DNA of 64,000 nucleotides from Patescibacteria group bacterium (GTDB lineage Bacteria > Patescibacteriota > UBA1384 > XYA2-FULL-43-10 > 1-14-0-10-43-13): NCBI GenBank assembly GCA_041674765.1, contig JBAYVE010000005.1, forward strand, positions 1,645 through 65,644. The letters are read 5' to 3'. The translations under genes were made by a program, and so were the position numbers. Below are positions 1 to 64,000 of the stretch, in pieces. Numbering within the stretch: the first letter of the stretch is position 1; each line of letters starts with the position of its first letter. A model generated the notes under the pieces. It worked only from the letters and a program-made list of their open reading frames with translations, did not search any database and was not told where the DNA came from.

Positions 1-370
1 CTTGGAGATAGGATAGACAGTCGACTCACCCAATTCCAAAGCAGAGAGATAAACCTTGATCTCTTTGTTATTCAGTCCAATTTGTTCAAATATTTTGTAA
101 TTCATTATTTTACTTCTCTTCCGCTCCTTTTCAAGGAGGGGTTAGGGGTGGTTTATTAATCCAATTCCTTATTTTGTAACTCAACTTCCTGGATTCCAGA
201 CCCATTCGGCTTCGCTCAGGGCAGGTTCTCAAAATACAGCCTGGAATGACAAACTATTTTTAGTCATTATTTTACGACAGTAATATCATTATATGTACTA
301 GCATTAATTTTGTCAACGGTAAACAATCGCAAATAGAAATTAAAATAAATAATAAAATCGTCACTAACTA

Positions 371-419
371 TTGACAAAATGCTTAAACTATGATACAATG
401 GCTTGTCACGATGAGAGAG
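371..419 (+). promoter_or_regulatory. Consensus sigma70-like promoter (TTGACA 371-376, 17-bp spacer, TACAAT 394-399) followed by conserved leader motif GGCYTGTCACGATGAGARAG (400-419)
   Basis: Perfect -35/-10 hexamers with 17-bp spacing, read directly. The same promoter plus the same 20-nt downstream motif recurs at 38473-38521. Confidence 0.55.
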
Positions 420-483
420 TTAAAGCTCGATCAAAGTGAAGTTGAGGCGCAGCCGGTCACCGGCGGCCTGGAGAGGAAACAAG

Positions 484-717
484 ATGAAATACCTTAAGCT
501 CAGAATATGGTGTTTACTAATAATTAGATTTTGTTCGTGGACAACCTTAGTGGTCGCAATGGTTATGTTCATTGGATTTCCGATTATGTTTCTGCCAGGC
601 TATTACAAGTGGCTAATGGTAATAACCGTTGTAGTATCGCCGTACGTGTACTTTCATCTCTTCGTTTTCGTGGATGACTGTCTGTTGCCGAAAATTGAAA
701 AATTATTGCTCGGCTAG
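484..717 (+). CDS. Small hydrophobic (2-TM) membrane protein; start moved to internal ATG (MKYLKL...) after RBS GGAGAGG
   Basis: ORF track 436..717. An internal Met is preceded by GGAGAGG and the product is hydrophobic. No recognisable family. Confidence 0.35.
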   Translation: MKYLKLRIWCLLIIRFCSWTTLVVAMVMFIGFPIMFLPGYYKWLMVITVVVSPYVYFHLFVFVDDCLLPKIEKLLLG

Positions 718-903
718 AAGGGGGAAGATATGAGGTTAATACGAGCTGGTCCCTTGCCATGAATTTGGTGGGGGACTTTTTTGTGTCTCAATTAGTTTAC
801 ATTGGAGTTTACATTAAAAATGAAGTTGTTTACATAAAATTCCATTGTTTTAAATACTGTCATACTATTGACATAATTTATTACAATTTGATAAATTAGA
901 ATA

Positions 904-1677
904 ATGATTATTACAAAAGAAAAAATTGGCAAGCGGATTCGGTCTATTCGGGAGCAGGTTGGGAGATCTCAGCAGGACGTGTCTGATATTTTGGAAATCC
1001 CGCGCGTCTCAGTTTCGCAGCTTGAGGCAGGGAAACGGGAACTGACCAGTATTGAGCTGGCCAAGTTGGCTGAGTATTTTGGTGTCCAGACGGATTATAT
1101 TCTATCTGGCCAAGATGTCGAGCAGGAAGTCGAGAAACCCAAGGAAGTAGAAGAAACTGAACGGATTGCTGTTCCGAAATTGAAAAAAGAAAAATTCCGG
1201 GAAGTATTACTCTATATCTTGGAAAAAACTGCAGGCAAACTTAATGTTGGGCAAACCGTTCTTTATAAACTTCTTTACTTTTCTGACTTTAATTACTACG
1301 AAAAATTTGAGGAGCAGCTTACCGGAGCCAAGTATATGAAGAATCACTTCGGGCCGACACCGGTAGCATTTAAGGGAGTGCTTGGTGAGATGATCGAGAG
1401 TGGTGAAGTGGCGGTTGATTGTAACAAATTTCACGGCAAAGATCAGACCAGATATATTGCGCTTCGGCGGTCAAATCTGCGAGCGATCAATGGCGCAGAG
1501 AAAGAGGTGATTGACGACGTTTTGCAGAAGTTATCAGATATGAACGCCAGTCAAATCAGCGCGTATTCTCACGATGACACGCCGTGGCAGATTGCCAGAG
1601 ACGGAGAACCGATTGATTATGAAGCTGTTTTTTACCGTTCGCCGCAGTACTCTGTTAAAGATTACGAAGAGCTCTAA
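904..1677 (+). CDS. HTH (XRE-type) + C-terminal Panacea/DUF4065-like domain protein (PanA/SocA-like antitoxin-type)
   Basis: The N-terminus reads IGKRIRSIREQVGRSQQDVSDIL...LEAGKRELTSIELAKLAEYFGV, an XRE HTH. The C-terminus reads YILEKTAG.LNVGQTVLYKLLYFSDFNYYEKFEEQLTGAKYMKNHFGP, matching the Panacea/DUF4065 signature (KLLYF.D, GP). Upstream there are 3 direct GTTTACAT repeats and a TTGACA box; the transcript may be leaderless. Confidence 0.65.
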   Translation: MIITKEKIGKRIRSIREQVGRSQQDVSDILEIPRVSVSQLEAGKRELTSIELAKLAEYFGVQTDYILSGQDVEQEVEKPKEVEETERIAVPKLKKEKFREVLLYILEKTAGKLNVGQTVLYKLLYFSDFNYYEKFEEQLTGAKYMKNHFGPTPVAFKGVLGEMIESGEVAVDCNKFHGKDQTRYIALRRSNLRAINGAEKEVIDDVLQKLSDMNASQISAYSHDDTPWQIARDGEPIDYEAVFYRSPQYSVKDYEEL

Positions 1678-1694
1678 TCTTTATCGGAGGGAAT

Positions 1695-2024
1695 ATGAAA
1701 TTCACTGAACTCGAAGAGTTTTCGAAGGATTACAAGAAACTTTGCCGTAAATATCCGTCATTACCAACTGATTTGAATTTGAGACAAGAAGTTCTTGCAA
1801 TGTTTCCAACTGGCCGCGGAAATGATGCTGTGCAAATTCCCGGCCTAAAAATTAAAAGTAAGATATTTAAGACAAGGCTTATGTGTCGTTCGGTCAAGGG
1901 AAAATCTTTTCGGCTAATTTATCACTATGACGACGTCAGACAAGAAATAATTCTAATCGAGCTTTATTTTAAAGGTGATAAAGAATTGGAAGATAGAGAT
2001 AGATTATTTAACAATTTCTCCTAA
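1695..2024 (+). CDS. RelE/HigB(Gp49)-like toxin-family protein
   Basis: The C-terminal half reads KIFKTRLMCRSVKGKSFRLIYHYDDVRQEIILIELYFKGDKE, which fits the RelE/ParE-HigB fold signature (GKS.G.RLIY...D...I.L...Y.K.DKE). It lies 17 nt downstream of the Panacea protein. Confidence 0.55.
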   Translation: MKFTELEEFSKDYKKLCRKYPSLPTDLNLRQEVLAMFPTGRGNDAVQIPGLKIKSKIFKTRLMCRSVKGKSFRLIYHYDDVRQEIILIELYFKGDKELEDRDRLFNNFS

Positions 2025-2389
2025 TGTTTGATAAAAAGAAAAACAAGCTGACGGGTAACAAGGGAGAGGAAATTGCGGCCAAATACCTCGAGCAGAAGGG
2101 CTATAAAATCATTGATAGAAATGTGAATTTTGAATTCGGGGAGATTGATATCCTGGCTCAGTTAAGTAAGACAATCGTGATTGTAGAAGTGAAAACTGTG
2201 CGGGGCAGCGGTTTCGGCCTGGCCCAGGATTTGGTTCGATTTGCCAAGCAGAACAAACTCCGGCTGTTGGCTCGAGCGGTTGAGCAGCAATATCCGAAGA
2301 GCCCCATTCGAATCGATGTTATTGGCGTTGATATGTCGTTGGGTCAGCCGGAGATTGAGCATATAGAATCAGCAGTTGAGGGACGATAA
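2024..2389 (+). CDS. yraN: YraN-family (UPF0102) endonuclease-like protein
   Basis: GEEIAAKYLEQKGYKIIDRNVNF..GEIDILAQ....IVIVEVKT is typical of YraN. Its start overlaps the upstream stop (TAATG). Confidence 0.65.
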   Translation: MFDKKKNKLTGNKGEEIAAKYLEQKGYKIIDRNVNFEFGEIDILAQLSKTIVIVEVKTVRGSGFGLAQDLVRFAKQNKLRLLARAVEQQYPKSPIRIDVIGVDMSLGQPEIEHIESAVEGR

Positions 2390-2476
2390 CTTCTAATTAT
2401 TAATTTCTAATTTCTAATCAAATCCCAATGTCTAAATGTTTAAAAATTAGATTCTTTAAAAATGAATAAAAAATAG
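2390..2476. repeat. ~87-bp 3'-flank element (TTCTAATTATTAATTTCTAATTTCTAATCAAATCCCAATGTCTAAATG...), near-identical copy at 59121-59215; followed by 2470-2572 composite palindromic elements (GTCATCC..GGATCC; TTTGTCATCTCGAG..CGAGAGATC)
   Basis: Both copies start directly after a TAA stop codon, of yraN and of iscS, and are about 85% identical over roughly 90 nt by eye. Confidence 0.7.
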
Positions 2477-2813
2477 TGTCATCCTCGGCGCAGGCGAAGC
2501 CATGACCCGGGGATCCAGTTCCTTATTTTTTGTCATCTCGAGTGGTGTTATTGGAGTCGAGAGATCTTATAGCTGACTGAACATCATTGTGTCGCAAAGG
2601 ATTTCACCCCCACTTCGCTTGCCAGCTACCACCCTTCGCTAAAGCTACGGAATGGCACGGCGAGGGGCACGGCGGCCGCAAGAACACGGAGTCGAAATGA
2701 CAATTAAATGAATTGGATTCCAGTCCGCCAGCTGGCGGATCGAGCTTACAGTCTGGAATGACATAACACACCTTACCGTTTATTTTTTTAATTGATTTTG
2801 CTATGGTAAGAGC

Positions 2814-4223
2814 ATGAACAAGAACATCATCACACGTTTTGCGCCGAGTCCTACCGGCGAGTTGCATATCGGCAACGCCAGAAGTGCACTTTTCGAATAT
2901 CTTTTCGCCAAGCATGACAAAGGGACCTTTTTGTTGCGTGTCGAGGACACTGATCGAGAGAGATTTGTTGAGGGCGCAACTGATCGTATTATCGAATCTT
3001 TGAAATGGCTTGGCTTTGCGCCTGATAATCTGGCCAAATTTCCGATTCAGTCTGAGAGACTAGATTTATATAAGAAACACGCCTTTGAATTGGTGAAGAA
3101 GGGCCATGCATACCTCTGTACCTGCTCGAAAGAGAAGCTGGATGAGGAGAGATCGAAGCTCGAAAAAGCGGGTAAAGCGCCGAGATATACAGGGACATGC
3201 AGAGATGCAGGAATCAAGATCGAGGACGTTGAAGAGGGAAAATACGTCATCCGTATGAAGATGCCAAAGAGCGGTAAAATTGTCGTCAACGACCTAATTC
3301 GAGGTCAAGTTGAGTTTGATTTATCTCTCGTTGACGATCAGGTCTTATTGAAATCAGATGGCTACCCAACTTATCATTTGGCCGCAATAGTTGATGATCA
3401 CGATATGGACATTACTCATGTGATTCGTGGTGAGGAATGGCTTTCATCGACCCCCAAGCATCTGACTCTGTACAAAATGTTTGGTTGGGAAGCTCCAGAA
3501 TTTGCCCACTTGCCGATGATTTTGGCACCAGACCGCACAAAATTATCGAAGCGACATGGTGCAACCAGCGTCGTAGAGTACAAAAACTTGGGCTATCTTC
3601 CTGAATCGCTCATAAATTTTATGGCATTTCTCGGTTGGAATCCCAAGGACGACAGGGAATATTTTACCTTGAAAGAGCTTGAAGACGAGTTTAAAATCGA
3701 GAATGTTAATAAGGCGCCGGCAATTTTCAATATTGATAAGCTAAATAATATTAATGAGCACTACATTGTCGAGCTAGCAAAAAGCGAAAAGCAAAAAGCG
3801 AAAAGCCTGTTAGAGGAATTTGGCGTTGGAAATGCAACAGACGGGGAAGTTCAATTGATCGGACGAGGTGGCTATAAGACTTTGAAGGAAGCGGCTGATT
3901 ACATTTTGGAACTGCGAAAAGAGCCGGAATATAAGGCTGAAATATTAATTTTTAAACGATCAGATAAGAAAAATACTATGCTGGCGCTTGAAACTGTCAG
4001 TGAAAAGTTGAAGGCTGAAAGCGAATGGACCTCTGATAATGTTCAGAAAGCTCTCGAATATACCGTGATTGAAAATGGCCTCTCAAATGGGGATGTTTTC
4101 TGGCCTATCCGTGTCGCTCTTTCCGGAGAGGAAAAGTCTCCTTCGCCGGTAGAATTGGCGGCAGCACTCGGCAAAGAAGAAAGCCTCAAGCGAATTCAAA
4201 AAGCTATTAGAAAATTAAGCTAA
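2814..4223 (+). CDS. gltX: Glutamyl-tRNA synthetase
   Basis: Class I HIGH motif (PTGELHIGNARSAL) and KMSKS-like motif (KLSKRHG). There is an in-frame AAAGC-7-mer insertion (ELAKSEKQKAKSLLEEF, ~3778-3810). Confidence 0.9.
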   Translation: MNKNIITRFAPSPTGELHIGNARSALFEYLFAKHDKGTFLLRVEDTDRERFVEGATDRIIESLKWLGFAPDNLAKFPIQSERLDLYKKHAFELVKKGHAYLCTCSKEKLDEERSKLEKAGKAPRYTGTCRDAGIKIEDVEEGKYVIRMKMPKSGKIVVNDLIRGQVEFDLSLVDDQVLLKSDGYPTYHLAAIVDDHDMDITHVIRGEEWLSSTPKHLTLYKMFGWEAPEFAHLPMILAPDRTKLSKRHGATSVVEYKNLGYLPESLINFMAFLGWNPKDDREYFTLKELEDEFKIENVNKAPAIFNIDKLNNINEHYIVELAKSEKQKAKSLLEEFGVGNATDGEVQLIGRGGYKTLKEAADYILELRKEPEYKAEILIFKRSDKKNTMLALETVSEKLKAESEWTSDNVQKALEYTVIENGLSNGDVFWPIRVALSGEEKSPSPVELAAALGKEESLKRIQKAIRKLS

Positions 4224-4316
4224 GGCCAAAGACTAAAATCAACTAAAAAACTAAAGGCGAATTTTGTTATTTCGTTTCTTTTCGCATTTAGCATTAATTT
4301 TTGTTAAAATAAAACC

Positions 4317-5447
4317 ATGCCAAAGATAAAGATCGTTCACATCATTGCTGACTCAAAAATTGGCGGGGGACCGAATCATGTCTTAGGGCTTTTGGCGAAT
4401 CTTGATAAGGCCAAATTCGACTGTTATCTTATCTGCCCTTCGGGGTATCTTTCTAAAGAAGCGAAGAAAATAGTTGGTTTGACTATTTTAAATATTTCAA
4501 TGTCCTCGAAGTTTGATTTTCTCTCTATCTTGGCATTGAAGAGAATAATTTCCAAAATAAAGATAGAGGGAAATCCCTTTGGTCCGTTGGTTATCCATTC
4601 TCATGGTCCTAGGGCTGGTTTGTTTGCGAGTATGATAGCTTCAAAAAATAATATTCATAAGATCTATACTGAACATCGTTATGGAGAGGGATTTAGATTA
4701 ACAAACTTTCTCAATGATTTTGTGCAACGTCAGATGATTAGAAAAATTTGCCGCAAACAAGATCTGGTTATTGCCGTCTCTACTGATGTCAGGAATTTCA
4801 TTATCAAAAACAAGTGGGCCTCTACTGCCAAGATCTCTGTAATATCAAACGCCATTGCCGCTAGTTGCCAAAAGAAAAAAATAAATACGTCTACCCGCGC
4901 ACCTATTATCGGCAATATTGGTAGCCTAAACAAACAAAAAGGGCAAATTCATCTGATCCGTGCTTTTGCCGGCGTCAATACAAAATACCCTCTGGCCACC
5001 TTAGAGATAATAGGAGACGGACCGGAATTGGAAGTATTGAAGGAGGAAGTTCGGAGGCTGAGTCTGAAAAAACATGTCACTTTTCTTGGAGAGAAGAAGG
5101 ATATTACAAGATATATGAGACACTGGAGCGTATTTGCTTTGCCTTCGATTGCAGAGACCTTCGGCATTGTTCTCTTAGAGGCAATGAATGCCGGTGTCCC
5201 AATAGTTGCGAGCAAGATCGGTGGTGTGGTAGATATAATAGAGGATGGAAAAGAGGGATTGCTGGCTGAACCGGCTAGCGAGAAGGACTTGGCCTTAAAG
5301 TTATTAGAAATTCTTGATCATCCAGCGCTGGCAGCTAAGTTAAAGCGGAATGCGTATGAAAGGGTCAAGGAATTTGATTGGACAAAAGTTATAAAAAAGA
5401 TTGAAGCAGCTTATTTGGGAGTAGCTCGAGAAAATGAAGAGGATTAG
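4317..5447 (+). CDS. Glycosyltransferase family 4 (GT-B fold)
   Basis: C-terminal GT4 signature ...FALPSIAETFGIVLLEAMNAGVPIVASKIGGVVDIIEDGKEGLL. Confidence 0.75.
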   Translation: MPKIKIVHIIADSKIGGGPNHVLGLLANLDKAKFDCYLICPSGYLSKEAKKIVGLTILNISMSSKFDFLSILALKRIISKIKIEGNPFGPLVIHSHGPRAGLFASMIASKNNIHKIYTEHRYGEGFRLTNFLNDFVQRQMIRKICRKQDLVIAVSTDVRNFIIKNKWASTAKISVISNAIAASCQKKKINTSTRAPIIGNIGSLNKQKGQIHLIRAFAGVNTKYPLATLEIIGDGPELEVLKEEVRRLSLKKHVTFLGEKKDITRYMRHWSVFALPSIAETFGIVLLEAMNAGVPIVASKIGGVVDIIEDGKEGLLAEPASEKDLALKLLEILDHPALAAKLKRNAYERVKEFDWTKVIKKIEAAYLGVARENEED

Positions 5448-5745
5448 AGTACTCGTTGACTCTTCTGGTGCCGAGGTTTACCGGGTCGAAGGTCAAAACA
5501 ACATAAAAATTCTAGAAAAAGAGATAGATTTTGCCGGCAATTATACAAAAAGCCGCGGGCTTAATTTTAACGATGAAGAGGCACTTGTGCGTTTTTTAGA
5601 GCGATTGGTGGCAAATTATTTTGATTATTCGGTCGAAGCCTATGCTGGCGGAATTTTTTCAGAATTAGGCGATCACGAGATAGGTGACCTTTTGAAAGAG
5701 GTCAAGAAAAGAGCTAGGATAGAGCTTGTTGTCGTCAAGAATTGA
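5434..5745 (+). CDS. Hypothetical protein
   Basis: ORF overlapping the GT4 stop by 14 nt. No recognisable motifs. Confidence 0.35.
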   Translation: MKRIRVLVDSSGAEVYRVEGQNNIKILEKEIDFAGNYTKSRGLNFNDEEALVRFLERLVANYFDYSVEAYAGGIFSELGDHEIGDLLKEVKKRARIELVVVKN

Positions 5746-5790
5746 GATATGTACTTGAGAATTTACTTCAAAAATGCTAACATCTTTTAG

Positions 5791-5812
5791 TTATTCCGAG
5801 ATCGTCTAGTGG
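5791..5812 (+). repeat. 22-bp direct repeat TTATTCCGAGATCGTCTAGTGG (copy 1), identical to 6104-6125, which is the 5' acceptor/D-arm of tRNA-Gln
   Basis: Exact 22/22 match read in the sequence. The two copies bracket the GIY-YIG ORF. Confidence 0.85.
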
Positions 5813-5864
5813 TCCGACTTGCCTTCGGCAGTCGAGATCTCGCCCTTTGGGCGGACATGACACC

Positions 5865-6122
5865 ATGTATTATATTTATGTTTTATACAGTATTCATTAT
5901 CCTAAGAGATATGTTGGATGTACGGGAGATATCCAGAGAAGACTTACCGAACATAATTCTGGCAAAATGTCGTTTACAAAAAGATACATGCCTTGGAAGT
6001 TGATTCACAGCGAAGGATTTGAAACTTTAGCGGAAGCGAGATGCAGGGAGAAATATTTGAAAACTGGTGCCGGCCGACGCTTCCTAAAAACAATTTCTAA
6101 TAATTATTCCGAGATCGTCTAG
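5865..6122 (+). CDS. Small standalone GIY-YIG nuclease-domain protein
   Basis: MYYIYVLYS...YVGCTGDIQRRLTEHN...KLIHSEGFETLAEARCREKYLK, a GIY-YIG / YhbQ-like signature. The last 15 nt of the ORF are the first 15 nt of tRNA-Gln. The longer ORF-track version starts at 5847. Confidence 0.7.
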   Translation: MYYIYVLYSIHYPKRYVGCTGDIQRRLTEHNSGKMSFTKRYMPWKLIHSEGFETLAEARCREKYLKTGAGRRFLKTISNNYSEIV

Positions 6123-6181
6123 TGGCAGGACAGCAGATTCTGGATCTGCTTACCTAGGTTCGAATCCTAGTCTCGGAACCA
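6108..6181 (+). tRNA. tRNA-Gln (anticodon CUG)
   Basis: Manually folded cloverleaf. Acceptor TCCGAGA/TCTCGGA is a perfect 7 bp with U1:A72, typical of bacterial tRNA-Gln. D-stem GTCT/GGAC. Anticodon stem GCAGA/TCTGC with loop TTCTGGA. T-arm CTAGG-TTCGAAT-CCTAG. Discriminator A then CCA. Confidence 0.85.
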
Positions 6182-6297
6182 CGAGAAACAGATCAGTGCA
6201 AGCTGGTCTTTTTCTTTAGGCAAAATTGATTCTCTGCTATTATGAGTTCTGACTTTTGCGTTTTTAGTTTTAAGTTTGGCGACCGAAGGGAGCCACT

Positions 6298-7722
6298 GTG
6301 TGTTTAACTATCCCAGGGAAAATTTTATCGATAAAGGACGGCATTGCGACTGTCAAATCATCAACTGAGACGGCTCAGATCGACCTCTCTTTTGTTTTGG
6401 ACGCCAAGCCGGGGGATTGGATACTCTTTGCCACAAACAGGGCTGTGAAGGTTATTTCTGAGTCTGATGCCAAGGAGATTATATCGCTGCTTGAGGATCA
6501 TTATTCTAAAGTAGATGTCTCAAAGCTACCCCTTAAATTTAAGAAAATAATCTTCAAGGTCAGAAGCCAACACTCCAATAATTCCTCGAATAAAATGAGA
6601 AGTTCTCGACAAGCTCGAACAATAATAGATGACTCGGTCTTGACGAAGGATGAGATTATTTATCTTTTGAATTTAAAAGGGAAAGAAAACCTGGAAACTC
6701 TTTTTGCGGAGGCCAACTCTATACGGAAAGAGAGGATAGAGGACTTTGTTTGCATCCACGGAATTATCGAGTTTTCAAATTTTTGCAAAAATGATTGTTT
6801 ATATTGTGGGCTTCGGAAAAGCAAAAAAACGAGTAGATATAGAATGACCTGTCGGGAAATAGAAAATGTTGCAAAAAAATCTGTTGAAGATGACAGCTAT
6901 AAATTATTGGTCTTACAAAGCGGCGAGGACGATCATTATTTGGATGATGATTTGATAAAAATTATCTTAAATATTCGAGCGAAGATGAAAGTCTTTATTT
7001 TCCTATCTGTCGGGGAAAGGAGCAAGTCTTTTTACGACAGGGCGAAAAAGGCTGGGGCGAGCGGGGCATTAATTCGTTTTGAGAGTTCAGATAACGATTT
7101 TTATGCCAAGATAAGGCCGGGCCATAAGTTGCAGGATAGATTGGATATTATTAATCATTTAAGGGACACCGGCTATTATGTCGCGACGGGTAGTCTCTTC
7201 GGCTTGCCTGGCCAAACCTTGGAGCAAATCGCTGACGATTTGCTGACGATTAAGAAGCTGGGCATCCCGATGATCTCGTCAGGACCATGGCTTGCTGCAA
7301 GTGGAACGCCACTTGCAGGCAAGAATTTCCAATTTCCAATTTCCAACTTCCAATCAAATCCCAAATATCAAATATCAAAAAAAATTTCAAACTTCACATG
7401 GCAAAATACAATATACAATATTCAAAATACTACTGAGAGGCTTGAGCTTGCCTTGAAATACATTGCCGTTGCCAGGTTTATGATGCCGGAGATTAAGATT
7501 CCGGTGACGACAGCGTTGGAAACATTGGATCCAGACGGACGGCACAAGGCACTGCTAGCTGGGGCGAATGCGCTAATGTTCAATTTGACTCCTGAAAAAT
7601 ATTGCGAGAAATATTCGATCTACGACAACAAGTATCGTGAACGTGAGAAAGTTTGGCAAAAGTATGGCCTTTTCAGCGGTGAAGAAAGCTGGGAGATGCT
7701 GGAGGAAAGATTGATGTTGTAA
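6298..7722 (+). CDS. Fusion protein: N-terminal HypC/HybG/HupF-like domain + HydE/BioB/PylB-like radical SAM domain
   Basis: The N-terminus MCLTIPGKILSIKDGIATV....IDLSFV....GDWILFATNRA aligns with HypC (MCIGVPGQI..IDG..A.V.....DL.LV....GQWVLVHVGFA). The radical SAM domain has IEFSNFCKNDCLYCGLRK (CX3CX2C) and a ...LQSGED block as in HydE/BioB. GTG start with RBS AAGGGAG. An in-frame TTTCCAA-repeat insertion lies at ~7321-7425. Confidence 0.7.
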   Translation: MCLTIPGKILSIKDGIATVKSSTETAQIDLSFVLDAKPGDWILFATNRAVKVISESDAKEIISLLEDHYSKVDVSKLPLKFKKIIFKVRSQHSNNSSNKMRSSRQARTIIDDSVLTKDEIIYLLNLKGKENLETLFAEANSIRKERIEDFVCIHGIIEFSNFCKNDCLYCGLRKSKKTSRYRMTCREIENVAKKSVEDDSYKLLVLQSGEDDHYLDDDLIKIILNIRAKMKVFIFLSVGERSKSFYDRAKKAGASGALIRFESSDNDFYAKIRPGHKLQDRLDIINHLRDTGYYVATGSLFGLPGQTLEQIADDLLTIKKLGIPMISSGPWLAASGTPLAGKNFQFPISNFQSNPKYQISKKISNFTWQNTIYNIQNTTERLELALKYIAVARFMMPEIKIPVTTALETLDPDGRHKALLAGANALMFNLTPEKYCEKYSIYDNKYREREKVWQKYGLFSGEESWEMLEERLML

Positions 7723-7761
7723 GCTCCACAAAAAAATAATCAACTAAAGTTGATTATTTTT

Positions 7762-7836
7762 TGGTAGCGTCATGGGGAATCGAACCCCAATTACCGCCGT
7801 GAGAGGGCGGCGTACTAACCGTTATACGATGACGCC
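7762..7836 (-). tRNA. tRNA-Glu (anticodon CUC)
   Basis: The reverse complement folds as acceptor GGCGTCA/TGACGCT, anticodon stem CCGCC/GGCGG with loop CTCTCAC, T-arm TGGGG-TTCGATT-CCCCA, then ACCA. The ORF-track 7772.. N-terminus is an artefact of reading through this tRNA. Confidence 0.8.
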
Positions 7837-7939
7837 AAATCAAGAAGATTTTAGCATAAAATTCTGCTTTGGGCAACCTTATTTAGGCGATAATATTTAT
7901 CATTTTGCAAAATCGGCGCTTAAGTTCTATAATTTAATT

Positions 7940-8932
7940 ATGAAAAAAGAGAGGGGATCAGCAATAATCATTGCAGTTCTTTTAATTACGGCCATCGGGA
8001 CGATTGCTTTTTCGTTTGGCCGGGTTTTTCTATTACAGGCGGCCAAGGCCGCTTTATATGAAAATGGCATTAGCGCCTATTATGCTGCAGAGTCAGGGCT
8101 TGAAGAGGCTTTCCTGAGATATCGTTTTGACAGGGAGAGTCAGGTGCCATTTGGCGGTGATATTGCCGCCAATGTTTTTAGATCGAATATGACTCTTACA
8201 AACGAGGAGGTTATCACTTCCGGTATAAATGGTGGAATCTATGAAGGAATTGCCAAAAGTAAAAACCTTCCGACGAATTGGGATATCAATAATCAAATTT
8301 ATGACCTGAAAATGGATAGCAAGAGTACCCAATTTGGCTCGCTGGATGCTACGGCTCCACATACGATTGGCAGGGATAATTCGGAGAAGATTGACACATC
8401 GCTCGTTTTTGCCGAAGTAGGCGGGGATCTCGATTTGACTTTCCGTCCGACGAACGTTTTGAATAATACCGTAAACGGTGTTAACAATTTTCAAGGGGAT
8501 TCAAGGTGCGCGTTGGTAGAGATCAAGATAATCGGTAAGACAAATGCTTCCAGCAGCCCTGTAGAGTTTAAGGGATTGTTTATGAATGCGGCCTCAAATT
8601 CTACGGTTTGCCCTGTTGCTTTCGGATTGAGAACAGCCTTTACCACCTTTCCAAATTCTGCCGATGGAACTTATTCTATAACAGGGCTTAGAAGCAGGCT
8701 TGGTTATACCGGTGTTCTAGAGCAATCGAGCCTTTTCATTAAACCTCTCGGCGCTGACATTCAAATAGTTTTAACAGGAGCAGATAACAACAATCTTTTT
8801 GGTGCATCAACACTGGTTACCTCTACCGGTTACTACGGAGGAGTCGCCCGTACTTTGGAGGCAAATATTGACCGGCAATCCGGGACATTGTATGATTTAT
8901 TTGATTATGTAATTTATAAGGCAAAGCCTTAG
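7940..8932 (+). CDS. PilX-like type IV pilus minor pilin / pilus assembly protein
   Basis: The internal start MKKERGSAIIIAVLLITAIGTIAF resembles the PilX N-terminal motif (RG.ALI..L). The product is secreted and Gly/Thr/Asn-rich. It is adjacent to the pilB-like ATPase. Confidence 0.5.
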   Translation: MKKERGSAIIIAVLLITAIGTIAFSFGRVFLLQAAKAALYENGISAYYAAESGLEEAFLRYRFDRESQVPFGGDIAANVFRSNMTLTNEEVITSGINGGIYEGIAKSKNLPTNWDINNQIYDLKMDSKSTQFGSLDATAPHTIGRDNSEKIDTSLVFAEVGGDLDLTFRPTNVLNNTVNGVNNFQGDSRCALVEIKIIGKTNASSSPVEFKGLFMNAASNSTVCPVAFGLRTAFTTFPNSADGTYSITGLRSRLGYTGVLEQSSLFIKPLGADIQIVLTGADNNNLFGASTLVTSTGYYGGVARTLEANIDRQSGTLYDLFDYVIYKAKP

Positions 8933-8940
8933 GAGGGAAG

Positions 8941-9324
8941 ATGTCAGCAGCAAAAATTTTATTGGTAGATGACGATTTAACACTTCATGAGATGTATGCA
9001 GAGAGACTCAGAGCCGAGGGATACGTAATTGTCTCTGCCTATGATGGCGAGGAGGCACTCGATAAGGCTAACTCCGAGATGCCAGATCTGATACTTCTCG
9101 ATATTATGATGCCAAAGCTAAATGGTATCGACGTGATGAAGAAACTACGTGAGGATGAAAAAACTTCAGGTATCCCTATAATTCTTCTTACAGCGTTGAT
9201 ACAGGAAGTCAATAAAGTCAAAGCGATGATGCAGGAATATGATGGCTATCTGATCAAAAGCGAGATTATGCCGGCAGATGTAATAAAGGCAATCGAGTCG
9301 TCACTGTCAAAAGTAAAAAAATAG
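8941..9324 (+). CDS. Single-domain response regulator receiver (CheY/PilH-like)
   Basis: Has the receiver-domain acidic pocket (DDD), the phospho-acceptor Asp in ILLDIMMP, and the conserved T (LLTA) and K. Confidence 0.8.
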   Translation: MSAAKILLVDDDLTLHEMYAERLRAEGYVIVSAYDGEEALDKANSEMPDLILLDIMMPKLNGIDVMKKLREDEKTSGIPIILLTALIQEVNKVKAMMQEYDGYLIKSEIMPADVIKAIESSLSKVKK

Positions 9325-9372
9325 CAGTCAAAAAAAGAAAGCGAACCTTTAAACGCTTTCTTTTTTATGGAA

Positions 9373-11271
9373 TTATATTTTTAGGAGTTCTTCGATAGTG
9401 GTTTCGCCGGTTAAAACTTTGCTTAGGCAATGTTGCCGCAATGTAATGAAACCATCTCTTTTGGCGGAGTCGATGACAGAATTAATCCTTCCTTTAATCA
9501 TAAGGGATCTCCTTTCATCATTGAGAGATAAAACCTCAAATATCGGAGTCATTCCCTTATAGCCACTATAGCCACATTTGGCACAGCCTTTACCGATATA
9601 GAACTTTGTTCTGTTCTTAACGCAGGTTTTCAATAGCGGTGGTAGGGACTCAATCTCTTTTTCGAGTTGTCTCTCAAGATTGCCCGCTGAGGCTTCCTCT
9701 TTGCAATAAGGGCAGACTTTCTTGACTAGCCTCTGATTCATATAACCAACCAATTTGGATCCATAATTTTCAAGATTAATTTTAAACCCTACTAATAATT
9801 TATAAAGCATCTCGAAGTCTCTAATGTTTAGTGATGCCATTGTTAAGCATCCTCTTGGCGCCTCCTCAAACATTAATTTGGTTATTTCTGAGCCATCGAG
9901 CTTGTCGATCATAATCACATCGGGAGATTGCAGAATTGCCGAACTATAGCCCGCGATATAGGTATAGCCCAAACTCTCATCTACCTGACTTTGGTTGACA
10001 CCGTCTAGTCTTGATTTGATTGGGTCCTCTAAAGTGATGATATTCAAACTTTCTGCTTCCATATTGGAAATTAATGCATAAGCGGTCGTGGTCTTACCGG
10101 AATTGGCCGGTCCTAATATTAGAAAAACTCCCTGTTTTTCCGTTAGCTCTTTTAGTGTCTTTTTTTGTAGGGGTAACAGGCCCAAATCGTCAAAATCAAT
10201 CAGGGAATTTTTCTCAGAATGGTCTACCCGAATTAATATTTTTTCCCCAAAAGCGAGCGGCATAGTCGAGACTTCAAAATTGATGTTATGGCCGTCGATC
10301 TGAAGAGAAAATTTACCTGTTTGCGGAAGACGGTTTTCTTCGTTTAGGCTAGCCAGGTTTTTTATCTTCATATTTATTGTCTCTCTAGAATGTGCCGGCA
10401 ATACCCCACGCTTGTAGAGAATTCCTTCAATTCGGAAACGGATTTGGATTTCATTACTAATCATATCAACATGGATTTCACTTGCCTCTTCGCGAACCGC
10501 TCTTTTAAAAAGAAGCGATAGGATCCTGTTGGGCGACTCAGAGGGCATCTTCTCTTGAGCAAAAGTGTTTCCTTCGGGGTAGACAGGGAAGATTTTTTCC
10601 AGATCCGTCTCACTTGCCAGAAAAGGAAGGATTATTTTTCCGGTGGTCTTCTCGAGCAGATCGATGGTGTCCAAATCACCTGGATCAGCCATCGCTAAAG
10701 AAATAACACCGTTCTTCTCATCAAAAGGAACGAGCCGACGTTCGACAGCAGTTTTCAGAGGAATCAGCGAAAGAATATCTTCTTTGATAGTTTGTTCGCC
10801 TAAATCGATATAGGCGACAGAGCTCATTTTCCTTGGCTGGAACTCATCGATGGTAGTTTCATGTCTGAAGACTCTAATAGGAATTTCGGAGTTTGGATCG
10901 GGCTTCTGTTCGGCCGTACTGTTCGCCATTAGTTGTTCTTTGATAATTTTGCTGGCGCCATGTGTCACAATCTTATCTGGCATCTCTATTCCCTTATCAA
11001 CAAGCTCTTTTACGTTGCCAGAGGGCATCCACTTGACGGCGTTTGTCGGGAGCATAATCATCTGTTTCTTTTTGCCAAGCACCGGATGGTAAATGATTTT
11101 GGAAGGATAGTGAACGGTATAAAAAGAACCGAAATTAGAGTAAATTACTTTTTCGCCTTTGGAGAGAGCATCAGTCACAACGGAGCCGAAACTGTCGATC
11201 AGTTCCTCGGCTTTTTTGTATGAAATATTGCATTTTTTTGATAATGCCTTTGCTAGTTCTTTTTTTGTCAT
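9373..11271 (-). CDS. Type II/IV secretion ATPase (GspE/PilB family) with N-terminal HU/IHF-like DNA-binding domain
   Basis: The N-terminal ~90 aa MTKKELAKALSKKCNISYKKAEELIDSFGSVVTDALSKGEKVIYSNFGSFYTVHYPSK...PTNAVKWMPSGNVKELV aligns position by position with HU (MNKTELI.AVAE...SKKDA..AVD.....I..AL..GDK.QL.GFG.FEV..R..). This is followed by a GspE_N domain, Walker A LILGPANSGKTTTAYALI, and a C-terminal Cys4 zinc motif (CPYC...CAKC). Start adjusted to ATG with RBS AAGGAG. Confidence 0.8.
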   Translation of the reverse strand: MTKKELAKALSKKCNISYKKAEELIDSFGSVVTDALSKGEKVIYSNFGSFYTVHYPSKIIYHPVLGKKKQMIMLPTNAVKWMPSGNVKELVDKGIEMPDKIVTHGASKIIKEQLMANSTAEQKPDPNSEIPIRVFRHETTIDEFQPRKMSSVAYIDLGEQTIKEDILSLIPLKTAVERRLVPFDEKNGVISLAMADPGDLDTIDLLEKTTGKIILPFLASETDLEKIFPVYPEGNTFAQEKMPSESPNRILSLLFKRAVREEASEIHVDMISNEIQIRFRIEGILYKRGVLPAHSRETINMKIKNLASLNEENRLPQTGKFSLQIDGHNINFEVSTMPLAFGEKILIRVDHSEKNSLIDFDDLGLLPLQKKTLKELTEKQGVFLILGPANSGKTTTAYALISNMEAESLNIITLEDPIKSRLDGVNQSQVDESLGYTYIAGYSSAILQSPDVIMIDKLDGSEITKLMFEEAPRGCLTMASLNIRDFEMLYKLLVGFKINLENYGSKLVGYMNQRLVKKVCPYCKEEASAGNLERQLEKEIESLPPLLKTCVKNRTKFYIGKGCAKCGYSGYKGMTPIFEVLSLNDERRSLMIKGRINSVIDSAKRDGFITLRQHCLSKVLTGETTIEELLKI

Positions 11272-11729
11272 ATCCACTCCTTTAATATTGAGGCGCAAAG
11301 AGGAAAATCGAGACTTTACGGGTCTAAATGAAGCCTTACTCCTCTTTCATATTACAGGCTCAAAGAAATATTTGCAATCGTTTTGTCCCCGAAAAAAGCG
11401 GAAATTAGAGTAGTTGCAAAGTTTTTGTAAAGCATTTTTATGGGAACTATAGAAATTTATCAATATCTATTAATCAGCTACTGTGTACATTCCTGTGGAT
11501 GAGTTGGGGACAAGTTTCTTATTATAAATTATGATTTATGAATTATGAATTAGGGACTTGCTTTCATGACTATCGAAAGCAAGGCATTTCTTAAGGATTG
11601 GAGAAAGACATATAATAGGTTAGTTCGTAAGGCCAGAAAGTCCCAGGTAGGTTATAAAGCTAGGACAGCATTACTACTTTATGAACTTAGTGCCTTATGA
11701 ACTTTTTACTAGCAAACCGGAGGTTTGTT

Positions 11730-13376
11730 ATGGCTTTTTACCAAAGATACCGTGCAAAAAACTTTAACGAGATGGTCGGTCAGCAACATGTGGTTGCGAC
11801 TCTTTTGGCGAGTATCAAAAGCGGAAGGCTGGTTCATGCTTATCTCTTGACGGGACCGCGGGGGATCGGCAAGACCTCTACGGCGCGGTTGCTGGCAAAA
11901 GCAATTAACTGCAAGGAAACAGATAAACTGCGAAAAAACGGTAAGGAGGTCAGCGGCGAACCTTGTAATGTTTGTGACGCATGTTCCGATATCAATTTAG
12001 GCCGCTCGATCGATGTTATCGAGATTGACGCTGCTTCAAATACGGGCGTTGACAATATCAGAGATTTGATCGAGAAAGCCAGGTTGATGCCCACCAATTC
12101 TTTGAAAAAGGTTTATATCATCGATGAAGTTCACATGCTTTCGAAAGGTGCCTTCAATGCACTCCTAAAGACGCTAGAGGAACCGCCCGAGCATGTCATT
12201 TTTATCATGGCTACGACTGAAGTTCACAAGATACCGGCTACCATTTTATCCCGGGCCCAACGTTATGATTTTAAACGCGCCAGCAAAGATGACCTGATCG
12301 AAAATCTGGAAAGAGTTTCCGAGTCTGAGAAGATGACTATCGATCGGGAAGTTCTAGATCTGATTGCTGCAGCGTCTGCCGGCGGCCATAGAGATGCCCT
12401 TAGTCTTTTGGAACAGCTCAACTCAATTTCGGGCAAGATCACTCTTGAAAAAGCGAGAGAGGTGCTTGGTCTAGCCAAATCGGAGGAAATTTTAAAGTTA
12501 ATCGGGACGATTTTTAATAACCAACCGGAGGAGGGATTAAAAATCGTCCAGAGCTTATATACAAACGGTTCTGATCTTGCTGAGTTTAATAAAGCAATGA
12601 TTGAAACAATGAGGCGGATATTGTTGCTGAAAGCGGCAGGAGAAGTGCTATTTGAGGATACGGAGGAGAATATCAAGGAGATGCGGCGACTGTCGGAAAC
12701 TATTGCCCTAGGACGTCTCGTAGAGATAATCGAAAATTTTATAGAAGCCAATTCTCTTTTAAAAAATGTTCATTTTCCGGTTATGCCGATCGAGATTGCT
12801 ATCATCAAGTCAATTCCTACGCCAGCTATTTTGCCCACAAATGAGGCTATCAAGCCTGATCCTCTACAGGCTAAGCCACCGGCAAGTCAGGCAGTCAGTA
12901 GGTCCCAATCAGAGGTCAGCCAATCTTCAACTAAAATATTAGTAAGCCGTCCAGACAGTGAGAGGGCCGATAAACCGGATTCGCCGGCTATGAAGTCAAC
13001 CGGCCCTGAGATTAGTGAATTGTCCGATCAATCTACTGTTCCGGTTCAGGTTCTGGAAATGACGAAGGACATCTGGAAATCAATCTTGGATAAAGTGAAG
13101 GTTGATAATGCGACACTTTTTGCTCTGCTTAAGGATGCTAACCCCGAAGGTATGACCGATGATGCACTGACTCTAGCGGTTAAATTTAAATTTCATCGGG
13201 AGAAAATCTCTGAGGGGAAAAATATGAAGGTTCTGGAAGATGCGATTAGAGAAATAGCAGGAAGGAAGCTCTCAGTTATTTGCAAAGAGCAAGGCGGTCA
13301 AAACCTATCTCGGGCAAAGATTGAGAAAATTGACCTGGAAAAAACAGTTGGCGAGGTCTTTCAAGTGGAGGAGTAG
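11730..13376 (+). CDS. dnaX: DNA polymerase III subunit gamma/tau
   Basis: MVGQQHVV...AYLLTGPRGIGKTSTARLLAKAINC, Zn-finger CNVCDAC, and an SRA box. Confidence 0.85.
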   Translation: MAFYQRYRAKNFNEMVGQQHVVATLLASIKSGRLVHAYLLTGPRGIGKTSTARLLAKAINCKETDKLRKNGKEVSGEPCNVCDACSDINLGRSIDVIEIDAASNTGVDNIRDLIEKARLMPTNSLKKVYIIDEVHMLSKGAFNALLKTLEEPPEHVIFIMATTEVHKIPATILSRAQRYDFKRASKDDLIENLERVSESEKMTIDREVLDLIAAASAGGHRDALSLLEQLNSISGKITLEKAREVLGLAKSEEILKLIGTIFNNQPEEGLKIVQSLYTNGSDLAEFNKAMIETMRRILLLKAAGEVLFEDTEENIKEMRRLSETIALGRLVEIIENFIEANSLLKNVHFPVMPIEIAIIKSIPTPAILPTNEAIKPDPLQAKPPASQAVSRSQSEVSQSSTKILVSRPDSERADKPDSPAMKSTGPEISELSDQSTVPVQVLEMTKDIWKSILDKVKVDNATLFALLKDANPEGMTDDALTLAVKFKFHREKISEGKNMKVLEDAIREIAGRKLSVICKEQGGQNLSRAKIEKIDLEKTVGEVFQVEE

Positions 13377-13377
13377 T

Positions 13378-13500
13378 CCAAAGCTAAAAGCTAAAGGCTA
13401 AAAGCTTAAAGCTGAAAGACGAAAGCCGAAAGCAAAAAGCTTAAAGTCGAAGGCTAAAAGCTAAAGGCTTAAAGCTTAAAGCTGAAAGCAAAAAGCGGGA
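13378..13500. repeat. AAAGCNA 7-mer microsatellite array (aaagctaaaggctaaaagcttaaagctgaaag...), family also at 15545-15610, 17043-17080, 52990-53070, 4230-4300 and in-frame in gltX, mnmA, recG
   Basis: Directly visible degenerate tandem heptamers. Several copies pair with an inverted copy, giving terminator-like hairpins. Confidence 0.8.
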
Positions 13501-13528
13501 AAGTTTATCAAGTAAAGTGTAGGTAAAT

Positions 13529-14932
13529 ATGGCGCGGGAGAAGAATTACAATCAAAAACCGGAAAGCGGAATGTCGAAGCCGCTGACTCTTCGAATGCCG
13601 CCTCAAAACAGTGAAGCGGAAAGAAGTGTGTTGGGTGCGGTACTAATCGATCCGGATGCATTGATAAAAATTGCTGATATTGTGCATGATGATGATTTCT
13701 ATGATAGCCGTCACGGTTCGATCTTCATGGCGATGATCAATCTCTTTGAGAAGCGGATGCCAGTCGATATCGTCACTCTGTCGGAAATCCTGGAAACGGC
13801 AGGTCAAATCAAGGCGGTGGGCGGTTCCGCTTATTTGGCGGAGATTGTCAACTCCACACCTTCGGCAGCAAATATTGTCCACTATGCCCAAATAGTTCGG
13901 GACAAAGCAATTCTGAGGCGCCTGATCTCAGCCGGGGTCGAGATCACGGAGGCTGGCTATGACGAAGATGCCGATATCTCAGAAACCCTCGATGAAGCGG
14001 AAAAAAGATTGTTCGCTGTATCCCAGAATTCACTGAAGAACAAGTTCGCTGCGATTAAGGATGTCCTGACTGACGCTTTTGACAGAATCGATAAAATTCA
14101 CAAAGACAAAGACTCCGGCGCTTTACGGGGTGTTCCGAGCGGTTTCCGTGATTTGGATAGTGTGACCGCCGGTTTCCAAAAGTCTGATCTAATTATCCTA
14201 GCTGCCAGACCTTCGATGGGTAAAACTTCTTTTGCTCTAAACTTAGCCGAAAACGCCGCAATCGACGAAAAAATTCCCGTCGCTGTATTTTCACTTGAAA
14301 TGAGTCAGGATCAGCTTGTGGATCGTCTGCTCTCCTCCCAGGCGGGTGTTGATTCGTGGAAGCTCCGGACCGGCAACTTATCCGACGACGACTTTCCAAA
14401 GATTGGCTATGCGATGGGGGTCTTGTCGGAGTCTCCGATATTTATCGATGATTCGCCCGGCGGCAATATTATGGAGATCAGAGCCAAAGCCAGACGTCTT
14501 CAGATGGAGCATGGCCTTGGTTTGATTATTATTGACTATTTGCAGTTAATGTCAGGCCGTTCAAAAAGTAGCGATAACAGGGTACAGGAGATTTCTGAAA
14601 TATCGAGAGGACTGAAGGGACTTGCCCGTGAGTTGAATGTACCGATAATAGCGTTGTCGCAGCTTTCGCGTGCTGTAGAACACCGTGACGACAAACGGCC
14701 GCTTCTGTCGGACTTGAGAGAATCGGGCTCGATCGAGCAGGACGCCGACGTTGTCATGTTCCTCTATCGTGACGAATACTATAACCCGGAGAGCGATAGG
14801 AAGGGCATTACCGAGATTTTGATCCGCAAGCATAGAAATGGTCCGACTGGCAACACTGAGCTGTTCTTCAATCCGGCTCAGATGAGATTTAGCGATTTGG
14901 AAAAAAGGCGAGAATTCACTCCGGCCGAATAA
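13529..14932 (+). CDS. dnaB: Replicative DNA helicase
   Basis: DnaB N-terminal domain (ERSVLGAVLIDPDAL), Walker A ARPSMGKTSFALN, and RecA-like motifs (SLEMS; IIIDYLQLM). Confidence 0.9.
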   Translation: MAREKNYNQKPESGMSKPLTLRMPPQNSEAERSVLGAVLIDPDALIKIADIVHDDDFYDSRHGSIFMAMINLFEKRMPVDIVTLSEILETAGQIKAVGGSAYLAEIVNSTPSAANIVHYAQIVRDKAILRRLISAGVEITEAGYDEDADISETLDEAEKRLFAVSQNSLKNKFAAIKDVLTDAFDRIDKIHKDKDSGALRGVPSGFRDLDSVTAGFQKSDLIILAARPSMGKTSFALNLAENAAIDEKIPVAVFSLEMSQDQLVDRLLSSQAGVDSWKLRTGNLSDDDFPKIGYAMGVLSESPIFIDDSPGGNIMEIRAKARRLQMEHGLGLIIIDYLQLMSGRSKSSDNRVQEISEISRGLKGLARELNVPIIALSQLSRAVEHRDDKRPLLSDLRESGSIEQDADVVMFLYRDEYYNPESDRKGITEILIRKHRNGPTGNTELFFNPAQMRFSDLEKRREFTPAE

Positions 14933-15036
14933 ATTTTAGTTCGGAAAATTTAATACTTGAGCTCATCATCATACTAAATTTGCACCTTTTCGTTTTTACT
15001 TGCTATAATCGATTGTAAGATAAACAAGGAGTCGTT

Positions 15037-15546
15037 ATGTTTGGGCACAACAAAGCATCGCTTGAACAGATAATGAACCGTTTCAATCAAGATAGTGAGG
15101 GCCTGAAGGCACGTAAGGAGGAAGAGAAGAAGTCACAGGATGAATTTGCAGCAAAGTTTGAAGAGACGAAGAAAGAAATAATCTGGCCTGCTTTTGTGGA
15201 TATAGGAAATCAGCTAAATGGATATGGGCATGATTATCATATTTCCGAGGCACAAGAGTATGTCGATGCGACAGCTCACTTTACTCCCTCTTCGATCACC
15301 CTGAATATTTATCCGGCTGTTGTCGACAAAGCATTCTACAAACCTGACTGTACTCCCTATGTTTCTTTTATCGCCAACAGATATGCCAAGAAGGTGGGCA
15401 TTACTGTCTCGACGATGATGCCAGAGGATGGTGGTGCTATCGGTTCTCACGGGGAGTTTGAACTTGAACAGATTACCGGTGAATTCGTGGAGCAGGAAGT
15501 AGTCAAAGTATTGCAAAACACGTTGATATTCCATAAGGAAGGCTGA
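15037..15546 (+). CDS. Hypothetical protein
   Basis: ORF with plausible RBS (AAGGAG). No recognised motifs. Confidence 0.4.
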   Translation: MFGHNKASLEQIMNRFNQDSEGLKARKEEEKKSQDEFAAKFEETKKEIIWPAFVDIGNQLNGYGHDYHISEAQEYVDATAHFTPSSITLNIYPAVVDKAFYKPDCTPYVSFIANRYAKKVGITVSTMMPEDGGAIGSHGEFELEQITGEFVEQEVVKVLQNTLIFHKEG

Positions 15547-15628
15547 AAGCCCAAAGCTTAAGGCCAAAAGTAAAAATAATATATTTACGCTTTAAGCTTT
15601 TTGCTTTTAGCTAATAAATTGGAGGAAC

Positions 15629-16024
15629 ATGGACATTGCGACAATTCAGAAGAGGATTGAACAACTCGAAAAACTTGAACAGGAATTCAAGATTAATAAA
15701 GAGATGTTGAAGGGCGAGCTTGAAAACGAGGTAACTTATCTTGAAGTTGCCGAAGAGGTAAAAGCCGCTGTTCAAAAGAGAAAACAAATCAAAGACGAGA
15801 TTCTTTCCAAGGGACCAAATCAGGAAGTCGTTTCTAATATCAAATCCACTCAGGAGGAGATAGGAACTCTCAAAGAGATATTATCAGCCGAGCTGACAGA
15901 GATATATAGAGAGAATCAGACTGACGAGATAGCCGGTCGTAAGTTCAAAATCAATGCCAAGCTTTTGCCGAAGAAAGGTGAGTTTCGGAATGATTATGGA
16001 CAATTTACGCCACAGGGAGAGTAG
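15629..16024 (+). CDS. Hypothetical coiled-coil protein
   Basis: Charged, heptad-like composition. RBS GGAGGAA. It is followed by a TTTCTAA repeat. Confidence 0.4.
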   Translation: MDIATIQKRIEQLEKLEQEFKINKEMLKGELENEVTYLEVAEEVKAAVQKRKQIKDEILSKGPNQEVVSNIKSTQEEIGTLKEILSAELTEIYRENQTDEIAGRKFKINAKLLPKKGEFRNDYGQFTPQGE

Positions 16025-16212
16025 ACGCAAAATTTCTAATTTCTAACTTTCTAATTTCTAAACAAAAAACTTTCAGTTTTTAGTTATTGGTGCTTGTTTA
16101 AGTTAATTAGTCCGCCGGCTGGCGGATCAGGCCAATTAGGTTAATTTTAATTAATAAACTAGTCTCATCCTGTCAAATTCCATATTACACCACTTTTATA
16201 TCCCCAATCCCT

Positions 16213-16241
16213 TGACAAGTTATGGCTTGGTTTGGTACAAT
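16213..16241 (+). promoter_or_regulatory. Consensus sigma70-like promoter (TTGACA-17-TACAAT) heading an ~850-nt ORF-poor, A-rich region
   Basis: Perfect hexamers and spacing, read directly. Confidence 0.5.
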
Positions 16242-16249
16242 AATTTAAT

Positions 16250-17095
16250 TTCCAAAAAGAAAAACGAACATTAACAACTTAAGAGCGAAACGACTGGAGG
16301 GTTAAATAAACAATATTAAATATTGCGCCCTCTAAAGAGAGCGCTTTTTATTATCAAAAATAATTTTCCTTGAATTGAGAATTGTCAATTGATAATTAAA
16401 AATTGCGAGCATTTGCGAGAATGAGATGGGGAAGGACCGGTTCCCTCCGCCTGTCCTTATGAGGAGAGAAATAATCGTTAAAATTACTGGTTATTTTCAA
16501 AATTTCTATAAAGTCATAGTAATATGAATTGATAGATAAACTCCTCCCCAGCTCATTCTTGCAAACAATGGAAAGAGTCCCAACGTAAGTCGGGATTCCC
16601 ATTACATTGGAACAAGAATAAAAACAAAAACGTAGTAATCTTCGAAAAGTAACAGAAGTTATTTAAGAGGAGCTACTAAAAAATATCCTCCTTCGCTGGA
16701 AAAGCTACGGAGGACAAGAAAAAGCACTGGCCGAGTTTGATATAAATAATCAAAAGACTCGAAAAGCCAAAAAAGTGCAAAAAACAGGCTGAAAACCAAG
16801 CAAATTGAAAACAAACTACTGAAAAGAAGAAAAAAACGCCCCGATGATTTAAATAAATATCGGGATGCAAGCAGAAATCATAAGAGGCCAAGATCAGTCT
16901 CTCCTAAGGGATGCAAATCTTTTGGGGGAAACACAAAAATCGTAACCTCTTAAAAAGGGCATAAGTTGCCGGCCGAGACATATTATAAAAAAAAGTATTC
17001 TCGATTAGTCCTTCAGCTTACGCCCAACCTAAAAAATCCCATCAAAAGCAGAAAGCCAAAAGCTCAAAGCAAAAAGATTGGGATTTTTTATTTAT
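16250..17095 (+). ncRNA. Candidate long noncoding transcript (purine/A-rich, no ORF >70 aa on either strand) ending in hairpin + T-run terminator (17035-17095)
   Basis: Promoter at 16213. Only junk poly-F/K ORFs. Hairpin AATCCCATC...GATTGGGATT followed by TTTTTTATTT. Confidence 0.3.
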
Positions 17096-17206
17096 AAAAT
17101 TATACAACACCTTCATAACAATTGTCAGAATGACAAATAAATGTTAAATAAAGTAGGAAGCGGAGTATCAGGTGAACTCTGCTATCTCTTTTTGGAGGGC
17201 TTATAA

Positions 17207-17782
17207 ATGCCGACGTTTGATTCACAGGCATTTCCACTGGATCCGACAAGGTTGACAGATGCTACCAGGGTGGTTTTTGTCTTCGGGAGCGAAAACGACT
17301 ACCTCGCTACCGAAAAAGATCGGGCACGGGTCGCTCGGCTCTTTGAAGTAATGAATCTGTCCCCTGATTGCTATGATGTCACGGTGATTTCCGCCGACCG
17401 GAATGGCCAGGAAATCGATCAGTATGCTGAGGCGCTGAGTCAGCTCAAGAATCTCCGGGCAGTGATCGCCATCGCGGGAATGAGTGCAATTTTACCGCGG
17501 GTCTTGCCACGGAAGACGGGCTTCACTGTACCAATCCTGGCGGTCGGAATGCCCTCAAATGGCTACCCCGATGGCGATGACGCGCGCCTGACTATTACCA
17601 GAGTGCCGGGCGGCGTCTGCCCACCCGCCTATTTTGAGACACTTTATGCCGCCGCCATGTTTGCGGTTCAAATCATCTGTGTCTCACATGACATTCCGGA
17701 ATACTTGGGGCGATTCCAGAATTACATGGCAAATAGCCCCGACGTGGTGAGGGATGCGCTGGGCGGTTTGCCGCTCTACTAA
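17207..17782 (+). CDS. PurE-family (AIR carboxylase/mutase-like) protein, divergent (SADRN instead of SAHRT)
   Basis: VVFVFGSENDY...VTVISADRNGQ...AVIAIAGMSAILPRVLP..T..PILAVGMPSNG...ITRVPGGV aligns with the PurE core (GS.SD / SAHRTP / AGGAAHLPGM / PVIGVP / MP.GIP). GC is about 52-55%. Confidence 0.55.
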   Translation: MPTFDSQAFPLDPTRLTDATRVVFVFGSENDYLATEKDRARVARLFEVMNLSPDCYDVTVISADRNGQEIDQYAEALSQLKNLRAVIAIAGMSAILPRVLPRKTGFTVPILAVGMPSNGYPDGDDARLTITRVPGGVCPPAYFETLYAAAMFAVQIICVSHDIPEYLGRFQNYMANSPDVVRDALGGLPLY

Positions 17783-17839
17783 CGCCAAAAGAATCGTAGT
17801 TCTATGGGACTGCTCTCCTCGGAGGGCGGTCCTATTTTT

Positions 17840-18534
17840 TTAGAGACCAAGCAGCTTTTCCAAATAAGTCTTCATCTCCAGCTGGGAGGGGATATCATTT
17901 TCCATCTCTAAGGCGATATAATCGCCGAAGTAATTTTTCGGATAAGCTCTCAAATAATTGAGCTCAGAAGTGCTTTTTGGAAAATGGTTATCATAGCAAA
18001 TACGTTCATAGTTATGGGCGTCATTATGCTCTGGCTTAGCAGTCACACCGTTGATATGATTGGCACCGATCGAAAATTTTCCGAGAATATTTATAGTTTG
18101 TATATATTTGTCAGGGAAGAGGCGGCGGGCGTTTTCCAGGTGAGAGGTGTCAAGGCAAATACCAGCAAACTTTGCTACTTCCTCTTCTTGCAATGGTTCC
18201 GGGCCGGCATTTTCCATATACATAATGCTGTTATTTTTTTCCAGTTTGGATTCGTTTTTCTCTCGATGGAAGGGTGAATATTGCAGCGTTCCATGCCAAA
18301 GCGTTCGACTAGGTAGCCTATCTCTTCGTCTTCAAAATCAGAGCGGATATGAGCAAAGGGGATTTTGATATCCTTCAATTTTTCCAGAAAGCGGTAGAGC
18401 TTCTGCCTTTGTGCCATTTCGAAACAGGTCGGGAAAATTGCGAACTCTTTGATCTGAAGACGTTTAATATCTTCAAGCTGTTTCTCTGAAGGATCATTGA
18501 TTGTAGTCACACTGACTAATATTTTCTTTTTCAT
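17840..18534 (-). pseudogene. Frameshifted gene (two overlapping ORFs 18175..18534 and 17840..18223), probable xylose-isomerase-like TIM-barrel / sugar phosphate isomerase family
   Basis: Two same-strand ORFs overlap by ~50 nt. The motif ICLDTSHLE resembles the CLDT.H metal-site motif of the AP-endonuclease-2 / TIM-barrel family. Confidence 0.35.
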
Positions 18535-18622
18535 AAGGATAGAGTAACTTTTTTGGGATCAAAAATAAAGCAGCGCACCCAATGGAGGTAGGATGCGCTG
18601 TGCAGGTGCCGCTGAAATAGAG

Positions 18623-19585
18623 TTAGACGGCGAGGGTCGTGCCGGTAATCCGGTGGTAGGCTTCCAGGTACTTTGCCCTGGTATTCATCACCACTTCCTC
18701 GGGGAGGGTTGGTGCGGGTGGTTCCTTGTTCCAACCGAGCGTTTCCAGGTAATCGCGCAGATACTGCTTGTCGAAGCTGTCCTGTGGACGCCCCGGTTCG
18801 TATCTTTCCATGTCCCAGAAGCGGGAGGAGTCAGGCGTCAGTACTTCATCGGCGAGTACGATGTTGCCGTGTATCGGATCAATGCCGAACTCAAATTTCG
18901 TGTCGGCGATGATGATGCCTCGCGTGCCAGCGTATGCAGCAGCGGCTGAGTAGATCTCAATGCTGAGTTCGGCGAGATTCGCGATAACATTAGCTGGGCT
19001 CATATCGCATTTGATACGATTATCAGTCATCCACTTGTCAACCACACCAACCGCTGTCGCAGGGGAGATATTTTCGTCATGACCGATCTCTGCTTTGGTG
19101 GTTGGCGTGAAGATTGGTTGGGGTAGACGATCTGATTCACGTAGTCCCGGGAACAGAATGTTCCCACATACACCCCCGGTTCGCTGATATTCCTTCCAGC
19201 CGCCTCCTGCAAGGTACCGGCGGACGATGCACTCAATAGGGATGATGTTCAGCCGTTTGACGATCATGCTTCGTCCTTCGAGTTGGCCGCAATAGGGCTG
19301 AAGCGGTGTGGGGAATACATTGATATCGGCGTCGAGCATGTGGTGTCGGAAGCCGGTTACCCTGCCCGGCAAATGTCCGAACCAGAATTGAGATATTTGC
19401 GTCAGCACACGGCCTTTGTCAGGTATGCCATTTGGCATTACGACATCGAAGGCAGAGATGCGGTCGCTGGCGACGAAGAGTATTCGGTTCTCGTCGACTG
19501 CATATACATCGCGGACCTTTCCGCGGCCAAGCAGTTCCAATCCGGGAAGATCGGAACGCAGGAGGGCAGAACTCTGTTCAGGCAT
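18623..19585 (-). CDS. purC: Phosphoribosylaminoimidazole-succinocarboxamide synthase (SAICAR synthetase)
   Basis: LLGRGKVRDVY......VASDRISAFDVVM...IPDKGRVLTQISQFWF, a PurC signature. Start set at MPEQSS. A strong hairpin terminator lies at 19650-19690 downstream of the upstream minus-strand gene. Confidence 0.8.
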   Translation of the reverse strand: MPEQSSALLRSDLPGLELLGRGKVRDVYAVDENRILFVASDRISAFDVVMPNGIPDKGRVLTQISQFWFGHLPGRVTGFRHHMLDADINVFPTPLQPYCGQLEGRSMIVKRLNIIPIECIVRRYLAGGGWKEYQRTGGVCGNILFPGLRESDRLPQPIFTPTTKAEIGHDENISPATAVGVVDKWMTDNRIKCDMSPANVIANLAELSIEIYSAAAAYAGTRGIIIADTKFEFGIDPIHGNIVLADEVLTPDSSRFWDMERYEPGRPQDSFDKQYLRDYLETLGWNKEPPAPTLPEEVVMNTRAKYLEAYHRITGTTLAV

Positions 19586-19713
19586 TTTTTTTAGTTTCCT
19601 CTCAGTAGATTGTCCGAAGACTGCTATAATAAAACATTTTATCACTCGTATGTCAATTTAATAAAAAAATATGGCCGTCATCGCGGTGAAGCGATGCCGG
19701 CCATATGACAATA

Positions 19714-19974
19714 CTATCTCCCGGACTGGGAGATAGGGGCAAGGGTTGAAATTGGCAACCAATGGCTACCAGAGTGGTCACCAGGATGGATGATCACCTC
19801 GACATATCCCTTCCATTGAGGGAGATCATTGTTATCGGGCATCTTGCCTAGGACACCGGCGCAGCCGCCAAAGACGCCAGATGGAATCGAAACTGAATCA
19901 AACGGTAAGAACTCTCCGATTTTTTCATCGGTGTACGGAAGCCGTCCTTTAGGGGAATCGAATTTGTTCTGCAA
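19714..19974 (-). CDS. Hypothetical protein
   Basis: ORF with a rho-independent terminator downstream (minus-strand hairpin + T-run at ~19650-19700). Confidence 0.3.
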   Translation of the reverse strand: MQNKFDSPKGRLPYTDEKIGEFLPFDSVSIPSGVFGGCAGVLGKMPDNNDLPQWKGYVEVIIHPGDHSGSHWLPISTLAPISQSGR

Positions 19975-20221
19975 CTTAACCTCCTGTGCAATAGTAACTG
20001 TCCCTTATTCTTTGCCACAAAATCTGATGAAAGTCAATCTGATGTTTGGAATTTGTTCGTATTTTCGGGTATAATAGAGTTATAAAGTTCATCAAGTTTG
20101 TAAAGTTTATAAAGTAGAAAGTTAATACAGTTCGTCAGGTTTATAAAGTCGGAAGTTTGTAAAGTCCGAAGTCCAAGATGTCATTCTGAGGGTGTTGGCG
20201 AAGAATCTAGGGCGGATGCCG

Positions 20222-20358
20222 GCTCAGACGAGCTGAGAGATCCTTCGCTTTGCTCAGGATGACAAAAAGTAAGCTCAGATGACAAAAATAAGCTTATGAT
20301 GACAAAATAACTTCAGGGTGACGGAATAATCTCAGAATGACAAAGTAATCTTGGGATG
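20222..20358 (+). repeat. Six degenerate tandem ~19-20-nt repeats (CTCAGRATGACAAARTAAG) immediately upstream of and running into the uvrD start codon; preceded by GATCCTTCG...CTCAGGATGACA element
   Basis: Read directly: tgctcaggatgacaaaaagtaag / ctcagatgacaaaaataag / cttatgatgacaaaataa / cttcagggtgacggaataat / ctcagaatgacaaagtaat / cttgggatgaagacaaat. Confidence 0.75.
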
Positions 20359-23300
20359 AAGACAAATATGAATGATTTATTGCAAAATTTAAACGAGCCT
20401 CAACGTCAAGCAGTTTTGAATACCGAGGGACCCGTGCTGGTTCTTGCGGGGGCGGGGAGCGGTAAGACAAAAGCGTTGACGCATAGAATTGCTTATTTGA
20501 TTCGCGAAAAGCATATTTCGCCCTATAATATTTTGGCGGTGACTTTTACGAATAAAGCAGCAGCCGAGATAGCTGCTCGTGTACAACAGCTACTCGGAAA
20601 TTCCAATTTCCAAAATCCAATTTCCAATCAATTTCCAAAATCCAATGACCAAAAATATAAATTACCTTGGGCTGGGACTTTTCACTCTGTTTGTGTTAGA
20701 ATATTGCGCCGTGAGGCCGACTACGTGGGCTTTTCCCGCTCTTTTACTATCTATGACGAGAATGACAAGCTATCGGTAATAAAGCGTCTGCAGAAGGACC
20801 TGGGGGTTGATCCGAAGCATTACAATCCAAATTCGATCGGCTACTTCATCTCTGGCGCCAAAAATGAGCTGATCGACGCTAAGGAATATAAGAAGTACAC
20901 GAATTCGCCTTTTGAGCAGATAACCGCCAAGATCTATGAGCGTTATGAAAAATATATGCACGAAGTGAATGCGCTGGATTTTGACGACCTGATTATGCAG
21001 TGCGTGGTTTTGTTCCAAAATAACCCTCAAATTCTCGAAAAATATCAAAATTTATTTAAATACATTTTGATTGACGAGTACCAGGATACCAATCAGGCGC
21101 AATACATTTGGGCGAAGTTACTCGCTTCCAAGCACAATAATATTATGGTGGTGGGCGATGATTATCAGTGTCTAGTGCCGAATACTGATATCTATATTGA
21201 TCAAGAGACATTTCTGCCAATCAAAGCATTGGATAAGGGAAATTTGGTTATGGCGGCCTCAGGTTGGGGCAGTATTTGTCCTGATTTGGTACAGAAAATT
21301 CACAAAACCAAATACTCTGGTTACTTGATTAGGGTCAAGACCAAAGGCGGACGGATATTGGAATTGACGCCGAATCATAAATTGTTTGCAAATCTTCAGT
21401 CTAAGCCAAGTCTTTATTCTGTTTATTTGATGTTTCGCCAGGATAAGGGATATAGGATTGGGATTACACAAGGGGTCAGAAGCAAAAAAGATCAGATTGT
21501 AAGTGGCTTAATGGTGAGAATAAATCAGGAAAGAGGCGATAGAATTTGGTTGCTTCAGTCGTGCAAAACGCTTGGAGATGCTATGTATTTAGAGCAGTTT
21601 TATGCCTTTAAATATGGTATCCCCACAACAATTTTTGAAGATTCTGGCAAAAAGGCTGTTTATTCTCAGGAAAAAATTGATTCTTTATATCAAAATATCC
21701 CGACTGTTGAAAGAGCGCTCAAATTGGCACTAGATATCGATTTAGATCTTGCATTTCCTCATTATCAACCGCAGGCCGTGATTAAAAATGGTAAGGGGCG
21801 GAAGTTGGTCAACTTGGTAATGTTCGGAGAAAACCGAAAATTTGAGAATCGTCCTTGGCATGCTCACCGAATCTGCCTAAATACAACAGACATCAATCTC
21901 AAGGATAAATTGACTGGTTTATATCCTATAAGAAATGGTCAAAGAGGTACTTGGCGAGTAGAAACCTCCAGAAAAGACTATGATCAAGCCGTTGCATATG
22001 CTGAAGGATTATTCAGCTATGATGATGAACTATTGTTGAATCAACGGGCCAGGCTTTTAAGTGATAAGTCATTCAATGTTTTGCCGGCCAAAAATCTTCG
22101 AATTGGAATGGTCGTTCCTGTTTTGAAGGGTAGTAATCTCGACGAGGACGAGATAATTGCTATCGAAAAATTTGATTATGCCGGTGATCTTTATGATCTA
22201 GATATCGCAAATCTTCATAATTATATAGCCAATGGAATGGTTGTTCATAATAGTATTTACTCATGGCGGGGTGCCAATTTCCGCAATATTTTGAACTTTG
22301 AGAAGGATTACAAAAATGCGGTTGTAATCAAGCTTGAACAGAATTATCGCTCGACCAAGACTATTCTGGAGGCGGCCAACGACGTTATTAAATTCAATGA
22401 AAACAAGACTGACAAGAAGCTCTGGACGGAAAATGACACCGGCAGGGCCATTTCTGTTTATGAAGCAATGAACGAGAAGGATGAGGCTGAATTTGTCGCA
22501 ATGGAGGTCAAATCATCGGTCGAAAGTCGGAGGTCGAAAGTCGGAGGCAATTTTACCTCAAACCTCAAACCTCAAACCTCAAGCTATTTCGATTTTGCGG
22601 TTTTGTATCGGACCAATGCCCAGTCTCGAGCAGTTGAAGAAGCGTTTTTGCGGTTTAAGATCCCTTACAAGGTAGTCGGAGGAATGCGCTTTTATGAGCG
22701 CAAGGAGATCAAAGACATTATTTCATTTCTTAGATTGATAAATAACCAGATGGATTTAGAGGCATTAACCAGGGCCGTGTCATGTATGCCAAGGGGAATT
22801 GGCGATAAAACGATCGATAAAATTAGAGAATACATTTCCGCTAACTTTGTCATCTCGAGCGGTGTTCTTGGAGCCGAGAGATCTTTTGACTTGCCAAAGA
22901 TTTCTCCAACCTCGAGTACGAGGGGTCGAAATGATAATTTATTTTTGGTTTTATCTCGGAATGATGCTTTTCCCTCCAAGGTCACCGATTTCTTCAAATT
23001 ACTTTACGAGTTCTATAAACTTTATGAACTCTCAACTCCCTTAGATCAGTTAATTCTGAAAATTGCCGAAAAAACCGGCTATCGAAAGTATCTGCAAGAC
23101 GGTACGCCGGAAGGAGAGGGAAGATGGGAGAATGTATTAGAGCTTTCAACCGTAGCCGCACAGGTTGAAGCTCAAATTACCAATTACCAATTACCAATTA
23201 CCACTCAAATCCCAAGTTCCAATTCTCAAGATTTAGATATTGATCATTCATTGGAAATTGAAAATTATAAAATTGAAAATTCTGAAAGCGGTTTTGAGAA

Positions 23301-23658
23301 CGAAACAACACCATTAGAAAAATTTCTTGAACAGGTGTCGTTGGTGCAAGATACGGACTCGCTTTCAGGCGAGGCTGGTGTTGTGACATTGATGACGCTT
23401 CATTCAGCCAAGGGCCTGGAATTTAAGACAGTTTTCATCGTCGGTGTCGAGGAAGGACTATTCCCACATTCTCGGGCATTGATGGATAATTCAGAGATGG
23501 AGGAGGAGCGACGCCTGGCCTATGTCGGCATTACCCGTGCCAAAGAACTATTATATTTGCTCTATGCTACAGAGCGTAATCTCTACGGCCGGCTTCAATG
23601 GAACGAAAAATCAAGGTTTATTGAGAATATTCCAGAGCACTTGTTGGATGAAATTTAA
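20356..23658 (+). CDS. uvrD: UvrD/PcrA-family ATP-dependent DNA helicase carrying an intein and multiple in-frame repeat insertions
   Basis: Walker A AGAGSGKTKALTHRIAYL, motif ILIDEYQDTNQAQY, and VVGDDYQ...SIYSWRGA split by the intein. C-terminal motifs VTLMTLHSAKGLEF and YVGITRAKE. Confidence 0.85.
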   Translation: MKTNMNDLLQNLNEPQRQAVLNTEGPVLVLAGAGSGKTKALTHRIAYLIREKHISPYNILAVTFTNKAAAEIAARVQQLLGNSNFQNPISNQFPKSNDQKYKLPWAGTFHSVCVRILRREADYVGFSRSFTIYDENDKLSVIKRLQKDLGVDPKHYNPNSIGYFISGAKNELIDAKEYKKYTNSPFEQITAKIYERYEKYMHEVNALDFDDLIMQCVVLFQNNPQILEKYQNLFKYILIDEYQDTNQAQYIWAKLLASKHNNIMVVGDDYQCLVPNTDIYIDQETFLPIKALDKGNLVMAASGWGSICPDLVQKIHKTKYSGYLIRVKTKGGRILELTPNHKLFANLQSKPSLYSVYLMFRQDKGYRIGITQGVRSKKDQIVSGLMVRINQERGDRIWLLQSCKTLGDAMYLEQFYAFKYGIPTTIFEDSGKKAVYSQEKIDSLYQNIPTVERALKLALDIDLDLAFPHYQPQAVIKNGKGRKLVNLVMFGENRKFENRPWHAHRICLNTTDINLKDKLTGLYPIRNGQRGTWRVETSRKDYDQAVAYAEGLFSYDDELLLNQRARLLSDKSFNVLPAKNLRIGMVVPVLKGSNLDEDEIIAIEKFDYAGDLYDLDIANLHNYIANGMVVHNSIYSWRGANFRNILNFEKDYKNAVVIKLEQNYRSTKTILEAANDVIKFNENKTDKKLWTENDTGRAISVYEAMNEKDEAEFVAMEVKSSVESRRSKVGGNFTSNLKPQTSSYFDFAVLYRTNAQSRAVEEAFLRFKIPYKVVGGMRFYERKEIKDIISFLRLINNQMDLEALTRAVSCMPRGIGDKTIDKIREYISANFVISSGVLGAERSFDLPKISPTSSTRGRNDNLFLVLSRNDAFPSKVTDFFKLLYEFYKLYELSTPLDQLILKIAEKTGYRKYLQDGTPEGEGRWENVLELSTVAAQVEAQITNYQLPITTQIPSSNSQDLDIDHSLEIENYKIENSESGFENETTPLEKFLEQVSLVQDTDSLSGEAGVVTLMTLHSAKGLEFKTVFIVGVEEGLFPHSRALMDNSEMEEERRLAYVGITRAKELLYLLYATERNLYGRLQWNEKSRFIENIPEHLLDEI
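21169..22251 (+). mobile_element. Intein (361 aa) inserted in the UvrD motif between VVGDDYQ and SIYSWRG
   Basis: Begins with Cys (CLVPNTDIYID, block A). TPNHKLF is block B (T..H). Ends ...DLYDLDIANLHNYIANGMVVHN followed by Ser (blocks F/G, terminal HN + nucleophile). The central region is a possibly degenerate homing-endonuclease domain. The extein motif is restored upon excision. Confidence 0.8.
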
Positions 23659-23682
23659 TTCCCTCGGAATTCATACTTCTTT

Positions 23683-26214
23683 TCAAAGTAATCTTTTTCT
23701 TGACCTTAAAAAAAGGTATGATCCCATAACGATTGCCAGAGAGCCTAAGATATAAATGGGGTAGTTGTTTGACTCATTGCTTGACTGGTCTTTCTGGACT
23801 ATTTGATTAGAGATTTCTGGAATTTCAATTAAGTTTTCGATTGGGTCGCCAGCTAAATCGCTAATTGATTCAGCAGTTTGAGGGTCATCAGACTGAGCAT
23901 TTGCAGGCTGACTCGACGAAACGCTTCTTAAAATATTTGCAACCGGACTTGAGATAATATTTGTCGCATTGCTACTACTGTCAGATATTATGAGGGCATT
24001 TTGAACGACAAAGGATCCATTATAAACAATGCCCGTGTTATTTGTTCCTGTTGCTTCAGTTTCAAAATGAGTGGTAATATCTGTTTCAATATTGGTAGAA
24101 CTGGCTTCTGCAACATAGGTATGAGCTCCAACTGTTGCGTCAGAAGGCAAAGCGTAGCTTCCAGTCCAGACAGTGTCGCCGCTATCATTTGTTGAAGAGT
24201 AAGCAAGCGGGATCTTTATTGAATTATCTAAATAAATTTGAACACTGTTTTCTGTTTTCTCTAACGGATCGGTCTGGAGCATCGAAGTGGTGACTGAGAA
24301 ATTAACCGTTTCGCCGGCAGAATAAGTTGAATCATCGCTTGAACCAATAATTGTCCACGGCGCCATGGCCATGTATTTCACCCACTGTTCATCGGGATAA
24401 GAAACATAATCGAATAAATTGCCAGTAGAAACTGTTTTTCCAAGTGCAAGGTAAACCCAACCGTCTTCATCGATCATTTCTCTACTTTTACTTAAAACTA
24501 CATTGCGATTTAGTTCATCAGTGGTTGAATAAAAAGTATTAAATTTCCATCTCTCCTCAAAAGTATCCATATTCATATAGCCAAAGTAATTATTAAACAA
24601 ATTATTTCCACTATCAGTGACTTTAGAATAATAAATGTTATTTTTAGCATCTACAAATTTCGGAGATATATCACTAATAGAATCTACCGTCTTAATTAAA
24701 ACTCCGTTCTCACTACTGACTTCTAGCATTGAAGTTGTCACACTGAGAATTTCAAAACCATTTAGCTCGTAGCTATAAGATTTAAAATAAAGTTTATCAT
24801 TTATTTGTATCATATCTTGAAAACCATTTATTCCAGGACCACTCTCATATACCCACTTTGGAGTGCCAGTATCCCCATCTATTGCATATATTTTCTTTGG
24901 ATTCTCTTTATCGGCAATAGTGTAATCGGAAAAATAAAGTATATTGTCGTTTCCTATCGTTAAGGAGTTCAATGCAAAAGGTCCAGCCTCGTATACCCAT
25001 TTCGTGCTGCCATCTGTAGGATTTATTGCGAAGAGTTTTGAATTTGATAAAACATACAATGTGCCATCTATTCCCTGTACTATTGGGCCAGGACTCGAGA
25101 CTGTGTTATCTATCATCTGCCTGAATTTTTCGGTGCCGTCAGGATTTAAAGCAAAAAGGGTCATATCATATGGTGCGCTTGTTTTAACTAAAATATAATA
25201 AATCGTTCCGTCAGCCCCAAGCGCAATACCTGCTCCATGAGGAAAATTTTGCGATTGAAATGTCCACTTAAAGCTGCCGTCAGTTAAATCAATGGCCATT
25301 GCCATATCTGCGGTTATAGTATAGGCATACAAAGTCCCGTTTTCTCCAGTAACAAATTGTCCTATCGTATCACTAAAAGGAATTTCCCAAACAGTTTCTC
25401 CGGTTCTTCGATCGGCCGCGACAAGTTTCGGATTGCTTGACCAAGTATGATAAACCACTAAGTCATTATATATAATTCTTGTCGAGATCATTGAATTTCT
25501 CTCGTATAGATTGGTCCACCGTGGGGTGGAATAAACACTATTATTTGCATAATCTGAGGATAATAAACCGTTTGGCTTGGGAGATCCATAAAATCCCCAT
25601 GGGGAACCGGAAACGGTTGTCGCTGAAAGGTCACCTTGACGAGTTGTCCAAGTGAAGTTAATACTGTCGATTAAAGGCGTTACGGTTGTACTGTTTGTAG
25701 TTAGAATAAATTTGAGTCTTATTTTTCCGATCTTGCCGCCGCCGTTATGTTTTGTCATGGGAAGAGCCGAAATATCAACCGGCGAGGAAAGATCGAAACC
25801 AGTAGAGTTGCCGGCTAAAACCGTGTCAGGGAAAAGACCACTGGCGCTATCGAGGACTTGAACTTTAATACTGGTACCCTCTGGAATGGTGGTTTGGGCA
25901 CTAATCGTGCCCCATTCTACTGCGCTAAAACCTAAGTAATCACCGATTGTTTTAGTGGTAACCGCACCTGTTAACCGATATGGTGTTGTAAACAAGGTCG
26001 TGCTTCCCTCTTTAAGAAGTTGAACTTTACCGGTTACAGTGTTTACACGAGCGCCTGCATTAGTCACAATTCCCAAGGCATCGGCAAAATCGTCCGTGTA
26101 AGTACCGGTTTCTATATTAGTCGTAACTGTTGCCGAAGTCTTGGACGAATAAGATTGTAGTACCAAGAGAAAGAATAAACAAAAGACTATTAGTTTAATT
26201 AAATTGAACTTCAC
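23683..26214 (-). CDS. Large secreted beta-propeller (PQQ-like repeat) surface protein with C-terminal TM anchor
   Basis: N-terminal signal peptide MKFNLIKLIVFCLFFLLVLQSYS. Repeated DGT.Y/ DG..KW propeller-blade motifs. C-terminal hydrophobic segment + RSRKRLL. Confidence 0.55.
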   Translation of the reverse strand: MKFNLIKLIVFCLFFLLVLQSYSSKTSATVTTNIETGTYTDDFADALGIVTNAGARVNTVTGKVQLLKEGSTTLFTTPYRLTGAVTTKTIGDYLGFSAVEWGTISAQTTIPEGTSIKVQVLDSASGLFPDTVLAGNSTGFDLSSPVDISALPMTKHNGGGKIGKIRLKFILTTNSTTVTPLIDSINFTWTTRQGDLSATTVSGSPWGFYGSPKPNGLLSSDYANNSVYSTPRWTNLYERNSMISTRIIYNDLVVYHTWSSNPKLVAADRRTGETVWEIPFSDTIGQFVTGENGTLYAYTITADMAMAIDLTDGSFKWTFQSQNFPHGAGIALGADGTIYYILVKTSAPYDMTLFALNPDGTEKFRQMIDNTVSSPGPIVQGIDGTLYVLSNSKLFAINPTDGSTKWVYEAGPFALNSLTIGNDNILYFSDYTIADKENPKKIYAIDGDTGTPKWVYESGPGINGFQDMIQINDKLYFKSYSYELNGFEILSVTTSMLEVSSENGVLIKTVDSISDISPKFVDAKNNIYYSKVTDSGNNLFNNYFGYMNMDTFEERWKFNTFYSTTDELNRNVVLSKSREMIDEDGWVYLALGKTVSTGNLFDYVSYPDEQWVKYMAMAPWTIIGSSDDSTYSAGETVNFSVTTSMLQTDPLEKTENSVQIYLDNSIKIPLAYSSTNDSGDTVWTGSYALPSDATVGAHTYVAEASSTNIETDITTHFETEATGTNNTGIVYNGSFVVQNALIISDSSSNATNIISSPVANILRSVSSSQPANAQSDDPQTAESISDLAGDPIENLIEIPEISNQIVQKDQSSNESNNYPIYILGSLAIVMGSYLFLRSRKRLL

Positions 26215-26367
26215 TATTTTAAACCCTCCATCTTTTTATAGGATACCAAAACTATTACAAAAAACAAAACAAGCGCAAGCGAAATCACTTTGTTGGATTA
26301 CCCTAATAGAATCTGCCCTCACTTTTCACCAATTCCCTACCACATTAAAAATAAAAAGGAGGGAAAG

Positions 26368-27366
26368 GTGAAAAAAGAGCAGAAGAGAGGCGAGATTATA
26401 ATTTATAACTCTGATGGCGATAACGGGAAAGTTGAAGTTAGGGTAGAGGGCGAAACGTTATGGTTGAGCCAAAATCAAATGGCGGATCTTTTTGGAGTAA
26501 ATCAGCCGGCAATTGCAAAGCATTTATCCAATGTCTTTAAATCAGGAGAATTAGAAGAGAAATCAGTTCATTCCATTTTGGAATATACTGCTAAGGATGG
26601 TAAAAAATATAAAACAAAATTTTATAATCTAGACGGAATTATTTCTGTGGGGTATCGGGTCAATTCTAGAGAAGCGACGCAATTCCGGATCTGGGCCACG
26701 AGGACACTAAAAGACCATTTGACCAAAGGATATACACTTAACAAAAGGATTCTAGCCAGGTATCGAGAGAAGTTTTTGGAAGCGCGAAAGACTTTGGCGA
26801 TGATAGCTTCTAAATCAGATTTTGAGCTTTTGCAAGGACACGAGAAAGAGCTCATAGAATTAATCTCTGAATATTCCAAATCTTTCAAAGTCTTGGAGGA
26901 ATTTGATGAGCGAAAAATTGAAATTAAAAAGTTGAACAAGGAAGTTAAGTTTGAAATTTCGTATGACGGTGTATTGGAGATAATCGGTCAGATGAAAAAC
27001 CGACTGGCGAAATTGCGGGTCAATGTCTATATGTTCGGGACTGAGGTCGGACACAAATTGTCTTCGACAATCGGTTCAATAAATCAAACCTTTGACGGCC
27101 AAGATCTCTATCCAAGCGTCGAAGAGAAGGCAGCAAATTTACTATATTTGGTGATCAAGGATCATCCCCTGACGGATGGCAACAAGAGAGTAGCCTCGAT
27201 GCTTTTTGTTTATTTTCTGGAGAACAACAGTTATCTATATCGTACCAGCGGTGAAAGAAAAATCTCAGACAATACTCTGATTGCCTTAGCCCTTCTTGTC
27301 GCTACCAGTGATCCAAAAGAGAAAGATAATATAGTTCGGCTAATAATGAATTTGATCCAGAATTAG
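26368..27366 (+). CDS. RhuM-family N-terminal domain + Fic/Doc-family protein
   Basis: ETLWLSQNQMADLFGV.....KHL.NVF..GEL......F......GK.Y.T.FYNLD.IISVGYRVNS..ATQFRIWAT is a RhuM signature. The C-terminal HPLTDGNKRVASML is a Fic/Doc motif (HP..DGNKR). GTG start after AGGAGG. Confidence 0.7.
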   Translation: MKKEQKRGEIIIYNSDGDNGKVEVRVEGETLWLSQNQMADLFGVNQPAIAKHLSNVFKSGELEEKSVHSILEYTAKDGKKYKTKFYNLDGIISVGYRVNSREATQFRIWATRTLKDHLTKGYTLNKRILARYREKFLEARKTLAMIASKSDFELLQGHEKELIELISEYSKSFKVLEEFDERKIEIKKLNKEVKFEISYDGVLEIIGQMKNRLAKLRVNVYMFGTEVGHKLSSTIGSINQTFDGQDLYPSVEEKAANLLYLVIKDHPLTDGNKRVASMLFVYFLENNSYLYRTSGERKISDNTLIALALLVATSDPKEKDNIVRLIMNLIQN

Positions 27367-27409
27367 AAAACCAGCCCTGCACGATGCGAGGGCTGGCGGG
27401 TGTGATGTC

Positions 27410-28807
27410 TCACGGGAGGCAATTTTCGGTTTCGATGAGGCTATTCGCGGCGAGGAAGCCTTTTTCCATCCGTCGGTATCCTACCTCAAACTCGGGGAAA
27501 TGTTGAAGCATCCTCCTTCTGTTTTTGAGATAGGCATTCTCGAAGAACGCCCTCATCAAATATTTTCGAGCCCATAATTGGTCGAAACCGACATCGAGTA
27601 CGGGGTGAGCCGTATCCCAGTGCCTCAGATCGTGATCGATGACCATTGCTTGAATCGTAGGGTCTGATCCGCTCTTTGACGCCAAGAATGGGGTAAAAGA
27701 GGAGCACCGAAATCCTGTTGCGGAGCAGGTCTTTACCCATTCTGCGGTTGCCTCAATGTCTTTTACTGTTTGCCCTGGAATGCCGATGACATTGAGACAT
27801 CTGGTGGCGATCCCATTATCGGTGCACAGCTCGAAAATCGCATTGGGATCGCTTTCTCCTCGATATGCTTGCTTGTTCATACGCCGCCGCTCGCTCACAG
27901 AGGGACTTTCGACACCAATCGAGAGCATGCACCAGCCGGCAGCACGCATGGCGGGGATGATTTCGTCCGCATGAGAGAGAGCCGGATTATATAGTCCTCC
28001 CATCACAACATGTTTATTTAGTCCACGCTTGATGATCTCATCGCAGACCGACATAAGCCATCGGAAATTGAGATTTATATTGAGGTCATCCCAATCAATG
28101 GAACGATATCCTTGTGTAACCAAGTATTCGATCTCATTGACAACATGTGCGGGTTCGCGGGAGACCACGTTTTTTCCCCATGCCTCACGTGACTCACAGA
28201 AACTGCAGTCGAAGGGACAGCCTCTCCGGCCGATTATTGAAGTTGGCATCTGTTCCTCTATCTCAAGCGGCCAGATATCTCTCATATGGAGGAAAGGTAC
28301 TATACTTGGATCTCGAAAGGGATAGATCGCTCCTGTCCAATTGAGATCGCGCCCACTCCGAACAATGCCTTTCGCCTGTCTCCTTTCGACTATTGCTTTG
28401 ACGGCCAGTTCGCCCTCGCCCACCACGACCCAGTCGAAGGTATCGATGAGATATTGTGGTATAGAGGTTGCGCCAGGTCCGCCTACAATTAGCTTAACTT
28501 CAGGGCACTCTGTCCGGATTGTTTTGGCGATTTCGTTGGCTTCATCTAGGGTCCAGGTCATGCAGCTTATACCCACATAAGCACAGTTCTTGGCCTTTTC
28601 AACGATCTCCCGGGTAGTGAAAGATCGAATGGCAAGGTCGATCACCTCGACGTCGAAGCCCATGTGCATCAACATAGAAGCGATATATAGAAGTCCTAAG
28701 TTTGGCAGATTTGCATTGCCAAAGAGATTCTTCCGGCCTGAGCCGGCGCTGATAAGCAGTACTTTTTTCAAAGGAGCCTCCTTTCGGTTGTAAGTGTGCC
28801 AATTCAT
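27410..28807 (-). CDS. B12-binding-domain radical SAM (class B) enzyme
   Basis: N-terminal Rossmann-like B12-binding region (KKVLLISAGS...VEVIDLA). Radical SAM cysteine triad RRGCPFDCSFC. Confidence 0.7.
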   Translation of the reverse strand: MNWHTYNRKEAPLKKVLLISAGSGRKNLFGNANLPNLGLLYIASMLMHMGFDVEVIDLAIRSFTTREIVEKAKNCAYVGISCMTWTLDEANEIAKTIRTECPEVKLIVGGPGATSIPQYLIDTFDWVVVGEGELAVKAIVERRQAKGIVRSGRDLNWTGAIYPFRDPSIVPFLHMRDIWPLEIEEQMPTSIIGRRGCPFDCSFCESREAWGKNVVSREPAHVVNEIEYLVTQGYRSIDWDDLNINLNFRWLMSVCDEIIKRGLNKHVVMGGLYNPALSHADEIIPAMRAAGWCMLSIGVESPSVSERRRMNKQAYRGESDPNAIFELCTDNGIATRCLNVIGIPGQTVKDIEATAEWVKTCSATGFRCSSFTPFLASKSGSDPTIQAMVIDHDLRHWDTAHPVLDVGFDQLWARKYLMRAFFENAYLKNRRRMLQHFPEFEVGYRRMEKGFLAANSLIETENCLP

Positions 28808-29073
28808 GGCAAAATTGACCGATCCATGGAATTGGCCATCATAACATCGAACCGATTATCGGACATTGATTTAAGACAAATTGACAAAATAATGCTTAAT
28901 TGTTATCTTGAGAAGAGGAATGTTGACCAAAAAATGGACAAACTGTGGTAGCTCATAAAGTTTGTAAAGCAGAAAGTTCATCAAGTAAAAAGAGGGGTCA
29001 TCCTGAATTTGATTCAGGATCCAGTTATTATTAGATAGATTCCGGATCGAGTCCGGAATGACAGGACGAACAT

Positions 29074-29787
29074 ATGAAAAATTTGGAAATTGAGGGATTA
29101 AATCAAAAAGAGCTCGAAGTTTATGAGAATTTGCTGACCCTAAAGCGGGCGACAGTTTTGCAATTGACACAAGTTTCAAACGAAAAAAGAACAACTTTGT
29201 ATAGAATCTTGGAGTCCTTACTGTTCAAGGGGCTGGTCAGCGAGATCTATGAAAGGAAGAAGCACTTTTATATTGCCGAATCCCCAAAGAAATTATTGGA
29301 ATTTATCAATAATGAAAAAGAAAAGATAAAGAATATTCTTCCTGACCTAGAAGCATTGGAGCAGCAAGCACTGGAGCGGCCAAAAATTAAATTCTGTGAA
29401 GGCAAGGAGGCCTTAAAAAGTTTTTATAATGAAATTTATGCTGGCCGGAAAGAGGTTCGTGCAGTTGGCGCCCCCGAAAGACTCGTTAAAGACATTAATT
29501 TCCATAATGAGCAGGTGGCCAAAAGGGTGCGATTGAAAATACCGGCTCGAGTGATTTATTCCGATACTCCTTTCTCCAGAAAAAGGGCGGAGACGGAAGC
29601 TCTTCGTGAAGTTAGAATATCTAAACACTTAAGACCGCTGGATGCGACCTTTATGTTCTCTAGTAATAAAGTAATGGCTTTTTCCCATAAAAATTGGGTC
29701 ACCGGTGTTCTAATTGAAAACAAAGAGATTGCGTCTGGACTCGAAGCAATATTTGATGCATTGTGGGAAGAGCTGGAAAATAAATAA
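29074..29787 (+). CDS. TrmB-like winged-helix transcriptional regulator
   Basis: N-terminal LNQKELEVYENLLTLKRATVLQLTQVSNEKRTTLYRILESLLFKGLV is a TrmB-type HTH. A hairpin GACCCTAGG-GGTGAA-CCTAGGGTC lies at 29798-29821. Confidence 0.55.
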   Translation: MKNLEIEGLNQKELEVYENLLTLKRATVLQLTQVSNEKRTTLYRILESLLFKGLVSEIYERKKHFYIAESPKKLLEFINNEKEKIKNILPDLEALEQQALERPKIKFCEGKEALKSFYNEIYAGRKEVRAVGAPERLVKDINFHNEQVAKRVRLKIPARVIYSDTPFSRKRAETEALREVRISKHLRPLDATFMFSSNKVMAFSHKNWVTGVLIENKEIASGLEAIFDALWEELENK

Positions 29788-30299
29788 TTAAAAAAAAGAC
29801 CCTAGGGGTGAACCTAGGGTCCGGCAACTTGCAATTGGCTCCCGTGTATATGGCATGTACCCGCACAAAGGCTAAGGTATCACTCGTATAGGGGGTGAGC
29901 TCTCTGCAAGTCGGCTTTCTATCTATTTAGCATTTAAATATCAGATTTTCAACAATTACCTCGACCCCCTTGATACTTAATACCTATCCCTTTATACTAA
30001 TAATATAGAGCTCATGGAGGGATTTTCTACTATTGGTAGGCCCTTGTTGCTAGCGAGCAGTTTCTGATTAAGCCGGAAACCCTTAGTTATCAACAATCTT
30101 GTTTTGGCTTATCAAAAAAGTTGCAAAAATCGTGTTTAATGAATTTAATTTTGCATCAGTGGAAATGCTAATTTTTGAATACTTGAGAAATGCCAATCAT
30201 CGGCATAAACAAGGGAAATTATTAGATGATTATTCGCGAACTAAGCTAAAATAAGATCTAGCTATTGATTATTTATCCTGCTAGGTATATAAATTCTCT

Positions 30300-30527
30300 A
30301 ATCCTACCCCCGAAAGGAGTACCCGCGAATGGCACCGACTACCAAGCCAATTTGGAGGGTATTCTACGCAATGGTCCGAGCCCCCTTGGGTTTGCTTTGG
30401 GCCATTTGGATCGGTCTTCGCTGGCTGTTCTACGACAGCTTCTGGCAACCGGCCGATCACGACTCCAAGGAGGGCCACGGCCCTTCGTGATATTCGCCTC
30501 CGCTGCCCTCGGGCAGCGGAGTTCTTT
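30300..30527 (+). promoter_or_regulatory. Structured GC-rich 5' leader / candidate riboswitch with intrinsic terminator (CCGCTGCCC-TCG-GGCAGCGG + T-run, ~30495-30527) upstream of cell-wall gene; possibly cyclic-di-AMP (ydaO-like) class
   Basis: Candidate promoter TTGATT..TATATAAAT at ~30267-30300. A ~58% GC stretch in an AT-rich intergenic region. The terminator sits 35 nt before the ATG of the G5/3D-domain gene. Contains CCGAAAGG and CCCGC..ACCGAC..GGAGG segments reminiscent of ydaO RNAs, a weak match from memory only. Confidence 0.35.
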
Positions 30528-30562
30528 TTTATTAGGCATGTCTTTGGTACAATACCTTTAGT

Positions 30563-31528
30563 ATGAAATTTAATTTCAAATGGCTTCTTGCCGGGATGGT
30601 GTTGCCGGTGGGGGCACTTACAATATTTTCTGATAAACCAATAGCAGATAATTTTGAGACCAAGGCATTGCCCAGGCCTTACATTGTTGAGGCAATTTCT
30701 CCGGAGGGCAATATAGCTGAATTTAAGGGCTTGAGTTTGTCCGGAGCGCCTTTTGAAATCGCGGGTGATCTAGGCGCCTTGCCAAACAAAGCAGACAAAT
30801 TTACTGCTTTTCCTGAAATTAAAATGGGTATTGGTAGCAAAATTACGCTCTATCGTGCACCGCATTCTATTGTCGTTGATGGCAAAAAAGCGACTACTTA
30901 CTATAGTTGGGCAAATACTGTCGGCGAATTATTCTCGCAGAATATGATTGAATTAGGCAAAGACGATAAGATAAATTTCTCGCTCGACACTGCACTGGAA
31001 AACAATATGGAGATCAAAATCGTAAGAGTGGCGAAGACCACGGTCGTAGAGACGGAGAATATAGATTTCAAAACCGTCAAAAGAAGCAACTCCAATATTG
31101 AAAAAGGGAATAAGAAAACATTGCAGGCGGGACAGAAGGGGAAAAGAGCAAAAACTTACGCTGTGACGAGAGAGGACGGAGTCCAAATTTCAAAAGTCCT
31201 TATTAAGTCGGAAATTGCCGAGGCACCAATTGAAGAAATTATTGAAGTCGGGACCAAAGTGGCTGTCTATGGCAGCGGCAAGGCGACTTGGTACGGTTGG
31301 CCAAAGATGGAGAAGAAAAACGCGTATTATGCTGCCCACAAGAACTTGCCGAAGGGTACTGAAGTCTGGGTGGTCAATACTGCCAATGGAAAAGGTGTGA
31401 AAGTGACAATTCTCGACCGAGTGTCGGCGAATGTTGAAATTGACCTTTCAACTGTTGCTTTCAAGGAGATTGGCAGTCTCGGCTCCGGAGTCATCAATGT
31501 GAGAGTTGAGAAATATTATCCAGAATAG
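30563..31528 (+). CDS. Secreted cell-wall protein with G5 domain and C-terminal 3D/RlpA-like (DPBB) domain (YabE/Rpf-like architecture)
   Basis: Signal peptide. G5-like block (TVVETENIDFKTVKRSNSNIEKG...LQAGQKGKR..TYAV). C-terminal ATWYG...NGKGVKVTILDRV...IDLS matches RlpA/3D domains. Confidence 0.6.
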   Translation: MKFNFKWLLAGMVLPVGALTIFSDKPIADNFETKALPRPYIVEAISPEGNIAEFKGLSLSGAPFEIAGDLGALPNKADKFTAFPEIKMGIGSKITLYRAPHSIVVDGKKATTYYSWANTVGELFSQNMIELGKDDKINFSLDTALENNMEIKIVRVAKTTVVETENIDFKTVKRSNSNIEKGNKKTLQAGQKGKRAKTYAVTREDGVQISKVLIKSEIAEAPIEEIIEVGTKVAVYGSGKATWYGWPKMEKKNAYYAAHKNLPKGTEVWVVNTANGKGVKVTILDRVSANVEIDLSTVAFKEIGSLGSGVINVRVEKYYPE

Positions 31529-31661
31529 GTAATCTTTCAGAAAATGATTGATGTTTACTCCCTTAATACCTAATACATAATACTCAAATAAAAAATAAAT
31601 TTGACTGAGATCCTTCGCAAGGATGCTCAGGATGACAAAGAAGGGGCTCGGATTATAAAAA

Positions 31662-32600
31662 ATGATTGACTTATCAAACAAAACTGAACTGACTTCATAT
31701 CTTAAAGAAAAGGGTCTCTGGGCAAAGCATGGCCTCGGGCAAAATTTTTTGGTTGATAGAGATGCGCTTGATAAAATTATCGATACAGCTTTTGATACAC
31801 CCCACCCAACCTCCCCTCACGAAGGGGAGGAGTCGTTGATTATTGAAGTTGGGCCGGGGGTAGGGACGATGACGGAGGAGCTTGTCAAACATGCGAAGAA
31901 GGTGATTGCGGTTGAATTGGATGAGAAATTAAAGCAATTGTTAAATGGCTATATTGCTGAATTGCTTAAGAACAACAATATAACAATAGAACAATATAAC
32001 AATTTTGAATTAATCAATGCCGATGTACTCAAGGTCAATATTCCCGAATTAGTCGGTGATCAGAAGTACAAGGTTGTGGCCAATATTCCGTATTATATTA
32101 CCTCCAAAATTTTGCAATTATTCTTGACGCTTGAAAATAAGCCGGAGAGTATTACTTTGCTCGTGCAAAAAGAGGTAGCAGAGCGGATTTGTGCTAAACC
32201 TGGTGAGATGTCGGTGCTGGCAGTTTCCGTGCAAGTTTACGGCGAGCCAAGAATTGCCGGCATTGTGAAGAAGGAATCATTTTTCCCCTCGCCAAAAGTG
32301 GACTCGGCAATATTGCATATCGCAATTTCCAATTTTCAATTTCCAATTTTCAATCAATTTCTAAATTACAATTTCCAAACGAAAGAAGCGTTTGAGAAGG
32401 CTTTTTTCCGCCTTGTTCATATCGGTTTTGCGGCAAGAAGAAAAACGCTCGCTAATAACCTCTCAAACGGCTACCATATAGACAAGAAGACAGCAGAGGA
32501 TATAATTAGATCAATGGGATTTTCTGTAAGCATTCGTGCGCAAGAATTATCAGTAGACGACTGGAAGAAGCTGGCAAAAGTCGTATTAGGTATTACGTAG
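31662..32600 (+). CDS. rsmA: 16S rRNA (adenine1518/1519-N6)-dimethyltransferase
   Basis: GQNFLVD....KI.......EVGPG.G.MT..L; NIPYYITS. Two in-frame element insertions: hairpin element at ~31797-31840 (DTPHPTSPHEGEESL) and TTTCCAA repeats at ~32325-32385. Confidence 0.85.
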   Translation: MIDLSNKTELTSYLKEKGLWAKHGLGQNFLVDRDALDKIIDTAFDTPHPTSPHEGEESLIIEVGPGVGTMTEELVKHAKKVIAVELDEKLKQLLNGYIAELLKNNNITIEQYNNFELINADVLKVNIPELVGDQKYKVVANIPYYITSKILQLFLTLENKPESITLLVQKEVAERICAKPGEMSVLAVSVQVYGEPRIAGIVKKESFFPSPKVDSAILHIAISNFQFPIFNQFLNYNFQTKEAFEKAFFRLVHIGFAARRKTLANNLSNGYHIDKKTAEDIIRSMGFSVSIRAQELSVDDWKKLAKVVLGIT

Positions 32601-32776
32601 TACGTATTAAGTATTAAGTATTAAGTGGTAGGTGTTATGTGGAGGAAGGCGCTGGGGAATGTACTAAGGGGTAAATATTAAGTATTATGCAAGAGAACAA
32701 AAAAATCGAATCTGAATATTTATTTGTCATTCCAGACTGTGGCTCGATCCGCCAACTGGCGGACTGGAATCCAGCC

Positions 32777-33160
32777 ATGCCCTTCGTAGCTGTCAAGCGA
32801 AGTGGGAGAGTGAAGTCATACTATATTTACATTATGGCTAGTCGAAGGAAAGGCACATTGTATATCGGTGTGACGAATGATTTGATCAGAAGAATCTGGC
32901 AGCACAAGAATAAAGTTATTGATGGATTTACGAAAGATTATAATGTCTCCTTATTGGTTTATTATGAAGAAACAGCAGATATTAAATCAGCAATCAAAAG
33001 AGAAAAGCAATTGAAGTCTTGGAATCGACAATGGAAGATAGAATTGATTGAGAAAACAAACCCTGATTGGCATGATTTGTACAGAGAGATAGCTGGATCC
33101 TCGGGTATTACTCTCGAGAGCACCGCCGATCCCGAGGATGACAGGGGAGTGATTCCATAA
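32777..33160 (+). CDS. Small GIY-YIG nuclease-domain protein (YhbQ-like)
   Basis: SYYIYIMASRRKGTLYIGVTNDLIRRIWQHK...LVYYEE......AIKREKQLKSWNR.WK. The 5' region 32700-32776 is a palindromic repeat element (the same element, inverted, is at 2707-2760). Confidence 0.65.
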   Translation: MPFVAVKRSGRVKSYYIYIMASRRKGTLYIGVTNDLIRRIWQHKNKVIDGFTKDYNVSLLVYYEETADIKSAIKREKQLKSWNRQWKIELIEKTNPDWHDLYREIAGSSGITLESTADPEDDRGVIP

Positions 33161-33248
33161 CATGTAATATATACCCTTTTATACACTGGTTTCGTGCCTA
33201 ATACATACTACCTAATACATAATACATAATACTAACAAGTGAGGGAAT

Positions 33249-34775
33249 ATGCCTGAAGTTTTAAATCCGAAGGAGCCTTTAGCCGACAAAATCGTCGGAG
33301 TTATTCAGCGAGCTGATGCTGATTTTACGATGCCAGAGCCTTTGAAACTTTTTACGATCTCTGAGTTTCGACATGAGCTTGGTATTCCGCTAGTTCTGGC
33401 TCGTAAATTGATCGTTTGGGGCTTGGTCAAGGTAGTTCGGACGACCGATGGCACAATTCAGATTACTGAGGGTGAACTTTTGGAAACGAAGGAGTTCTTG
33501 AAGAGCCCCTGGCAGAGAACTAAATTGTTTGTCCGCGCCCTGGGCCCCGGCTTAATTACTGGCGCTTCAGACGATGATCCCGGGGGAATTGCCACTTATT
33601 CTGCTGTTGGTGCGGCTTTTGGCTACAAGATGCTCTGGATGGCACTCTGGCTTTTGCCATTGATGACCGCCGTGCAGGAGGCCTGTGCCCGTATCGGCAT
33701 TGTGACCAACAAGGGGCTTTCCGGAGTACTAAAGAAGCACTATGCCAAATGGGTCGTCTTTCTGGTTGTTTTGTTCCTAATTGTTGCCAATGTCGTTAAT
33801 ATCGGTGCCGATCTAGGGGCAATGGCTGCGTCCCTAAAACTGGTTTGGGATGTCAATTTTACCGCTGCCGCCTTTGGCTTTGCGCTTCTTATTTTGTTGA
33901 TTGAGGTGGCAATCCCATATCGATATTATGCCTCGGTTCTGAAATGGCTGACAATCTCAATTTTTGCTTATGTAGTGACAGGGTTCATTATCAGGCCTGA
34001 GTGGCTATCTGTTTTTAAGGAAGCGCTGGTGCCGGACTTCATCCTTTCCAAGGACTATATTTTTGCAATAGTCGCTGTTTTCGGCACAACGATCACGCCT
34101 TACCTTTTCTTCTGGCAGGCTTCAGAGGAGGTCGAGGAGGGCAAAATGACGCCAAAGAGCGATGAGGCGGGCAAGCCGATTGCTTACAGATTGACTGACC
34201 GGATCGCTCATATGAGGACGGATGTACGCACGGGCATGGCTTTAGCAAACTTAGTTTTCTTCTTCATCATTCTAACTACGGCCAAGGTGTTGCATCAAAA
34301 CGGTATTACCTCGATCGAAACCGCCGAGCAGGCAGCAGAGGCGCTCCGTCCCTTTGCCGGCGATCAAGCCTTTCTTTTATTTGCCCTGGGAATAATTGGC
34401 ACAGGTCTTCTGGCAGTACCAATCCTAGCCGGTTCCGGAGCTTACGCCCTTGCAGAATTGATGGGATGGCGAGAAGGTCTTGGCAAGAAATTCTCAGAGG
34501 CCAAAGCGTTTTATATGGTGATTGCGATTTCGATTTTGGTAGGCTTGGGCTTAAATTTCGTCGGCATCAGTCCGATCACGGCGCTTTATTACTCCGCCTT
34601 CCTAAACGGAGTTATTGCAGTACCGCTCCTCTTTGTTATTATGATAGTAGGCGGTGATAAGAAGATTATGGGGCGGGAGACACACCCCAATTGGGTCAAA
34701 TTCTTCGGCTGGGCGGCCTTTATCTTCTCAGCAATCGCCGTGCTTTCGATAATTATTATGCAGTTTATAAAATAA
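33249..34775 (+). CDS. mntH: NRAMP/MntH-family divalent metal transporter with ~85-aa N-terminal extra domain
   Basis: LGPGLITGASDDDPGGIATYSAVGAAFGYKMLWMALWLLPLMTAVQEACARIGIVTNKGL is an NRAMP consensus. There are 11-12 TM segments. The N-terminal soluble extension has an unclear fold. Confidence 0.7.
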   Translation: MPEVLNPKEPLADKIVGVIQRADADFTMPEPLKLFTISEFRHELGIPLVLARKLIVWGLVKVVRTTDGTIQITEGELLETKEFLKSPWQRTKLFVRALGPGLITGASDDDPGGIATYSAVGAAFGYKMLWMALWLLPLMTAVQEACARIGIVTNKGLSGVLKKHYAKWVVFLVVLFLIVANVVNIGADLGAMAASLKLVWDVNFTAAAFGFALLILLIEVAIPYRYYASVLKWLTISIFAYVVTGFIIRPEWLSVFKEALVPDFILSKDYIFAIVAVFGTTITPYLFFWQASEEVEEGKMTPKSDEAGKPIAYRLTDRIAHMRTDVRTGMALANLVFFFIILTTAKVLHQNGITSIETAEQAAEALRPFAGDQAFLLFALGIIGTGLLAVPILAGSGAYALAELMGWREGLGKKFSEAKAFYMVIAISILVGLGLNFVGISPITALYYSAFLNGVIAVPLLFVIMIVGGDKKIMGRETHPNWVKFFGWAAFIFSAIAVLSIIIMQFIK

Positions 34776-34779
34776 AATT

Positions 34780-37506
34780 ATGCCAAGACAGCCGGAACAA
34801 TCTATGCCTGGTGACACACATCCGCCTTTTGCTGATCCTAGTACTGGTTTTTGGAAAGACAATGAAGCTTTTGATCGTAGATTTTCAACATACGGTCCAG
34901 CGATAAAATCAGCTGTTGAACAGATGATTTATATGGGCCACAGCACGGACTGGGTTATCAATGGTCAGATTGGCGATAATCCCGAATTTGATGCTGACAG
35001 TAGCGCCGATATGGAAAATATTTATCAAACAAATTCTTATTCGCTCCTACCGAACGAACAAAAGGCTGCTTTGATGAAAGAGATAATTCGAGAAATGTTT
35101 CGACAAATTAAAGATTTTCAAAGCAGGCTTTCTGAAGAGGGGAGCAAAAAGGTAGAAAGATTAAAATCTAGTAATTTCTTTGAATCGGATTATTCTAGAT
35201 ATAACGAGATTGATGATCCTTGGGCGGGAGTGGATCTGTCAGATGTCTATCCAGATTGGAGAGATGAAGGAGATTTGCAAGCACCCAAGAATCCTGAGGA
35301 TAATAGCGGTGAGTTTCCGGAGAACGGAACTTACGATTTTGTTATCAAGCAGGCGATTAATGAACTGAAAAATTTAGGGCAAGGTCCCGCTACTATAGAT
35401 TTTTTAATGGATTTCTGGAATGCAAGCCGCGATCCTTATTTTGGTCCGGCAATTGCCAATACGATCTCAGAGATCAATCCTGAATATGGGGTAAAAAAGA
35501 TCTTAGAGGGCATTGGGACTGCAGAAGAGGAAGACCAAACAAGATTATTGTCCTTGCTTTATCGTATGGAGCTCGGGAAAGTGGGTATCTCTGAGCAGGG
35601 AGTAAATTATCTCGGCCGCATTTTCGAGGTTGGCGTTAATGAAGGAAGCGTATCGCGTCTTACTGCCGATGGAAAAGTAGGAGTCTTTAACGATTTAAAG
35701 CAACTAATTGGTTTTTTTAAATTAGAAGGCGCCGACTTTACTGTAGAACAGCAAGGAGCCATAAAAAAACAGCTCGAAGCGATTACTATTGATATGCTTT
35801 TCATTCCCAGAACAGATGAGACCAGGGAAGACATTGCGGAAAAAGAGAAATTACTGGCTGAGTTTAAGCAAAAATATTTTCAAATATATCTTGAAGCGTT
35901 TTCAAAACACGATGATAAAGCCGATTTTAGATTCAATAATCTCTCACTTCCCGAGCAGGGCTTTGTTCTTAAATTCTTAAGCCAACACGATGAGGGCGAC
36001 CCCAGAAGAGAAGAATTTTTTAATTTTATCGTGAAATTTGGGGAAAATGGCCTTAGAGCATTTCGTTCAATCGAATTTGATCCTGATGCAGGAGAAAAAA
36101 TATTGGATCTCCAGGCAAACTTAAGCGATCAAGAAGCTGAAATTTTGTTTACTGAATATGGTAAAATTTATCAAATTGCCGAGGAAGTGGCTATCTGGGT
36201 TAAAAAAGTTCTATTTACTGATGCTGATAATCTCACTGCCAAAGACTTATTGGAAGTGAATATTCTAAGAGAGCAGATACTGAGGAAAGCTCAGGACGCC
36301 TTGTTGCACCCCATTGAAGAGAATAGTGGGACAAGATTCTTGCCTGGACGCGACCGACTATTTTTCATGCGCAATGAGTTGGAAAAAGTTGTCTCAAACG
36401 AGCCAACCATCGATAATTTTGAGATGGCTCAATTTATTTTAAATCGCTATTTTGCAGATAATGTGCCATCCGGAGAAAGATTATCTTTGTCTGAACAGGT
36501 TATTTCTGATGGCTTAGCCAAACTCTATAACAATCAGGAATTTTCTTTGCGAGATTACGAAGGGAAAACCAGTGACACCAGTAGGAGTTTGAGCGCTTTG
36601 TTGCATGAGATGAACGAAATGCCAGCGCAAGAAATGACAGGAGACCCGGAGGAGCGTTTGATTTATGATATTGGGGCGGGTGATGGCAGAATTGCTATTC
36701 CTTTGGCGTTATCGGGGGCAAATGTTGTCGGCATTGATTACTCTGAGAGAATGGTCGCTGATTCCAGAACTCGGCCGATTGAATTTGCTCGTACTTTAAG
36801 AAATGGAGAAGATGATCATCTTGCCGACTCGGCGAGGAGCGCTTTTGATCAAAACGGATTGAAGATTACTGAAGAGGCAATCGCAAAATTGCCAAAGAAA
36901 ATCGACATCAGACACGGTAATTTCTTTGATTTTGATAAGGAGAAATTTAAGACAAATTTTGGCGAAAGGCAGCCAGACGCCATTGTAATTATGTGGCACA
37001 CGCTCGGTTTTGCCGGCGATTTAGATGGAATCAGACGAGTTTTGAAAAATGCCTATGGGATATTACGACCCGGAGGCAGGATATTTATAGAGATGCCTGA
37101 TAGGAATTTTGGCGGCTACGCCAGGGCAATTCGAGAATTCCATGAAACCCATCCGGATAAACCTTTCGGCAGCATTCAGGATGCTCCGTCAAAAAGCAGT
37201 AACAGCCCAACAGAACAAAATGATGAATTAGCGACTTGGCGTTATTTTCCTAAAAACAGCGAGATTGAGGGCGCCCTGGAAGAAACTGGATTTGATCCTC
37301 ATGTTTCTCATCTTGGGTCTTATTTTGTTGCTGCGGAAGCCGGAGAAAACGCAAAATTGCTTATCAAAGAAAATATGTTTATTGCAGAAAAACCTCTTGA
37401 TCCTATTCGTCAGAAAAAGATGTTGGAATGGGCTCAAAATGTTGACAAAGATCAAGGACAACAGGAACAGCTGGATAGAATAAGGAAAGAGATAAGGGCC
37501 GCTTAG
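34780..37506 (+). CDS. Large (908 aa) cytoplasmic protein with C-terminal class I SAM-dependent methyltransferase domain; N-terminal ~600 aa unknown
   Basis: MTase motif I LIYDIGAGDGRIAIPLALSGANVVGIDYSERMV and motif post-I/II (AIVIMWHTLGF). The start overlaps the mntH stop by 4 nt, so the two are co-transcribed. Confidence 0.55.
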   Translation: MPRQPEQSMPGDTHPPFADPSTGFWKDNEAFDRRFSTYGPAIKSAVEQMIYMGHSTDWVINGQIGDNPEFDADSSADMENIYQTNSYSLLPNEQKAALMKEIIREMFRQIKDFQSRLSEEGSKKVERLKSSNFFESDYSRYNEIDDPWAGVDLSDVYPDWRDEGDLQAPKNPEDNSGEFPENGTYDFVIKQAINELKNLGQGPATIDFLMDFWNASRDPYFGPAIANTISEINPEYGVKKILEGIGTAEEEDQTRLLSLLYRMELGKVGISEQGVNYLGRIFEVGVNEGSVSRLTADGKVGVFNDLKQLIGFFKLEGADFTVEQQGAIKKQLEAITIDMLFIPRTDETREDIAEKEKLLAEFKQKYFQIYLEAFSKHDDKADFRFNNLSLPEQGFVLKFLSQHDEGDPRREEFFNFIVKFGENGLRAFRSIEFDPDAGEKILDLQANLSDQEAEILFTEYGKIYQIAEEVAIWVKKVLFTDADNLTAKDLLEVNILREQILRKAQDALLHPIEENSGTRFLPGRDRLFFMRNELEKVVSNEPTIDNFEMAQFILNRYFADNVPSGERLSLSEQVISDGLAKLYNNQEFSLRDYEGKTSDTSRSLSALLHEMNEMPAQEMTGDPEERLIYDIGAGDGRIAIPLALSGANVVGIDYSERMVADSRTRPIEFARTLRNGEDDHLADSARSAFDQNGLKITEEAIAKLPKKIDIRHGNFFDFDKEKFKTNFGERQPDAIVIMWHTLGFAGDLDGIRRVLKNAYGILRPGGRIFIEMPDRNFGGYARAIREFHETHPDKPFGSIQDAPSKSSNSPTEQNDELATWRYFPKNSEIEGALEETGFDPHVSHLGSYFVAAEAGENAKLLIKENMFIAEKPLDPIRQKKMLEWAQNVDKDQGQQEQLDRIRKEIRAA

Positions 37507-38306
37507 CCCCCGGCTCCTCTCCAGGCAAGTTCAAAAAGCCCTCTCATGCTCTCGGCTATGTTCTTGTTGTCTATAATAACGGCGACTAGGACATCATCCT
37601 TGTTGTAATTGCAGAATGAGACCTTGTTGCCATATATTTGAATCTCAAGTTTACATGTAAACAAACTTTTCTTAACTACCCTTGTTTCTCTCAATTCGGT
37701 CTTGTCGTGAGCCAGATAGTCGGCCGTGTTTTTATCCTCGCCCGACGAGACAATAACTCGTGCCGGAATATTTGCTTTCACTCTTCTCTCTACATAGTGG
37801 TCTCGAAGCCATCGCCAAACTTTAGGATCAGACTCGGCTGCTTCCAAAAAGGCGTCGATTGGTTTGCCGACTTTGAGTGTGTCTTCGTATAATTCTTTGA
37901 TACCTTCATATCCTTCCATTACCCTGACCACCGGACGTTCGGTCGTCATCTTAAACATCTCTGACAAGCCGGGGAGTACAGAGTCGATGAGGGAATCTGC
38001 TTCTCGGAATTTTTGTTCTTGGTCAACGATATATTCCTTTAATCGATATGGATCTCTAGGGCGAAATTGAATTTTCTTATTCTTGATTGTTTGTTCTATC
38101 ACGCTCTTGTCGCGGAGGGAATAGAGGATATTGTAAAGATCGCCCCTTTTGTAAGGGGTTTTTGGTGTTAGGTCGCGTACTCCAAGCTGGCCACTAGAAA
38201 GTAATACCTCGTAAACTATAGCCTCTTTTTCCGATAGTCCTGCGCGGGATAAGACATCCTGATACTTGGAAATAGATTCCTTTTTTGGAGTTTTGTCATC
38301 TTGCAT
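37503..38306 (-). CDS. TrmB-like winged-helix transcriptional regulator (paralog of 29074..29787)
   Basis: N-terminal ...LSEKEAIVYEVLLSSGQLGVRDLTPKTPYKRGDLYNILYSLRDKSVI. Similar overall architecture to the 29074 protein. Confidence 0.5.
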   Translation of the reverse strand: MQDDKTPKKESISKYQDVLSRAGLSEKEAIVYEVLLSSGQLGVRDLTPKTPYKRGDLYNILYSLRDKSVIEQTIKNKKIQFRPRDPYRLKEYIVDQEQKFREADSLIDSVLPGLSEMFKMTTERPVVRVMEGYEGIKELYEDTLKVGKPIDAFLEAAESDPKVWRWLRDHYVERRVKANIPARVIVSSGEDKNTADYLAHDKTELRETRVVKKSLFTCKLEIQIYGNKVSFCNYNKDDVLVAVIIDNKNIAESMRGLFELAWRGAGG

Positions 38307-38472
38307 TGCCTAATTGTATTATTAATCACAATAATTTGTCAAGAATATTTGACACATTGTTAATACAAAAACAGTGTTAATTATTGGTTTATTAAGTACA
38401 GTATTTATAAATTTAAACAAAAATAGGTAGTCAATTTTGTAATTAATCTTGATTAAAACTGTTATAACCCCT

Positions 38473-38521
38473 TGACAAATAAAGCAAGCTGTTGTATAAT
38501 GGCCTGTCACGATGAGAAAGG
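38473..38521 (+). promoter_or_regulatory. Second copy of consensus promoter (TTGACA 38473-38478, 17 bp, TATAAT 38496-38501) + conserved leader motif GGCCTGTCACGATGAGAAAG, heading ~1 kb repeat-rich region with no ORF
   Basis: Direct sequence comparison with 371-419. Confidence 0.55.
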
Positions 38522-38555
38522 CGAACAGTGCCAGGAGCACTAGGCCGCGACTCAA

Positions 38556-39520
38556 AAGGACAGAACATTAAAAATTCAACAGTATAAAGGTCGAAGTATA
38601 GAGTATATAGGTAGAGATCAAAATCCCTAAATACTAAATACTAACCCCTTAATACTAATAAAAGAGGGCAAGAAAAAGACAAGCCCAAACCCAGTATTAA
38701 GTATTCTGTATATAGTTATAGGCATATCGGAAATCCGGCATTGCCACTTAGGTAATCGCATCTTTTAGCCGATATATTCCCCTAAATACTAAATACTAAT
38801 CACTTAATACTAATATCATCCCACTTCGCTCCTATCGGAGCTTCGCGGGATCTTCGAGTAATAGATTTATCCTTGACACAGGAGTTTAGAGATAAGTCTG
38901 AAACCAAGCGTTGAGCAATAAGCTAATAAGAATTAGTCATTTTGCTGAATGTGAAAGTGGACGAATATAAACTCAATTACTCGTAAATATTTTATTGTTC
39001 GAACGGAGCGAGAACTTCTCGTTTACGCTCGAAGAATAAACGGTGCTTATTCCGGCGCGCGCTCTTAGGAGGGGCAAACGCCAGAATTCCGGCCTTTGTG
39101 CTCATTTTGAGCATGGGTCAAACACAAATGGCGTGAATTAACGCCGTCCTTCGCATAAAGCTACGGACGGCATCGCCACAATTCCTCTGTCATCCTCGGG
39201 CTCGACCCGGGGATCCCAGACATCTTTTCGGATTTCGATATTCGAATTTCGAAATTTCCAGCATCACTTGCATAGCAAGTTGGTGCCGGATGGCTTGTCT
39301 CCTTCTTGCCCTCATATGCCGAGTGATCGGCATAGTATAAAGGGAAAAGTAGAAAGTATCATGGTTACCGTTCGAGCAGCCGTAAGGCATGCGAGAACTC
39401 CCAAAGTACTTAATACTAACCTCTTAATACTAAACATATATATCTGGCTCTCGCTTGAATCTGCCGAGACTACCATGTCATCCCCGGGCTTGACCCGGGG
39501 ATGACATGAGGCTTTTTAAT
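38556..39520. repeat. ~1 kb ORF-free region packed with TAATACT/AGTATTA microsatellites and palindromic elements (GTCATCCTCGGGCTCGACCCGGGGATCC at 39187-39215; CATGTCATCCCCGGGCTTGACCCGGGGATGACATG at 39477-39510; AAAGCTACGGA; CGAACGGAGCGAGAACTTCTCG)
   Basis: Visible repeats. This region forms the left border of the GC-rich island. Confidence 0.7.
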
Positions 39521-39846
39521 TTGCGCCTAAATTTATGAAAGGTAAGCAATAATCAGTCTTCGTCTTGGACTTTGAGCGAGAGTTGGAAAATTTCCCCTTA
39601 TATGTTGTCATTTCGACCCATTGAGAGCCCGCCGCTGGCGGTATGAATCAAGGCGAGAAATCCCATCGTATATTGGAAAAACAATTTAAAGAATAATAAA
39701 AGTAATTTTTGGTGCTGCATAGTTGGTTGGTCCTGCGAATGCGGGAGGAGCTGACTACGCTTCACAAAACATTATTCCTTTGTGGGACGTCTAGCTGGTA
39801 TTCCAGCTTGATTTGTGAGCCCCGTAGGAGAAGAAAGGAGTGAAGA

Positions 39847-40044
39847 ATGAAACACATAGGGTGTTTTATTATGATTGCAGTGTTTTTTACAGCTTTCATA
39901 TGGCGAGCGGTGGAAATGCTGATGGTGAAGAAAGTCTGGCCAGGGATGCCAGGCTTTTGGAGTATGATCATCGCTACCACGATCACAAGTGTGGTCATGG
40001 GTAGCGTCTGCTGGGCAGCAATGAAGCTGTCTAGCCGCAAATAA
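39847..40044 (+). CDS. Small membrane protein (2 TM)
   Basis: Hydrophobic ORF with RBS AAGGAG 8 nt upstream. Confidence 0.35.
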   Translation: MKHIGCFIMIAVFFTAFIWRAVEMLMVKKVWPGMPGFWSMIIATTITSVVMGSVCWAAMKLSSRK

Positions 40045-40314
40045 TATCTGCCAGAGCGCCTTTGCCTGCGAGAGCAGGACTTGTATAAGGATGTACATGA
40101 GGTGCTCTGGACCAATCTTTTGAGAAATGAAGGATTTATTCTTCGAACGTAGTGAGGAGTTCTCGACTTCTAGAACATCGCTCGAGCAATAAGTTATTTT
40201 TCCTCAAAATTTTTTTAGAGGAGTCTATGTGTCTCGCCTCAGGCGAGCCGAAAGCCTTCAAGGACATAGACTAGCCGGTCTTCGATAAATGAAGTGAAGA
40301 TCGGTGGAGGGAAT

Positions 40315-41361
40315 GCGATGACACGCATTTTCTTGAGTTCCAACCCCGAAAATCTGGCGGCTGAGTTGGCCGCTTTCCGCCTGACCGCAACGGTTGAGGC
40401 AGAATTCGGCGACACGGTCGTCGAAGGGTCAATTCTGACTCTCGCGCATCACGGCGCCCGGTCGGCGAACTCGGCTCCCTGCCTCGCCAGCAATGGTGTG
40501 GCCGGTGACCCGGTGCAGGTCGAGGCGATTGGCGTGAGCCACATCGACCTCGATTCCCTGGGCGGCGTAATGGCCGTCCTCGGGTCCAAGCCGGAATCGG
40601 TCGGCTTCTGGGCCTTGTCGGCCTTCGTCGATACGAATGGCCCCCACAAGTTGGCCCAGGCCGGCGCCGAGGCAGCGGATGTCGCCCGGCTCTACGCCTT
40701 TTGGGCGTATAGCCAGGCGCACCGGCTCATGCCGGATCGTTCCGGCGCCGTCACGGATGTGACCGAGCAGGTCACCGAGGCCATGGAGGCAATCGCGGCC
40801 ATCCTGGCCGACGACCCCGCCATGCTGGCCGCCGGCAATGATTTCCGCTCGGCGGAGGATTCGCTGAACAAGCGATCCTTTGTCGAGATGGTGGGAGGCG
40901 TTGGCGTCCGCGTTGCGGACGTTTTCGTCAGCCACCTCTATGGCTCGCCGGAAGGCGAGCTGGCGAAGGCCGTCGTGGCCTTTAACACCGTCACGGGTAC
41001 CGTGACGGTTTCCCTTGCTGATCCCATCCCCGGGGTCAGCGCCTGCACGATTGTGCAGGGAATCTGGGGGACGGAAGCCGGCGGGCATGCCGGCATCGCG
41101 GGTAGTCCCCGCGGTCGCCGCATGACTTTGGCTGATCTTGCCCGGGCGGCGGAAGCCGTCCGGGAGGTCATCGCCTCCACTTCGGTGGAGTGCGAGGACT
41201 GCGGGCAGGTGGTCTCCGACCTCCTGCCCGGCCAAATCCCCGACGGTTGGGGCACCGTCGGGTGCTACGAGGATTGCCCCAAGCACGAGGAGGCGTATTG
41301 CCCCTCGTGCTTGCCCGCCGCTCAGGCGGCGGGGCGTCATCGCTGTGGGCATGACCACTAG
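40315..41361 (+). CDS. Hypothetical protein (62% GC island) with C-terminal Cys/His-rich metal-binding tail; weak DHH-phosphoesterase-like motifs
   Basis: RBS GGAGGGA. Contains GVSHIDLDSLGG (similar to DHH motif I H..D.D..G) and GGHAGIAGS (similar to DHH-family GGGH motif), but no DHH triad. C-terminal CEDCGQ...CYEDCPKHEEAYCPSC...HRCGHDH. The antisense 333-aa ORF is judged a GC-shadow. Confidence 0.45.
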   Translation, partial: AMTRIFLSSNPENLAAELAAFRLTATVEAEFGDTVVEGSILTLAHHGARSANSAPCLASNGVAGDPVQVEAIGVSHIDLDSLGGVMAVLGSKPESVGFWALSAFVDTNGPHKLAQAGAEAADVARLYAFWAYSQAHRLMPDRSGAVTDVTEQVTEAMEAIAAILADDPAMLAAGNDFRSAEDSLNKRSFVEMVGGVGVRVADVFVSHLYGSPEGELAKAVVAFNTVTGTVTVSLADPIPGVSACTIVQGIWGTEAGGHAGIAGSPRGRRMTLADLARAAEAVREVIASTSVECEDCGQVVSDLLPGQIPDGWGTVGCYEDCPKHEEAYCPSCLPAAQAAGRHRCGHDH

Positions 41362-41560
41362 CGATGACGGAAGGCTTTGCTTGTTGAGCCAATCCAACAA
41401 GCTGCTTCGCTTGAGGCAGGAAGAAATCAAGCAACAACCCGCTCCGACCTTTTAGTCGGAGCACCAGAGCCTGCCCTAGGACAAGAAGTTCTAGGGCACT
41501 CCTTATTCAATTTAATTTCGATTGAATTGAATAAAAGAGAATGGCTTCAAAGAAGTTTTG

Positions 41561-41647
41561 CAAAAATTACTGTCTTATAAATTGATCTATCAGATTAGTT
41601 ATAAGGCAATAATGCCTTGATTGTGAGTCGAAAGGAGAAAGACCATG
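41561..41647 (+). promoter_or_regulatory. AT-rich regulatory element inside GC-rich island: AAATTACTGTCTTATAAATTGATCTA...TTATAAGGCAATAATGCCTT...GAAAGGAGAAA-ATG; second copy at 42719-42805
   Basis: The two ~85-nt copies are about 85% identical. Each contains the palindrome AAGGCAATAATGCCTT and an RBS, and ends at the ATG of a small ORF. Confidence 0.7.
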
Positions 41648-41830
41648 GCTTACAATTGCAAAAAGACGGACCATGATGGTCCGAAGCGTGGCGCTGGCGC
41701 CTTTCGGGGTCGCCGCGCCGACGCAAAAGTGGCGGCTTCGCGCCGCCGCCGCCAGGATGGCCGCAATGAAGCGGCCAAAGGACTGGCAGAACAGGGGAAC
41801 GCTCAGGAGGGCGTTCCCAAACCATTTTGA
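41645..41830 (+). CDS. Small basic protein (61 aa, Arg/Ala-rich)
   Basis: ORF immediately following the repeated regulatory element + RBS AAAGGAG. Confidence 0.35.
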   Translation: MAYNCKKTDHDGPKRGAGAFRGRRADAKVAASRRRRQDGRNEAAKGLAEQGNAQEGVPKPF

Positions 41831-41916
41831 TTAAGATTTAGAGTTTTTTGATTTAAAATTCCAATCTTCATCAAATCCCATTATGGCCATTGAGTCTGAG
41901 GGAATGGAGGTGAAGT

Positions 41917-42204
41917 ATGTTGAAACATTTTTTACGGTTTTTAAACCGTATAGCTAAAGCCGAGGTCGTAAAGGCCGAAGCGGAAGCTATGGCGGCCAAA
42001 GTGGCCGCCGACGAAGCCGCAAGGAAGGCGGCACGAGAAAATCACGAAGCGCAGGAAGCGCTTTTGGTCGTAACTGCCCTGAAGGATTCGGGGCGGTTGA
42101 TCTCATCCATCACAGAATTCACTGGTGGGTGTGATCGGGGTGCGTGGCACCCCACGAAGATTTGGAGTCTTGATGGGCAACAGATTGCCCACTGGACTCT
42201 TTGA
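41917..42204 (+). CDS. Hypothetical protein; 5' leader (41860-41916) shares a conserved motif with leader of 46971 gene
   Basis: Leader ...CTTCATCAAA.C.CATTGAG.CTGAG.G.A.GGAGGTGAAGTATG is shared with 46913-46970. Confidence 0.4.
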   Translation: MLKHFLRFLNRIAKAEVVKAEAEAMAAKVAADEAARKAARENHEAQEALLVVTALKDSGRLISSITEFTGGCDRGAWHPTKIWSLDGQQIAHWTL

Positions 42205-42331
42205 AAAGGATTGGCCGGACGACGCGGCCATAAGCTACTCAAATGATTGAGTAGCACAGTCGAGCCATGCAGCCTCGCGGTATCGGGAATAAGCTCATAG
42301 AGCCCCAACCGCAAAAAGGAGGTGTAGTGCA

Positions 42332-42529
42332 GTGGCAAAAGACGCTCAGGCGGCCATGAGGCCGTCTGTCATCCCCATTCTCATCGAGAAGGGGATGAGC
42401 CGCGAGGAGTTGATGCTTCTCGTAGATCGTCTCGTTGGCGAGGTGGAAACCTACGCTAATGGGCCGTTCTCGGCAGAAGCACTCCGTGGCGAAATCACGG
42501 CAGTGCAGAATACCGTTGTAAAACGGTAG
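42332..42529 (+). CDS. Hypothetical small protein
   Basis: ORF with RBS AAGGAGG (42317-42323). Confidence 0.35.
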   Translation: MAKDAQAAMRPSVIPILIEKGMSREELMLLVDRLVGEVETYANGPFSAEALRGEITAVQNTVVKR

Positions 42530-42802
42530 ACTGCTGGGTACAAAACTTTGCTCCGACGGGTTAGATCGGGGCGGCGCCAGTCAAGGTGTCTGGGCGGGGA
42601 CTTTCCTATAAGTTGTCTTCATGGCAGCGATGAAATGGAAAGCGAAACCACAAAAATCCGCAACTATGCGACAAATAGTGAAATATTCCCGAGGAGCCCC
42701 AGCTGGGGCTCCTCAAATCCAAAATTACTGTCTTATAAATTGATCTAATTTGATCAGTAATAAGGCAATAATGCCTTCTGGCGCATATGAAAGGAGAAAA
42801 TT

Positions 42803-42937
42803 ATGATCGTATGCGTATATTGTAAAACGCCCCCGGATGGGGCAGCCGTGTGCCCGTGTTGCGGCCACACGATGGACTCCTCCACCATGGAATGGGTGGA
42901 GGAGCAGGATAACTCTCCCAAGGATGGGGAGAAATAA
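42803..42937 (+). CDS. 44-aa zinc-ribbon protein (CVYC...CPCC), not in ORF track (<60 aa)
   Basis: Translation MIVCVYCKTPPDGAAVCPCCGHTMDSSTMEWVEEQDNSPKDGEK, read manually. Preceded by the second copy of the regulatory element + RBS AAAGGAG. Confidence 0.4.
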   Translation: MIVCVYCKTPPDGAAVCPCCGHTMDSSTMEWVEEQDNSPKDGEK

Positions 42938-43197
42938 ACAAACCGATTTATCCGTGAGAGGCATCGGGCATGACGTCCTTTGCCTCTCAAATTTTTCTCT
43001 TTATCAAACTGCTCTCGAACTTCGAGAGCAGTTTCAGTATAGAGTTTTCTTGGGCCACCCTGCCCATTTGCCCTGACGCGCCGTCCGTAGATTTACGCAG
43101 AGGATGGACTTGTTTGGCTTGAAACACTAGCCGGACTGGAGGGAAGTCGATTAAATTCGGCCAGGCAGGGGTGGGTGATAATCCCCGGTCTGAGGAG

Positions 43198-45150
43198 ATG
43201 AAGATGAATAAAAGTCTTCCGATCGCCGACTATCGCGAGCAGATTCTGCAAGCGATAGAGGTAAACTCGGCGGTGGTGATCACTGCCGAAACGGGAGCTG
43301 GGAAATCGACCCAGGTACCCCAATTCCTTATGGAAGCGGGATATCGAGTGGTCGTGACCCAGCCACGGCGTCTTGCCGCAAGGACAGTGGCCGAGCGTGT
43401 AGCCGAAGAAGTCGGTTGCCAGCTTGGTGAAGAAGTCGGCTTTCGAACTGGCTTCGAGCGTAAGGACTCGGCTCAAACCAAAGTGCTTTTTTGCACGGAT
43501 GGTTTGCAGCTCGTCCGCGAGTTGACCGGCAACGGTGCCACCGACGTTCTTGTTATTGATGAAGTCCATGAGTGGAACATCAACATCGAGACGTTGGTCG
43601 CCTGGACGCGCAAGCGTTTGGGTGAAGGTGTCGACTTCAAGGTTGTGCTGATGAGTGCGACCTTGGATGCCGAGAGGCTTGCCGCGTTCTTTGGCGAGAC
43701 AGTGCCGGTGATCTCGGTGCCAGGTCGACTTTTTCCGGTCGAAACAAAAAGTGGCAGGACGAGCGAACTGGTGCCGACCGTGCGTGGACTGGTAGCTGAG
43801 GGCAGAAATGTCCTTATTTTCCAGCCTGGCAAGCGGGAGATCGAGGCGACGGTTCGGGAATTAACCGGGCTGAACGTTGAAGTCCTCCCCCTGCATGGGG
43901 ATATGGAATCGGCCGATCAGCGCCGAGCGTTTCGTCACTATGACCGTCCCAAAGTGGTCGTGGCGACGAATGTGGCCCAGACCTCCATTACCATCGATGA
44001 TATCGATGCGGTGGTGGATAGTGGGGTCGAGCGGCGGGTTGAGTTGGTTGACGGGATTGAAGGTCTTTACCTCAAGCCCATTAGCCAAGCAGATTGCAAG
44101 CAGCGCGCCGGTCGAGCCGGACGTTGCAAAGAGGGCATTTATGTTCTCTGCTCTGATTCGTCACTGGAAAGCCGTCCGGCATATCCCAAGGCGGAGATCG
44201 AGCGAAGTCGTCTCGACCAGTTGGTACTGCGTTTGGCGGTGACTGGCTTTGATGCTACAGCATTAGAGTTTTTTCATCAGCCGGAGCGGGCTGTGCTGGA
44301 AGATGCGAAGCGTGCCTTGCATGCATTGGGGGCGATGTCGGAGGACGGCCAGGTCACGAAGATCGGGCGTCAGATGGCAAAACTGCCGATCAGCGTGCAG
44401 TATGCGCGCATGGTGATCGAAGCGGCTCGTCTCGGCGAAGAAGAGGACGTAACGACGATTGTCGCACTCCTCGAAGCCGGCGGATTGCGTGCCAGCAAGG
44501 ATGATCGCTGGCGGAAATTGACGGCGGAGATACAGAGTGATCTGCTTGCCGAGCTGGACCTCTTTGAGGCCTGTCAAGGCTTCTCTGGCGAGGATTTCCG
44601 TGAAAACGGCGTCTTTGCCAAGGCCTATTTTCGGGCAAAGGAGATTCGGGCGAAGCTCCGTCAGGCGCTTGTCAGTGCGGGGATCAGTTTTGACCGGTCG
44701 GAGAAACACGACCGGCAAGCGATCATGAAGGCCTGCGTTGCTGGGATGGTGGACCACCTTTATCACACAGACGGGTGGAGTGATTACCATAACGGTAGTG
44801 GGGGCACGCGCCAAAAAGCGCGCGAAAGTGTTGTCTCCGGTTCGCCGGAGTGGGTCGTGGGCTTGCCCAAAGATATTGGGTTTAAGGATCGCCGCGGTTA
44901 TGACCGCGTCCTGAACCTGGTGGCGATGGTGACGGCCGTCGACCCAATGTGGCTTGCCGAGGTGGCGCCGCAGCTAGTGCGGCTGGATACGGGACTTTCC
45001 CCTCACTTCGACTCCGAGAAGGACCTGGTTGTTTCGACGACACAGACATTCTTCAAAGAGTCGAAGATCGGGGAGGAAATTATCCCTGATCCGGCGCACG
45101 CAGAGGCGGCGTCGGTGTTTGCAAACTGGCTCGCCAGCCAGTGCCTTTAA
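43198..45150 (+). CDS. DEAH-box (HrpA/HrpB/DHX-like) ATP-dependent RNA/DNA helicase
   Basis: Motif I ETGAGKSTQVPQFL, Ia VVVTQPRRLAARTVAERVA, DEVH (VLVIDEVHE), SAT (LMSATL), motif V VVVATNVAQTSITIDDIDAVVDSG, motif VI QRAGRAGRCKEG. Start set at MKMNKS after RBS GAGGAG. Confidence 0.8.
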   Translation: MKMNKSLPIADYREQILQAIEVNSAVVITAETGAGKSTQVPQFLMEAGYRVVVTQPRRLAARTVAERVAEEVGCQLGEEVGFRTGFERKDSAQTKVLFCTDGLQLVRELTGNGATDVLVIDEVHEWNINIETLVAWTRKRLGEGVDFKVVLMSATLDAERLAAFFGETVPVISVPGRLFPVETKSGRTSELVPTVRGLVAEGRNVLIFQPGKREIEATVRELTGLNVEVLPLHGDMESADQRRAFRHYDRPKVVVATNVAQTSITIDDIDAVVDSGVERRVELVDGIEGLYLKPISQADCKQRAGRAGRCKEGIYVLCSDSSLESRPAYPKAEIERSRLDQLVLRLAVTGFDATALEFFHQPERAVLEDAKRALHALGAMSEDGQVTKIGRQMAKLPISVQYARMVIEAARLGEEEDVTTIVALLEAGGLRASKDDRWRKLTAEIQSDLLAELDLFEACQGFSGEDFRENGVFAKAYFRAKEIRAKLRQALVSAGISFDRSEKHDRQAIMKACVAGMVDHLYHTDGWSDYHNGSGGTRQKARESVVSGSPEWVVGLPKDIGFKDRRGYDRVLNLVAMVTAVDPMWLAEVAPQLVRLDTGLSPHFDSEKDLVVSTTQTFFKESKIGEEIIPDPAHAEAASVFANWLASQCL

Positions 45151-45161
45151 AGGAGGGCAAA

Positions 45162-46676
45162 ATGAGCGAAAAACTCCTAGAGGTGCTGGCGGCAAACAAA
45201 GCGCGACAAGATCGCGCCCGCCAGCTTAATATTCGGGCCGGGGCAGAAATGTTTCCCGTGCTCGACCAGGCGCAAATGAGAGCCTGGATGACCGATAAGG
45301 CAGCGGGAGCGCGCCGGATGGCAGAGATTGCCGATCCTGAAGCTCTACGCTTGCCTGCCCTCGACGAGGTTTTGGTTCAAACGGTGATTCGCGAGAACCC
45401 CGACGAGATCGAGCTTCTCGGGGCGATGCGAACAGTGGATTACAAGGATAGTTACGGCCGTTCCAGGCCGAATCCGCGGGTCCGCATTGACTTCAGGGGA
45501 GAGAATGCCAACGACTGGCAAAGGCTCCCCGACGAGATCCGGTTGCCGGGTGGCCGTGAGGTTTGCCTGTATTCCGCCATTGACGGATATGGGTATTACA
45601 TCGAGGCTGTGCCCTCTGAGTTTAAGGCAAAAGTGCGTGATTGCCTAAACCAGGCTCAATGGGACAACTGGCCTCAGGCCGATCGACCGGAGATCCCAGT
45701 TCTCGACCCGGCCGACGACGAGGCGGCTATCCCTGAAATCACCACTGTCCAGTACGGGCAGTGCGTGGTGACGGGCGAGCCGCTCATCGCCTTTGGTACT
45801 TTGGCTCCGAAGAGCCGATACTACACGACGGACCCATATTTCGTGGTCCAGTGGTACCGGTCGATTGAGGAGGCCGAAGTGTCTCGGGTAAAGGCCGTCG
45901 AAACGCTCGAGAAAGAGCTAGCGGCTGTCCGGGAGTGCCGGGAACTGGAGATCGCCAAGCAGGAAGCTGAAGCGGTCAAATTAATATTCGAGTCACTCTA
46001 CCGCGAAGTAGATAATACCCGCGAGTGGCTTGAGTTGCCGGATGAATTGAGGAATCGTCTTCGTAGCCGGCATTGTAGCTATGTACCATCCTCATTGCTG
46101 GAAATCCGCCAATGGCAAGCAGAGACAGAGGCGTTAATCGCTGAGGTAGGGCCAGCTTTGGTGGAAATCAAGCGTCAGCAGGCGGAAGCCGAGCGTCAGG
46201 CACGCGAAGAGCAGGAAGCTGCTGTTCGTGCCGAAGAAGCTCGGCGGGTTCGTGAGGAGGAAGCCCATCGTGGGCAGATGGAAGAGATTCTGACTGCCAT
46301 GCGGGGTGTCCTCGGGTATGTGCCTGTAATCCGTTGCGACTTTGAAGAAGTCGCCGGCAAGAATGGTACATACTTGGAAAATTGGGGCCGCCTCACAGGT
46401 ATTAACTGTGATGGCGAGTCCGACTCGTACTGTGACGGCCGTAATGCCGTGGTGGTGCAGTCTGTTGAAACCACCGGCGGTGTGCTGGAGTTCCTGGCCT
46501 ACTGGAAGTATGGCAATTGGAACTTGGCCGCTCGCTGGCGAGAACTTTCCGAAGCCGCGGCACACGCCGTTGAGATTGGGGAGGTTCGGGCGGAGGATCT
46601 GGAAGATCCGAAGCCAGTAGAAGATCTGGGGGCGTCGCTTGCGGCGCTCCAGGCGAAGTTCAAAGGATTGAACTAA
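45162..46676 (+). CDS. Hypothetical protein with central coiled-coil (ERQAREEQEAAVRAEEARRVREEEAHR)
   Basis: RBS AGGAGGG. The start is 12 nt after the helicase stop. No recognised domain. Confidence 0.45.
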   Translation: MSEKLLEVLAANKARQDRARQLNIRAGAEMFPVLDQAQMRAWMTDKAAGARRMAEIADPEALRLPALDEVLVQTVIRENPDEIELLGAMRTVDYKDSYGRSRPNPRVRIDFRGENANDWQRLPDEIRLPGGREVCLYSAIDGYGYYIEAVPSEFKAKVRDCLNQAQWDNWPQADRPEIPVLDPADDEAAIPEITTVQYGQCVVTGEPLIAFGTLAPKSRYYTTDPYFVVQWYRSIEEAEVSRVKAVETLEKELAAVRECRELEIAKQEAEAVKLIFESLYREVDNTREWLELPDELRNRLRSRHCSYVPSSLLEIRQWQAETEALIAEVGPALVEIKRQQAEAERQAREEQEAAVRAEEARRVREEEAHRGQMEEILTAMRGVLGYVPVIRCDFEEVAGKNGTYLENWGRLTGINCDGESDSYCDGRNAVVVQSVETTGGVLEFLAYWKYGNWNLAARWRELSEAAAHAVEIGEVRAEDLEDPKPVEDLGASLAALQAKFKGLN

Positions 46677-46970
46677 TCGCCAATTTCCGTCCATCACCCT
46701 TCCTTCGGGAGCGGTGATGGACACTTCAACCTGCCCGTGATGGCTATTCTACATGTTTGTCTATTAGATGATCATGCAGGATACTCCTGAGCCATTGCCG
46801 GCAGATTAGAAGAATTTGGAAACAGTGCGTCTTAAACCTTTCTATCTTTTGATGCAGATTTAGAGTGATTAACTTTATAACTTTCAGCTTTATGAACTTT
46901 ATAAACTAATTTTCCAACCTTCATCAAAGCGCATTGAGCCCAATTGAGGCTGAGCGGGAGGAGGTGAAGT

Positions 46971-47762
46971 ATGGCGAAAGATGGGGATGTGAGATATTCC
47001 GTTTCCCCAAGTTGTTATACCGGCTGTTATTGTATTCGCCGGTGTTTGTACAACGCCAAGGTCAGGAGACCAAGGTGGGAGAGAAGTTGTGACGAAGATG
47101 TCTACGGCATTGAAAGTGCCATAGAGGTTTTTATAAGTAAACTTCTTTCAGAAACTCCTGGAACTTTCCAAGTTGAAGTTTCCAAGGAGATCCTGGAACA
47201 TGTTCCGGGCTTGATCTCAGCAGAGGGGGAGATTGACTTGGATGTCTGCCGCTCCTTTCTCCAAAAATTGGATGAAGAAAAAAAGCGAGCTGAGCAGGAG
47301 GAAGCAAGGCTTGCTGAAATCGAGCGCCGAGAAATTGCGGAGATGATTGCTGCGAGCAACGATCAGTTCCGCAACCGGTTCTCGGAGTTGGTGGGAAAAA
47401 CCGTCTCCGGGCTGGAACTTTCCGGTGACCAAACAGGCTTATGCCTTCGATTCACGGATGGATCGGAAGTCTGTTGGGAGGCTGCTCCGGGCTGCTGGTC
47501 CTGCGCTGAGGCTTGGTGGAACGACGGCATCGGCGTGGAAAATTTGTTCGGTACTCCCGTCACGGAGGTCTTACAGTTGGAGCTGCCGAATACTTCACAG
47601 CAGCGAGTCAGTGCTGTGGCTTATGGGGTTCAATTCCGAACCAGCAAAGGGGTGACGACCTTTGCTTTTCGGGGCAATCACGAGCATTACGGAGCTTCCA
47701 TTGAGATCATTGAGAAGAGCGAACTCGATGGATGGTCTCCAGTACAGGATGATTGGGGCTAG
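46971..47762 (+). CDS. Hypothetical Cys-rich N-terminus protein
   Basis: Shares its 5' leader with 41917. Followed by a rho-independent terminator at 47881-47915 (AATCCCC...GGGGATTTTTTGTT). Confidence 0.4.
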   Translation: MAKDGDVRYSVSPSCYTGCYCIRRCLYNAKVRRPRWERSCDEDVYGIESAIEVFISKLLSETPGTFQVEVSKEILEHVPGLISAEGEIDLDVCRSFLQKLDEEKKRAEQEEARLAEIERREIAEMIAASNDQFRNRFSELVGKTVSGLELSGDQTGLCLRFTDGSEVCWEAAPGCWSCAEAWWNDGIGVENLFGTPVTEVLQLELPNTSQQRVSAVAYGVQFRTSKGVTTFAFRGNHEHYGASIEIIEKSELDGWSPVQDDWG

Positions 47763-47880
47763 GCTCTCCAACCCACCGTTTCGGCGGTGGGTTGGAAATT
47801 TAAACCTGCTTTCAATGGCGGTTCTGCATAGTTTACTGCGCGGGACACTCCTGCGCCATTGTTGGCAGATTTAAAGCAAA

Positions 47881-47915
47881 AAATCCCCAACCGGAACGGA
47901 AGGGGATTTTTTGTT
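47881..47915 (+). terminator. Intrinsic terminator closing the GC-rich island
   Basis: AAAAAATCCCCAACCGGAACGGAAGGGGATTTTTTGTT: hairpin + T-run. Confidence 0.7.
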
Positions 47916-48130
47916 GCACGAGGATAGAACTTACTTATGTAATCTTTCACGCTAAAGCGCGGGCTACAAATTTTCTTCTGAGTGAAGGATTTGTCCTGCT
48001 TACAAGCTAAAGCTTGGGCTACAACCGTTTTTTAGGCCTTGAATCTGATTTTTTGTTGTCCACTTTTTTAAATTTTGGAACCGGTTTATAATTAACCCGA
48101 TGATAGATTGCCACGGCTCTTGGCCTCGCA

Positions 48131-48589
48131 ATGACTAATAAAAACAATGAATTCCAAAATGTTATGGCTTTGACAAAGGATGATTTACAAGCGATTGGCA
48201 ACATAATCGACAATAAGATCGATGATTTTGCTGTGACTGTGGCGGCTGGTTTTGGCGATATGAAAGAATATATGGACAAACGGTTCGATCAAGTCGACAA
48301 GCGTTTTGAACAAGTAGACCAACGATTTAAGCAAGTCGATAAACGCTTTGAACAAGTTGACCAGCGCTTTGATCAAGTCGACAAACGCTTCGACTCTATG
48401 GATTTTAAGATTGGTTTGATGCAAACAGATATCAAGGAGATCAGGGCGGAAATTGTCAAATTAAATTTGAGATTAGATATAATAGAGAAGAGAACCTTTG
48501 AAGATACTGATCTGACTCTTAGGGAAATCGAGAAGGTTAAAAAAAGAGTTTTATTGCTAGAAAAGATAGTGAAAATAAAGACCGCCTGA
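48131..48589 (+). CDS. Heptad-repeat protein (tandem DKRFEQV/DQRFKQV x5 = 21-nt DNA repeats) with C-terminal coiled-coil
   Basis: KRFDQVDKRFEQVDQRFKQVDKRFEQVDQRFDQVDKRFDSMD, read directly. The underlying DNA has period 21. Confidence 0.55.
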   Translation: MTNKNNEFQNVMALTKDDLQAIGNIIDNKIDDFAVTVAAGFGDMKEYMDKRFDQVDKRFEQVDQRFKQVDKRFEQVDQRFDQVDKRFDSMDFKIGLMQTDIKEIRAEIVKLNLRLDIIEKRTFEDTDLTLREIEKVKKRVLLLEKIVKIKTA

Positions 48590-48886
48590 ATTTTTATTCC
48601 CGACAAGGAGTATTTCAGTGCGGTTTTTTGTTATAGAAAATAAGGGGGGATTATGATAGGATTGACGGAAGTATTAAGGGCTTAGTATTAAGTATTAAGT
48701 ATAGAGTATAGAGTATTAAGTTAGCAGGTGGATCATACCCCACCTAGCCTCCCCTTTCTAAGGGGAGGAATAACTGGACGACATCAAATATTAGGTATTA
48801 GGTTGGGCAGAGCAATGTTTCGGGCAGGAGATTTCTCCGCCTACGCCTTCGGCGGAGAGTCAAAATGACAACAGGATAATAACCAA

Positions 48887-49735
48887 GTGCCAAGAAACAA
48901 TAATCAAAAAAATAACAATACAACAATGAAACAATCGAACAATAAAAATTTGAACAGGGAGATCCTTCGGCAAGCTCAGGATGACAACGAAAGGGTCGGG
49001 ATCCTATATATCGTTGCTACTCCCATTGGAAATTTGCAGGACGTAACGCTTAGGGCATTGGAGACGCTCAAGTCTGTGGATTTGATAGCCGCCGAAGATA
49101 CCAGAAATACCGGTCAGCTTTTGAAACATTTTGGTATTGAAAAGCCGATGATTTCTTATTTTCAGCACTCGAAATTGTCTAAGATCGACTATATCATTGA
49201 GCAATTATTAAGCGGTAAAAACATTGCATTGGTGACCGATGCCGGAACACCGGGGATCTCTGATCCAGGACAGGAGCTGGTAGCGCGTATTAGGTATTAC
49301 GTATTAGGTATTGGGAATGAAAATTTGGGTCATGATGAAGAAATACAGAATACAAAATACATAATACATAATACGAACATAAAGATTGTGCCCATTCCTG
49401 GTCCTTCGGCGCTGACGGCGGCGGCCTCGGTTTCGGGAATGATCGAGAAGGAATTTTACTTCGCAGGGTTTTTGCCGAAGAAGAAAGGCCGCCAAACGCA
49501 ATTTAAGCGTTTGTCGACATTGGACGTGCCAATAGTCATCTATGAGTCGGCAATGCGACTAGAGCGCACCTTGGGGGATATTAGGACTTATTTTGGAGAT
49601 AATACCGAGGTGTTTATCGCTCGGGAAATTACAAAGATGTTTGAGGAATATTGGGGCGGCAGTATTATAGAAGTAATTGATAGCTTGGGAAAACATCAAT
49701 TGAAAGGTGAAATAGTTTTGATAGTTAGAAGATAG
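48887..49735 (+). CDS. rsmI: 16S rRNA (cytidine1402-2'-O)-methyltransferase
   Basis: GILYIVATPIGNLQDVTLRALETLKSVDLIAAEDTRNTGQLLKHFGI is an RsmI signature. N-terminal low-complexity extension. In-frame insertions at 48962-49005 (GATCCTTCG..CTCAGGATGACA element giving REILRQAQDDNERVG) and 49290-49385 (GTATTA/ATAATAC microsatellites). Confidence 0.8.
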   Translation: MPRNNNQKNNNTTMKQSNNKNLNREILRQAQDDNERVGILYIVATPIGNLQDVTLRALETLKSVDLIAAEDTRNTGQLLKHFGIEKPMISYFQHSKLSKIDYIIEQLLSGKNIALVTDAGTPGISDPGQELVARIRYYVLGIGNENLGHDEEIQNTKYIIHNTNIKIVPIPGPSALTAAASVSGMIEKEFYFAGFLPKKKGRQTQFKRLSTLDVPIVIYESAMRLERTLGDIRTYFGDNTEVFIAREITKMFEEYWGGSIIEVIDSLGKHQLKGEIVLIVRR

Positions 49736-49834
49736 TAGATAGTAGCTGGTAGTTAGTAGCTAGAAGTTAGAAGTTAGTAGATAGGGATTAGTAGCGGTAG
49801 CGGGGAATTACAAATAATTGGAAGGAGGGAAAAT

Positions 49835-50197
49835 ATGAAAATTTTGAACTTTACTGATCTATTGGTTTGGAAAGAGGGACATTCCCTAGTCCTGGCAATC
49901 TACGAAGCTACTAAGAGTTTTCCTCGTGAAGAAATGTTTGGGCTAACAAGTCAAATCCGTCGAGCTGTCATTTCTATCACCTCTAATATTGCTGAGGGTT
50001 TTGGGCGAAAATCAAAGAAAGAAAAAGTTAATTTTTACAATATATCTTCAGGATCTCTCACTGAAGTTCAAAATCAATTAATGATTGCAAAAGATCTGGG
50101 ATATATCTCATGTTCTCAATTTGACCTTATGCTTAATAAGAGTGTTGGCGTTTACAAGATGTTAAATGGACTGATAAGATCCATTTCGGTCGACTAG
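49835..50197 (+). CDS. Four-helix-bundle protein (TIGR02436 / so-called 23S rRNA-intervening-sequence protein, Avd-like)
   Basis: ...LVWKEGHSLVLAIYEATKSFPREEMFGLTSQIRRAVISITSNIAEGFGR......F..IS.GSL.EV.NQL..A matches this family. Flanked by TAGTAGCTA-word repeats (49736-49815) and an inverted copy (50200-50232). Confidence 0.7.
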   Translation: MKILNFTDLLVWKEGHSLVLAIYEATKSFPREEMFGLTSQIRRAVISITSNIAEGFGRKSKKEKVNFYNISSGSLTEVQNQLMIAKDLGYISCSQFDLMLNKSVGVYKMLNGLIRSISVD

Positions 50198-50250
50198 CGG
50201 CTAGCTACAAACTACTAGCTACTAATGATGTTTTCTGCTAGGATTTTACT

Positions 50251-51804
50251 ATGAGCAAATACTATATCACTACACCGATCTACTATATTAATGACGTGCC
50301 GCATATCGGGCATGCTTATACTACAATTGCCGCTGATGTCTTGGCCCGGTATTACCGCAAGAAGGGCGACAATGTTTTTTTTCTGACTGGCACTGATGAG
50401 CATGGCGCCAAAATTGCGGAAGCGGCAGAGAAAGCCGGCAAAGAGCCGAAAGCTTTTGTCGATGCATTGGTGCCCAAATTTGAGGAAGCCTGGAAGAATT
50501 TGAACATTTCATATGATCAATTTTTTCGTACCACTAACCCAAAGCATGAGAAATTGGTGCAGGAATTTGTCCAGAAATTGAAGGACAGAGGCTTTGTCGA
50601 GAAAAGATCGTATGAAGGGCTTTACTGCGTTGGCTGCGAGAAATTCTTGAAGGAATCAGAGCTTGTAGAAGGGCTTTGTCCTGATCACAAAAAAGCACCG
50701 GTGAAGCAGAAAGAGGAGAACTTTTTTTTCAAACTATCAGAATTTGCCGAACCGTTATTAAACAAAATCAAATCAAAAGAATTTGAAATAGGCCCGGAAG
50801 CTCGACAAAATGAAGTTCTTGGCAAGATCGAGGTCGGCCTTGAAGACGTTAGTATTTCACGTGCGGCCGTCGAATGGGGAGTTCCTTTTCCAGGCGATGA
50901 GTCACAGACGATTTACGTTTGGATTGATGCGCTTCTAAATTATTACACGGCGACTGAAATATACAGTAAAAAGGAATTGGATCCCCGGGTCATGGCTGCC
51001 GCCTGCTCCGAGGATGACAATAAAGAGGCTCGTGCCTGCTCCGAGGATGACAATAATTCCAATACACCCCCTCTAGCTCCCCCTCGAAAAGGGGGAGAAG
51101 TTCCTGAATGGCCGGCGGATTTGCATCTGATGGCCAAGGATATTCTCTGGTTCCATGCTGTTATTTGGCCGGCAATGCTTTTGGCACTTGATTTGCCATT
51201 GCCGAAGAAGGTTTTTGCTCACGGCTTTTTTACCATCGGCGGTCAGAAGATGAGTAAGACGATCGGTAATGTGCTCGATCCAAACCAGATGGTAGAAAAA
51301 TTCGGCGCCGATGCCGTCCGTTATGCACTTCTTCGGGAATTTCCATTTGGCGAGGATGGAGATATTTCAGAGGAAAAGATAGCTAGCCAGTACAATTCTT
51401 TGGCCAACAATATCGGCAATTTGTTCCAGAGGGTTTTGAGCATGATAGATAGGTATAACGTATTAGGTAGTACGTATTACGCAGAGAACAGGGAAAGCCT
51501 AATACATAATACAAAATACCAAATACCGGTTGATAAGGAACTTATCAATCTTGATTTTATGGGTGCGCTAAAAAAGATTGACGATTATGCGATGGAATTA
51601 AATAAATATATCGCCGAGAAGGCTCCCTGGACGCTGGCAAAAGAAGGCAAGCAGGAAGAATTGAGTGAGGTTTTAGTTACGGCATACGAAAGATTATTCC
51701 CAATCGCCGAAGGATTAGAGTCGTTTATGCCGGATACCGCCAAGAAAATGAAGGATCAATTAAAGTCGCTAAATCCAGAGCCATTATTTCCAAAACAATA
51801 CTAA
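50251..51804 (+). CDS. metG: Methionyl-tRNA synthetase
   Basis: YYITTPIYYINDVPHIGHAYTT (HIGH); Zn knuckle CVGCEKF...CPDH; KMSKTIGN. ~130-nt in-frame composite insertion at ~50970-51100 (KKELDPRVMAAACSEDDNKEARACSEDDNNSNTPPLAPPRKGGEVPEW) and microsatellite insertion at ~51450-51510. Confidence 0.9.
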   Translation: MSKYYITTPIYYINDVPHIGHAYTTIAADVLARYYRKKGDNVFFLTGTDEHGAKIAEAAEKAGKEPKAFVDALVPKFEEAWKNLNISYDQFFRTTNPKHEKLVQEFVQKLKDRGFVEKRSYEGLYCVGCEKFLKESELVEGLCPDHKKAPVKQKEENFFFKLSEFAEPLLNKIKSKEFEIGPEARQNEVLGKIEVGLEDVSISRAAVEWGVPFPGDESQTIYVWIDALLNYYTATEIYSKKELDPRVMAAACSEDDNKEARACSEDDNNSNTPPLAPPRKGGEVPEWPADLHLMAKDILWFHAVIWPAMLLALDLPLPKKVFAHGFFTIGGQKMSKTIGNVLDPNQMVEKFGADAVRYALLREFPFGEDGDISEEKIASQYNSLANNIGNLFQRVLSMIDRYNVLGSTYYAENRESLIHNTKYQIPVDKELINLDFMGALKKIDDYAMELNKYIAEKAPWTLAKEGKQEELSEVLVTAYERLFPIAEGLESFMPDTAKKMKDQLKSLNPEPLFPKQY

Positions 51805-51822
51805 TTTTTTTAAAGGAGGGAT

Positions 51823-52152
51823 ATGGGTTATAGTAAGAACAAATTTTTTAATTTTCTTATTGTGGTAACAAAGTATGTGGCACCAGCAATATTTGTGTTG
51901 GAAATTATTAGAATGGTTAATGGATTTAATCAATTTGCAGAGTCTTTTTACAAACCCCTGGCTATCGTCACCGCAATTCCAGCATTAGCGGCATTTGGAT
52001 TATCAACAATCTTTTTGTGGAAAATAAAAAAACCAACTAATTTTAAAAATTTTTTATTAGCTGTCATATTTTTGCTTGTCTATGGTTATATACTTTTTGC
52101 TCTTTTAGATCTCAGTAATTTCATCAAGTATTATTTAGGTATCGGAAACTAA
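51823..52152 (+). CDS. Small integral membrane protein (3 TM)
   Basis: Hydrophobic ORF with RBS AAAGGAGG. Confidence 0.4.
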   Translation: MGYSKNKFFNFLIVVTKYVAPAIFVLEIIRMVNGFNQFAESFYKPLAIVTAIPALAAFGLSTIFLWKIKKPTNFKNFLLAVIFLLVYGYILFALLDLSNFIKYYLGIGN

Positions 52153-52153
52153 C

Positions 52154-52993
52154 ATGTTTGCGGCTTTTATATCAGCAATTAGTAGCGCCAGCAACGATGT
52201 AATGTTAAAGACATTGCTCGGCAAATGGAAAGTACCGCTAAAGCAGTATTTACCTGGCATTTTTATATTACTGGCAATCTGTATGCTCGCGATCTCTCCT
52301 TTCGGGTTTCAATTTGACGGGGAGAAAGCGTTTACGCTCAAATTTATCCTATTCTTTGCCGGAATGATCGGAACTGCTGTCATCTGGAATACATTGATTG
52401 CCAAAAGTCTGCAAAAGGAAGCACTTCATGAATACGAACTGATTATCCTGATGGCCCCTCTAATCACGATGCTGATGGCGGGAATTCTTTTCCCCGAGGA
52501 GCGGGAATCGAAGGCTTTTATTGCCGGTGTTGTGGCCTCCGTCGCCTTGGCAGTATCGAGAATCAGAAAACATCATCTGGTTTTTTCTACGAGTGCCAAA
52601 GGTACTTTATTAGCTGTCTTTTTTATGGGAGTCGAGTCAATCTTTGTGAAGGAACTTCTCGTCGTTTTCTCGCCAGTCTTGCTAAACTGCGCTAGAGTCA
52701 TAGTCATTGCCATAGTTTTTTTGTACATTTATAAGCCATCTTTCAAAAATATCGCGCCGAAAAATGTTGGGTTGATGGCGGTTTCAGCTGTGTTCGGGGC
52801 GATGATTATGGTTGCCAAATTTACTGCTTTTAAGCAGATCGGCGTAGTTCAAACGACTTTGATTTTATTGCTCGGACCGGTTTTAACTTATGCTGCCTCT
52901 TATTTTTATTTTAAAGAAAAAAAGAATTTTATGAGGGATGCTTTGGCGGCAGCGGTAGTGATCATCGCCATCGCTTATGTTAATATAATATAG
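52154..52993 (+). CDS. Integral membrane protein (DMT/EamA-like, ~8-10 TM)
   Basis: Two similar halves of hydrophobic helices. No firm family assignment. Confidence 0.45.
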   Translation: MFAAFISAISSASNDVMLKTLLGKWKVPLKQYLPGIFILLAICMLAISPFGFQFDGEKAFTLKFILFFAGMIGTAVIWNTLIAKSLQKEALHEYELIILMAPLITMLMAGILFPEERESKAFIAGVVASVALAVSRIRKHHLVFSTSAKGTLLAVFFMGVESIFVKELLVVFSPVLLNCARVIVIAIVFLYIYKPSFKNIAPKNVGLMAVSAVFGAMIMVAKFTAFKQIGVVQTTLILLLGPVLTYAASYFYFKEKKNFMRDALAAAVVIIAIAYVNII

Positions 52994-53077
52994 CTCAAAG
53001 CAAAAAGCTAAAAGCGCAAAGTAAATGCAATTTTCTTTCGGCTTTTGACTTTAAGCTTTAAACTTTTGGCTAATGTA

Positions 53078-53866
53078 ATGTTTATCGACACTCACGCACA
53101 TTTAGATTTTCCTGAATTCAAGACCGAAGTTCCGGCTGTGCTTGGACGTGCCAAAGAAGCAGGGGTCGAGCGGATTATCAATGTCGGAGTCGATACAGAG
53201 AGTTCAAAACATTCTGTTGATCTAGCCAGGAAATACCCGGAGGTCTATGCCACTGTCGGCATTCACCCTCACTGCGCCAAGGAACTTGATATAGAGACTA
53301 GGGGAAAACTGTTCACCTTCGCCAATCATGAGAAGGTGATTGCGGTCGGTGAGATAGGATTGGATTACTATTATCTAAAAAGATCATCAAAATATGCCCA
53401 CTACCCTACGAGAGAGGAGCAGATTTTCTGTTTCGAGCAAATGCTTGATTTTGCTCTCGAAACGAACCTGCCAGCCATAATTCACGCCAGAGAGGCTTCG
53501 GCTGATATGCTGGGGATTTTGAAATCATATCATGGTCAACTTAGGGCAGTTCTGCACTGTTTCGCCGGAAATTGGGATTACGCTGAAAAACTGCTTGATT
53601 TGGGCTTTTCTCTCTCATTCACTGGCAACATCACCTTCAAAAACAACCCTGATATTGAGGAAGTGATCCGTAAAATGCCATTAGCTTCGATCATGATTGA
53701 AACTGATTGCCCCTATCTTTCACCTGAGCCATATCGCGGTAAGCGTAACGAGCCTGCTTACGTGGTCGAGGTAGCCAGGAAGATCGCTCAGATCAAAAAA
53801 ATCAGCCTCTCGGAAGTCGAGGCTGAAACCACTAAAAAAGCGATGAAATTTTTCGGGCTCAAATAA
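53078..53866 (+). CDS. tatD: TatD-family metal-dependent DNase/hydrolase
   Basis: MFIDTHAHLDF; GEIGLDYYY; IIHAREA; LHCFAG are TatD motifs. Confidence 0.85.
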   Translation: MFIDTHAHLDFPEFKTEVPAVLGRAKEAGVERIINVGVDTESSKHSVDLARKYPEVYATVGIHPHCAKELDIETRGKLFTFANHEKVIAVGEIGLDYYYLKRSSKYAHYPTREEQIFCFEQMLDFALETNLPAIIHAREASADMLGILKSYHGQLRAVLHCFAGNWDYAEKLLDLGFSLSFTGNITFKNNPDIEEVIRKMPLASIMIETDCPYLSPEPYRGKRNEPAYVVEVARKIAQIKKISLSEVEAETTKKAMKFFGLK

Positions 53867-53984
53867 TTTTGGGATCTTAAGTTTCTAATTCAATAAAATG
53901 ATTATTCTTGGGACCCCTCGATGCTTCGAGGTCGGAGAAGTTCTCCACCCGCAAGAACACGGAGTCGAACAATAATTTTTTCTG

Positions 53985-54542
53985 TTACCGGACGATTACA
54001 GCATAATTATTGCCTGCAGCAGGAGCGTCGTTACATTGAGTTTTAGCTTCAGTGTAAGTAGCGATGTCGGAAGCAGATGGCTTTTCAAGTTGAGCGTAAA
54101 TGACACCTCCATCAACGAAATTTATGTTACCAGAGAAATGACATTGATAAACCATATACTGTGGGCGTTCGCTCAATGCAATACCGTTCTCAACTTTTAA
54201 TTTTGGATCCTTCGGCTCCGTGCTCAAATACCCCTTTTCAACCAAAAACTTGGCGATGGATTTTGGATATGAGACGGCGTCTTTTGCGTTGAAATATCCC
54301 TCGCCGGTACCAAGATACCCAGACCCTGTAAGAATCCAACTCTTTTCGTTTTGATGATACATAGTCAGGGCGATAGAGATGCTCTCCAAATCGGCCTTTC
54401 TCCTGCTATCTCTGGCGGCTGTGCTCACTCTATCATAGCCCACGATCGAAATTGAAGCCAAGATGCCGATGACGGTGATAACGATTAATATCTCAATCAG
54501 TGTAAAACCCTTCGATACCCTCAGGGCAAATCCTTTTTTCAT
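53985..54542 (-). CDS. Type IV pilin / pseudopilin (prepilin-type N-terminal cleavage/methylation domain)
   Basis: KGFTLIEILIVITVIGILA: the canonical G/FTLIE motif with a hydrophobic helix. Confidence 0.8.
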   Translation of the reverse strand: MKKGFALRVSKGFTLIEILIVITVIGILASISIVGYDRVSTAARDSRRKADLESISIALTMYHQNEKSWILTGSGYLGTGEGYFNAKDAVSYPKSIAKFLVEKGYLSTEPKDPKLKVENGIALSERPQYMVYQCHFSGNINFVDGGVIYAQLEKPSASDIATYTEAKTQCNDAPAAGNNYAVIVR

Positions 54543-54632
54543 ATTCCTCCTAGAGCAATTATTTGCTTTTCTATTATAACACCTTCTAGTCCCAAAAAAG
54601 CAATAAGGCTCCTTTTTGTATTGACAAAACTA

Positions 54633-55358
54633 ATGCAAAAACTAGTCTATGGTCGAGCCTTCCTGGCGTTGTCGGTTATTCTTTGCTTTGTCTTCATCTG
54701 TCTTATCGGCAGTGGATGCAACAAGAATACCCGCAGCAATCAGGCGGCGACGACCGAGGCCAGGGACATTACTCTCCTGGTCTACGTCGACAGAAGCGAA
54801 TCGATCATGAGCTACCCCGGTGGCTTGGATGCGATCCGCAATGATTACAAGAGCATAGCTCAGGGATTTTTGAAGCCGATCTTGCAACGGCGTGACGGAG
54901 TCATCGTTGAAGCAAGAGCCTTCGTATGCGAAGATGTGATACTCTTCGACAAGAAGGTTGACAAGTGGGAGCAGATCCGGAAATCGATAAATGATGAGAT
55001 CGATAAGGATCCGTATCCTGCCGGAGAGGTGTCGAAGACGCTTTTCTCCAACTTGTTGGTAAGACTTCAGAAGGAATGCAAGCAGCGTTCTAGCCAGGAC
55101 GTCTATGTGTTAGTTCTTACAGACGGCCATCCGGATGAGCCCTTCAAGGCTATCAGTGATGCAGCCAAGGAACTCGCTAAAGACGACACTGGTAATCTGA
55201 AAGCGCTGGTTGTAGCGCCAGTCGCGGCGGATATGAAACGCCGGTGGCGGGAAAACTTGATTGAGGCTCTATCACCCATTAGTTGTTCCACGGTAGCGAA
55301 CGCGGAAGATTTCCGAACTGCAGTGGACAACGCGACAAAGACCCTGGAAGGAGAGTAG
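54633..55358 (+). CDS. Lipoprotein with von Willebrand factor A (vWA) domain
   Basis: Signal + lipobox (FICLIGSGC). MIDAS motifs LLVYVDRSESI (D.S.S) and VLVLTDGHPDE (TDG). GC about 52%, above its neighbours. The ORF track starts at TTG 54621, which coincides with a TTGACA box; ATG 54633 is preferred. Confidence 0.55.
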   Translation: MQKLVYGRAFLALSVILCFVFICLIGSGCNKNTRSNQAATTEARDITLLVYVDRSESIMSYPGGLDAIRNDYKSIAQGFLKPILQRRDGVIVEARAFVCEDVILFDKKVDKWEQIRKSINDEIDKDPYPAGEVSKTLFSNLLVRLQKECKQRSSQDVYVLVLTDGHPDEPFKAISDAAKELAKDDTGNLKALVVAPVAADMKRRWRENLIEALSPISCSTVANAEDFRTAVDNATKTLEGE

Positions 55359-55359
55359 C

Positions 55360-56901
55360 ATGTTGAATATTCTGACTACACTGGTGCCGGGCGTTAAGAG
55401 AACCTGGACCATCATAAATCAGTCTGACGTTGAAAATCGGATTGCCGAGCTTAGACGTTCGATTGAAGAGGGTCATGAGGCTGAATTGAATGCATATCGT
55501 CAGCGGGAGCCCGAAAAAACCGCTGATGTCGCCTCAATCCTCGGGTGGGAAAACGAAGGCCGATTAATGGCCACCACCCATCGCGATGAATTGATCGCAT
55601 TCGAGAGTCAATGGCAGGATCTGCTAGGCAAAGTCGGACGGCTAAATGGCCTGTTCGGCGATTATGGCACTGCCTATGCAAGGCTCGTTACCGCGATTGA
55701 CGATGCACGGACAAGCGCAGACACCGAGCTCCAGCCACTCATACAGGAACAAAATGAGCTGGATACACTCAAAGCTTGCGTGATCGAGGGCTGGGAGAAA
55801 ATAAACCAGCAACTCAACGGACTTGGGGTCTGTGGCCTAAGCGATCGATTTGACGGTTGGGAGTCACTGGCTCGGAAAGCCTTCCTGCGGGAAGCCTGTC
55901 AGGCCAGGAGAATTGACCCTGACAATCGTCCGCAAGTGCCGGAACAGCCGGCAACGCCGGTACCGCCCACGCCGACAACATCAAGAACGATCGTCGAAAA
56001 ATCGTTCGGTATCCACGATCTGGCGATGCTGGTTGGCGGACTGGCCTTTGGTTCGTCGATCGGTGCTGCAATCGGCGGGATCAGTTTTGACAGTGATGGG
56101 TGGCATTTTTCCCTCATCTTCTGGATAATGCTGGCCGTTGCCACGCTGGCCGTGTATACGGTGGGAAGAATGGTTTTCCCGCGCTTGTCGATAGTTCGTC
56201 AGCTTGATAGTATCGATTGCTATCCATATCTGCCAGTAACAAATGAAACCATGCTGGCAAAGGAGACGAGGGAAAAGAATGCCAGACTCGCGCTCTATGG
56301 AATTATCGCGATCTTCGCTATTCTTTGCCTGGCTGACTTTTATGGCTGGTGGCGGGCTGTTACAGAGCAAAACGCCGCTTATAGTGGTGATAACGGAGCG
56401 GTGTTTCTGAACCCTATCTGGGCCGGGCTCGCGGTGATGTTCATCACCTCTCTAATGGCATTCGTGAAGCTGGCTGGGGTTACCGCTCTTGTCAATGCAC
56501 AACGTTATCTTCTCATGGATGAGATAACGAAGAATGCGATCGAATACAGCGACGAAGCGCGAAAGTTCAAGGCTCTCGATGAGGCATTCATACAAGCACA
56601 GGTAACAGCGAAGGAATACGATGATAAATTCGTCGAAGCTGAGGCCAATGCTGATCTTCGCTTCCGTCGGGAGATGGCTGATCTATCTCAGCAGATCGAT
56701 CGTTATCGCAAGCTAGCCGAGGGGTATGAAACCCAGGCAGACAATGGATTGCGGGAGCGGATTCAGCAGATCATCAACGCAGCGCTTTTGAGCGTTCAAC
56801 CGGAGCGGACTACACTGGCGGCGATCGAGTTTAAGATCGATGACATTTATCAAAAGACCGGCAGCCTGATGGTCGCCGAGTCTGACGCGCAGATTGTCTA
56901 A
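55360..56901 (+). CDS. Membrane protein with N-terminal cytoplasmic coiled-coil region, Pro/Thr linker, 4-5 TM segments and C-terminal coiled-coil; forms operon with vWA lipoprotein
   Basis: The start is 1 nt after the vWA stop. Hydrophobic segments at ~aa 215-245, 250-275, 315-340, 350-380. Terminator hairpin + T-run at ~56928-56962. Confidence 0.45.
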   Translation: MLNILTTLVPGVKRTWTIINQSDVENRIAELRRSIEEGHEAELNAYRQREPEKTADVASILGWENEGRLMATTHRDELIAFESQWQDLLGKVGRLNGLFGDYGTAYARLVTAIDDARTSADTELQPLIQEQNELDTLKACVIEGWEKINQQLNGLGVCGLSDRFDGWESLARKAFLREACQARRIDPDNRPQVPEQPATPVPPTPTTSRTIVEKSFGIHDLAMLVGGLAFGSSIGAAIGGISFDSDGWHFSLIFWIMLAVATLAVYTVGRMVFPRLSIVRQLDSIDCYPYLPVTNETMLAKETREKNARLALYGIIAIFAILCLADFYGWWRAVTEQNAAYSGDNGAVFLNPIWAGLAVMFITSLMAFVKLAGVTALVNAQRYLLMDEITKNAIEYSDEARKFKALDEAFIQAQVTAKEYDDKFVEAEANADLRFRREMADLSQQIDRYRKLAEGYETQADNGLRERIQQIINAALLSVQPERTTLAAIEFKIDDIYQKTGSLMVAESDAQIV

Positions 56902-57039
56902 CGCGTCTGGACCAACCGAGGCCCTACTCCAGGAGTCATTCTGGAGCGGGGCTTTTTTTATTATCTTACAGTACTTGTAATGTAAGACTTTTTTTGTTAA
57001 TATCAGTACTAACGATGGCGAATGGGTTTGCAGATTAAT

Positions 57040-57085
57040 AAACCACCCCTAGCCCCTCCTTGAAAAGGAGGGGAAGTAAAGGAAA
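57040..57085 (+). repeat. Hairpin element AAACCACCCCTAGCCCCTCCTTGAAAAGGAGGGGAAG (family CCCCTC-GAAAAG-GGGGAG) supplying SD-like sequence to downstream gene
   Basis: Same family as 51063-51100, 58340-58385, 58663-58712, 31797-31840, 48738-48775 and 120-160 (inverted). Confidence 0.75.
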
Positions 57086-57297
57086 TGATGAAAAAGATTA
57101 CTACCAACAAATTGCAAGATGGACTTTCAAAGGTTATCAAGGAAGTTGAGACAGGAGAAGTTTATGAAGTCAGCCGCTATTCCAAGGCGGTGGCTTATCT
57201 TGTTTCCAAAGAGCAATTTGAAAAACTGATTTCCGGTAGCGAGTGCAAAGAGTGTATGAATGATTTGCGGAAAATTGCAGAAAAACTCAAAAGGTAA
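57085..57297 (+). CDS. Phd/YefM-like antitoxin-fold protein
   Basis: ITTNKLQDGLSKVIKEVETGEVYEVSRYSKAVAYLVSKEQFEKL aligns with YefM/Phd (IS.SEAR.NLS......E.....I.TR.G...VL.S.EEY..L). Confidence 0.5.
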   Translation: MMKKITTNKLQDGLSKVIKEVETGEVYEVSRYSKAVAYLVSKEQFEKLISGSECKECMNDLRKIAEKLKR

Positions 57298-57318
57298 AAC
57301 GAAAAAGGAAAAACTACA

Positions 57319-57669
57319 ATGGAAAACGAAAAAGTTTACGATTTGAGAAAACGCTCATTTAATTTTTCTTTAGATATTATTGAATTCTTGAAATCTCTTC
57401 CAAATAATTATATTGATCAAGTCCTTTGTAAACAGCTTTTGCGTTGTGCAACAAGTATTGGGGCGAACATAATCGAAGCACAGGCAGCTCCAAGTAAAAA
57501 AGATTTCGCTAACTTTTATAACATTTCACTCAAATCAGCGAACGAGACAAAATATTGGCTGATGCTTATTGAAGAAAGTTCCATTGCTGATACGAGTCTA
57601 TTTTTAGTAGAAGCAGAGGAATTAGCCAAGATTTTAGCAAAAAGCTTATTAACAATGAGGGGAAAATAG
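57319..57669 (+). CDS. Four-helix-bundle protein (TIGR02436 family, paralog of 49835..50197)
   Basis: ...QLLRCATSIGANIIEAQAAPSKKDFANFYNISLKSANETKYWLMLI matches the same family. Starts 21 nt after the Phd-like gene. Confidence 0.7.
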   Translation: MENEKVYDLRKRSFNFSLDIIEFLKSLPNNYIDQVLCKQLLRCATSIGANIIEAQAAPSKKDFANFYNISLKSANETKYWLMLIEESSIADTSLFLVEAEELAKILAKSLLTMRGK

Positions 57670-57719
57670 TTTTTAATTATTACTTGTGGTTCTTCGTTAT
57701 TATTTTTTAGTTTTGACTT

Positions 57720-59120
57720 ATGAATAGGATTTATTTAGACAATGCAGCGACAACTAAGCCGGCGCCGGAAGTAATTGAGTTTATGGCGAAGGCCCAAGAA
57801 AAATATTGGGGCAATCCCTCCTCAATCCACACTTTTGGCCAGGAGGCTCGGAGAGTGGTTGACGATGCGAGAAGGCTCGTTAGCTTTTTCATTGGCTGCG
57901 AGCAGGAAGAGGTTATTTTTACATCAGGCGGAAGTGAGAGCGACAACCTGGCGATACGAGGCATCATTAGTTCTGTCATTCCAGCCCCCGATCAGGTCGA
58001 GGGTAAAACTCCGGCTGGAATCCAGACAAATAAGGAATTGGATTCCGGATCTCAAGCTACAGTCCGGAATGACACTATTTTAAAGCCGCATGTAATCACT
58101 TCCGCAGTCGAACATCATGCGGTGCTACATACAGTGCAGGAACTTGAAAAAGAGGGGAAGATCGAGGCTACTTATATCAAACCAGATGGCGAAGGATTGA
58201 TTACCCCAGAAATGGTGAAAGCTGCGATTCGAGACAACACAATATTGGTTTCCATCATTTATGTTAATAACGAAACTGGTGTTGTAACCCCTATTCGCGA
58301 GATTGGATTGATGCTGGAAGTTGAGAACAACAAGAGGTTAACAATAAACCCCACCCAACCTCCCCTTGAAAAGGGGCGGAGTAAAAGGATCTATTTCCAT
58401 ACCGATGCGGTGCAGGCGGCGGAATTCTTCGAGATTTCACCTGAATATTTGAAGGTAGATTTACTTTCTCTGACTGCTCATAAATTTCATGGACCTAGAG
58501 GAATCGGTGTTCTATATGTCAAGAAAGGGACTCCAGTCAAAGCGCAAATTACCGGTGGCGATCATGAATTTCGACTGCGAGCCGGGACGGAAAATACGCC
58601 GGCCATTGCAGGCCTCGCTAAAGCAGTTGATCTGATTTTGAAAGAACGAGATAATTCTATTAATACACCCCCTCTAAATCCCCCTCGAAAAGGGGGAGAA
58701 TATAAGGAGAACGGGGCGTTGCCAGAATTGATTATTTCAAATGAATGTTTGCGGCTATCAAATTTGCGGGACAAACTGATTCAAGGCATTGTTGAGCAAA
58801 TTCCTGATGCTTATTTAAATGGCAGTGAAATCAGACGAAGCCCTAATATTGTAAATATTAGTTTCTTCAATGCTGAAGGCGAGGCAATCGTCTTGAACCT
58901 AGATTTCATGGGTATTGCAGTTAGCTCTGGCTCGGCTTGCACCTCGAGATCTCTGGACCCCAGTCACGTTTTGTCAGCGATGGGCATTCCGCCGGAAAAG
59001 GCCCACGGCTCGATCCGTTTTTCGCTCAGCCGTGAGACAACAGAGGAAGAAATTGACAAAGTGCTGGAAGTGTTACCGGGAATCATCGATAAACTGCGAT
59101 TGATGTCGCCGTTTAACTAA
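57720..59120 (+). CDS. iscS: Cysteine desulfurase (IscS/NifS family)
   Basis: IYLDNAATT; SGGSESDNLA; LSLTAHKFHGPRGIG; active-site SSGSACTS. Three in-frame element insertions (~57985-58078, 58340-58385, 58663-58740). Confidence 0.85.
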   Translation: MNRIYLDNAATTKPAPEVIEFMAKAQEKYWGNPSSIHTFGQEARRVVDDARRLVSFFIGCEQEEVIFTSGGSESDNLAIRGIISSVIPAPDQVEGKTPAGIQTNKELDSGSQATVRNDTILKPHVITSAVEHHAVLHTVQELEKEGKIEATYIKPDGEGLITPEMVKAAIRDNTILVSIIYVNNETGVVTPIREIGLMLEVENNKRLTINPTQPPLEKGRSKRIYFHTDAVQAAEFFEISPEYLKVDLLSLTAHKFHGPRGIGVLYVKKGTPVKAQITGGDHEFRLRAGTENTPAIAGLAKAVDLILKERDNSINTPPLNPPRKGGEYKENGALPELIISNECLRLSNLRDKLIQGIVEQIPDAYLNGSEIRRSPNIVNISFFNAEGEAIVLNLDFMGIAVSSGSACTSRSLDPSHVLSAMGIPPEKAHGSIRFSLSRETTEEEIDKVLEVLPGIIDKLRLMSPFN

Positions 59121-59228
59121 ATTTCTAATTATTAATTTCTAATTTCTAATCAAATCCTAATGTCAATTCTCAAATGTTAAAAATTAGAGTTTTAAAATTG
59201 AATAAAAATTAAATAACAAATAAAAATT

Positions 59229-59708
59229 ATGAATGGATATACAAAAGAAGTGATGGATCATTTTATGAATCCTCGCAATATCGGGGAGATTGAAAATGCC
59301 GACGGGATCGGCGAAGTCGGTAATATGAAATGCGGCGATGTGATGTACGTTTATATTAAAATTGGTCGTCGGCCAATTTTAAGTCAAAAGTCAAAAGTCA
59401 AAAGTCAAAATGGCGGTAGCCTCTCCGAGGCTGGTCAAAAAGAGATAGGAAACTTACAAGAAGAATTTATTGAGGATATTAAATTCAAGACGCTCGGTTG
59501 CGCGGCGGCGATCGCTTCTTCCTCGATGATGACAGAGCTGGCCAAGGGTAAAAGTCTAGAGGAGGCGAAATTAATTTCCAGAGATGATATAAATGAAGCA
59601 TTGGGAATTTTGCCTCAGCAAAAATATCATTGTTCGATCCTGTCGGCAGAGGGAATACAGAAGGCAATAACTAACTTTGAGAATAACAAAAAAACAAAAA
59701 TCAAATAA
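59229..59708 (+). CDS. iscU: Fe-S cluster scaffold protein (IscU/NifU N-terminal domain)
   Basis: HFMNPRNIGEIENADGIGEVGNMKCGDVMYVYIKI ... KFKTLGCAAAIASSSMMTELAKGKSLEEA. In-frame AGTCAAA x4 repeat (SQKSKVKSQ) at ~59385-59412. Confidence 0.8.
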   Translation: MNGYTKEVMDHFMNPRNIGEIENADGIGEVGNMKCGDVMYVYIKIGRRPILSQKSKVKSQNGGSLSEAGQKEIGNLQEEFIEDIKFKTLGCAAAIASSSMMTELAKGKSLEEAKLISRDDINEALGILPQQKYHCSILSAEGIQKAITNFENNKKTKIK

Positions 59709-59797
59709 CAAATAATTTACAAAATTCAAATTCCAGTTGTTTGGTATTTAGAATTTGAGATTTATTTGAAGTTTGGTGCTTGATATTTGGAGTTTAA

Positions 59798-60673
59798 ATG
59801 GAAAATTTATTTGACGGTAGAAAAATCAGAGATGAGATTTTGGGCGAATTATCTAAAGAGATCAAACTAAGAGACAGAGCTCCTCACTTGGCTGTTTTTT
59901 TGATTGGCGAAAATCCGGTTTGCGAAAGCTATGTAGAGCTGAAGAAGAAACAGGCCGAGAAAATTGGCGTTACATTCAGTTTGTACCGATTTGATGACGA
60001 TGACAGTGAAGAAGGAATATTTGAGTGTATTGATTTCTTAAATAAGGATGAAGAAGTCGATGGCATTATGATTCAAATCCCCATATCAGAGAAATTTGAC
60101 CGCAACAAATTGATTGGAAAAATATCTCCAGCAAAGGATATCGATGGCCTTAGATATTGTCTTGGACTCGATTCCAATTTCAAGCCGCCGGTCGTTTTGG
60201 CAATTATGAAAGCACTCGAATTAAGTTCCACATTCCAAGAAACAGCAACAACCAATCAAACTCCAAACTTCAAAATAGAAAAATTGCAAAATAAAAAAAT
60301 TGTCCTCGTTGGTCATGGTTTTCTGGTAGGAGCGCCGTTAGCTAGGGCGCTGGAAGAGATTGGTGTTGAGCCAATTGTCGTTCTGAACGAAGTGAACAAT
60401 CTCAAAGAGAATGAGAGATCCTTCGCTGATGCTCAGGATGACATTGGAGGTGCTGATATAATTGTCTCTGCCACCGGCCAGCCCAATATTATCAAGGAAG
60501 AGATGGTCAAAGAGGGAGTTGTGTTAGTGGACGCCGGAACAGCGGAATTTAACGGCCAGCTTGTTGGTGATATCGAACCCGAAGCTTACAAGAAATCATC
60601 ATATTATACGCCAGTTCCAGGCGGTATTGGTCCGGTCACGGTGGCAATGTTGTTTAAAAATTTAATAAAGTAG
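59798..60673 (+). CDS. folD: Bifunctional methylenetetrahydrofolate dehydrogenase/cyclohydrolase
   Basis: LAVFLIGENPVCESYVELKKKQAEKIGV...; PAKDIDG; IVLVGHGFLVGAPLA; TPVPGGIGPVTVAMLFKN. In-frame insertions at ~60195-60300 and 60415-60455 (GATCCTTCG..CTCAGGATGACA giving RSFADAQDDIGG). Confidence 0.85.
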   Translation: MENLFDGRKIRDEILGELSKEIKLRDRAPHLAVFLIGENPVCESYVELKKKQAEKIGVTFSLYRFDDDDSEEGIFECIDFLNKDEEVDGIMIQIPISEKFDRNKLIGKISPAKDIDGLRYCLGLDSNFKPPVVLAIMKALELSSTFQETATTNQTPNFKIEKLQNKKIVLVGHGFLVGAPLARALEEIGVEPIVVLNEVNNLKENERSFADAQDDIGGADIIVSATGQPNIIKEEMVKEGVVLVDAGTAEFNGQLVGDIEPEAYKKSSYYTPVPGGIGPVTVAMLFKNLIK

Positions 60674-60831
60674 GACTTGTCTTCTCGACTCCAAGAACAC
60701 CGCTCGAAGAATAAAGTGGTTATACACCGCTTGAAGAACAGAGAGCGCAAACAAAAAAAGGCTTATGGGATAAGACAAGCAATCCTCATGGAATATATTG
60801 AATGATTATTGTTCGACCTTGTGGAGAACAA

Positions 60832-61101
60832 ATGGCCAATTGGCATTGGTATGTATATATTATCGAATGTCTTGATAAGACCTATTATACTGGGATGACT
60901 TGGAATGTAGCTAATCGGCTGGATCAGCATGTTTCTGGATTAGGTTCGAAATATACAGGGAAACACGGAGTTTCTAAGCTTGCTTATTATGAGGAATTTA
61001 ATGATTTGGAAATGGCTCGTAATAGGGAGAAGCAGTTAAAAGGCTGGAGTCAGGAAAAGAAAAGGAAGCTGATCTCCGGTGAATGGGGAAAAGAATGGTG
61101 A
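60832..61101 (+). CDS. Small GIY-YIG nuclease-domain protein (YhbQ-like), third paralog
   Basis: WYVYIIECLDKTYYTGMTWNVANRLDQH......LAYYEEF....ARNREKQLKGWSQEKK. Confidence 0.65.
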   Translation: MANWHWYVYIIECLDKTYYTGMTWNVANRLDQHVSGLGSKYTGKHGVSKLAYYEEFNDLEMARNREKQLKGWSQEKKRKLISGEWGKEW

Positions 61102-61121
61102 TTGTGTAAAGGATAAGGTCA

Positions 61122-61208
61122 TATTTATTCTTCGACTCCTCGGTCTTCGAGGTTGGAGAAGTACAAATACTGTTAGTTCTCCACCCGCAAGCACACGGAG
61201 TCGAACAA
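61122..61208 (+). repeat. ~85-nt structured element TTCTTCGACTCCTCGGTCTTCGAGGTTGGAGAAGTACAAATACTGTTAGTTCTCCACCCGCAAGCACACGGAGTCGAACAATAA; near-identical direct copy at 62446-62530; partial copies at 53925-53995, 2655-2695, 60680-60700
   Basis: The two copies differ at ~3 positions and flank mnmA. Internal hairpins are CCTCGGTCTTCGAGG and GGAGAAG...TTCTCC, with an outer pairing TTCGACTCC/GGAGTCGAA. Confidence 0.8.
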
Positions 61209-61262
61209 TAAAGACGAGACAAGAACACGAGTCGAAGAATAAAGAAACAACGCATCTTAATT

Positions 61263-62438
61263 ATGAAATCCAAAAATTCTACAATTAAAGTCGCGGTTGG
61301 TATGTCGGGTGGAGTGGACTCGTCTGTGTCGGCGATGCTTTTGAAAGAGGCTGGTTATGATGTAATCGGCGTATTTTTGAAATTCTGGTTTGACTCGACT
61401 TGCAATGGATCTCGGGAAAATGCCTGCTGCAATGATCAGGCGCTGATAGACGCACGGGCAGTCGCTGATAAAATCGGTATACCGCTCTATACTGTCGACG
61501 CCCGAGAGCCGTTCAAGAAAGAAGTGACCGACTATTTTGTTGATGAATACAAAAATTTGAGGACGCCAAATCCGTGTGTCGTTTGCAATAAGAAAATTAA
61601 ATTTGGCTGGTTTCTCGATTTTGCGGAGAAATTGGGCTGTGATTTTGTAGCCACGGGACACTACGCTCGAATTGCAAGGGGCAATTCGAGCAGTATTAAG
61701 GGATCAGTATTAAGTATTAAGCATAATACAGAATACAAAATACATAATACGGATACGCCCTTGTGGCTTTTGAAAGGCGTAGCTCCCGCCAAGGATCAAT
61801 CCTATTTTCTCTACCAGCTTGATCAACGTCAGCTTTCAAAAATACTTTTTCCTGTCGGCGAAATGACAAAGGTGGAGGTGCGAGCGCTAGCAAAGAAATA
61901 CGATTTACCGGTATTTGAAAAAGTAGAAAGCCAGGAAGTTTGTTTTATCCAAGATGAAGATTACCGCGGTTTTCTGCACCGTCATCTCGGCGAGAAGGCA
62001 TTTAAACCTGGAAACATCGTCGGCAAAGAGGGCAATATTATCGGTAAGCACGAAGGATTGATTAATTATACGATCGGACAGAGGCGAGGAATTGACCAGA
62101 GCCGAAAGCAAAAAGCCGAAAGCAAAAAGCCACTTTATGTCACCGGCTTTGACGTTGAGAAGAATGAACTTATCGTTGGGAATAATAAAGAGCTATTTAG
62201 AGATGAATTTACGATTGAAAAGGCATGTTTTAGTACTAAGTTCGAAGTTCTAAGTACTGAGAAAATGACAGTTAAAATCCGCTATCAGGCTGAGGCTGTC
62301 TCGTGTATTATTGAACCCATAATACATAATACAAAATACCTAATACGACTAAGCTCGCCCCAGCGTGCCATTACTCCCGGCCAGAGTGCGGTCTTTTATG
62401 ACAGTGATCGTGTTGTTGGCGGAGGAATCATTAGTTAG
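61263..62438 (+). CDS. mnmA: tRNA 2-thiouridine(34) synthase
   Basis: VAVGMSGGVDSSVSA (PP-loop SGGxDS); CNDQ; CVVCNKKIKF. In-frame microsatellite insertions at ~61690-61760 (SSIKGSVLSIKHNTEYKIHNTDTP), 62100-62132 (SRKQKAESKK) and 62315-62345 (IIHNTKYLIR). Confidence 0.85.
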   Translation: MKSKNSTIKVAVGMSGGVDSSVSAMLLKEAGYDVIGVFLKFWFDSTCNGSRENACCNDQALIDARAVADKIGIPLYTVDAREPFKKEVTDYFVDEYKNLRTPNPCVVCNKKIKFGWFLDFAEKLGCDFVATGHYARIARGNSSSIKGSVLSIKHNTEYKIHNTDTPLWLLKGVAPAKDQSYFLYQLDQRQLSKILFPVGEMTKVEVRALAKKYDLPVFEKVESQEVCFIQDEDYRGFLHRHLGEKAFKPGNIVGKEGNIIGKHEGLINYTIGQRRGIDQSRKQKAESKKPLYVTGFDVEKNELIVGNNKELFRDEFTIEKACFSTKFEVLSTEKMTVKIRYQAEAVSCIIEPIIHNTKYLIRLSSPQRAITPGQSAVFYDSDRVVGGGIIS

Positions 62439-62581
62439 AAGCCTATTCTTCGACTCCTCGGTCTCCGAGGTTGGAGAAGTGCAAATACTGTTAGTCCTCC
62501 ACCCGCAAGCACACGGAGTCGAACAATAATTGGCAAAAACTCATGATTTATCATTTTGGTCTTAAACATTATACTAGAGCT

Positions 62582-64000
62582 AATGAATCGAAATTTACTC
62601 GACAAATCTATTGCTGATTTTAGCGGCGTGGGTGAAAAAACGGCGGCGAAATTAGCGAAGCTTGGCCTTTTGACGGTTCGTGACCTTATTTTTTATTTCC
62701 CACGCAGATACGAGGACTACATGCACATCACGCCAATAGGAAAATTGGCGGATGTAATTTCTAATTCCAAATTTCTAAATTCCAATCAATTTTCAAATTC
62801 TAATTCTCAATTGACAAAAGGAGACGCTTTTACCATAAAAGGGGATTTGCTAGGCATAGCTAACAAAAAGACACGCAGACGCGGTTTTACGGTCACTGAG
62901 GGGGTAGTTACCGATGAGTCTGGCTCGATAAAGATAGTCTGGTTCAATCAGCCGTTTTTAGCGAAAATGCTGCAGCCTGGTAGCGAGCTAATTCTTTCCG
63001 GCAAGGTCAGTTTTGACTCATTTCAGCAAACTTATGTGATGGAATCGCCGACAAGATCAAACAGGCCCAGGATTATTCCTGTTTATGGCGAGACAGCCGG
63101 ACTGTCCAGTTTTTTTATCTCCAAATTATTTGCAAAGGCCAAAACAGCTGTTGCGGAGGTGGAAGAATGGTTGCCAGGAGAATTTACGTGTCATCCTGAA
63201 CTCGTTTCAGGATCCCAAAAAAAGGAATTGGATCCCCGGGTCACCGTTCGACCCCGAGCGGCTCAAGGTCGAGGGGAGCCCGAGGATGACACTATTTTAC
63301 TCAAAAGTTGTGTTGACAATAAGACTGATGGACCATCCGACTATCCGACCATCGGACTGAGTCTAATGCCTCTTCGGGAAGCCATTCTTGCGCTTCACGA
63401 GCCGAAAAGCACAGAGCAATTGGAGACGGCACGCCGACGTCTGGCCTTTGATGAACTATTTATGATCTCGCTTCGGGCCAATGTGGCGAAAGTTGAAAGC
63501 TCAAAGCTGAAAGCGAAAAGCATAAAGATTGATATTGAAGAAGTTAAAGATCTTATATCTAAATTACCGTTTGAGTTGACAGTTGATCAGAAGAAGGCAC
63601 TCTGGCAGATACTGAAAGATTTAGAGAAGGATGCGCCGATGAGCCGCCTTCTGAATGGTGATGTCGGGAGCGGAAAGACAGTTGTTGCGGCTATTGCGGC
63701 GTTCATCGCCAAGGCGGCCGGGCAAAAAACACTGCTGATGGTGCCGACTTCGATCTTGGCTAGTCAGCACTATGAGACATTCTGCAAACTATTTGAGAAT
63801 CATGAAGATATTACGATTGGTTTGAAAACGTCTGATCGAGCCTGTCATTCCGGACTTGATCCGGAATCCAGTAATAAGGAATTGGATCCTGAATGGACGA
63901 CTGCGTCGGTTCAGGATGACATTATAAGAATCAAAAATCCAAAAAAGCATAATACCAAATACCAAATACCTAATACGGACATAATCATCGGCACTCAAGC
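62582..64000 (+). CDS. recG: ATP-dependent DNA helicase RecG (5' partial; runs off window end)
   Basis: FYFPRRYEDY (RecG wedge region), Walker A GDVGSGKTVVA, ...IIIGTQ (motif II region). Frame verified by hand across 1.4 kb. At least 5 in-frame repeat insertions (62755-62815, 63225-63300, 63490-63525, 63850-63930, 63940-63975). Not in the ORF track, probably because no stop codon lies in the window. Confidence 0.75.

Follow-up and report, generated by a model that had tools for sequence, protein, structure and literature searches.

Short G/C-rich repeats inserted in frame in essential genes of a Patescibacteria genome are probable intrastrand triplex motifs

What kind of element can reside several times inside the open reading frames (ORFs) of essential enzymes and leave them intact? 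This question is raised by a 64,000-nt stretch of DNA, hereafter the window, from a Patescibacteria group bacterium MAG (GCA_041674765.1, contig JBAYVE010000005.1, positions 1,645-65,644). A short repeat of 35-40 nt occurs there seven times, four times in ORFs and three times between genes (Table 1). A profile built from the seven copies recovered exactly seven matches in the window (E = 3e-11 to 3e-9), and the next-best matches were only reverse readings of the same hairpins. An IUPAC pattern covering all seven copies also gave seven matches against 0.00 expected from 100 shuffles, and a triplex-aware scan of the window gave five matches against none in 20 shuffles. These comparisons confirm both the positions of the copies and their mutual similarity, as originally predicted. 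The metG copy and iscS copy 2 are 95% identical, and a stem mismatch is present in three of the seven copies. The density amounts to approximately seven copies per 64 kb. As a separate observation, the window combines heptamer arrays with small hairpin repeats, and the copy at 48735 is located immediately 3' of a GTATTAA heptamer array.

Table 1. Repeat copies and their host genes in the window (positions count from its first nucleotide).
Feature	Position	Strand	Profile match	Description
Intergenic copy	120..154	-	118-157	18 nt 5' of ATG (position 106); one stem mismatch
ksgA copy	31797..31831	+	31795-31833	ACA-CCCCACC-CAA-CCTCCCCTC-ACG-AAGGGGAGG-A; codon position 1, peptide TPHPTSPHEGEE; 8/9 purine-motif triplets allowed
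Intergenic copy	48735..48769	+	48734-48771	Between DUF1664-like gene and rsmI; 9/9 purine-motif triplets allowed
metG copy	51064..51098	+	51061-51099	Codon position 1, peptide TPPLAPPRKGGE
Intergenic copy	57040..57074	+	57037-57075	11 nt 5' of phd/yefM antitoxin ATG; 9/9 triplets allowed
iscS copy 1	58346..58380	+	58343-58382	Codon position 3, peptide NPTQPPLEKGRS; one stem mismatch (GGGGCGG)
iscS copy 2	58665..58699	+	58662-58701	Codon position 1, peptide TPPLNPPRKGGE
ksgA/rsmA host gene	31662..32600	+		Pfam RrnaAD 3.4e-42; PDB alignment
metG host gene (MetRS)	50251..51804	+		Pfam tRNA-synt_1g 3.5e-102; PDB alignment
iscS/nifS-type cysteine desulfurase host gene	57720..59120	+		Pfam Aminotran_5 7.7e-64; PDB alignment, AlphaFold model

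All four coding copies leave their host ORF unbroken and encode the peptides that had been quoted for them, and the copies at 57040, 48738 and 120 are indeed intergenic. The claim that every coding copy is read in one frame does not hold: the phase is codon position 1 in metG, iscS copy 2 and ksgA and codon position 3 in iscS copy 1. Because of this phase, iscS copy 1 encodes NPTQPPLEKGRS and not TPPLxPPxKGGE. Its linker is CAA; a TAA or TAG linker in the same phase would be a stop codon. The coding copies observed are exclusively frame-preserving and stop-free. All seven copies lie in sense orientation, the three intergenic ones sharing the direction of the neighbouring gene, including the phd/yefM antitoxin gene (57085-57297) downstream of the 57040 copy and a minus-strand, HTH regulator-like gene downstream of the copy at 120..154.

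We compared the host proteins to their orthologues. The nearest relatives in a collection of 5.8 billion proteins reach at best approximately 70% protein identity, and the comparisons are therefore between species. The MetRS site is empty in P0122 and P0124-P0128, the closest MetRS relatives, whereas 31 of 120 relatives carry various elements there. The KsgA site is filled in 12 of 120 relatives and empty in most orthologues, including the closest ones; for 8 of the 12 filled relatives the nearest neighbour is empty, with core identities of up to 88%. Clean 36-nt indels separate relatives (two such indels were examined), as in iscS copy 2, which differs from its closest relative L114 by 36 nt (12 codons). 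Neither target-site duplications nor terminal inverted repeats were found at the two clean indels, the sole feature being 6 nt of overlap (AARCCA) at the left junction of one indel. The 57040 copy is also missing from the syntenic spacer of the relatives L114 and L115. In other lineages, unrelated repeats are found in the same loops. At given sites, the element has thus been gained and lost among relatives.

The location of the inserts in the proteins was determined from PDB alignments of IscS, MetRS and KsgA and from an AlphaFold model of IscS. Residues 237-285 of MetRS have no counterpart in the PDB alignment. The insert of iscS copy 1 has no counterpart in solved IscS, with a model confidence of about 50 and no predicted secondary structure, and the insert of copy 2 (residues 316-331) has a pLDDT below 50. 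The model thus puts both IscS inserts in unstructured, low-confidence loops. Taken together, the alignments support the view that the copies within genes are insertions specific to certain lineages, which preserve the frame and occupy loops of essential enzymes, as had been proposed.

The repeats were originally described as hairpins. The repeat family and its stem are real, but the element contains more than a hairpin: the C-rich box located 5' of the stem is the mirror of the stem across a fixed 3-nt linker and corresponds to a third strand that co-varies with it. Read on the G-rich strand, the order is 5'-Y stem (9 nt), 3-nt loop, R stem (9 nt), 3-nt loop (TTA, CTA or TTG) and G-rich third strand (9 nt)-3', as in the copy CCCCTCCTT-TTC-AAGGAGGGG-CTA-GGGGTGGTT or the oligonucleotide sequence TCCCCTCCTTTTCAAGGAGGGGCTAGGGGTGGTTT. 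The third strand would form the triplets G·G-C, T·A-T and A·A-T, with 9/9 allowed purine-motif triplets in two window copies, 8/9 in four and 7/9 in one. The core stems of the window copies are 7 nt long and reach 9 nt only through A-T triplets.

This architecture is supported by covariation in the elements that we collected. Pairing is found in 98.9% of the stem cells, with compensatory changes at five of the nine pairs; none of 500 shuffles performed as well and slid controls reached 63-83%. A perfect mirror with a linker of exactly 3 nt was found in 44.5% of the strand-hairpins (~89% of the hairpins) and with any other linker length in at most 5.6%. The box base opposite a stem C-G is C in 754 of 769 cases, and opposite a stem T-A it is A in 63, T in 41 and C in 9, which is 92% canonical for the purine motif versus 36% for the pyrimidine motif. 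We considered a pyrimidine-motif triplex (C+·G-C) on the C-rich strand or the mRNA and dropped it, most boxes carrying A rather than T opposite a stem A-T. In a set of 126 unique boxed elements, G-C pairs face a third-strand G in 98% of cases and A-T pairs face T or A in 92%. Columns 7/19/31 read C/C/G in 49 elements and A/T/A in 54, the latter count being derived from 54 non-standard box-arm cells and the tallies of box bases opposite stem pairs. Among 26 informative box/arm types, 14 are perfect, whereas 10,000 permutations averaged 1.4 and never exceeded 6. Box-stem covariation spans many phyla and 14 or more sequence types; because the subfamilies are clonal, the number of independent events is nearer to these ~14 types than to the hundreds of copies.

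These properties place the repeats beside a known class. The window copies present the layout that ITxF defines for G/C-rich class II intrastrand triplex motifs (PMC4666352: consecutive 5'-Y, R and reverse-Hoogsteen-3' segments on one strand; stems of 6-15 nt with at most one mismatch; loops of 1-6 nt), except that the copy with 7/9 triplets falls just outside the one-mismatch rule for a 9-nt stem and inside it for the 7-nt core. The collected elements also follow the ITxF triplet restriction, which allows G·G-C, A·A-T and T·A-T and sets the third strand in antiparallel orientation to the purine strand, and the register is obtained only with a 3-nt linker. The type A TM_ECO of E. coli is CCCTCTCCC-TTGA-GGGAGAGGG-TTA-GGGTGAGGG, and CD and NMR showed that TM_ECO oligonucleotides fold into a triplex in vitro (PMC4666352). 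BoxC/PIT elements trace back to Hoyne et al. 2000, as cited in PMC4666352. Our repeats share with BoxC, PIT and TM_ECO the segment order on the G-rich strand, the 3-nt TTA loop, the reverse-Hoogsteen G-rich strand and the triplet rules, the E. coli element containing one T·A-T as well as one A·A-T. They also share a size of ~35 nt, multiple copies, occasional inverted doublets and a patchy presence among relatives; in E. coli, inverted doublets of TM_ECO occur and a link to local instability is reported (PMC4666352).

In contrast, the sequences differ, and the strict TM_ECO consensus CCCTCNCCC-N3-6-GGGNGAGGG-N3-GGGNGAGGG has no match in the window. The E. coli stem is 9 nt long whereas ours consists of a 7-nt G/C core and two A-T triplets. 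E. coli copies are always intergenic and without strand bias, whereas four of seven copies are in essential genes here and all seven are in sense; thus the repeats depart from the exclusively intergenic location of TM_ECO and BoxC. Finally, E. coli has 23 copies per 4.6 Mb, as compared to ~7 in the 64 kb of the Patescibacteria window. Overall, the sequence evidence makes it likely that these elements are G/C-rich intrastrand triplex-motif repeats of the BoxC/PIT/TM_ECO kind, built on the class II purine motif.

The repeats extend well beyond the window. More than 113 element loci were identified, the hosts including Cyanobacteria, Bacteroidota, Abditibacteriota, Thiomargarita and Patescibacteria. 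Outside the window, the majority of copies are located between genes; other genomes, and cyanobacterial genes as well, carry the element in either orientation, and all three reading phases are used among relatives. In Microcoleus ligA, the element-bearing region varies from 255 to 384 nt, always as a multiple of 3. Some loci (e.g., L015 and L125) present BoxC-like stems (CCCTCTC/GAGAGGG). A metagenome scan with the exact metG/iscS copy 2 subfamily returned no matches. A scan of viral contigs with the element pattern returned none either, and there is therefore no sign of a phage vector. The original prediction held that such elements are undescribed for this kind of genome. Indeed, we found no description from Patescibacteria in the literature searched, and the search returned nothing relevant for the DNA words of the element, for peptides such as PPLNKGG or for RPE/palindromic repeats in Patescibacteria/CPR; the kind of element itself, however, is widespread across phyla. 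The novelty lies in the Patescibacteria host, in the residence in frame within essential genes and in the three-way covariation across phyla; the kind of element is known.

If the repeats are triplex motifs, the G-rich strand would become single-stranded during replication, repair or transcription and allow the hairpin to form. The covariation suggests that the 3' tail would then fold back antiparallel onto the purine arm by reverse-Hoogsteen G·G-C, T·A-T and A·A-T triplets. Insertion and deletion would be frequent and would take place at the DNA level, either through recognition of the structure by a trans-acting enzyme or through template switching or conversion between copies, both being candidate routes. 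Selection would filter the outcomes and, in a gene-dense genome, many survivors would be coding; these would lie in sense orientation and be translated as Pro/Gly-rich linker peptides that the enzymes tolerate.

Alternatively, the repeats could be plain hairpin mobile elements of the RPE, MITE or REP type that transpose into genes, the 5' box being the recognition sequence of a transposase. The hairpin is stable and conserved, presence/absence polymorphism is observed, REPIN-like inverted doublets occur in some genomes, and the in-frame residence resembles that of Rickettsia palindromic elements (RPEs). This parallel, drawn by the original prediction, stands for behaviour and not for class. 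Like RPEs, the repeats are small, palindromic, found between genes and in frame within conserved genes, at permissive and probably surface positions (here loops of essential enzymes) that are not disrupted, and the bacteria that carry them are obligately dependent and have reduced genomes. The RPEs of Ogata et al. 2000 are reportedly ~100-150 bp long and restricted to Rickettsia, and we know of no description of a third-strand box in them. The element studied here is 35-40 nt long, presumably unrelated in sequence, present in a Patescibacteria MAG and found across phyla. Cyanobacterial SDRs (Elhai et al. 2008), reportedly hairpins of ~21-27 nt found in genes and often within heptamer arrays, resemble our window in combining very small hairpin repeats with heptamer arrays; to our knowledge, no triplex architecture has been described for them.

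REP/REPIN sequences are likewise 20-40-nt palindromes with a conserved 5' head, found singly or as inverted doublets and sometimes in high copy numbers. However, REPs are extragenic and the head of our repeats is the mirror of the stem. A GTAG or CGTC tetranucleotide head is part of their definition in PMC3733652, and they are mobilised by RAYT (IS200/IS605-like Y1) transposases (PMC3733652, PMC3116915). Among the seven window copies, no GTAG head was found within 10 nt, and CGTC or its complement was near one copy only. No mobilising enzyme was detected: no transposase was seen in the window and no RAYT among the scanned ORFs (64-77 kb of the genome). Together with the clean junctions of the 36-nt indels, these results argue against a plain hairpin element, and a protein-recognition sequence would not be expected to mirror every stem position, as the box does in at least 14 types. 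We therefore consider this explanation quite unlikely.

A function of the sense transcript, in which a hairpin or a pyrimidine-motif triplex would affect mRNA stability, translation initiation (by donating or masking a Shine-Dalgarno sequence) or ribosome pausing, appears less probable still. The sense orientation of the window copies, the position of two of them 11 and 18 nt 5' of start codons and RNA folds of -9 to -16 kcal/mol (z down to -3.3) are in its favor. Yet the C-rich strand makes only 36% of the informative triplets canonical, and the elements are found in both orientations in other genomes. Purine-motif triplexes do not form in RNA, and PIT elements of E. coli lack promoter or terminator activity (PMC4666352). 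In a search of the window with Rfam 15, only two tRNAs passed the gathering score, and permissive thresholds around the 57040 copy yielded nothing better than E = 0.65. It is also doubtful that this copy donates a Shine-Dalgarno sequence to the downstream gene, as originally suggested: 11 nt separate the end of its GGAGGGG from the ATG at 57085, the stem would sequester this motif, and the sister copy at 118-157 is 18 nt from its own ATG.

In principle, the triplex could be replaced by a G-quadruplex (G-rich strand) or an i-motif (C-rich strand). The G-rich strand carries at least four G-runs (e.g., GGAGGGGTTAGGGGTGG) and the all-G subfamily fits G3N1G3N3G3N1G3, but neither structure requires mirror-placed interruptions or a co-varying Watson-Crick arm, and G-runs are only 2 nt long in several subfamilies, which makes this reading highly improbable. 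Finally, it is hardly credible that selection acted on the Pro/Gly-rich peptide (TPPLxPPxKGGE) as a protein module, with DNA likeness as a by-product. Although peptides of this type are found repeatedly at one KsgA loop and one MetRS loop in several lineages, intergenic sites account for three of the seven window copies and for the majority of copies elsewhere, reading in three phases and in either orientation yields unrelated peptides, conservation tracks base-pairing rules, the inserts are modeled with low confidence and without structure, and other, unrelated repeats are found in the same loops.

Repeats able to form triplexes have been known since BoxC and their relevance in vivo is unsettled. 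Holder et al. 2015 detected no triplex in double-stranded DNA, nor in E. coli by in vivo DMS footprinting (PMC4666352), and the E. coli copies carry no evolutionary signal because they are nearly identical. The repeats described here constitute comparative evidence of constraint on triplex geometry: divergent subfamilies in Patescibacteria, Cyanobacteria, Bacteroidota and others keep the third strand in register. A more ambitious proposal, based on the strict three-way covariation in many phyla, is that the triplex forms and is recognised in vivo, and that these repeats are structure-defined mobile DNA, with a machinery shared or transferred across phyla, that repeatedly targets the same loops of essential enzymes and is a major driver of protein-length evolution in the reduced genomes of Patescibacteria. 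We regard this as speculative and unlikely; if true, triplex recognition in vivo would settle what the studies in E. coli left open. The elements in MetRS, IscS, KsgA and the DNA ligase of Microcoleus indicate, from their predicted translation, that repeats of this kind can reshape essential proteins. For CPR bacteria, annotation, alignment and phylogenomics are affected in practice, as the variable lengths of their proteins would be partly derived from repeats.

Searching the 64-kb window with a seven-copy profile returned exactly seven strong matches (E from 3e-11 to 3e-9), and all weaker matches were reverse readings of these seven hairpins or noise. A degenerate 35-nt pattern covering all copies matched seven times versus 0.00 expected from 100 dinucleotide-preserving shuffles. 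The elements form a multi-copy family. Direct reading and the profile both placed the copies of the original prediction where it had them, and its insert peptides agreed with our translations; the MetRS, IscS, and KsgA ORFs are all intact. The claim of one frame for all coding copies held for metG, iscS copy 2, and ksgA, in which element base 1 is codon position 1, but not for iscS copy 1, in which it is codon position 3. Read this way, the 3-nt linker forms a whole codon, which is CAA in iscS copy 1; the TAA or TAG linker of most copies would be a stop in this phase.

Coordinates of the element copies, their host ORFs, and other features of the window
Feature	Position	Strand
Element copy (profile match)	118-157	-
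Element copy (profile match)	31795-31833	+
Element copy (profile match)	48734-48771	+
Element copy (profile match)	51061-51099	+
Element copy (profile match)	57037-57075	+
Element copy (profile match)	58343-58382	+
Element copy (profile match)	58662-58701	+
KsgA/RsmA ORF	31662-32600	
MetRS ORF	50251-51804	
IscS/NifS-type cysteine desulfurase ORF	57720-59120	
Second inverted-repeat family, in iscS	57972-58085	
Second inverted-repeat family, intergenic	about 200-250, 28996-29042, 63189-63235, 63843-63889	
Third repeat family, tandem duplication in metG	51001-51058	
Third repeat family, elsewhere	20252, 31625, 48974, 60431	
Heptamer tandem arrays	13375-13515, 32583-32647, 48670-48735, 32320-32379, others	
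86-nt direct repeat	61126-61211, 62444-62529; partial copy 53939-53977	
mnmA ORF	61263-62438	
UvrD/PcrA-type helicase	20356-23658	
G+C-rich island	40000-47000	
DEAD/DEAH-box helicase	43171-45150	
Four-helix-bundle gene 5' of metG	49835-50197	
Four-helix-bundle gene 5' of iscS	57319-57669	

Alignment of orthologues indicates that the coding copies are lineage-specific insertions, as had been proposed. Among 41 close relatives, the MetRS site is empty, with contiguous YKKDDF-WPANLHL, in the nearest MetRS protein (P0122, 71% identity) and in the relatives P0124-P0128; a patchy minority carries, in the same loop, either like elements, e.g., TPNPSSERRG..IPPLAPPDSGGG or TLTPPLTPPRRGGG, or quite different repeats. 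The site is occupied in 31 of 120 relatives. Most KsgA orthologues have an empty site; 12 of 120 are occupied, and for eight of these the nearest neighbor is empty (up to 88% core-column identity). The DNA of one such ksgA pair differs by a clean 36-nt indel (AAACCA/CCCCTTACCCCTCCTTCAAAAGGAGGGGAAGTTAAT/GGGGAT versus AAGCCA/GGCGAT); no target duplication was found at the 36-nt indel junctions, the sole feature being an overlap of 6 nt at one of them. A protein identical to the window IscS is annotated on a 77-kb contig of a Patescibacteria-group MAG. The nearest relatives of the window IscS are Berkelbacteria-like (at most 68% identity), iscS copy 2 is a 12-codon indel relative to the closest relative, and the intergenic copy at 57040 is missing from the relatives' syntenic spacer upstream of phd/yefM. 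These empty sites and indels argue against ancestral, ordinary sequence: the insertions are genuine and the finding is real. Gain and loss have recurred at given sites, and in IscS each of the three insertion sites is a hot spot whose kind of repeat differs by lineage. Such recurrence may reflect targeting, or simply that few sites are permissive.

Every coding element falls in a stretch without counterpart in solved structures: IscS residues about 201-221 and 314-342, MetRS residues 237-285, and a 9-residue gap in KsgA. In an AlphaFold model of IscS built from the relatives' alignment (mean pLDDT 79, pTM 0.83), residues 92-119 and 316-331 have pLDDT <50 and no secondary structure, and residues 211-220 have pLDDT about 50; these low-confidence segments coincide exactly with inserts. 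The predicted placement in loops is supported by the structural gaps and, for IscS, by the modeled disorder. Surviving coding copies preserve the frame, contain no stop, and lie in loops, which are unstructured in the IscS model. Also in frame in iscS (IscS residues 85-122) is a second inverted-repeat family, GTCATTCC...GGAATGAC, unrelated to the element and read there as VIPA..AGIQ..RND; this 38-aa segment has pLDDT <50 and is missing from solved IscS and many relatives. In metG, directly 5' of the element, a third repeat family (GCTCAGGATGACAA) is tandemly duplicated as ACSEDDNKEAR / ACSEDDNNS, so the MetRS insert combines at least two kinds of repeat.

The window is dense with other short repeats, some intragenic, which include several further inverted-repeat families and heptamer tandem arrays (AGCTAAA, GTATTAA, AATACAT, TTTCCAA), one of them within ksgA and read as NFQFPIFNQFLNYNFQ. 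Small dispersed repeats of cyanobacteria are also associated with heptamer arrays. On both sides, mnmA is flanked by an 86-nt direct repeat (copies 97% identical) that itself contains an inverted repeat. In the UvrD/PcrA-type helicase, an intein (Pfam Intein_splicing) separates the N-terminal helicase domain from the C-terminal one. One island reaches 55% G+C, the genome being otherwise 41-45% G+C, and encodes a DEAD/DEAH-box helicase that has an HA2 domain. It also contains several long ORFs that match no Pfam family, and some of these overlap on opposite strands; rRNA was not detected in the island. Genes for 23S-rRNA-IVP/bAvd-like four-helix bundles stand immediately 5' of metG and iscS, with a third copy just past the window end; the closest relative lacks the one preceding iscS at its syntenic locus.

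Scanning for the element pattern in one genome per species yielded at least 113 loci; the matches listed included Cyanobacteria, Bacteroidota, Abditibacteriota, Armatimonadota, Thioploca/Thiomargarita, Nitrospirota, several Proteobacteria, and eight Patescibacteria genomes. No match was found in the viral contigs scanned with this pattern. Once the loci were aligned, the conserved C-rich box 5' of the hairpin was seen to mirror the first arm of the stem, with a 3-nt linker between them (e.g., CCACCCC-TAA-CCCCTCC..GGAGGGG, CCCCCTC-TAA-CTCCCCC..GGGGGAG, CCCCACC-TAA-CCTCCCC..GGGGAGG, and CCCCCCC-CAA-CCCCCCC). When C/T-arm hairpins were collected without bias from all DNA fetched, 44.5% of strand-hairpins had a perfect mirror at a linker of exactly 3 nt (about 89% of hairpins, each being counted on both strands), and at most 5.6% had one at other linker lengths. 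Of 769 box bases opposite a stem C-G pair, 754 are C; opposite a stem T-A pair, the box has 63 A, 41 T, and 9 C. The mirror rule was obeyed perfectly by 14 of 26 informative box/arm types, against a mean of 1.4 and a maximum of 6 in 10,000 permutations. In an alignment of 103 sequences, selected as being in register, pairing of the Watson-Crick stem reaches 98.9%, and 5 of its 9 pairs show compensatory changes, a result matched by 0 of 500 shuffles. The variable box column of this alignment follows the stem: C/C/G occurs 49 times and a non-standard box-arm cell opposite a U-A pair 54 times, which we read from the box-base tallies as A/T/A. Both the Watson-Crick stem and the third strand covary.

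Judged from sequence, this mirror symmetry is the signature of a third strand; neither Watson-Crick copying nor a two-fold symmetric protein would yield it. A pyrimidine-motif triplex on the C-rich strand was rejected, as the A-or-T box is mismatched and only 36% of triplets opposite stem A-T pairs are canonical. Read on the complementary G-rich strand, the triplets are G·G-C, T·A-T, and A·A-T (92% canonical), exactly the set allowed in the antiparallel, pH-independent purine motif. Two more A-T triplets account for the conserved AAA/ACA/ATA ahead of the box, and with this extension 7-9 of 9 triplets are allowed in all seven window copies.

The same architecture has been described before, in class II intrastrand triplex motifs, which follow the order 5'-Y, R, reverse-Hoogsteen-3' (Holder et al. 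2015, PMC4666352). Cyanobacteria contain hundreds of G/C-rich triplex motifs, and E. coli K-12 has 23 copies of BoxC/PIT/TM_ECO (e.g., CCCTCTCCC-TTGA-GGGAGAGGG-TTA-GGGTGAGGG), which occur as inverted doublets and are tied to local instability among strains; CD and NMR show that the E. coli element folds into a stable triplex in vitro, but the triplex is undetectable in double-stranded DNA and by in vivo DMS footprinting (PMC4666352). The second loop of the E. coli element is TTA, as in ours, and it has one T·A-T and one A·A-T triplet (PMC4666352). The window copies fall within the general intrastrand triplex definition but fail the strict TM_ECO consensus and break its 'intergenic only' behavior. 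Inverted doublets about 8 nt apart and short tandem clusters were observed in some genomes (eleven fetched loci, including those of MAG 341R_metabinner_26); the doublets resemble the E. coli type A plus type B doublets and the REPIN layout. The window copies lack the GTAG or CGTC head of REP, and no Rfam family matches the element. The original parallel with Rickettsia palindromic elements (RPE) holds for behavior once inside genes, whereas size and host differ. The element is a G/C-rich intrastrand triplex-motif repeat, a known kind, that is RPE-like once inside genes.

The C-rich strand is the sense strand in all seven window copies, the minus-strand copy lying upstream of a minus-strand gene whose start is at position 106. 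Because the window has a positive GC skew over its whole length, transcription and replication direction are confounded in it. Orientation is mostly sense in other Patescibacteria loci, with exceptions, and inverted doublets are present. The copy at 57040 had been thought to donate a Shine-Dalgarno sequence; its GGAGGGG, which stops 11 nt short of the ATG at 57085, is stem-paired, and the minus-strand sister copy lies 18 nt from its own ATG, which leaves this role possible but not supported.

Across the fetched loci, 38% of 192 copies lie in open frames of at least 150 codons versus 74% of random positions, so the element is depleted from genes but far from excluded. In-frame residence thus extends beyond this genome, to hosts that include a fructosamine-kinase-like gene, an alpha/beta hydrolase, a WD40 protein, TrmD, KsgA of another Patescibacteria genome (at a different site), and the NAD-dependent DNA ligase of Microcoleus. 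In ten Microcoleus ligA loci, an in-frame array of triplex motifs in both orientations lies just 5' of the KxDG adenylation motif; element number varies by species, the region measures 255, 324, 357, 369, or 384 nt (all multiples of three), and the flanks are nearly identical between species. Taken together, these in-gene copies occur in both orientations and all three phases.

We propose that the G-rich strand, when single-stranded, would fold into a hairpin clamped by its own 3' tail, and that this structure, or an enzyme recognizing it, would drive local insertion, deletion, and duplication; no element-associated enzyme was found. Selection would purge coding copies that shift the frame, bring a stop, or hit a structured region, and this filter in a gene-dense Patescibacteria genome could explain why a large share of surviving copies is coding. 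In sense orientation, the C-rich strand encodes Pro-Pro..Gly-Gly linkers that loops may tolerate. What is new is the host phylum (Patescibacteria), the frequency with which copies sit in frame in essential enzymes, at hot spots that recur, and the three-way covariation across phyla, which is indirect evidence that triplex geometry matters in vivo.

What the first reader, a model, noticed from the sequence alone, without database searches (positions are those of the whole stretch)
39520..47915. 8.4-kb 62%-GC foreign island of hypothetical genes (DHH-like Cys-rich protein, small basic and zinc-ribbon proteins, DEAH helicase, coiled-coil protein) with no recombinase, all on one strand
There is an abrupt compositional jump from ~40% to ~62% GC. 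All seven or eight ORFs are on + and have good SD sequences, and a clean terminator closes the block at 47881-47915. The left border is embedded in host-type repeats (GTCATCC..GGATGAC at 39187/39477, CCGCCGCTGGCGG at 39625), which argues for a genuine insertion rather than a chimeric contig. The contents (DEAH/HrpA-like helicase 43198..45150, a 505-aa coiled-coil partner 45162..46676, and a 349-aa protein with degenerate DHH-like motifs and a Cys/His tail) match no named defence or mobile system I can recognise. This is a candidate novel helicase-centred module, possibly phage- or plasmid-derived or an anti-phage system.
Basis: partly seen in the sequence, partly recalled or inferred. Interest (0 to 1): 0.65.

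Follow-up and report, generated by a model that had tools for sequence, protein, structure and literature searches.

The report
Split HrpA-like helicase locus with RNA leader
The GC-rich block is not a one-off foreign insertion but this ultrasmall bacterium's copy of a gene neighbourhood found across Patescibacteria, built around a two-part HrpA-like RNA helicase that carries a previously uncatalogued structured RNA leader in front of it.

Summary
The compositional shift is real but overstated. The stated interval is 54.5% GC, its coding sequence 58%, and the rest of the window 42%; only the first gene reaches 66%. The contig is from a Patescibacteria (CPR) genome. The same layout recurs in at least 14 CPR genomes from several candidate phyla: a large GNAT- or methyltransferase-domain protein, a converging TrmB regulator gene, a gap of about 1 kb, variable plus-strand genes, then a DExH helicase and its partner. 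In those loci GC also steps up after TrmB.

- **Core genes.** The core is an HrpA-like DExH (DEAH/RHA-family) helicase (43204-45150) and a 504-aa partner (45162-46676). The two are fused into one protein in many genomes. The partner's predicted fold weakly resembles the ribosome-docking C-terminal region of E. coli HrpA.
- **RNA leader.** A roughly 155-nt structured RNA (43049-43206) lies directly upstream of the helicase. It has more than 70 covarying examples, all upstream of the helicase or the partner, and no Rfam match.
- **349-aa protein** (347 residues as modelled). It folds as a DHH/DHHA1 phosphodiesterase.
- **Mobile or defence origin.** There is no recombinase, no att repeats and no defence-system match. 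Helicase plus partner, and the DHH family, also occur in jumbo-phage contigs.
- **Unexplained.** The helicase has higher GC3 than distant genes in 45 of 48 genomes.

The parts
34780..37506 (+). Large 908-aa protein with a class I SAM-methyltransferase domain. It belongs to the 'big protein' family that precedes TrmB in related loci, where most members end in a GNAT domain. It lies outside the finding and has host-like GC (41%).
   Evidence: Pfam methyltransferase domains. It matches an HMM of the c2 family at 1.9e-21. c2 members carry a C-terminal GNAT domain.
37503..38306 (-). TrmB-family HTH regulator. It converges on the large protein and is transcribed divergently from the GC-rich genes. 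It is the conserved left neighbour of the block.
   Evidence: PF01978 at 1.2e-8. Orthologues sit 1.4-8.4 kb upstream of the helicase on the opposite strand in 14 loci.
38307..39846 (.). ORF-poor spacer of 1.5 kb. It holds clusters of the host heptad motif (AGTATWR)n, divergent sigma-70-like promoters (38313-38342 on the minus strand, 38472-38500 on the plus strand) and two copies of a GC-rich hairpin (39189-39214, 39474-39508).
   Evidence: hairpin -32 kcal/mol, z = -6.8. There is no Rfam hit and no sequence similarity to the spacers of other loci.
39847..40044 (+). A 65-aa hydrophobic small protein with host-like GC (46%) and no homologues in related loci.
40318..41361 (+). A 347-aa DHH/DHHA1-fold phosphodiesterase-like protein. 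It has the variant motif AHH, an SHxDLD motif and GGH, plus a window-specific C-terminal Cys/His (zinc-ribbon-like) tail. It is the GC peak of the block (66%, GC3 0.79).
   Evidence: AlphaFold2 pLDDT 92.6. The top Foldseek PDB hits are TM1595 pApA phosphodiesterase, S. aureus NrnA, GdpP and NrN, with probability 0.95-0.99. The family has at least 373 homologues, usually about 285 aa, with no Pfam domain. Invariant residues are listed.
41563..41618 (+). A repeated promoter/5'-UTR module. Its second copy is at 42721-42777. The copies precede the 61-aa and 44-aa ORFs.
   Evidence: The first 27 nt are 100% identical and the next 26 nt are 92% identical.
41645..41830 (+). A 61-aa Arg/Lys-rich ORF with no homologues found.
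41917..42204 (+). A 95-aa ORF with an Ala/Glu-rich helix and no homologues found. Its upstream region (41825-41928) is repeated at 46847-46982.
42332..42529 (+). A 65-aa ORF with no homologues found.
42803..42937 (+). A 44-aa zinc-ribbon ORF (CxxC...CxCC) with a good ribosome-binding site.
   Evidence: Read from the sequence. It is called as a gene in the Logan contig.
43049..43206 (+). Conserved structured RNA leader in the helicase 5' UTR. A closing helix P1 has its 3' strand abutting and overlapping the ribosome-binding site. Helix P2 (CCCUGC/GCAGGG) is invariant. The leader also has the GGAAGUC-hairpin-GGCCRRGCAGGGUGGG core and two variable hairpins.
   Evidence: Covariance model R1 scores 96 bits here. 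There are 19 further strong hits in held loci and 52 in metagenome loci, all upstream of the helicase or the partner. Covariation exceeds the shuffled and slid controls. The single-sequence fold reproduces the consensus structure. There is no Rfam 15 match.
43204..45150 (+). A 648-aa HrpA-like DExH (DEAH/RHA) RNA helicase core. It contains RecA1, RecA2, a winged helix and HA2/ratchet, and aligns through the equivalent of HrpA residues 76-721.
   Evidence: Pfam DEAD, Helicase_C and HA2_N. The best solved relatives are the E. coli HrpA core (3e-79) and Prp22/DHX8. It has more than 7900 homologues, the nearest 82% identical. Invariant motifs are GxGKT, DEVH and QRxGRAGR.
45162..46676 (+). A 504-aa partner, which is the detached C-terminal region of the helicase. 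It comprises a helical bundle (3-78), alpha/beta domains (82-232), long helices (235-384) and a small beta domain (430-460).
   Evidence: It is adjacent or fused to the helicase in all CPR loci examined. The family has 416 clusters at 50% identity, either standalone or at the C terminus of 1000-1550-aa proteins. AlphaFold2 pLDDT 83.5. The top Foldseek PDB hit is full-length HrpA on the disome, 9gft_B, with E = 6.5e-3 and probability 0.92. No sequence-level match was found.
46971..47762 (+). A 263-aa protein with a Cys-rich N terminus, a coiled coil and a DUF7448-like C-terminal domain.
   Evidence: PF24240 at 1e-5, just under the curated cut-off. phrog_2650 at 4.9e-7. No homologue was found in related loci.
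47875..47915 (+). Terminator-like hairpin that closes the GC-elevated block. An A-run and a T-run flank a GC stem, so it could act in both directions.
   Evidence: Inverted repeat I18. Fold energy -22.7 kcal/mol, z = -4.7.
48131..48589 (+). A 152-aa coiled-coil protein encoded partly by five 21-nt tandem repeats, with host-like GC. Similar genes sit next to the helicase in L010 and within about 3 kb of the helicase-partner pair in L049. It is followed by heptad-motif repeats at 48670-48724, in inverted orientation relative to those at 38627-39433.

Best explanation
The interval is this organism's version of a recurrent Patescibacteria gene neighbourhood.

**Layout.** On the left, at host composition, are a large methyltransferase/GNAT-type protein and a converging TrmB-family regulator. 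After a spacer of 1-1.5 kb comes a run of separately promoted plus-strand genes. The accessory members of this run differ from genome to genome. Here they are a DHH/DHHA1 phosphodiesterase with a zinc-ribbon tail, four tiny ORFs and a DUF7448-like protein.

**Core.** The conserved core is a two-gene RNA helicase. It consists of an HrpA-like DExH core and, 11 nt downstream, its detached C-terminal region.

**How it most likely works.**
- *Shown:* the two proteins are halves of one enzyme, because they are fused in many relatives.
- *Inferred from E. coli HrpA:* the partner docks the helicase onto its RNP substrate, plausibly the ribosome, and the core then pulls on RNA 3'->5' using ATP.
- *Shown:* expression is set in cis by a conserved, covarying leader RNA of about 155 nt whose closing helix ends at the ribosome-binding site.
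- *Inferred:* the leader works as a feedback element that is bound or unwound by the helicase-partner pair itself. The reason is that every copy found so far sits in front of the helicase or partner genes and in front of nothing else.
- *Inferred from fold only:* the DHH enzyme probably clears short oligoribonucleotides or related nucleotide phosphodiesters.

**Composition.** The GC excess is a property of this locus in cellular genomes generally, not the mark of one recent insertion. It is best explained by repeated horizontal exchange of these genes, some of which are shared with jumbo phages. That explanation is incomplete.
For: **Recurrence and synteny**
- TrmB on the minus strand plus the large protein lie upstream of the helicase in L007/L013, L011, L015, L018, L030, L035, L067, L075, L077, L080, L082, L083, L085 and JGI 3300072015. 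The outer flanks differ among these loci.
- GC rises from a mean of 0.42 (TrmB side) to 0.50 in all 14 such loci.
- L093 has the same left end and a GC-rich block with the DHH-family gene but no helicase.

**Split enzyme**
- The partner is adjacent in every CPR locus, and in L009 and many proteins of 1000-1550 aa it is fused to the helicase.
- The helicase core is closest to E. coli HrpA and Prp22.
- The partner's model has HrpA on collided ribosomes as its top PDB match. Its domain order (helical bundle, alpha/beta, alpha/beta, long helices) parallels HB2, alpha+beta-1, alpha+beta-2 and Hook as described for HrpA (PMC11419001).

**Leader**
- There are 20 strong hits among 94 held sources and 52 among 75 metagenome loci. 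The downstream gene is the helicase (38 matches), the partner (10 matches) or a divergent DEVH helicase.
- 89.8% and 90.7% of cells are paired. Covariation scores are 0.287 and 0.199, against 0.146 and 0.095 in shuffles (0 of 500 shuffles reach the observed value). Slid controls are at most 0.084.
- Second copies stand before the partner gene where the two genes are further apart (L022, L029, L197, L219, L233).

**DHH fold:**

**Exchange**
- CPR lineages are intermixed and two actinomycetes are nested within them in the helicase tree.
- Helicase plus partner are on jumbo-phage contigs L096, L097 and L103, which carry a divergent PolB, an HNH endonuclease and a prohead protease.
- The DHH family is in 47 IMG/VR loci.
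- Helicase GC3 exceeds that of distant genes in 45 of 48 loci, by 0.17 on average, p = 2.6e-12.
Against: - **Partner versus HrpA.** The similarity is weak (E = 6.5e-3, TM 0.20). Sequence methods do not support it, and no second structural method was available.
- **Function.** No experiment or expression data bear on function. A ribosome-related role rests entirely on analogy.
- **Leader mechanism.** Autoregulation is inferred only from the one-family 'regulon'; a small-molecule riboswitch is not excluded. P1 overlaps the ribosome-binding site by only 1-3 nt, so the switching mechanism is unclear.
- **Composition.** Horizontal exchange does not explain why the offset is almost always upward, or why helicase GC tracks host GC (r = 0.84). 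Phage copies are compositionally native, so phages are not obviously the GC-rich source.
- **Tree.** It is neighbour-joining without support values, and many MAG labels are unreliable.
- **Small ORFs.** Four of the small ORFs have no homologues and may not all be genes.
- **Synteny coverage.** The TrmB link was seen in about 16 of the 59 loci that have enough upstream sequence, not in all of them.
Confidence: 0.55

Rival explanations
1. Recent foreign insertion. The 40.2-47.9 kb block is a mobile-element or prophage remnant that landed in this genome.
For: - GC3 is 0.54-0.79 inside the block against 0.37-0.47 in flanking genes.
- Most accessory ORFs have no homologues in about 90 related loci.
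- Three of the four large genes have relatives or family matches in phage collections.
- Inverted clusters of a repeat flank a segment of about 10 kb.
- The Logan contig breaks at both borders.
Against: - There is no integrase, transposase or relaxase. No direct att-type repeats were found and no tRNA gene is near.
- Intergenic DNA inside the block has host composition (45.6%) and includes the host heptad motif just before the helicase leader.
- The same neighbourhood, with the same left-hand genes, exists in many other CPR genomes.
- The flanking repeat is a genome-wide intergenic motif.
- There are no close relatives in the INPHARED phage or PLSDB plasmid collections.
Confidence: 0.2
2. Anti-phage defence island. 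The helicase, its partner and the nucleotide-degrading accessory enzymes form an uncharacterised immune system under TrmB control.
For: - The accessory content is variable. In other loci it includes a P-loop protein with a Csx3-like domain, a DEDD-type exonuclease, a MYG1/DHH protein and a GNAT.
- Weak PADLOC hits match the helicase domains of Cas3, HamB and SngC.
- A RhuM/Fic gene lies 13 kb away.
Against: - The PADLOC hits cover only generic SF2 motifs, and no other protein of the block hits anything.
- The core belongs to the RNA-type DEAH/RHA clade together with HrpA and Prp22.
- Jumbo phages themselves encode the helicase-partner pair.
- A dedicated structured leader is more typical of housekeeping RNA-binding proteins.
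- The core is strongly conserved, at 45-82% identity.
Confidence: 0.1
3. The leader is a small-molecule riboswitch rather than a protein-binding feedback element. Under this reading the locus responds to a metabolite, for example a nucleotide-derived signal that the DHH enzyme degrades.
For: - The RNA has a multi-stem junction with invariant unpaired nucleotides (GGAAGUC, GGCCRRG), and its closing helix sits next to the ribosome-binding site.
- The structure is supported by covariation.
Against: - All instances of about 70 precede one gene family, the helicase or partner. This is unusual for riboswitches and typical of autoregulatory leaders.
- The DHH gene itself has no copy of the motif.
Confidence: 0.15
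4. Assembly chimera. A GC-rich fragment from another organism was mis-joined into a CPR contig.
For: The composition changes abruptly, and there are repeats and hairpins near both borders.
Against: - Two assemblies agree base for base across both junctions.
- A third record (JGI, 76 kb) holds the same helicase.
- The synteny is seen on contigs of 0.5-1 Mb in other genomes.
Confidence: 0.02

Closest known systems
E. coli HrpA (DEAH/RHA helicase that splits collided ribosomes; PDB 9gft/9ggr, PMC11419001)
   Same: - The helicase core aligns end to end at about 32% identity, covering HrpA residues 76-721.
- A large C-terminal extension is required in HrpA and is always present here, either fused or as the next gene.
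- The predicted domain order of the partner parallels the HrpA C-terminal region, and HrpA is its top PDB fold hit.
   Different: - The C-terminal region has no sequence similarity to DUF3418.
- In this genome the enzyme is split into two genes.
- The subfamily is distinct: 45-82% identity within it, about 30% to canonical HrpA.
- It is found in CPR bacteria, some Clostridia MAGs, two actinomycetes and jumbo phages.
- The CPR copies carry a dedicated leader RNA.
- Ribosome binding has not been tested.
Eukaryotic DEAH-box helicases Prp22/DHX8, Prp16, Prp43/DHX15
   Same: They share the RecA1-RecA2-WH-ratchet(-OB) core. E-values are 1e-59 to 1e-77 over about 590 residues.
   Different: There are no G-patch partners or spliceosomal context. 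The accessory region is a bacterial or phage-specific protein.
Stand-alone DHH/DHHA1 phosphodiesterases (NrnA, TM1595 pApA phosphodiesterase, GdpP catalytic domain, NrN)
   Same: - The two-domain fold matches with probability 0.95-0.99.
- A His-His motif, an Asp-rich motif and a GGH motif are invariant in the family.
   Different: - The Pfam DHH and DHHA1 models do not detect it.
- The signature is AHH rather than DHH, and the motif order looks permuted.
- This copy has an added Cys/His tail.
- The substrate is unknown.
Autoregulatory mRNA leaders of RNA-binding proteins (ribosomal-protein leaders) and riboswitches
   Same: It is a conserved, covarying structure in the 5' UTR. It ends at the ribosome-binding site and is tied to a specific downstream gene.
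   Different: It matches none of the 4227 Rfam 15 families. The effector, whether protein or ligand, is unknown. It is so far restricted to CPR-type loci.
Genomic islands and integron-like cassette arrays
   Same: The cargo is variable and sits at a conserved chromosomal position next to a conserved gene pair. Short intergenic modules are repeated between cargo genes in several genomes. Composition is atypical.
   Different: There is no integrase, no attC- or att-like sites, and each gene appears to bring its own promoter-like module. The conserved neighbour is a TrmB regulator, not a recombinase.

Membership tests
DEAH/RHA (HrpA-like) SF2 helicases | Two RecA-like domains with Walker A (GxGKT), a DExH box and motif VI (QRxGRAGR) | tested here: met
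   Pfam DEAD at 4e-9 and Helicase_C at 2.2e-15. Invariant G31-K34-T36, D119-E-V-H122 and Q300-R..G303-R-A-G-R307 in 26 sequences.
DEAH/RHA (HrpA-like) SF2 helicases | Winged-helix and HA2/ratchet module after RecA2 | tested here: met
   PF04408 at 7e-8. The phmmer alignment to HrpA and DHX8 runs through query residue 594-614.
DEAH/RHA (HrpA-like) SF2 helicases | C-terminal OB-fold domain | tested here: inconclusive
   The alignment to HrpA extends to residue 721 of the chain, which would include the OB region. No OB Pfam model hit was obtained and the helicase was not modelled.
Canonical HrpA (orthologue of E. coli HrpA) | DUF3418-type C-terminal region (HB2, alpha+beta-1, alpha+beta-2, Hook) | tested here: not met
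   No PF11898 hit in the partner or in 18 family members. A profile search against PDB, which includes full-length HrpA, found nothing. hhalign probability was 1%. The only support is a weak fold hit to 9gft_B. The protein therefore works like HrpA at best and is not filed as a member.
Canonical HrpA (orthologue of E. coli HrpA) | Binding to collided ribosomes and ATP-dependent subunit splitting | not testable with these tools
   Needs biochemistry or cryo-EM.
DHH/DHHA1 phosphoesterases | Two-domain DHH plus DHHA1 fold | tested here: met
   Model pLDDT 92.6. The top eight PDB hits are all DHH/DHHA1 phosphodiesterases, with E = 1.5e-4 to 6.6e-4. Low TM scores (0.24-0.31) reflect the orientation between the two domains.
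DHH/DHHA1 phosphoesterases | Catalytic motifs DxD, D, DHH and D, plus GGGH in DHHA1 | tested here: inconclusive
   Invariant H44-H45 (preceded by Ala, not Asp), D77, D79, D105, H110 and G255-G256-H257. The correspondence to the canonical motifs was not checked on a superposition.
DHH/DHHA1 phosphoesterases | Detection by the Pfam DHH (PF01368) or DHHA1 (PF02272) models | tested here: not met
   No Pfam family at E <= 0.1. None was precomputed for 120 homologues.
Known anti-phage defence systems (PADLOC-DB 2.0) | Match of the component proteins to system-specific models | tested here: not met
   Only generic helicase-domain hits were found, the best being Cas3e at 6.6e-8 over 150 residues. No significant hit was found for the other seven proteins; the partner had only weak hits, TmtA at 0.0037 and Cas12a at 0.011.
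Integrative mobile element or prophage | Recombinase (integrase or transposase), flanking direct repeats, structural or transfer genes | tested here: not met
   No such Pfam or PHROG hits. The repeat search found no att-like direct repeats. There is no adjacent tRNA gene.
Rfam RNA families | Score at or near a family's gathering threshold | tested here: not met
   Nothing at gathering thresholds in the block. At E <= 10 only miRNA/snoRNA-type noise was found.
Cis-regulatory structured mRNA leader | Conserved secondary structure supported by covariation, at a fixed position in the 5' UTR of one gene family | tested here: met
   Thirteen of 22 pairs show double changes in the first set. The gap from the end of the core pattern to the called start codon is mostly 30-54 nt.
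TrmB-family transcription regulators | N-terminal TrmB-type winged HTH | tested here: met
   PF01978 at 1.2e-8, residues 19-86. The effector domain and operator were not tested.

The most novel reading that the evidence does not exclude
Two linked possibilities survive the evidence.

1. The 43049-43206 RNA founds a new class of regulatory RNA that is specific to a CPR-type ribosome-associated helicase. It could be an rRNA-mimicking autoregulatory site or a new riboswitch.
2. The stretch downstream of the big-protein/TrmB pair is a phylum-wide, recombinase-independent hotspot. Under this reading Patescibacteria and their jumbo phages swap promoter-equipped gene cassettes there, and this maintains a persistent GC3 excess of about +0.17 over the host genome.
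Probability: 0.2. Interest if true: 0.8.

Novelty: new variant of a known kind. Interest (0 to 1): 0.6.

Why it matters
- **A candidate translation-surveillance enzyme.** Patescibacteria have tiny genomes and lack many standard RNA-quality-control and ribosome-rescue factors. A strongly conserved HrpA-like helicase with its own kind of docking region is a candidate for how they, and phages that encode it, manage stalled translation or RNA turnover. It is shared with jumbo phages and has a dedicated regulatory RNA.
- **A testable new RNA.** The leader is a well-supported RNA motif absent from Rfam. This makes it a ready target for structure probing and for finding its effector.
- **An unexplained compositional pattern.** The upward GC3 offset of one syntenic locus holds across dozens of genomes of very different base composition. 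It could report on how gene exchange works in these organisms.

Tried and rejected
- **E. coli genomes, INPHARED phages, PLSDB plasmids.** No DNA match was found, and only canonical HrpA/HrpB at about 30% identity. The block is therefore not a known phage or plasmid.
- **PADLOC.** No system was found.
- **Partner versus HrpA C-terminal region by sequence.** The tests were phmmer and a profile against PDB, Pfam on 18 members, and hhalign against E. coli HrpA residues 760-1300. All were negative.
- **High expression as the cause of GC3.** Rejected. The ribosomal-protein genes S20 in L009 (GC3 0.20) and S16 in L093 are not GC-elevated.
- **An intrinsic property of the helicase gene as the cause of GC3.** Rejected. 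In jumbo phages helicase GC3 equals the phage average, for example 0.13 against 0.13.
- **Amino-acid constraint alone.** Rejected, because GC3 shifts more than GC1 or GC2.
- **The flanking TAATACTAA inverted repeats as element ends.** Rejected. They are part of a genome-wide intergenic heptad motif.
- **Homology between the window's DHH protein and the proteins at the same position in L003 and L009.** Not detected by hhalign. 'Recurrent DHH enzymes' therefore rests on a Pfam MYG1 hit in L009 and on motifs seen by eye.
- **Conservation of the TrmB-side spacer across loci.** None was found.
- **Known RNAs in the spacer and intergenic regions.** None was found.
- **Literature.** Searches on Patescibacteria with TrmB, helicase, HrpA, DUF7448 or RNA motifs found nothing relevant.
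- **The large protein's non-catalytic part.** No solved relative was found.

Full report
**Source and observation.**

The window comes from a Patescibacteria (CPR) metagenome-assembled contig. The helicase protein is recorded by NCBI as 'helicase-related protein [Patescibacteria group bacterium]' on a 77-kb contig.

- Outside the block the window is 42.4% GC.
- Only the first gene reaches 66%. The helicase and partner are 57%, the last gene is 51%, and the intergenic DNA inside the block is 45.6%.
- The excess is strongest at third codon positions: 0.54-0.79 inside against 0.37-0.47 in neighbouring genes.
- The composition claim is therefore real but overstated, and the step lies at about 40240.
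- An independent Logan assembly is 100% identical over 39638-48770 and spans both transitions. Together with the synteny described below, this makes a chimera very unlikely.

**Gene content.**

All genes lie on the + strand.

| Coordinates | Product |
|---|---|
| 39847-40044 | 65-aa membrane peptide |
| 40318-41361 | 347-aa protein |
| 41645-41830 | 61-aa basic ORF |
| 41917-42204 | 95-aa ORF |
| 42332-42529 | 65-aa ORF |
| 42803-42937 | 44-aa zinc ribbon |
| 43204-45150 | helicase |
| 45162-46676 | partner |
| 46971-47762 | 263-aa protein with a near-threshold DUF7448 / phrog_2650 match |

These calls rest. A stable hairpin at 47875-47915 closes the block. Two pairs of intergenic modules are repeated: 41563-41618 with 42721-42777, and 41825-41928 with 46847-46982. 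Each pair sits in front of two unrelated small genes, so the block holds several transcription units with shared promoter/5'-UTR sequences.

**Not a one-off insertion.**

Contexts of helicase relatives show a recurring arrangement. It runs: a large + strand protein of 480-1400 aa with a C-terminal GNAT domain, a converging minus-strand TrmB gene, about 1 kb of spacer, variable + strand genes, then the helicase and partner.

- In the window the large protein carries a methyltransferase domain instead of GNAT, but it matches the family HMM at 1.9e-21.
- TrmB lies 1.4-8.4 kb upstream of the helicase in 14 loci. Their labels include Komeili-, Uhr-, Parcu-, Sacchari- and Peregrinibacteria. The outer flanking genes differ among them.
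- In all 14 loci GC rises after the spacer, from a mean of 0.42 to 0.50.
- L093 has the same left end and a GC-rich block that contains the 347-aa family, but no helicase.
- The accessory genes of the window have no homologues in about 90 related loci, apart from the 347-aa family.

**The core is a split HrpA-like enzyme.**

- The helicase has DEAD, Helicase_C and HA2 domains and invariant GxGKT, DEVH and QRxGRAGR motifs. Its best solved relatives are the E. coli HrpA core (3e-79) and Prp22/DHX8.
- It forms a distinct subfamily. Identity is 45-82% within it, and about 30% to canonical HrpA on plasmid and phage records.
- The 504-aa partner is always the next gene or is fused to the helicase. 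A whole-library profile search finds 416 clusters, either standalone (320-660 aa) or at the C terminus of 1000-1550-aa proteins.
- The partner's model (pLDDT 83.5) has a helical bundle, alpha/beta domains and long helices. The single best PDB match is full-length HrpA bound to collided ribosomes, with E = 6.5e-3 and probability 0.92.
- The published domain order of the HrpA C-terminal region is HB2, two alpha+beta domains and a helical Hook that contacts both ribosomes. That region is required for ribosome splitting (PMC11419001).
- Sequence methods see no relationship between the partner and that region. I therefore claim analogy, not membership.

**A structured RNA leader.**

- The 100 nt before the helicase start are 91% identical to the relative L003, higher than L003's 81% amino-acid identity in the helicase.
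- Eight loci share conserved blocks upstream of the helicase, and RNAalifold predicts nested helices.
- A covariance model finds 20 strong hits (E from 1e-9 to 1e-25) in 94 held sources. All are on the coding strand and end at the helicase start, except two that end at the start of a separately spaced partner gene. There are no hits in the Clostridia, actinomycete or phage loci.
- An independent set was drawn from metagenomes using a 22-base core pattern. It gave 75 loci and 52 full-length model hits. The downstream gene was the helicase (38 matches), the partner (10 matches) or a divergent DEVH helicase.
- Pairing is kept in 89.8% and 90.7% of cells. Covariation scores are 0.287 and 0.199, against 0.146 and 0.095 in shuffles (0 of 500 reach the observed value). 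Slid controls are at most 0.084. These alignments are fitted to the model, which favours the structure somewhat.
- In the window the motif spans 43049-43206. The minimum-free-energy fold of the single sequence reproduces the consensus structure. The 3' strand of the closing helix (43187-43194) overlaps the ribosome-binding site (43192-43197).
- No Rfam 15 family matches.
- Every copy precedes one gene family. A feedback element recognised by the helicase-partner pair therefore seems more likely than a metabolite riboswitch, but this is inference.

**The 347-aa protein.**

- The family has at least 373 members, usually about 285 aa, with no Pfam domain.
- The model (pLDDT 92.6) matches DHH/DHHA1 phosphodiesterases: TM1595, NrnA, GdpP and NrN.
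- Invariant His-His, Asp and GGH residues fit a metal-dependent phosphodiesterase.
- The Cys/His tail is peculiar to this copy and a few relatives.

**Mobility, phages and composition.**

- No recombinase, att repeats, tRNA target or defence-system match was found.
- The repeat that flanks the region in inverted orientation belongs to a heptad motif, AGTATWRAGTAT. It occurs 19 times in the window against 0.8 expected, always in intergenic DNA, and one copy lies immediately before the leader.
- Helicase plus partner occur on IMG/VR contigs of 95-250 kb. One of them encodes a divergent PolB, an HNH endonuclease and a T4-type prohead protease, so it is a real jumbo phage.
- The DHH family occurs in 47 viral loci of 28-67% GC.
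- In the helicase tree CPR lineages are intermixed and two actinomycetes nest beside Saccharibacteria.
- Across 48 genomes the helicase GC3 exceeds that of distant genes in 45, by 0.17 on average, p = 2.6e-12.
- The excess is not explained by expression, because ribosomal-protein genes are not elevated. It is not intrinsic to the gene, because most phage copies are compositionally native.
- Horizontal exchange is the best available explanation. It does not account for the offset being consistently upward, or for its correlation with host GC (r = 0.84). I regard this as unexplained.

**Verdict.**

It is a resident, phylum-wide neighbourhood with variable cargo around a split HrpA-like helicase, not a private foreign island or a recognisable defence system. 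The most novel element is the leader RNA. The most puzzling one is the locus-specific GC3 excess.

Noticed in passing
window 29973, 31573, 32603-32685, 33222, 38595-39417, 43036, 48684-48716, 61706-61724: A heptad-type motif, AGTATWRAGTAT (tandem AGTATTA/AGTATAG units), occurs 19 times against 0.8 expected. Every copy is in intergenic DNA. Copies cluster near both TrmB paralogues and at both ends of the block. It could be a promoter element or a TrmB operator.
   Followed up: partly
window 38313-38500 and 38500-39515: Near-consensus divergent promoters are present: 11 of 12 matches on the minus strand for TrmB, and 12 of 12 on the + strand at 38472-38500. The + strand promoter is followed by about 1 kb without a convincing ORF. 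That stretch ends at a 15-bp GC hairpin plus T-run at 39474-39508, so it may be an unannotated non-coding transcript.
   Followed up: partly
window 20356-23658: A UvrD/PcrA-type helicase of 1100 aa is interrupted by an intein (Intein_splicing domain, residues 310-632).
   Followed up: no
window 18623-19645 (minus strand) and 54621-56901: These are the other locally GC-elevated genes, at about 52-54%. One is a SAICAR synthetase. The others are two adjacent proteins (245 and 513 aa) with no Pfam match.
   Followed up: no
window 26290-27366: A protein combining Bro-N, RhuM and Fic/DOC domains lies next to a B12-binding radical SAM gene on the opposite strand.
   Followed up: no
window 29074-29787: A second TrmB paralogue lies 8 kb upstream of the first and matches the same HMM at 3.5e-70. 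L011 likewise has a TrmB gene at each end of its GC-rich block.
   Followed up: partly
window 48266-48393: Five tandem 21-nt repeats encode a DKRFEQV-type heptad repeat in the 152-aa coiled-coil protein. Similar genes lie directly upstream of the helicase in L010 and within about 3 kb of the helicase-partner pair in L049.
   Followed up: partly
window 49835-50197: A four-helix-bundle protein of the '23S rRNA intervening sequence protein' type is present, with a weak bAvd-like match. No reverse transcriptase is nearby.
   Followed up: no
L046, L051 (Actinoallomurus, Spirillospora chromosomes): Helicases of this subfamily (51-53% identity) occur in two actinomycete genomes and nest beside Saccharibacteria copies in the tree. 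Actinomycetes are hosts of Saccharibacteria, to my knowledge, so host-symbiont transfer is conceivable.
   Followed up: no
L007 6364-7935 and 9709-14274; L093 8859-9912; L011 15281-16256: Other genomes' versions of the block also hold highly similar (76-100%) intergenic modules of 33-290 nt, repeated in front of unrelated genes. This gives the blocks a cassette-like organisation.
   Followed up: partly
L075 8052-9290 (family also in L080, L083, L016): An accessory gene in several versions of the block encodes an N-terminal P-loop NTPase fused to a Csx3-like (ring-nuclease-type) domain, PF09620 at 4.3e-6.
   Followed up: no
L070, L072 (Absconditabacterales / Peribacteria): With translation table 11 the helicase is broken into several ORFs. 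This is as expected if these lineages read UGA as a sense codon, and the gene is probably intact there.
   Followed up: no

Follow-up and report, generated by a model that had tools for sequence, protein, structure and literature searches.

Repeated leader-to-ATG elements of a GC-rich helicase island as probable portable expression cassettes

Two different short AT-rich sequences, here called P and L, each occur twice directly 5′ of a start codon within a single GC-rich island, and this raises the question of whether such pairs are operators of a common repressor, signals acting in the RNA or relics of duplication. The island was studied within a window of 64,000 nucleotides (the whole stretch of DNA that was analysed). 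The repeat pairs are, in our judgement, likely to be portable cis-acting expression cassettes of a mobile GC-rich "split-HrpA" helicase island. The features of the locus were as follows:

ca. 40.1-47.9 kb: GC-rich island (estimated edges)
41561-41644, + strand: P copy 1, directly 5′ of p61, with a 27-nt exact block, a hairpin and the SD sequence GAAAGGAGAAA
41571-41608, + strand: 17-bp imperfect hairpin of P copy 1 (predicted RNA fold)
41603-41618, + strand, with a second copy at 42762-42777: small hairpin AAGGCA-AUAA-UGCCUU (predicted)
41619-41657, + strand: initiation-region helix of p61, spacer 41619-41630 pairing with 41646-41657
41645-41830, + strand: p61, short and basic, member of a conserved protein family
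41795-41916, + strand: L copy 1 (W1), with the ATG at 41917
41917-42204, + strand: p95, cargo ORF following L copy 1; matches no family
42691-42714, + strand: stem-loop before P copy 2 (GAGGAGCCCC/GGGGCUCCUC)
42719-42802, + strand: P copy 2, directly 5′ of p44 and preceded by the stem-loop at 42691-42714
42803-42937, + strand: p44, a CxxC...CPCC mini-ORF with a GC3 of 0.69, which fits coding
42955-42987, + strand: stem-loop after p44 (GAGAGGCA...UGCCUCUC)
43056-43203, + strand: conserved, GC-rich structured helicase leader (CCCUGC...GGCCAGGCAGGGGUGGG-loop-CCCC..CUGAGGAGA)
43204-45150, + strand: DEAH/HA2 (HrpA-like) helicase, one of two core genes
45162-46676, + strand: p504, helicase partner and second core gene (504 aa)
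46847-46970, + strand: L copy 2 (W2), ending as in copy 1, with the ATG at 46971
46971-47762, + strand: p263, cargo behind L copy 2, with weak, sub-threshold similarity to DUF7448 / phrog_2650

The contig carrying the island belongs to a MAG labelled Patescibacteria by NCBI. A heterocystous-type cyanobacterium, at first suggested as host by the heptamer repeats, was dropped, because NCBI assigns the identical proteins, MetRS and RsmA from this contig among them, to "Patescibacteria group bacterium". The island lies in a TrmB-like / TP_methylase interval, and the contig is present in samples ENA ERZ27247358 and SRR6484325 and in a JGI sample with a 76-kb contig. The island sequence was the same in two independent assemblies (L008, ENA; L009, Logan) and is therefore not an assembly artefact. 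All island genes are carried on the + strand. Only the helicase and its partner were shared across related islands and make up the conserved core; all remaining genes are variable cargo. The best fold match of the predicted p504 model was E. coli HrpA, p504 is fused to the helicase in some relatives, and the two proteins together resemble a split HrpA. In the distant island L004 the structured helicase leader precedes the partner gene as well as the helicase. Most related modules came from MAGs labelled Patescibacteria/CPR, others from MAGs with the labels Omnitrophica, Gammaproteobacteria and Clostridia; the helicase has roughly 2,000 relatives in metagenome contigs. The flanks of two related islands, L010 and L014, were unrelated to those of the window; by eye, the L010 flanks contain repeat types similar to the window's. 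The island was searched for an integrase, att repeats and a repressor, and none was found. It contained no phage hallmark genes, the only PHROG matches being to the helicase and one family of unknown function. Neither megablast of the island nor tblastn of the p61 consensus and p504 gave a match in the phage (50,697 records) and plasmid collections. A defence-system identity was considered and rejected, since PADLOC matched only weakly and only a generic helicase.

The initial annotation had described an 85-nt element present twice, and global alignment bore this out: 41561-41647 and 42719-42805 were 81% identical over 87 nt. The identity was unevenly spread: the first 58 nt reached 90%, and the last 29 nt, in which only GAAAGGAGAAA and the ATG were shared, 63%. 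The pair included an exact block (41563-41589 versus 42721-42747, 27/27 identical) and a 92% identical section (41593-41618 versus 42752-42777); a -10-like TATAAAT lies at 41576-41582 in copy 1. The 24-mer ATTACTGTCTTATAAATTGATCTA had exactly two sites in the 64 kb with up to three mismatches allowed (0 expected, 100 shuffles). Outside the window the P cassette was represented by one diverged homologue in L014; the 24-mer was absent from the viral contigs scanned, and the viral and metagenome scans gave the cassette in no other contig. In L014, the sole related island with a p61 homologue, the same position holds a hairpin, GGGUUA-UAAA-UAACCC, which keeps the shape with a different sequence.

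The two downstream ORFs were as previously described, one encoding a basic protein of 61 aa and the other a 44-aa CxxC...CPCC protein, and the conservation expected of both applied to the former only. The p61 family is widespread and uncharacterised (motif KTEHxGPKxGxGAxxGRKxxAK..RRR), and its genes elsewhere stand behind BrnT/BrnA toxin-antitoxin pairs. For p44, an orphan, no homologue was found among 5.8 billion proteins.

P was predicted to fold as sense RNA (fold z -4.9 and -4.7 for the two copies), and its reverse complement folded 3-9 kcal/mol worse; the larger pairings include G-U pairs. Because the 5′ arm of the small hairpin is the 3′ arm of the 17-bp hairpin, the two P folds are mutually exclusive. 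In the initiation-region helix of p61 the non-conserved spacer pairs with the UG of the AUG and codons 2-5, which leaves the SD in the loop; the equivalent helix of P copy 2 joins 42781-42790 to 42807-42816. The spacers of the two copies are non-homologous, yet each is predicted to pair with the first codons of its own ORF (helices of 12 and 10 bp). The initiation regions had MFE values of -13.1 and -12.1 kcal/mol (z -2.8 and -3.05), against -3.7 and -6.8 kcal/mol for the reverse complements.

The leader reported as common to the ORFs at 41917 and 46971 was likewise recovered (41861-41919 versus 46914-46973, 82% identical), and the homology of this L pair was found to reach upstream to TTTTGAT..AGATTTAGAG (41825 / 46847). 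Copy 1 consists, in order, of a stem-loop (41795-41818), AAACCA, TTTTGATTAAGATTTAGAG, a T-rich stretch, TAAAAT (41854-41859) and the leader; its stem-loop falls within the last p61 codons, and the p61 stop codon lies inside the start of the element. Copy 2 has an insertion of ca. 35 nt that holds three CTTTATRAAC units. In the predicted folds, CUUCAUC pairs with GGUGAAG in both copies (41866-41872 with 41909-41915, SD GGAGG, in copy 1; 46919-46925 with 46963-46969 in copy 2), so that one strand of the helix lies between the ribosome site and the AUG and the CUUCAUC box forms the other. Neither the window nor its shuffles gave further copies of the full P and L elements. The leader motif by itself, CTTCATCAAANCNCATT, is not rare, at least two matches being obtained in 5 of 100 shuffles with two mismatches allowed; the significance of L rests on the full alignment of 59-95 nt and on the copies in other islands.

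RNAalifold and pair counts over seven L copies gave ten pairs with 97% of cells paired, and the closing helix was paired in 100%. Double changes (CG to UA, GC to and from CG) occurred at two pairs, the seven sequences being related and the independent changes very few; the covariation score of these copies was reached by 1 of 500 shuffles. Single-sequence z-scores were modest (-0.4 to -3.0). Taken together, covariation in this small sample lends moderate support to a conserved helix at the SD-AUG region of L. When a covariance model (R1) built on the L leader was run over 217 kb of window and loci, it recovered only its seven training copies, so that no further L copy is hidden there, be it ahead of p65, p347 or the helicase.

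The related islands place L in front of other genes. L010, the helicase of which has 81% amino acid identity to that of the window, holds three L copies, each adjoining the ATG of an unrelated ORF, none of them homologous to the window cargo. A diverged L cassette was found once each in L014 and L017, before a 60-aa ORF. Downstream of p61, a stem-loop and L follow in the window as in L014, but the gene after them differs. Between islands the L element was 83-92% identical, compared with 70-78% for coding DNA (window versus L010: helicase 78%, p504 70%), a difference that supports the view that L is under constraint. W1 was nearer to L010b (92%) than to W2 (87%). Scans with the L pattern gave no match in viral contigs and, in metagenome contigs, only an already known contig (L016, the same as L011) and an unrelated chance match (L015). 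Every related island lineage has a repeated leader-to-ATG sequence of its own: 80 nt three times in L001, 95 nt twice in L004, 41 nt twice in L018 and 54 nt two to three times in L019. The earlier description of the repeats as cis-regulatory modules was accordingly kept: they stand immediately 5′ of island genes, they end at the start codon, and L is conserved between islands.

Signals for transcription and translation were sought in the same elements. -10-like hexamers were present as TATAAA in P and W2 and as TAAAAT in W1 and L010. No canonical sigma-70 promoter was found in the island, where the best match (L copy 1) reached 9/12 and promoter-like matches were no commoner than in shuffles (5 versus 5.8); the spacing between -35-like and -10-like sequences varied from 13 to 21 nt among the L copies. 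GC-rich stem-loops were located, partly by eye, directly 5′ of the L copies W1, L010b, L010c and L014 and of P copy 2; the L014 p61 leader likewise has a stem-loop directly 5′ of it. The stem-loop after p44 resembles those before L010 copies b and c by eye, without a tool alignment. The cassette stem-loops have no directly adjacent U-tract, and since AAACC stands between them and the T-run they are not canonical intrinsic terminators. Initiation regions of island genes were more strongly folded than those of host genes in the window (mean MFE -17.5 versus -7.5 kcal/mol; z -2.4 versus -0.24). Mean occlusion from SD to AUG was the same in both groups (0.53), so that a simple model of anti-SD occlusion is weakened and a repressive role as an anti-RBS cannot be taken as established.

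From these elements the following working order is proposed. The stem-loop at the start of a cassette probably ends the upstream transcript, and the AT-rich stretch with its -10-like hexamer (TATAAA/TAAAAT) probably starts a new one. The presumed 5′ leader of ca. 55 nt would then fold as sense RNA, with a standard ribosome-binding site adjoining the ATG as the last part of the cassette. In L, the first nucleotides of this putative leader (CUUCAUC) would pair with GGUGAAG between SD and AUG and so close the leader into a single stem-loop around a variable inner hairpin. In P, the 17-bp hairpin would compete with the 6-bp hairpin, and the copy-specific spacer would pair with the first codons of the following ORF. 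Such folds may set mRNA stability, translation initiation or both alike for all cargo genes, and, if the PeSL (promoter-early stem-loop) cassettes known from T4-type phages are a guide, the repeats could also serve as homology patches for swapping cargo between islands. What the analysis shows is the repeats themselves, the conservation of L across islands before unrelated ORFs, predicted structures specific to the sense strand and some covariation of limited extent; promoter and terminator activity, the direction of any translational effect and recombination are inferred.

The original interpretation of the P inverted repeats was that they are DNA operators at which one island repressor, for instance p61, co-regulates the promoters in the manner of a phage immunity region. 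The same inverted repeat with 6-bp arms does occur twice near a -10-like hexamer, and p61 is very basic, conserved and encoded behind one P copy, so that autoregulation is conceivable. The supposed perfect palindrome AAGGCAATAATGCCTT, however, differs from its reverse complement at three positions: it is an inverted repeat with 6-nt arms (AAGGCA/TGCCTT) and an asymmetric 4-nt spacer (ATAA), the L014 homologue retains the hairpin shape and not the sequence, and the larger P pairings need G-U pairs and are strand-asymmetric, as in RNA. In the L pair there is no dyad of any kind. A search for the predicted HTH repressor in nine ORFs (the eight island ORFs and the flanking p152; Pfam, NCBIfam, PHROG, PADLOC) gave no HTH, RHH or other DNA-binding match, the nearest regulator being a TrmB-like gene (37503-38306) ca. 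2 kb from the left edge of the island and 3.3 kb from P copy 1. Phage genes are absent from the island, and p61-family genes elsewhere stand behind BrnT/BrnA pairs rather than at promoters of a regulon of their own. A single repressor or phage-type immunity is thus very unlikely. Nor is the further suggestion needed that AT-rich promoters reflect adaptation to the host, as the cassette accompanies the island into other genomic surroundings; a host influence on the cassettes may nevertheless exist, the L010 flanks having repeat types similar to those of the window.

Related islands pointed to another possibility, namely that the P hairpin, the L stem-loop or both are cleavage or maturation signals (for an RNase III-type or other nuclease, or as a self-cleaving fold) that cut one long + strand RNA into monocistronic units, a task for which the hammerheads of the related islands appear to be placed. 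Intergenic type III hammerheads were detected in L004 (two; E 3e-6 and 6e-6) and L010 (E 2e-3), and in L001 (two) and L019 the 3-way junction was the MFE fold; those of L001 were missed by Rfam even on a 4.9-kb slice and are based on core motif and MFE fold. Some are direct repeats flanking the helicase-partner module. The shared + strand of the island genes and the long, sense-specific and highly significant P hairpin would suit processing. The window differs in lacking such ribozymes: Rfam on 38-50 kb at E≤1 gave nothing relevant and no hammerhead, the hammerhead core-motif scan gave no match, and P and L have no CUGANGA/GAAA core and match no Rfam ribozyme family at E≤1. The bulged 17-bp hairpin is short for RNase III, and independent transcription units fit the stem-loops and -10-like hexamers equally well. 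L cassettes occur in L010 alongside a hammerhead, so neither simply takes the place of the other. Processing signals of this kind were considered unlikely. That the repeats are neutral relics of recent segmental duplication or gene conversion, with no function of their own, would agree with there being only two P and two L copies in the window and with a P cassette seen in no other contig. Against this, L is conserved between islands above coding DNA, its copies always end exactly at the start codon of unrelated ORFs, structure is kept by compensatory and copy-specific pairing, and the same design in other sequences occurs in all related lineages; this reading is already disfavoured and hardly probable.

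If the cassette interpretation is correct, a small mobile island of candidate-phyla bacteria gives its swappable cargo genes a uniform mode of expression through a reusable cassette, a principle so far documented mainly for PeSLs. P and L would be candidate promoter and leader sequences for these organisms, in which, to our knowledge, no promoter has been mapped, and the cassette could be used as a marker, both to discover new cargo genes and to follow exchange among islands. An RNA-level regulatory system might also link the structured leaders and the hammerheads with the split HrpA-like RNA helicase. The most far-reaching version, which we regard as distinctly unlikely, is that these islands are compact mobile modules of a family not yet described, GC-rich and without an integrase, with a split, sometimes fused HrpA-like core and a post-transcriptional regulon of their own; standard RNA cassettes would be hammerheads in some lineages and P/L stem-loop leaders here, and cargo expression would depend on unwinding or remodelling of the leaders by the island helicase.

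Among known systems, integrons resemble the island in having small cargo genes that vary, lie on one strand and are set apart by structured repeats; the island has no integrase, and its repeats lie 5′ of genes, include the RBS and a promoter-like stretch, and lack attC architecture. The lambda OR/OL immunity operators also present a repeated inverted repeat near promoter-like sequence in horizontally acquired DNA, but the island has neither repressor nor phage genes, the dyad sequence is not kept in the relative, and the pairing is strand-asymmetric with G-U pairs. Perreault et al. reportedly described, in 2011, type III hammerhead ribozymes lying between the genes of bacterial and phage operons; related helicase islands carry them in intergenic cassettes, whereas the island of the window has none. 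Stem-loops that bracket or occlude the RBS in the 5′UTR include the RNA thermometers ROSE and fourU, and 5′-terminal hairpins act as stabilisers, for example in the ompA leader. The L helix (leader 5′ end with SD-AUG spacer) and the P helix (spacer with first codons), predicted in all copies and with some compensatory change, are similar in design, but no Rfam leader resembles the elements in sequence, the SD core falls largely in a loop and occlusion is as in host genes.

In T4-type phages, PeSL cassettes (Arbiol et al. 2010, PMC2839356; Comeau et al. 2014, PMC4122927) consist of a stem-loop and a promoter motif between small genes, in a pattern consistent with shuffling by recombination between copies. 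The present case differs in that the island is chromosomal, in a Patescibacteria-labelled MAG rather than a T4-type phage; no strong sigma-70 consensus was found in its cassettes, and the conserved unit takes in the RBS and a folded 5′ leader as far as the ATG. For the island cassettes, promoter and terminator activity and mini-circles would be putative. In both, a short stem-loop with a promoter-like motif is repeated between small, mostly orphan genes of a variable region, and from one related genome to the next the motif is found beside other genes: L stands before p95, p263, three unrelated L010 ORFs and the 60-aa ORF of L014/L017, an arrangement that fits modular shuffling.

The GC content of the window averages ∼42 %, versus 52–59 % in a block at ∼40–48 kb, and both pairs of duplicated elements were recovered inside this block by a repeat search. 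The P copies precede the ORFs p61 and p44; the L copies W1 (ATG 41917) and W2 (ATG 46971) precede p95 and p263. In the P pair 41563–41589 and 42721–42747 were identical (27/27), followed by 41593–41618/42752–42777 at 92 % identity; in the L pair 41889–41928/46943–46982 shared 80 % and the upstream block 41825–41874/46847–46896 shared 70 %. Global alignment gave 81 % identity for the P copies over 87 nt (90 % in the first 58 nt, 63 % in the last 29 nt) and 82 % for the L leaders over 59 nt, which upholds the duplication reported in the initial annotation. A 24-mer of P occurred twice in 64 kb with up to three mismatches allowed and in none of 100 shuffles, and the contig was identical across two independent assemblies (L008, ENA; L009, Logan). 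The palindrome TAAGGCAATAATGCCTT, described as perfect, matches its own reverse strand with three mismatches and is a hairpin-type inverted repeat (AAGGCA-ATAA-TGCCTT). W2 also carries a ∼35-nt insertion (46860–46905) of three CTTTATRAAC-like units, resembling CTTATAAAT of P, and may have arisen by duplication of a −10-like or binding motif.

Proteins identical to those of the contig, MetRS and RsmA included, bear the NCBI label 'MAG: Patescibacteria group bacterium', and a cyanobacterial host was set aside. All eight island ORFs lie on the + strand:
40318–41361, + strand, p347
43204–45150, + strand, DEAH/HA2 helicase, with partial matches to NCBIfam HrpA/HrpB models under the family cut-offs
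remaining island ORFs, + strand, p61, p95, p65, p44, p504 and p263

Helicase relatives (43–64 % amino acid identity) were found in MAGs labelled Komeilibacteria, Saccharibacteria, Nomurabacteria, Gammaproteobacteria and Clostridia. Homology to p504, the 504-aa partner, lay directly 3′ of the helicase in five of seven loci; in a separate all-versus-all ORF comparison the single long ORF of L006 and that of L007 also grouped with the helicase–partner cluster. The module was a GC-rich patch within an AT-richer genome in 5/7 loci; such a patch stood out from its flanks in the window (∼40100–47900), L001, L003, L004, L005, L006 and L028–L030, in hosts of several phyla with 25 % to 45 % GC. No integrase was seen across the module loci. 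In L003 and L004, tRNA genes lie close to an edge of the island. L028–L030 (IMG/VR UViGs, 95–250 kb, 25 % GC) carry the helicase (55 % amino acid identity) and a partner homologue; classed as viral by IMG/VR, they may be genuine large phages or host fragments assigned wrongly.

Only the helicase and its partner, fused in some loci, were common to the islands in the all-against-all comparison of island ORFs; the remaining genes were lineage-specific cargo, except p61, which is common to the window and L014. Helicase and p504 (43204–46676) may plausibly represent a split HrpA, on weak evidence, because the best PDB match of the p504 AlphaFold model (pLDDT 77.8) was E. coli HrpA in a disome complex (9gft_B; E 3.9e-3, probability 0.87, low TM-score). 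The helicase matches HrpA models of ∼1,285 residues over roughly their first 700 (residues 64–708 of 1284). One ORF of 1449 aa in L002 and one of 874 aa in L006 span helicase and partner, and many matches in the helicase family are ∼1000–1130 aa long.

Closer relatives were obtained through exact-protein look-ups: L010, L014, L017, L018 and L019, with helicases at 81, 82, 82, 67 and 66 % amino acid identity and flanks without a match to those of the window. L010 carries three L copies, a–c (6256–6358, 6774–6866 and 7304–7404), each reaching the ATG of a separate ORF (131, 129 and 258 aa), none of the three homologous to window cargo. Identity was 92 % of the shorter copy for W1–L010b, 90 % for W2–L010b and 87 % for W1–W2; coding DNA of window and L010 shared 78 % (helicase) and 70 % (p504). 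In L014 and L017 a diverged L stands ahead of a 60-aa ORF, apparently hydrophobic in our reading of its sequence. Window and L014 share the order p61, stem-loop, L, differing gene. The GC-rich stem-loop lies directly 5′ of L in W1 (41795–41818, inside the p61 end), L010b, L010c and L014, and 5′ of P in window copy 2 (42691–42714) and L014; by eye, a stem-loop 3′ of p44 (42955–42987) appears to match those before L010b and L010c. Every other island lineage repeats its own leader-to-ATG sequence (L001, 80 nt, three times; L004, 95 nt, twice; L018, 41 nt, twice; L019, 54 nt, two to three times; L003, 50–54 nt, twice), which makes standardised leaders a trait of the entire island family. A 106-nt repeat in L010 (1152–1257/2425–2530, 86 % identical), 3′ of two different ORFs, had no match in the window or Rfam.

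Host DNA abounds in 7-nt tandem repeats (listed with period 14 in the repeat tables) and in MITE-like hairpin repeats such as the GCTCAGGATGACAA family and an 86-nt pair sharing 97 % identity; sites include 13375–13515, 32569–32647, 48669–48721 and 61126–61211/62444–62529, and the flanks of L010 hold similar types. Just beyond the island, five tandem 21-nt units (48266–48393) encode a DKRFEQV-like heptad repeat in a 152-aa coiled-coil protein (ORF 48131–48589) with weak matches to sll0565/ssr2422-type families.

RNAalifold of seven L copies predicted a CUUCAUC–GGUGAAG closing helix around a variable inner hairpin:
W1, 41866–41872 with 41909–41915, + strand, L closing helix, its 3′ arm sharing nucleotides with the 3′ end of the SD (GGAGG)

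In these copies 97 % of cells were paired (closing helix 100 %; slid controls 26–54 %), with double changes CG to UA in L014/L017 and GC/CG exchanges in three copies; the observed covariation was reached by 1/500 shuffles. Single-sequence z-scores were modest (−0.4 to −3.0), and in the L014/L017 MFE fold the box UUUUCAUC pairs with GAUGAAAA, start codon included. Assuming a start ∼7 nt past TAAAAT (41854–41859), the CUUCAUC box would be the extreme mRNA 5′ end.

Across the window, initiation regions had a mean MFE of −17.5 kcal/mol in the island versus −7.5 kcal/mol in the host (z = −2.4 versus −0.24). The SD..AUG segment was no more occluded than in the host (unpaired fraction 0.53 in both), so repression is not claimed; the leader folds might equally stabilise or present the RBS. 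A GC-rich structured leader just 5′ of the helicase ATG (43056–43203; CCCUGC ... GGCC..GCAGGGG.GGG-loop-CCCC ..UGAGGAGA) recurs at L010 2598–2711, L014 3165–3278, L017 339–452 and L004 9905–10000 and 12480–12575. It is kept even in an island with a helicase at only 58 % identity, where it precedes the partner gene too; it matched nothing in Rfam and is possibly a cis-regulatory RNA motif not yet described.

Conservation of the small ORFs held for p61 and failed for p44. The p61 family (consensus MAYNAKKTEHAGPKKGRGAYYGRKADAKKASNRRRRED) is real: a search of 1.84 billion proteins gave 86 representatives at E<1e-3, and p61 had no Pfam or PDB match. No p44 homologue was found among 5.8 billion proteins, and the p44 GC3 of 0.69 fits coding. 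Gene neighbourhoods, two members directly behind BrnT/BrnA pairs and one behind an HTH_3 gene, suggest a link to toxin–antitoxin operons:
L022–L026, unrelated contigs, P0134 and P0136, p61-family members beside BrnT toxin and BrnA (CopG-like) antitoxin
L027, P0140, p61-family member after an HTH_3 gene

The repeated palindromes had been read as operators of one repressor, as in phage immunity regions. Phage, plasmid, integrase, repressor and defence-system signatures were searched for in the island and none was found; with neither of its defining features present (a repressor, a conserved dyad), the immunity module was rejected. For P an RNA-level role is the more likely one, ahead of a dsDNA operator, because the fold is sense-specific, a helix joins spacer and codons, and the layout is kept in L014. 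The 100-nt sense RNAs gave z = −4.9 and −4.7, equalled by 0/200 shuffles, and reverse complements folded 3–9 kcal/mol worse. They form an imperfect hairpin of 17 bp (UGUCUUAUAA.UUGAUCU/AGAUUAGUUAUAAGGCA, 2–3 G–U pairs) when read as sense RNA, and it contests the AAGGCA segment with a 6-bp hairpin; in a second predicted helix the non-conserved spacer pairs with the first codons of its own ORF (12 bp in p61, 10 bp in p44). Despite its sequence divergence, the p61 leader of L014 keeps the three-hairpin layout. Promoter and terminator function was inferred from architecture, because the best sigma-70 match in a consensus scan was 9/12, in L copy 1 only, promoter-like matches were not enriched over shuffles, and −35-like spacing is not conserved; −10-like hexamers are fixed 58–67 nt 5′ of the ATG.

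That P and L are instead RNA-processing sites is a serious rival reading, because type III hammerhead ribozymes occupy intergenic positions in related islands:
L004, 9827–9881 and 13777–13831, intergenic, Rfam (E 3e-6 and 6e-6)
L010, 8216–8310, intergenic, Rfam (E 2e-3)
L001, 8612–8668 and 12905–12961, intergenic, core motif and MFE fold, no Rfam match
L019, 3286–3338 and ∼1941–2028, intergenic, core motif (Rfam E 0.46), MFE fold for 3286–3338

Those of L001 and L004 are direct repeats flanking the helicase–partner module. The canonical three-way junction was the MFE fold in five of the seven (both of L001, L019 3286–3338, L004 13777–13831 and L010); L004 9827–9881 and L019 1941–2028 folded without it. 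Rfam and core-motif searches found no hammerhead in the window's island. A putatively split HrpA-like core, recurrence as GC-rich patches in several phyla, and the presence of hammerheads and standardised leaders make the island family more unusual than the cassettes.

The closest described analogue of P and L is the PeSL of T4-type phages, a composite cassette of stem-loop and early promoter that lies beside small orphan genes and brings about modular shuffling (PMC2839356, PMC4122927). P and L resemble PeSLs in how they are built and distributed; they are not PeSL members, because the genome is not a T4-type phage, a strong sigma-70 consensus is absent, and the conserved unit runs on through the folded leader and RBS.
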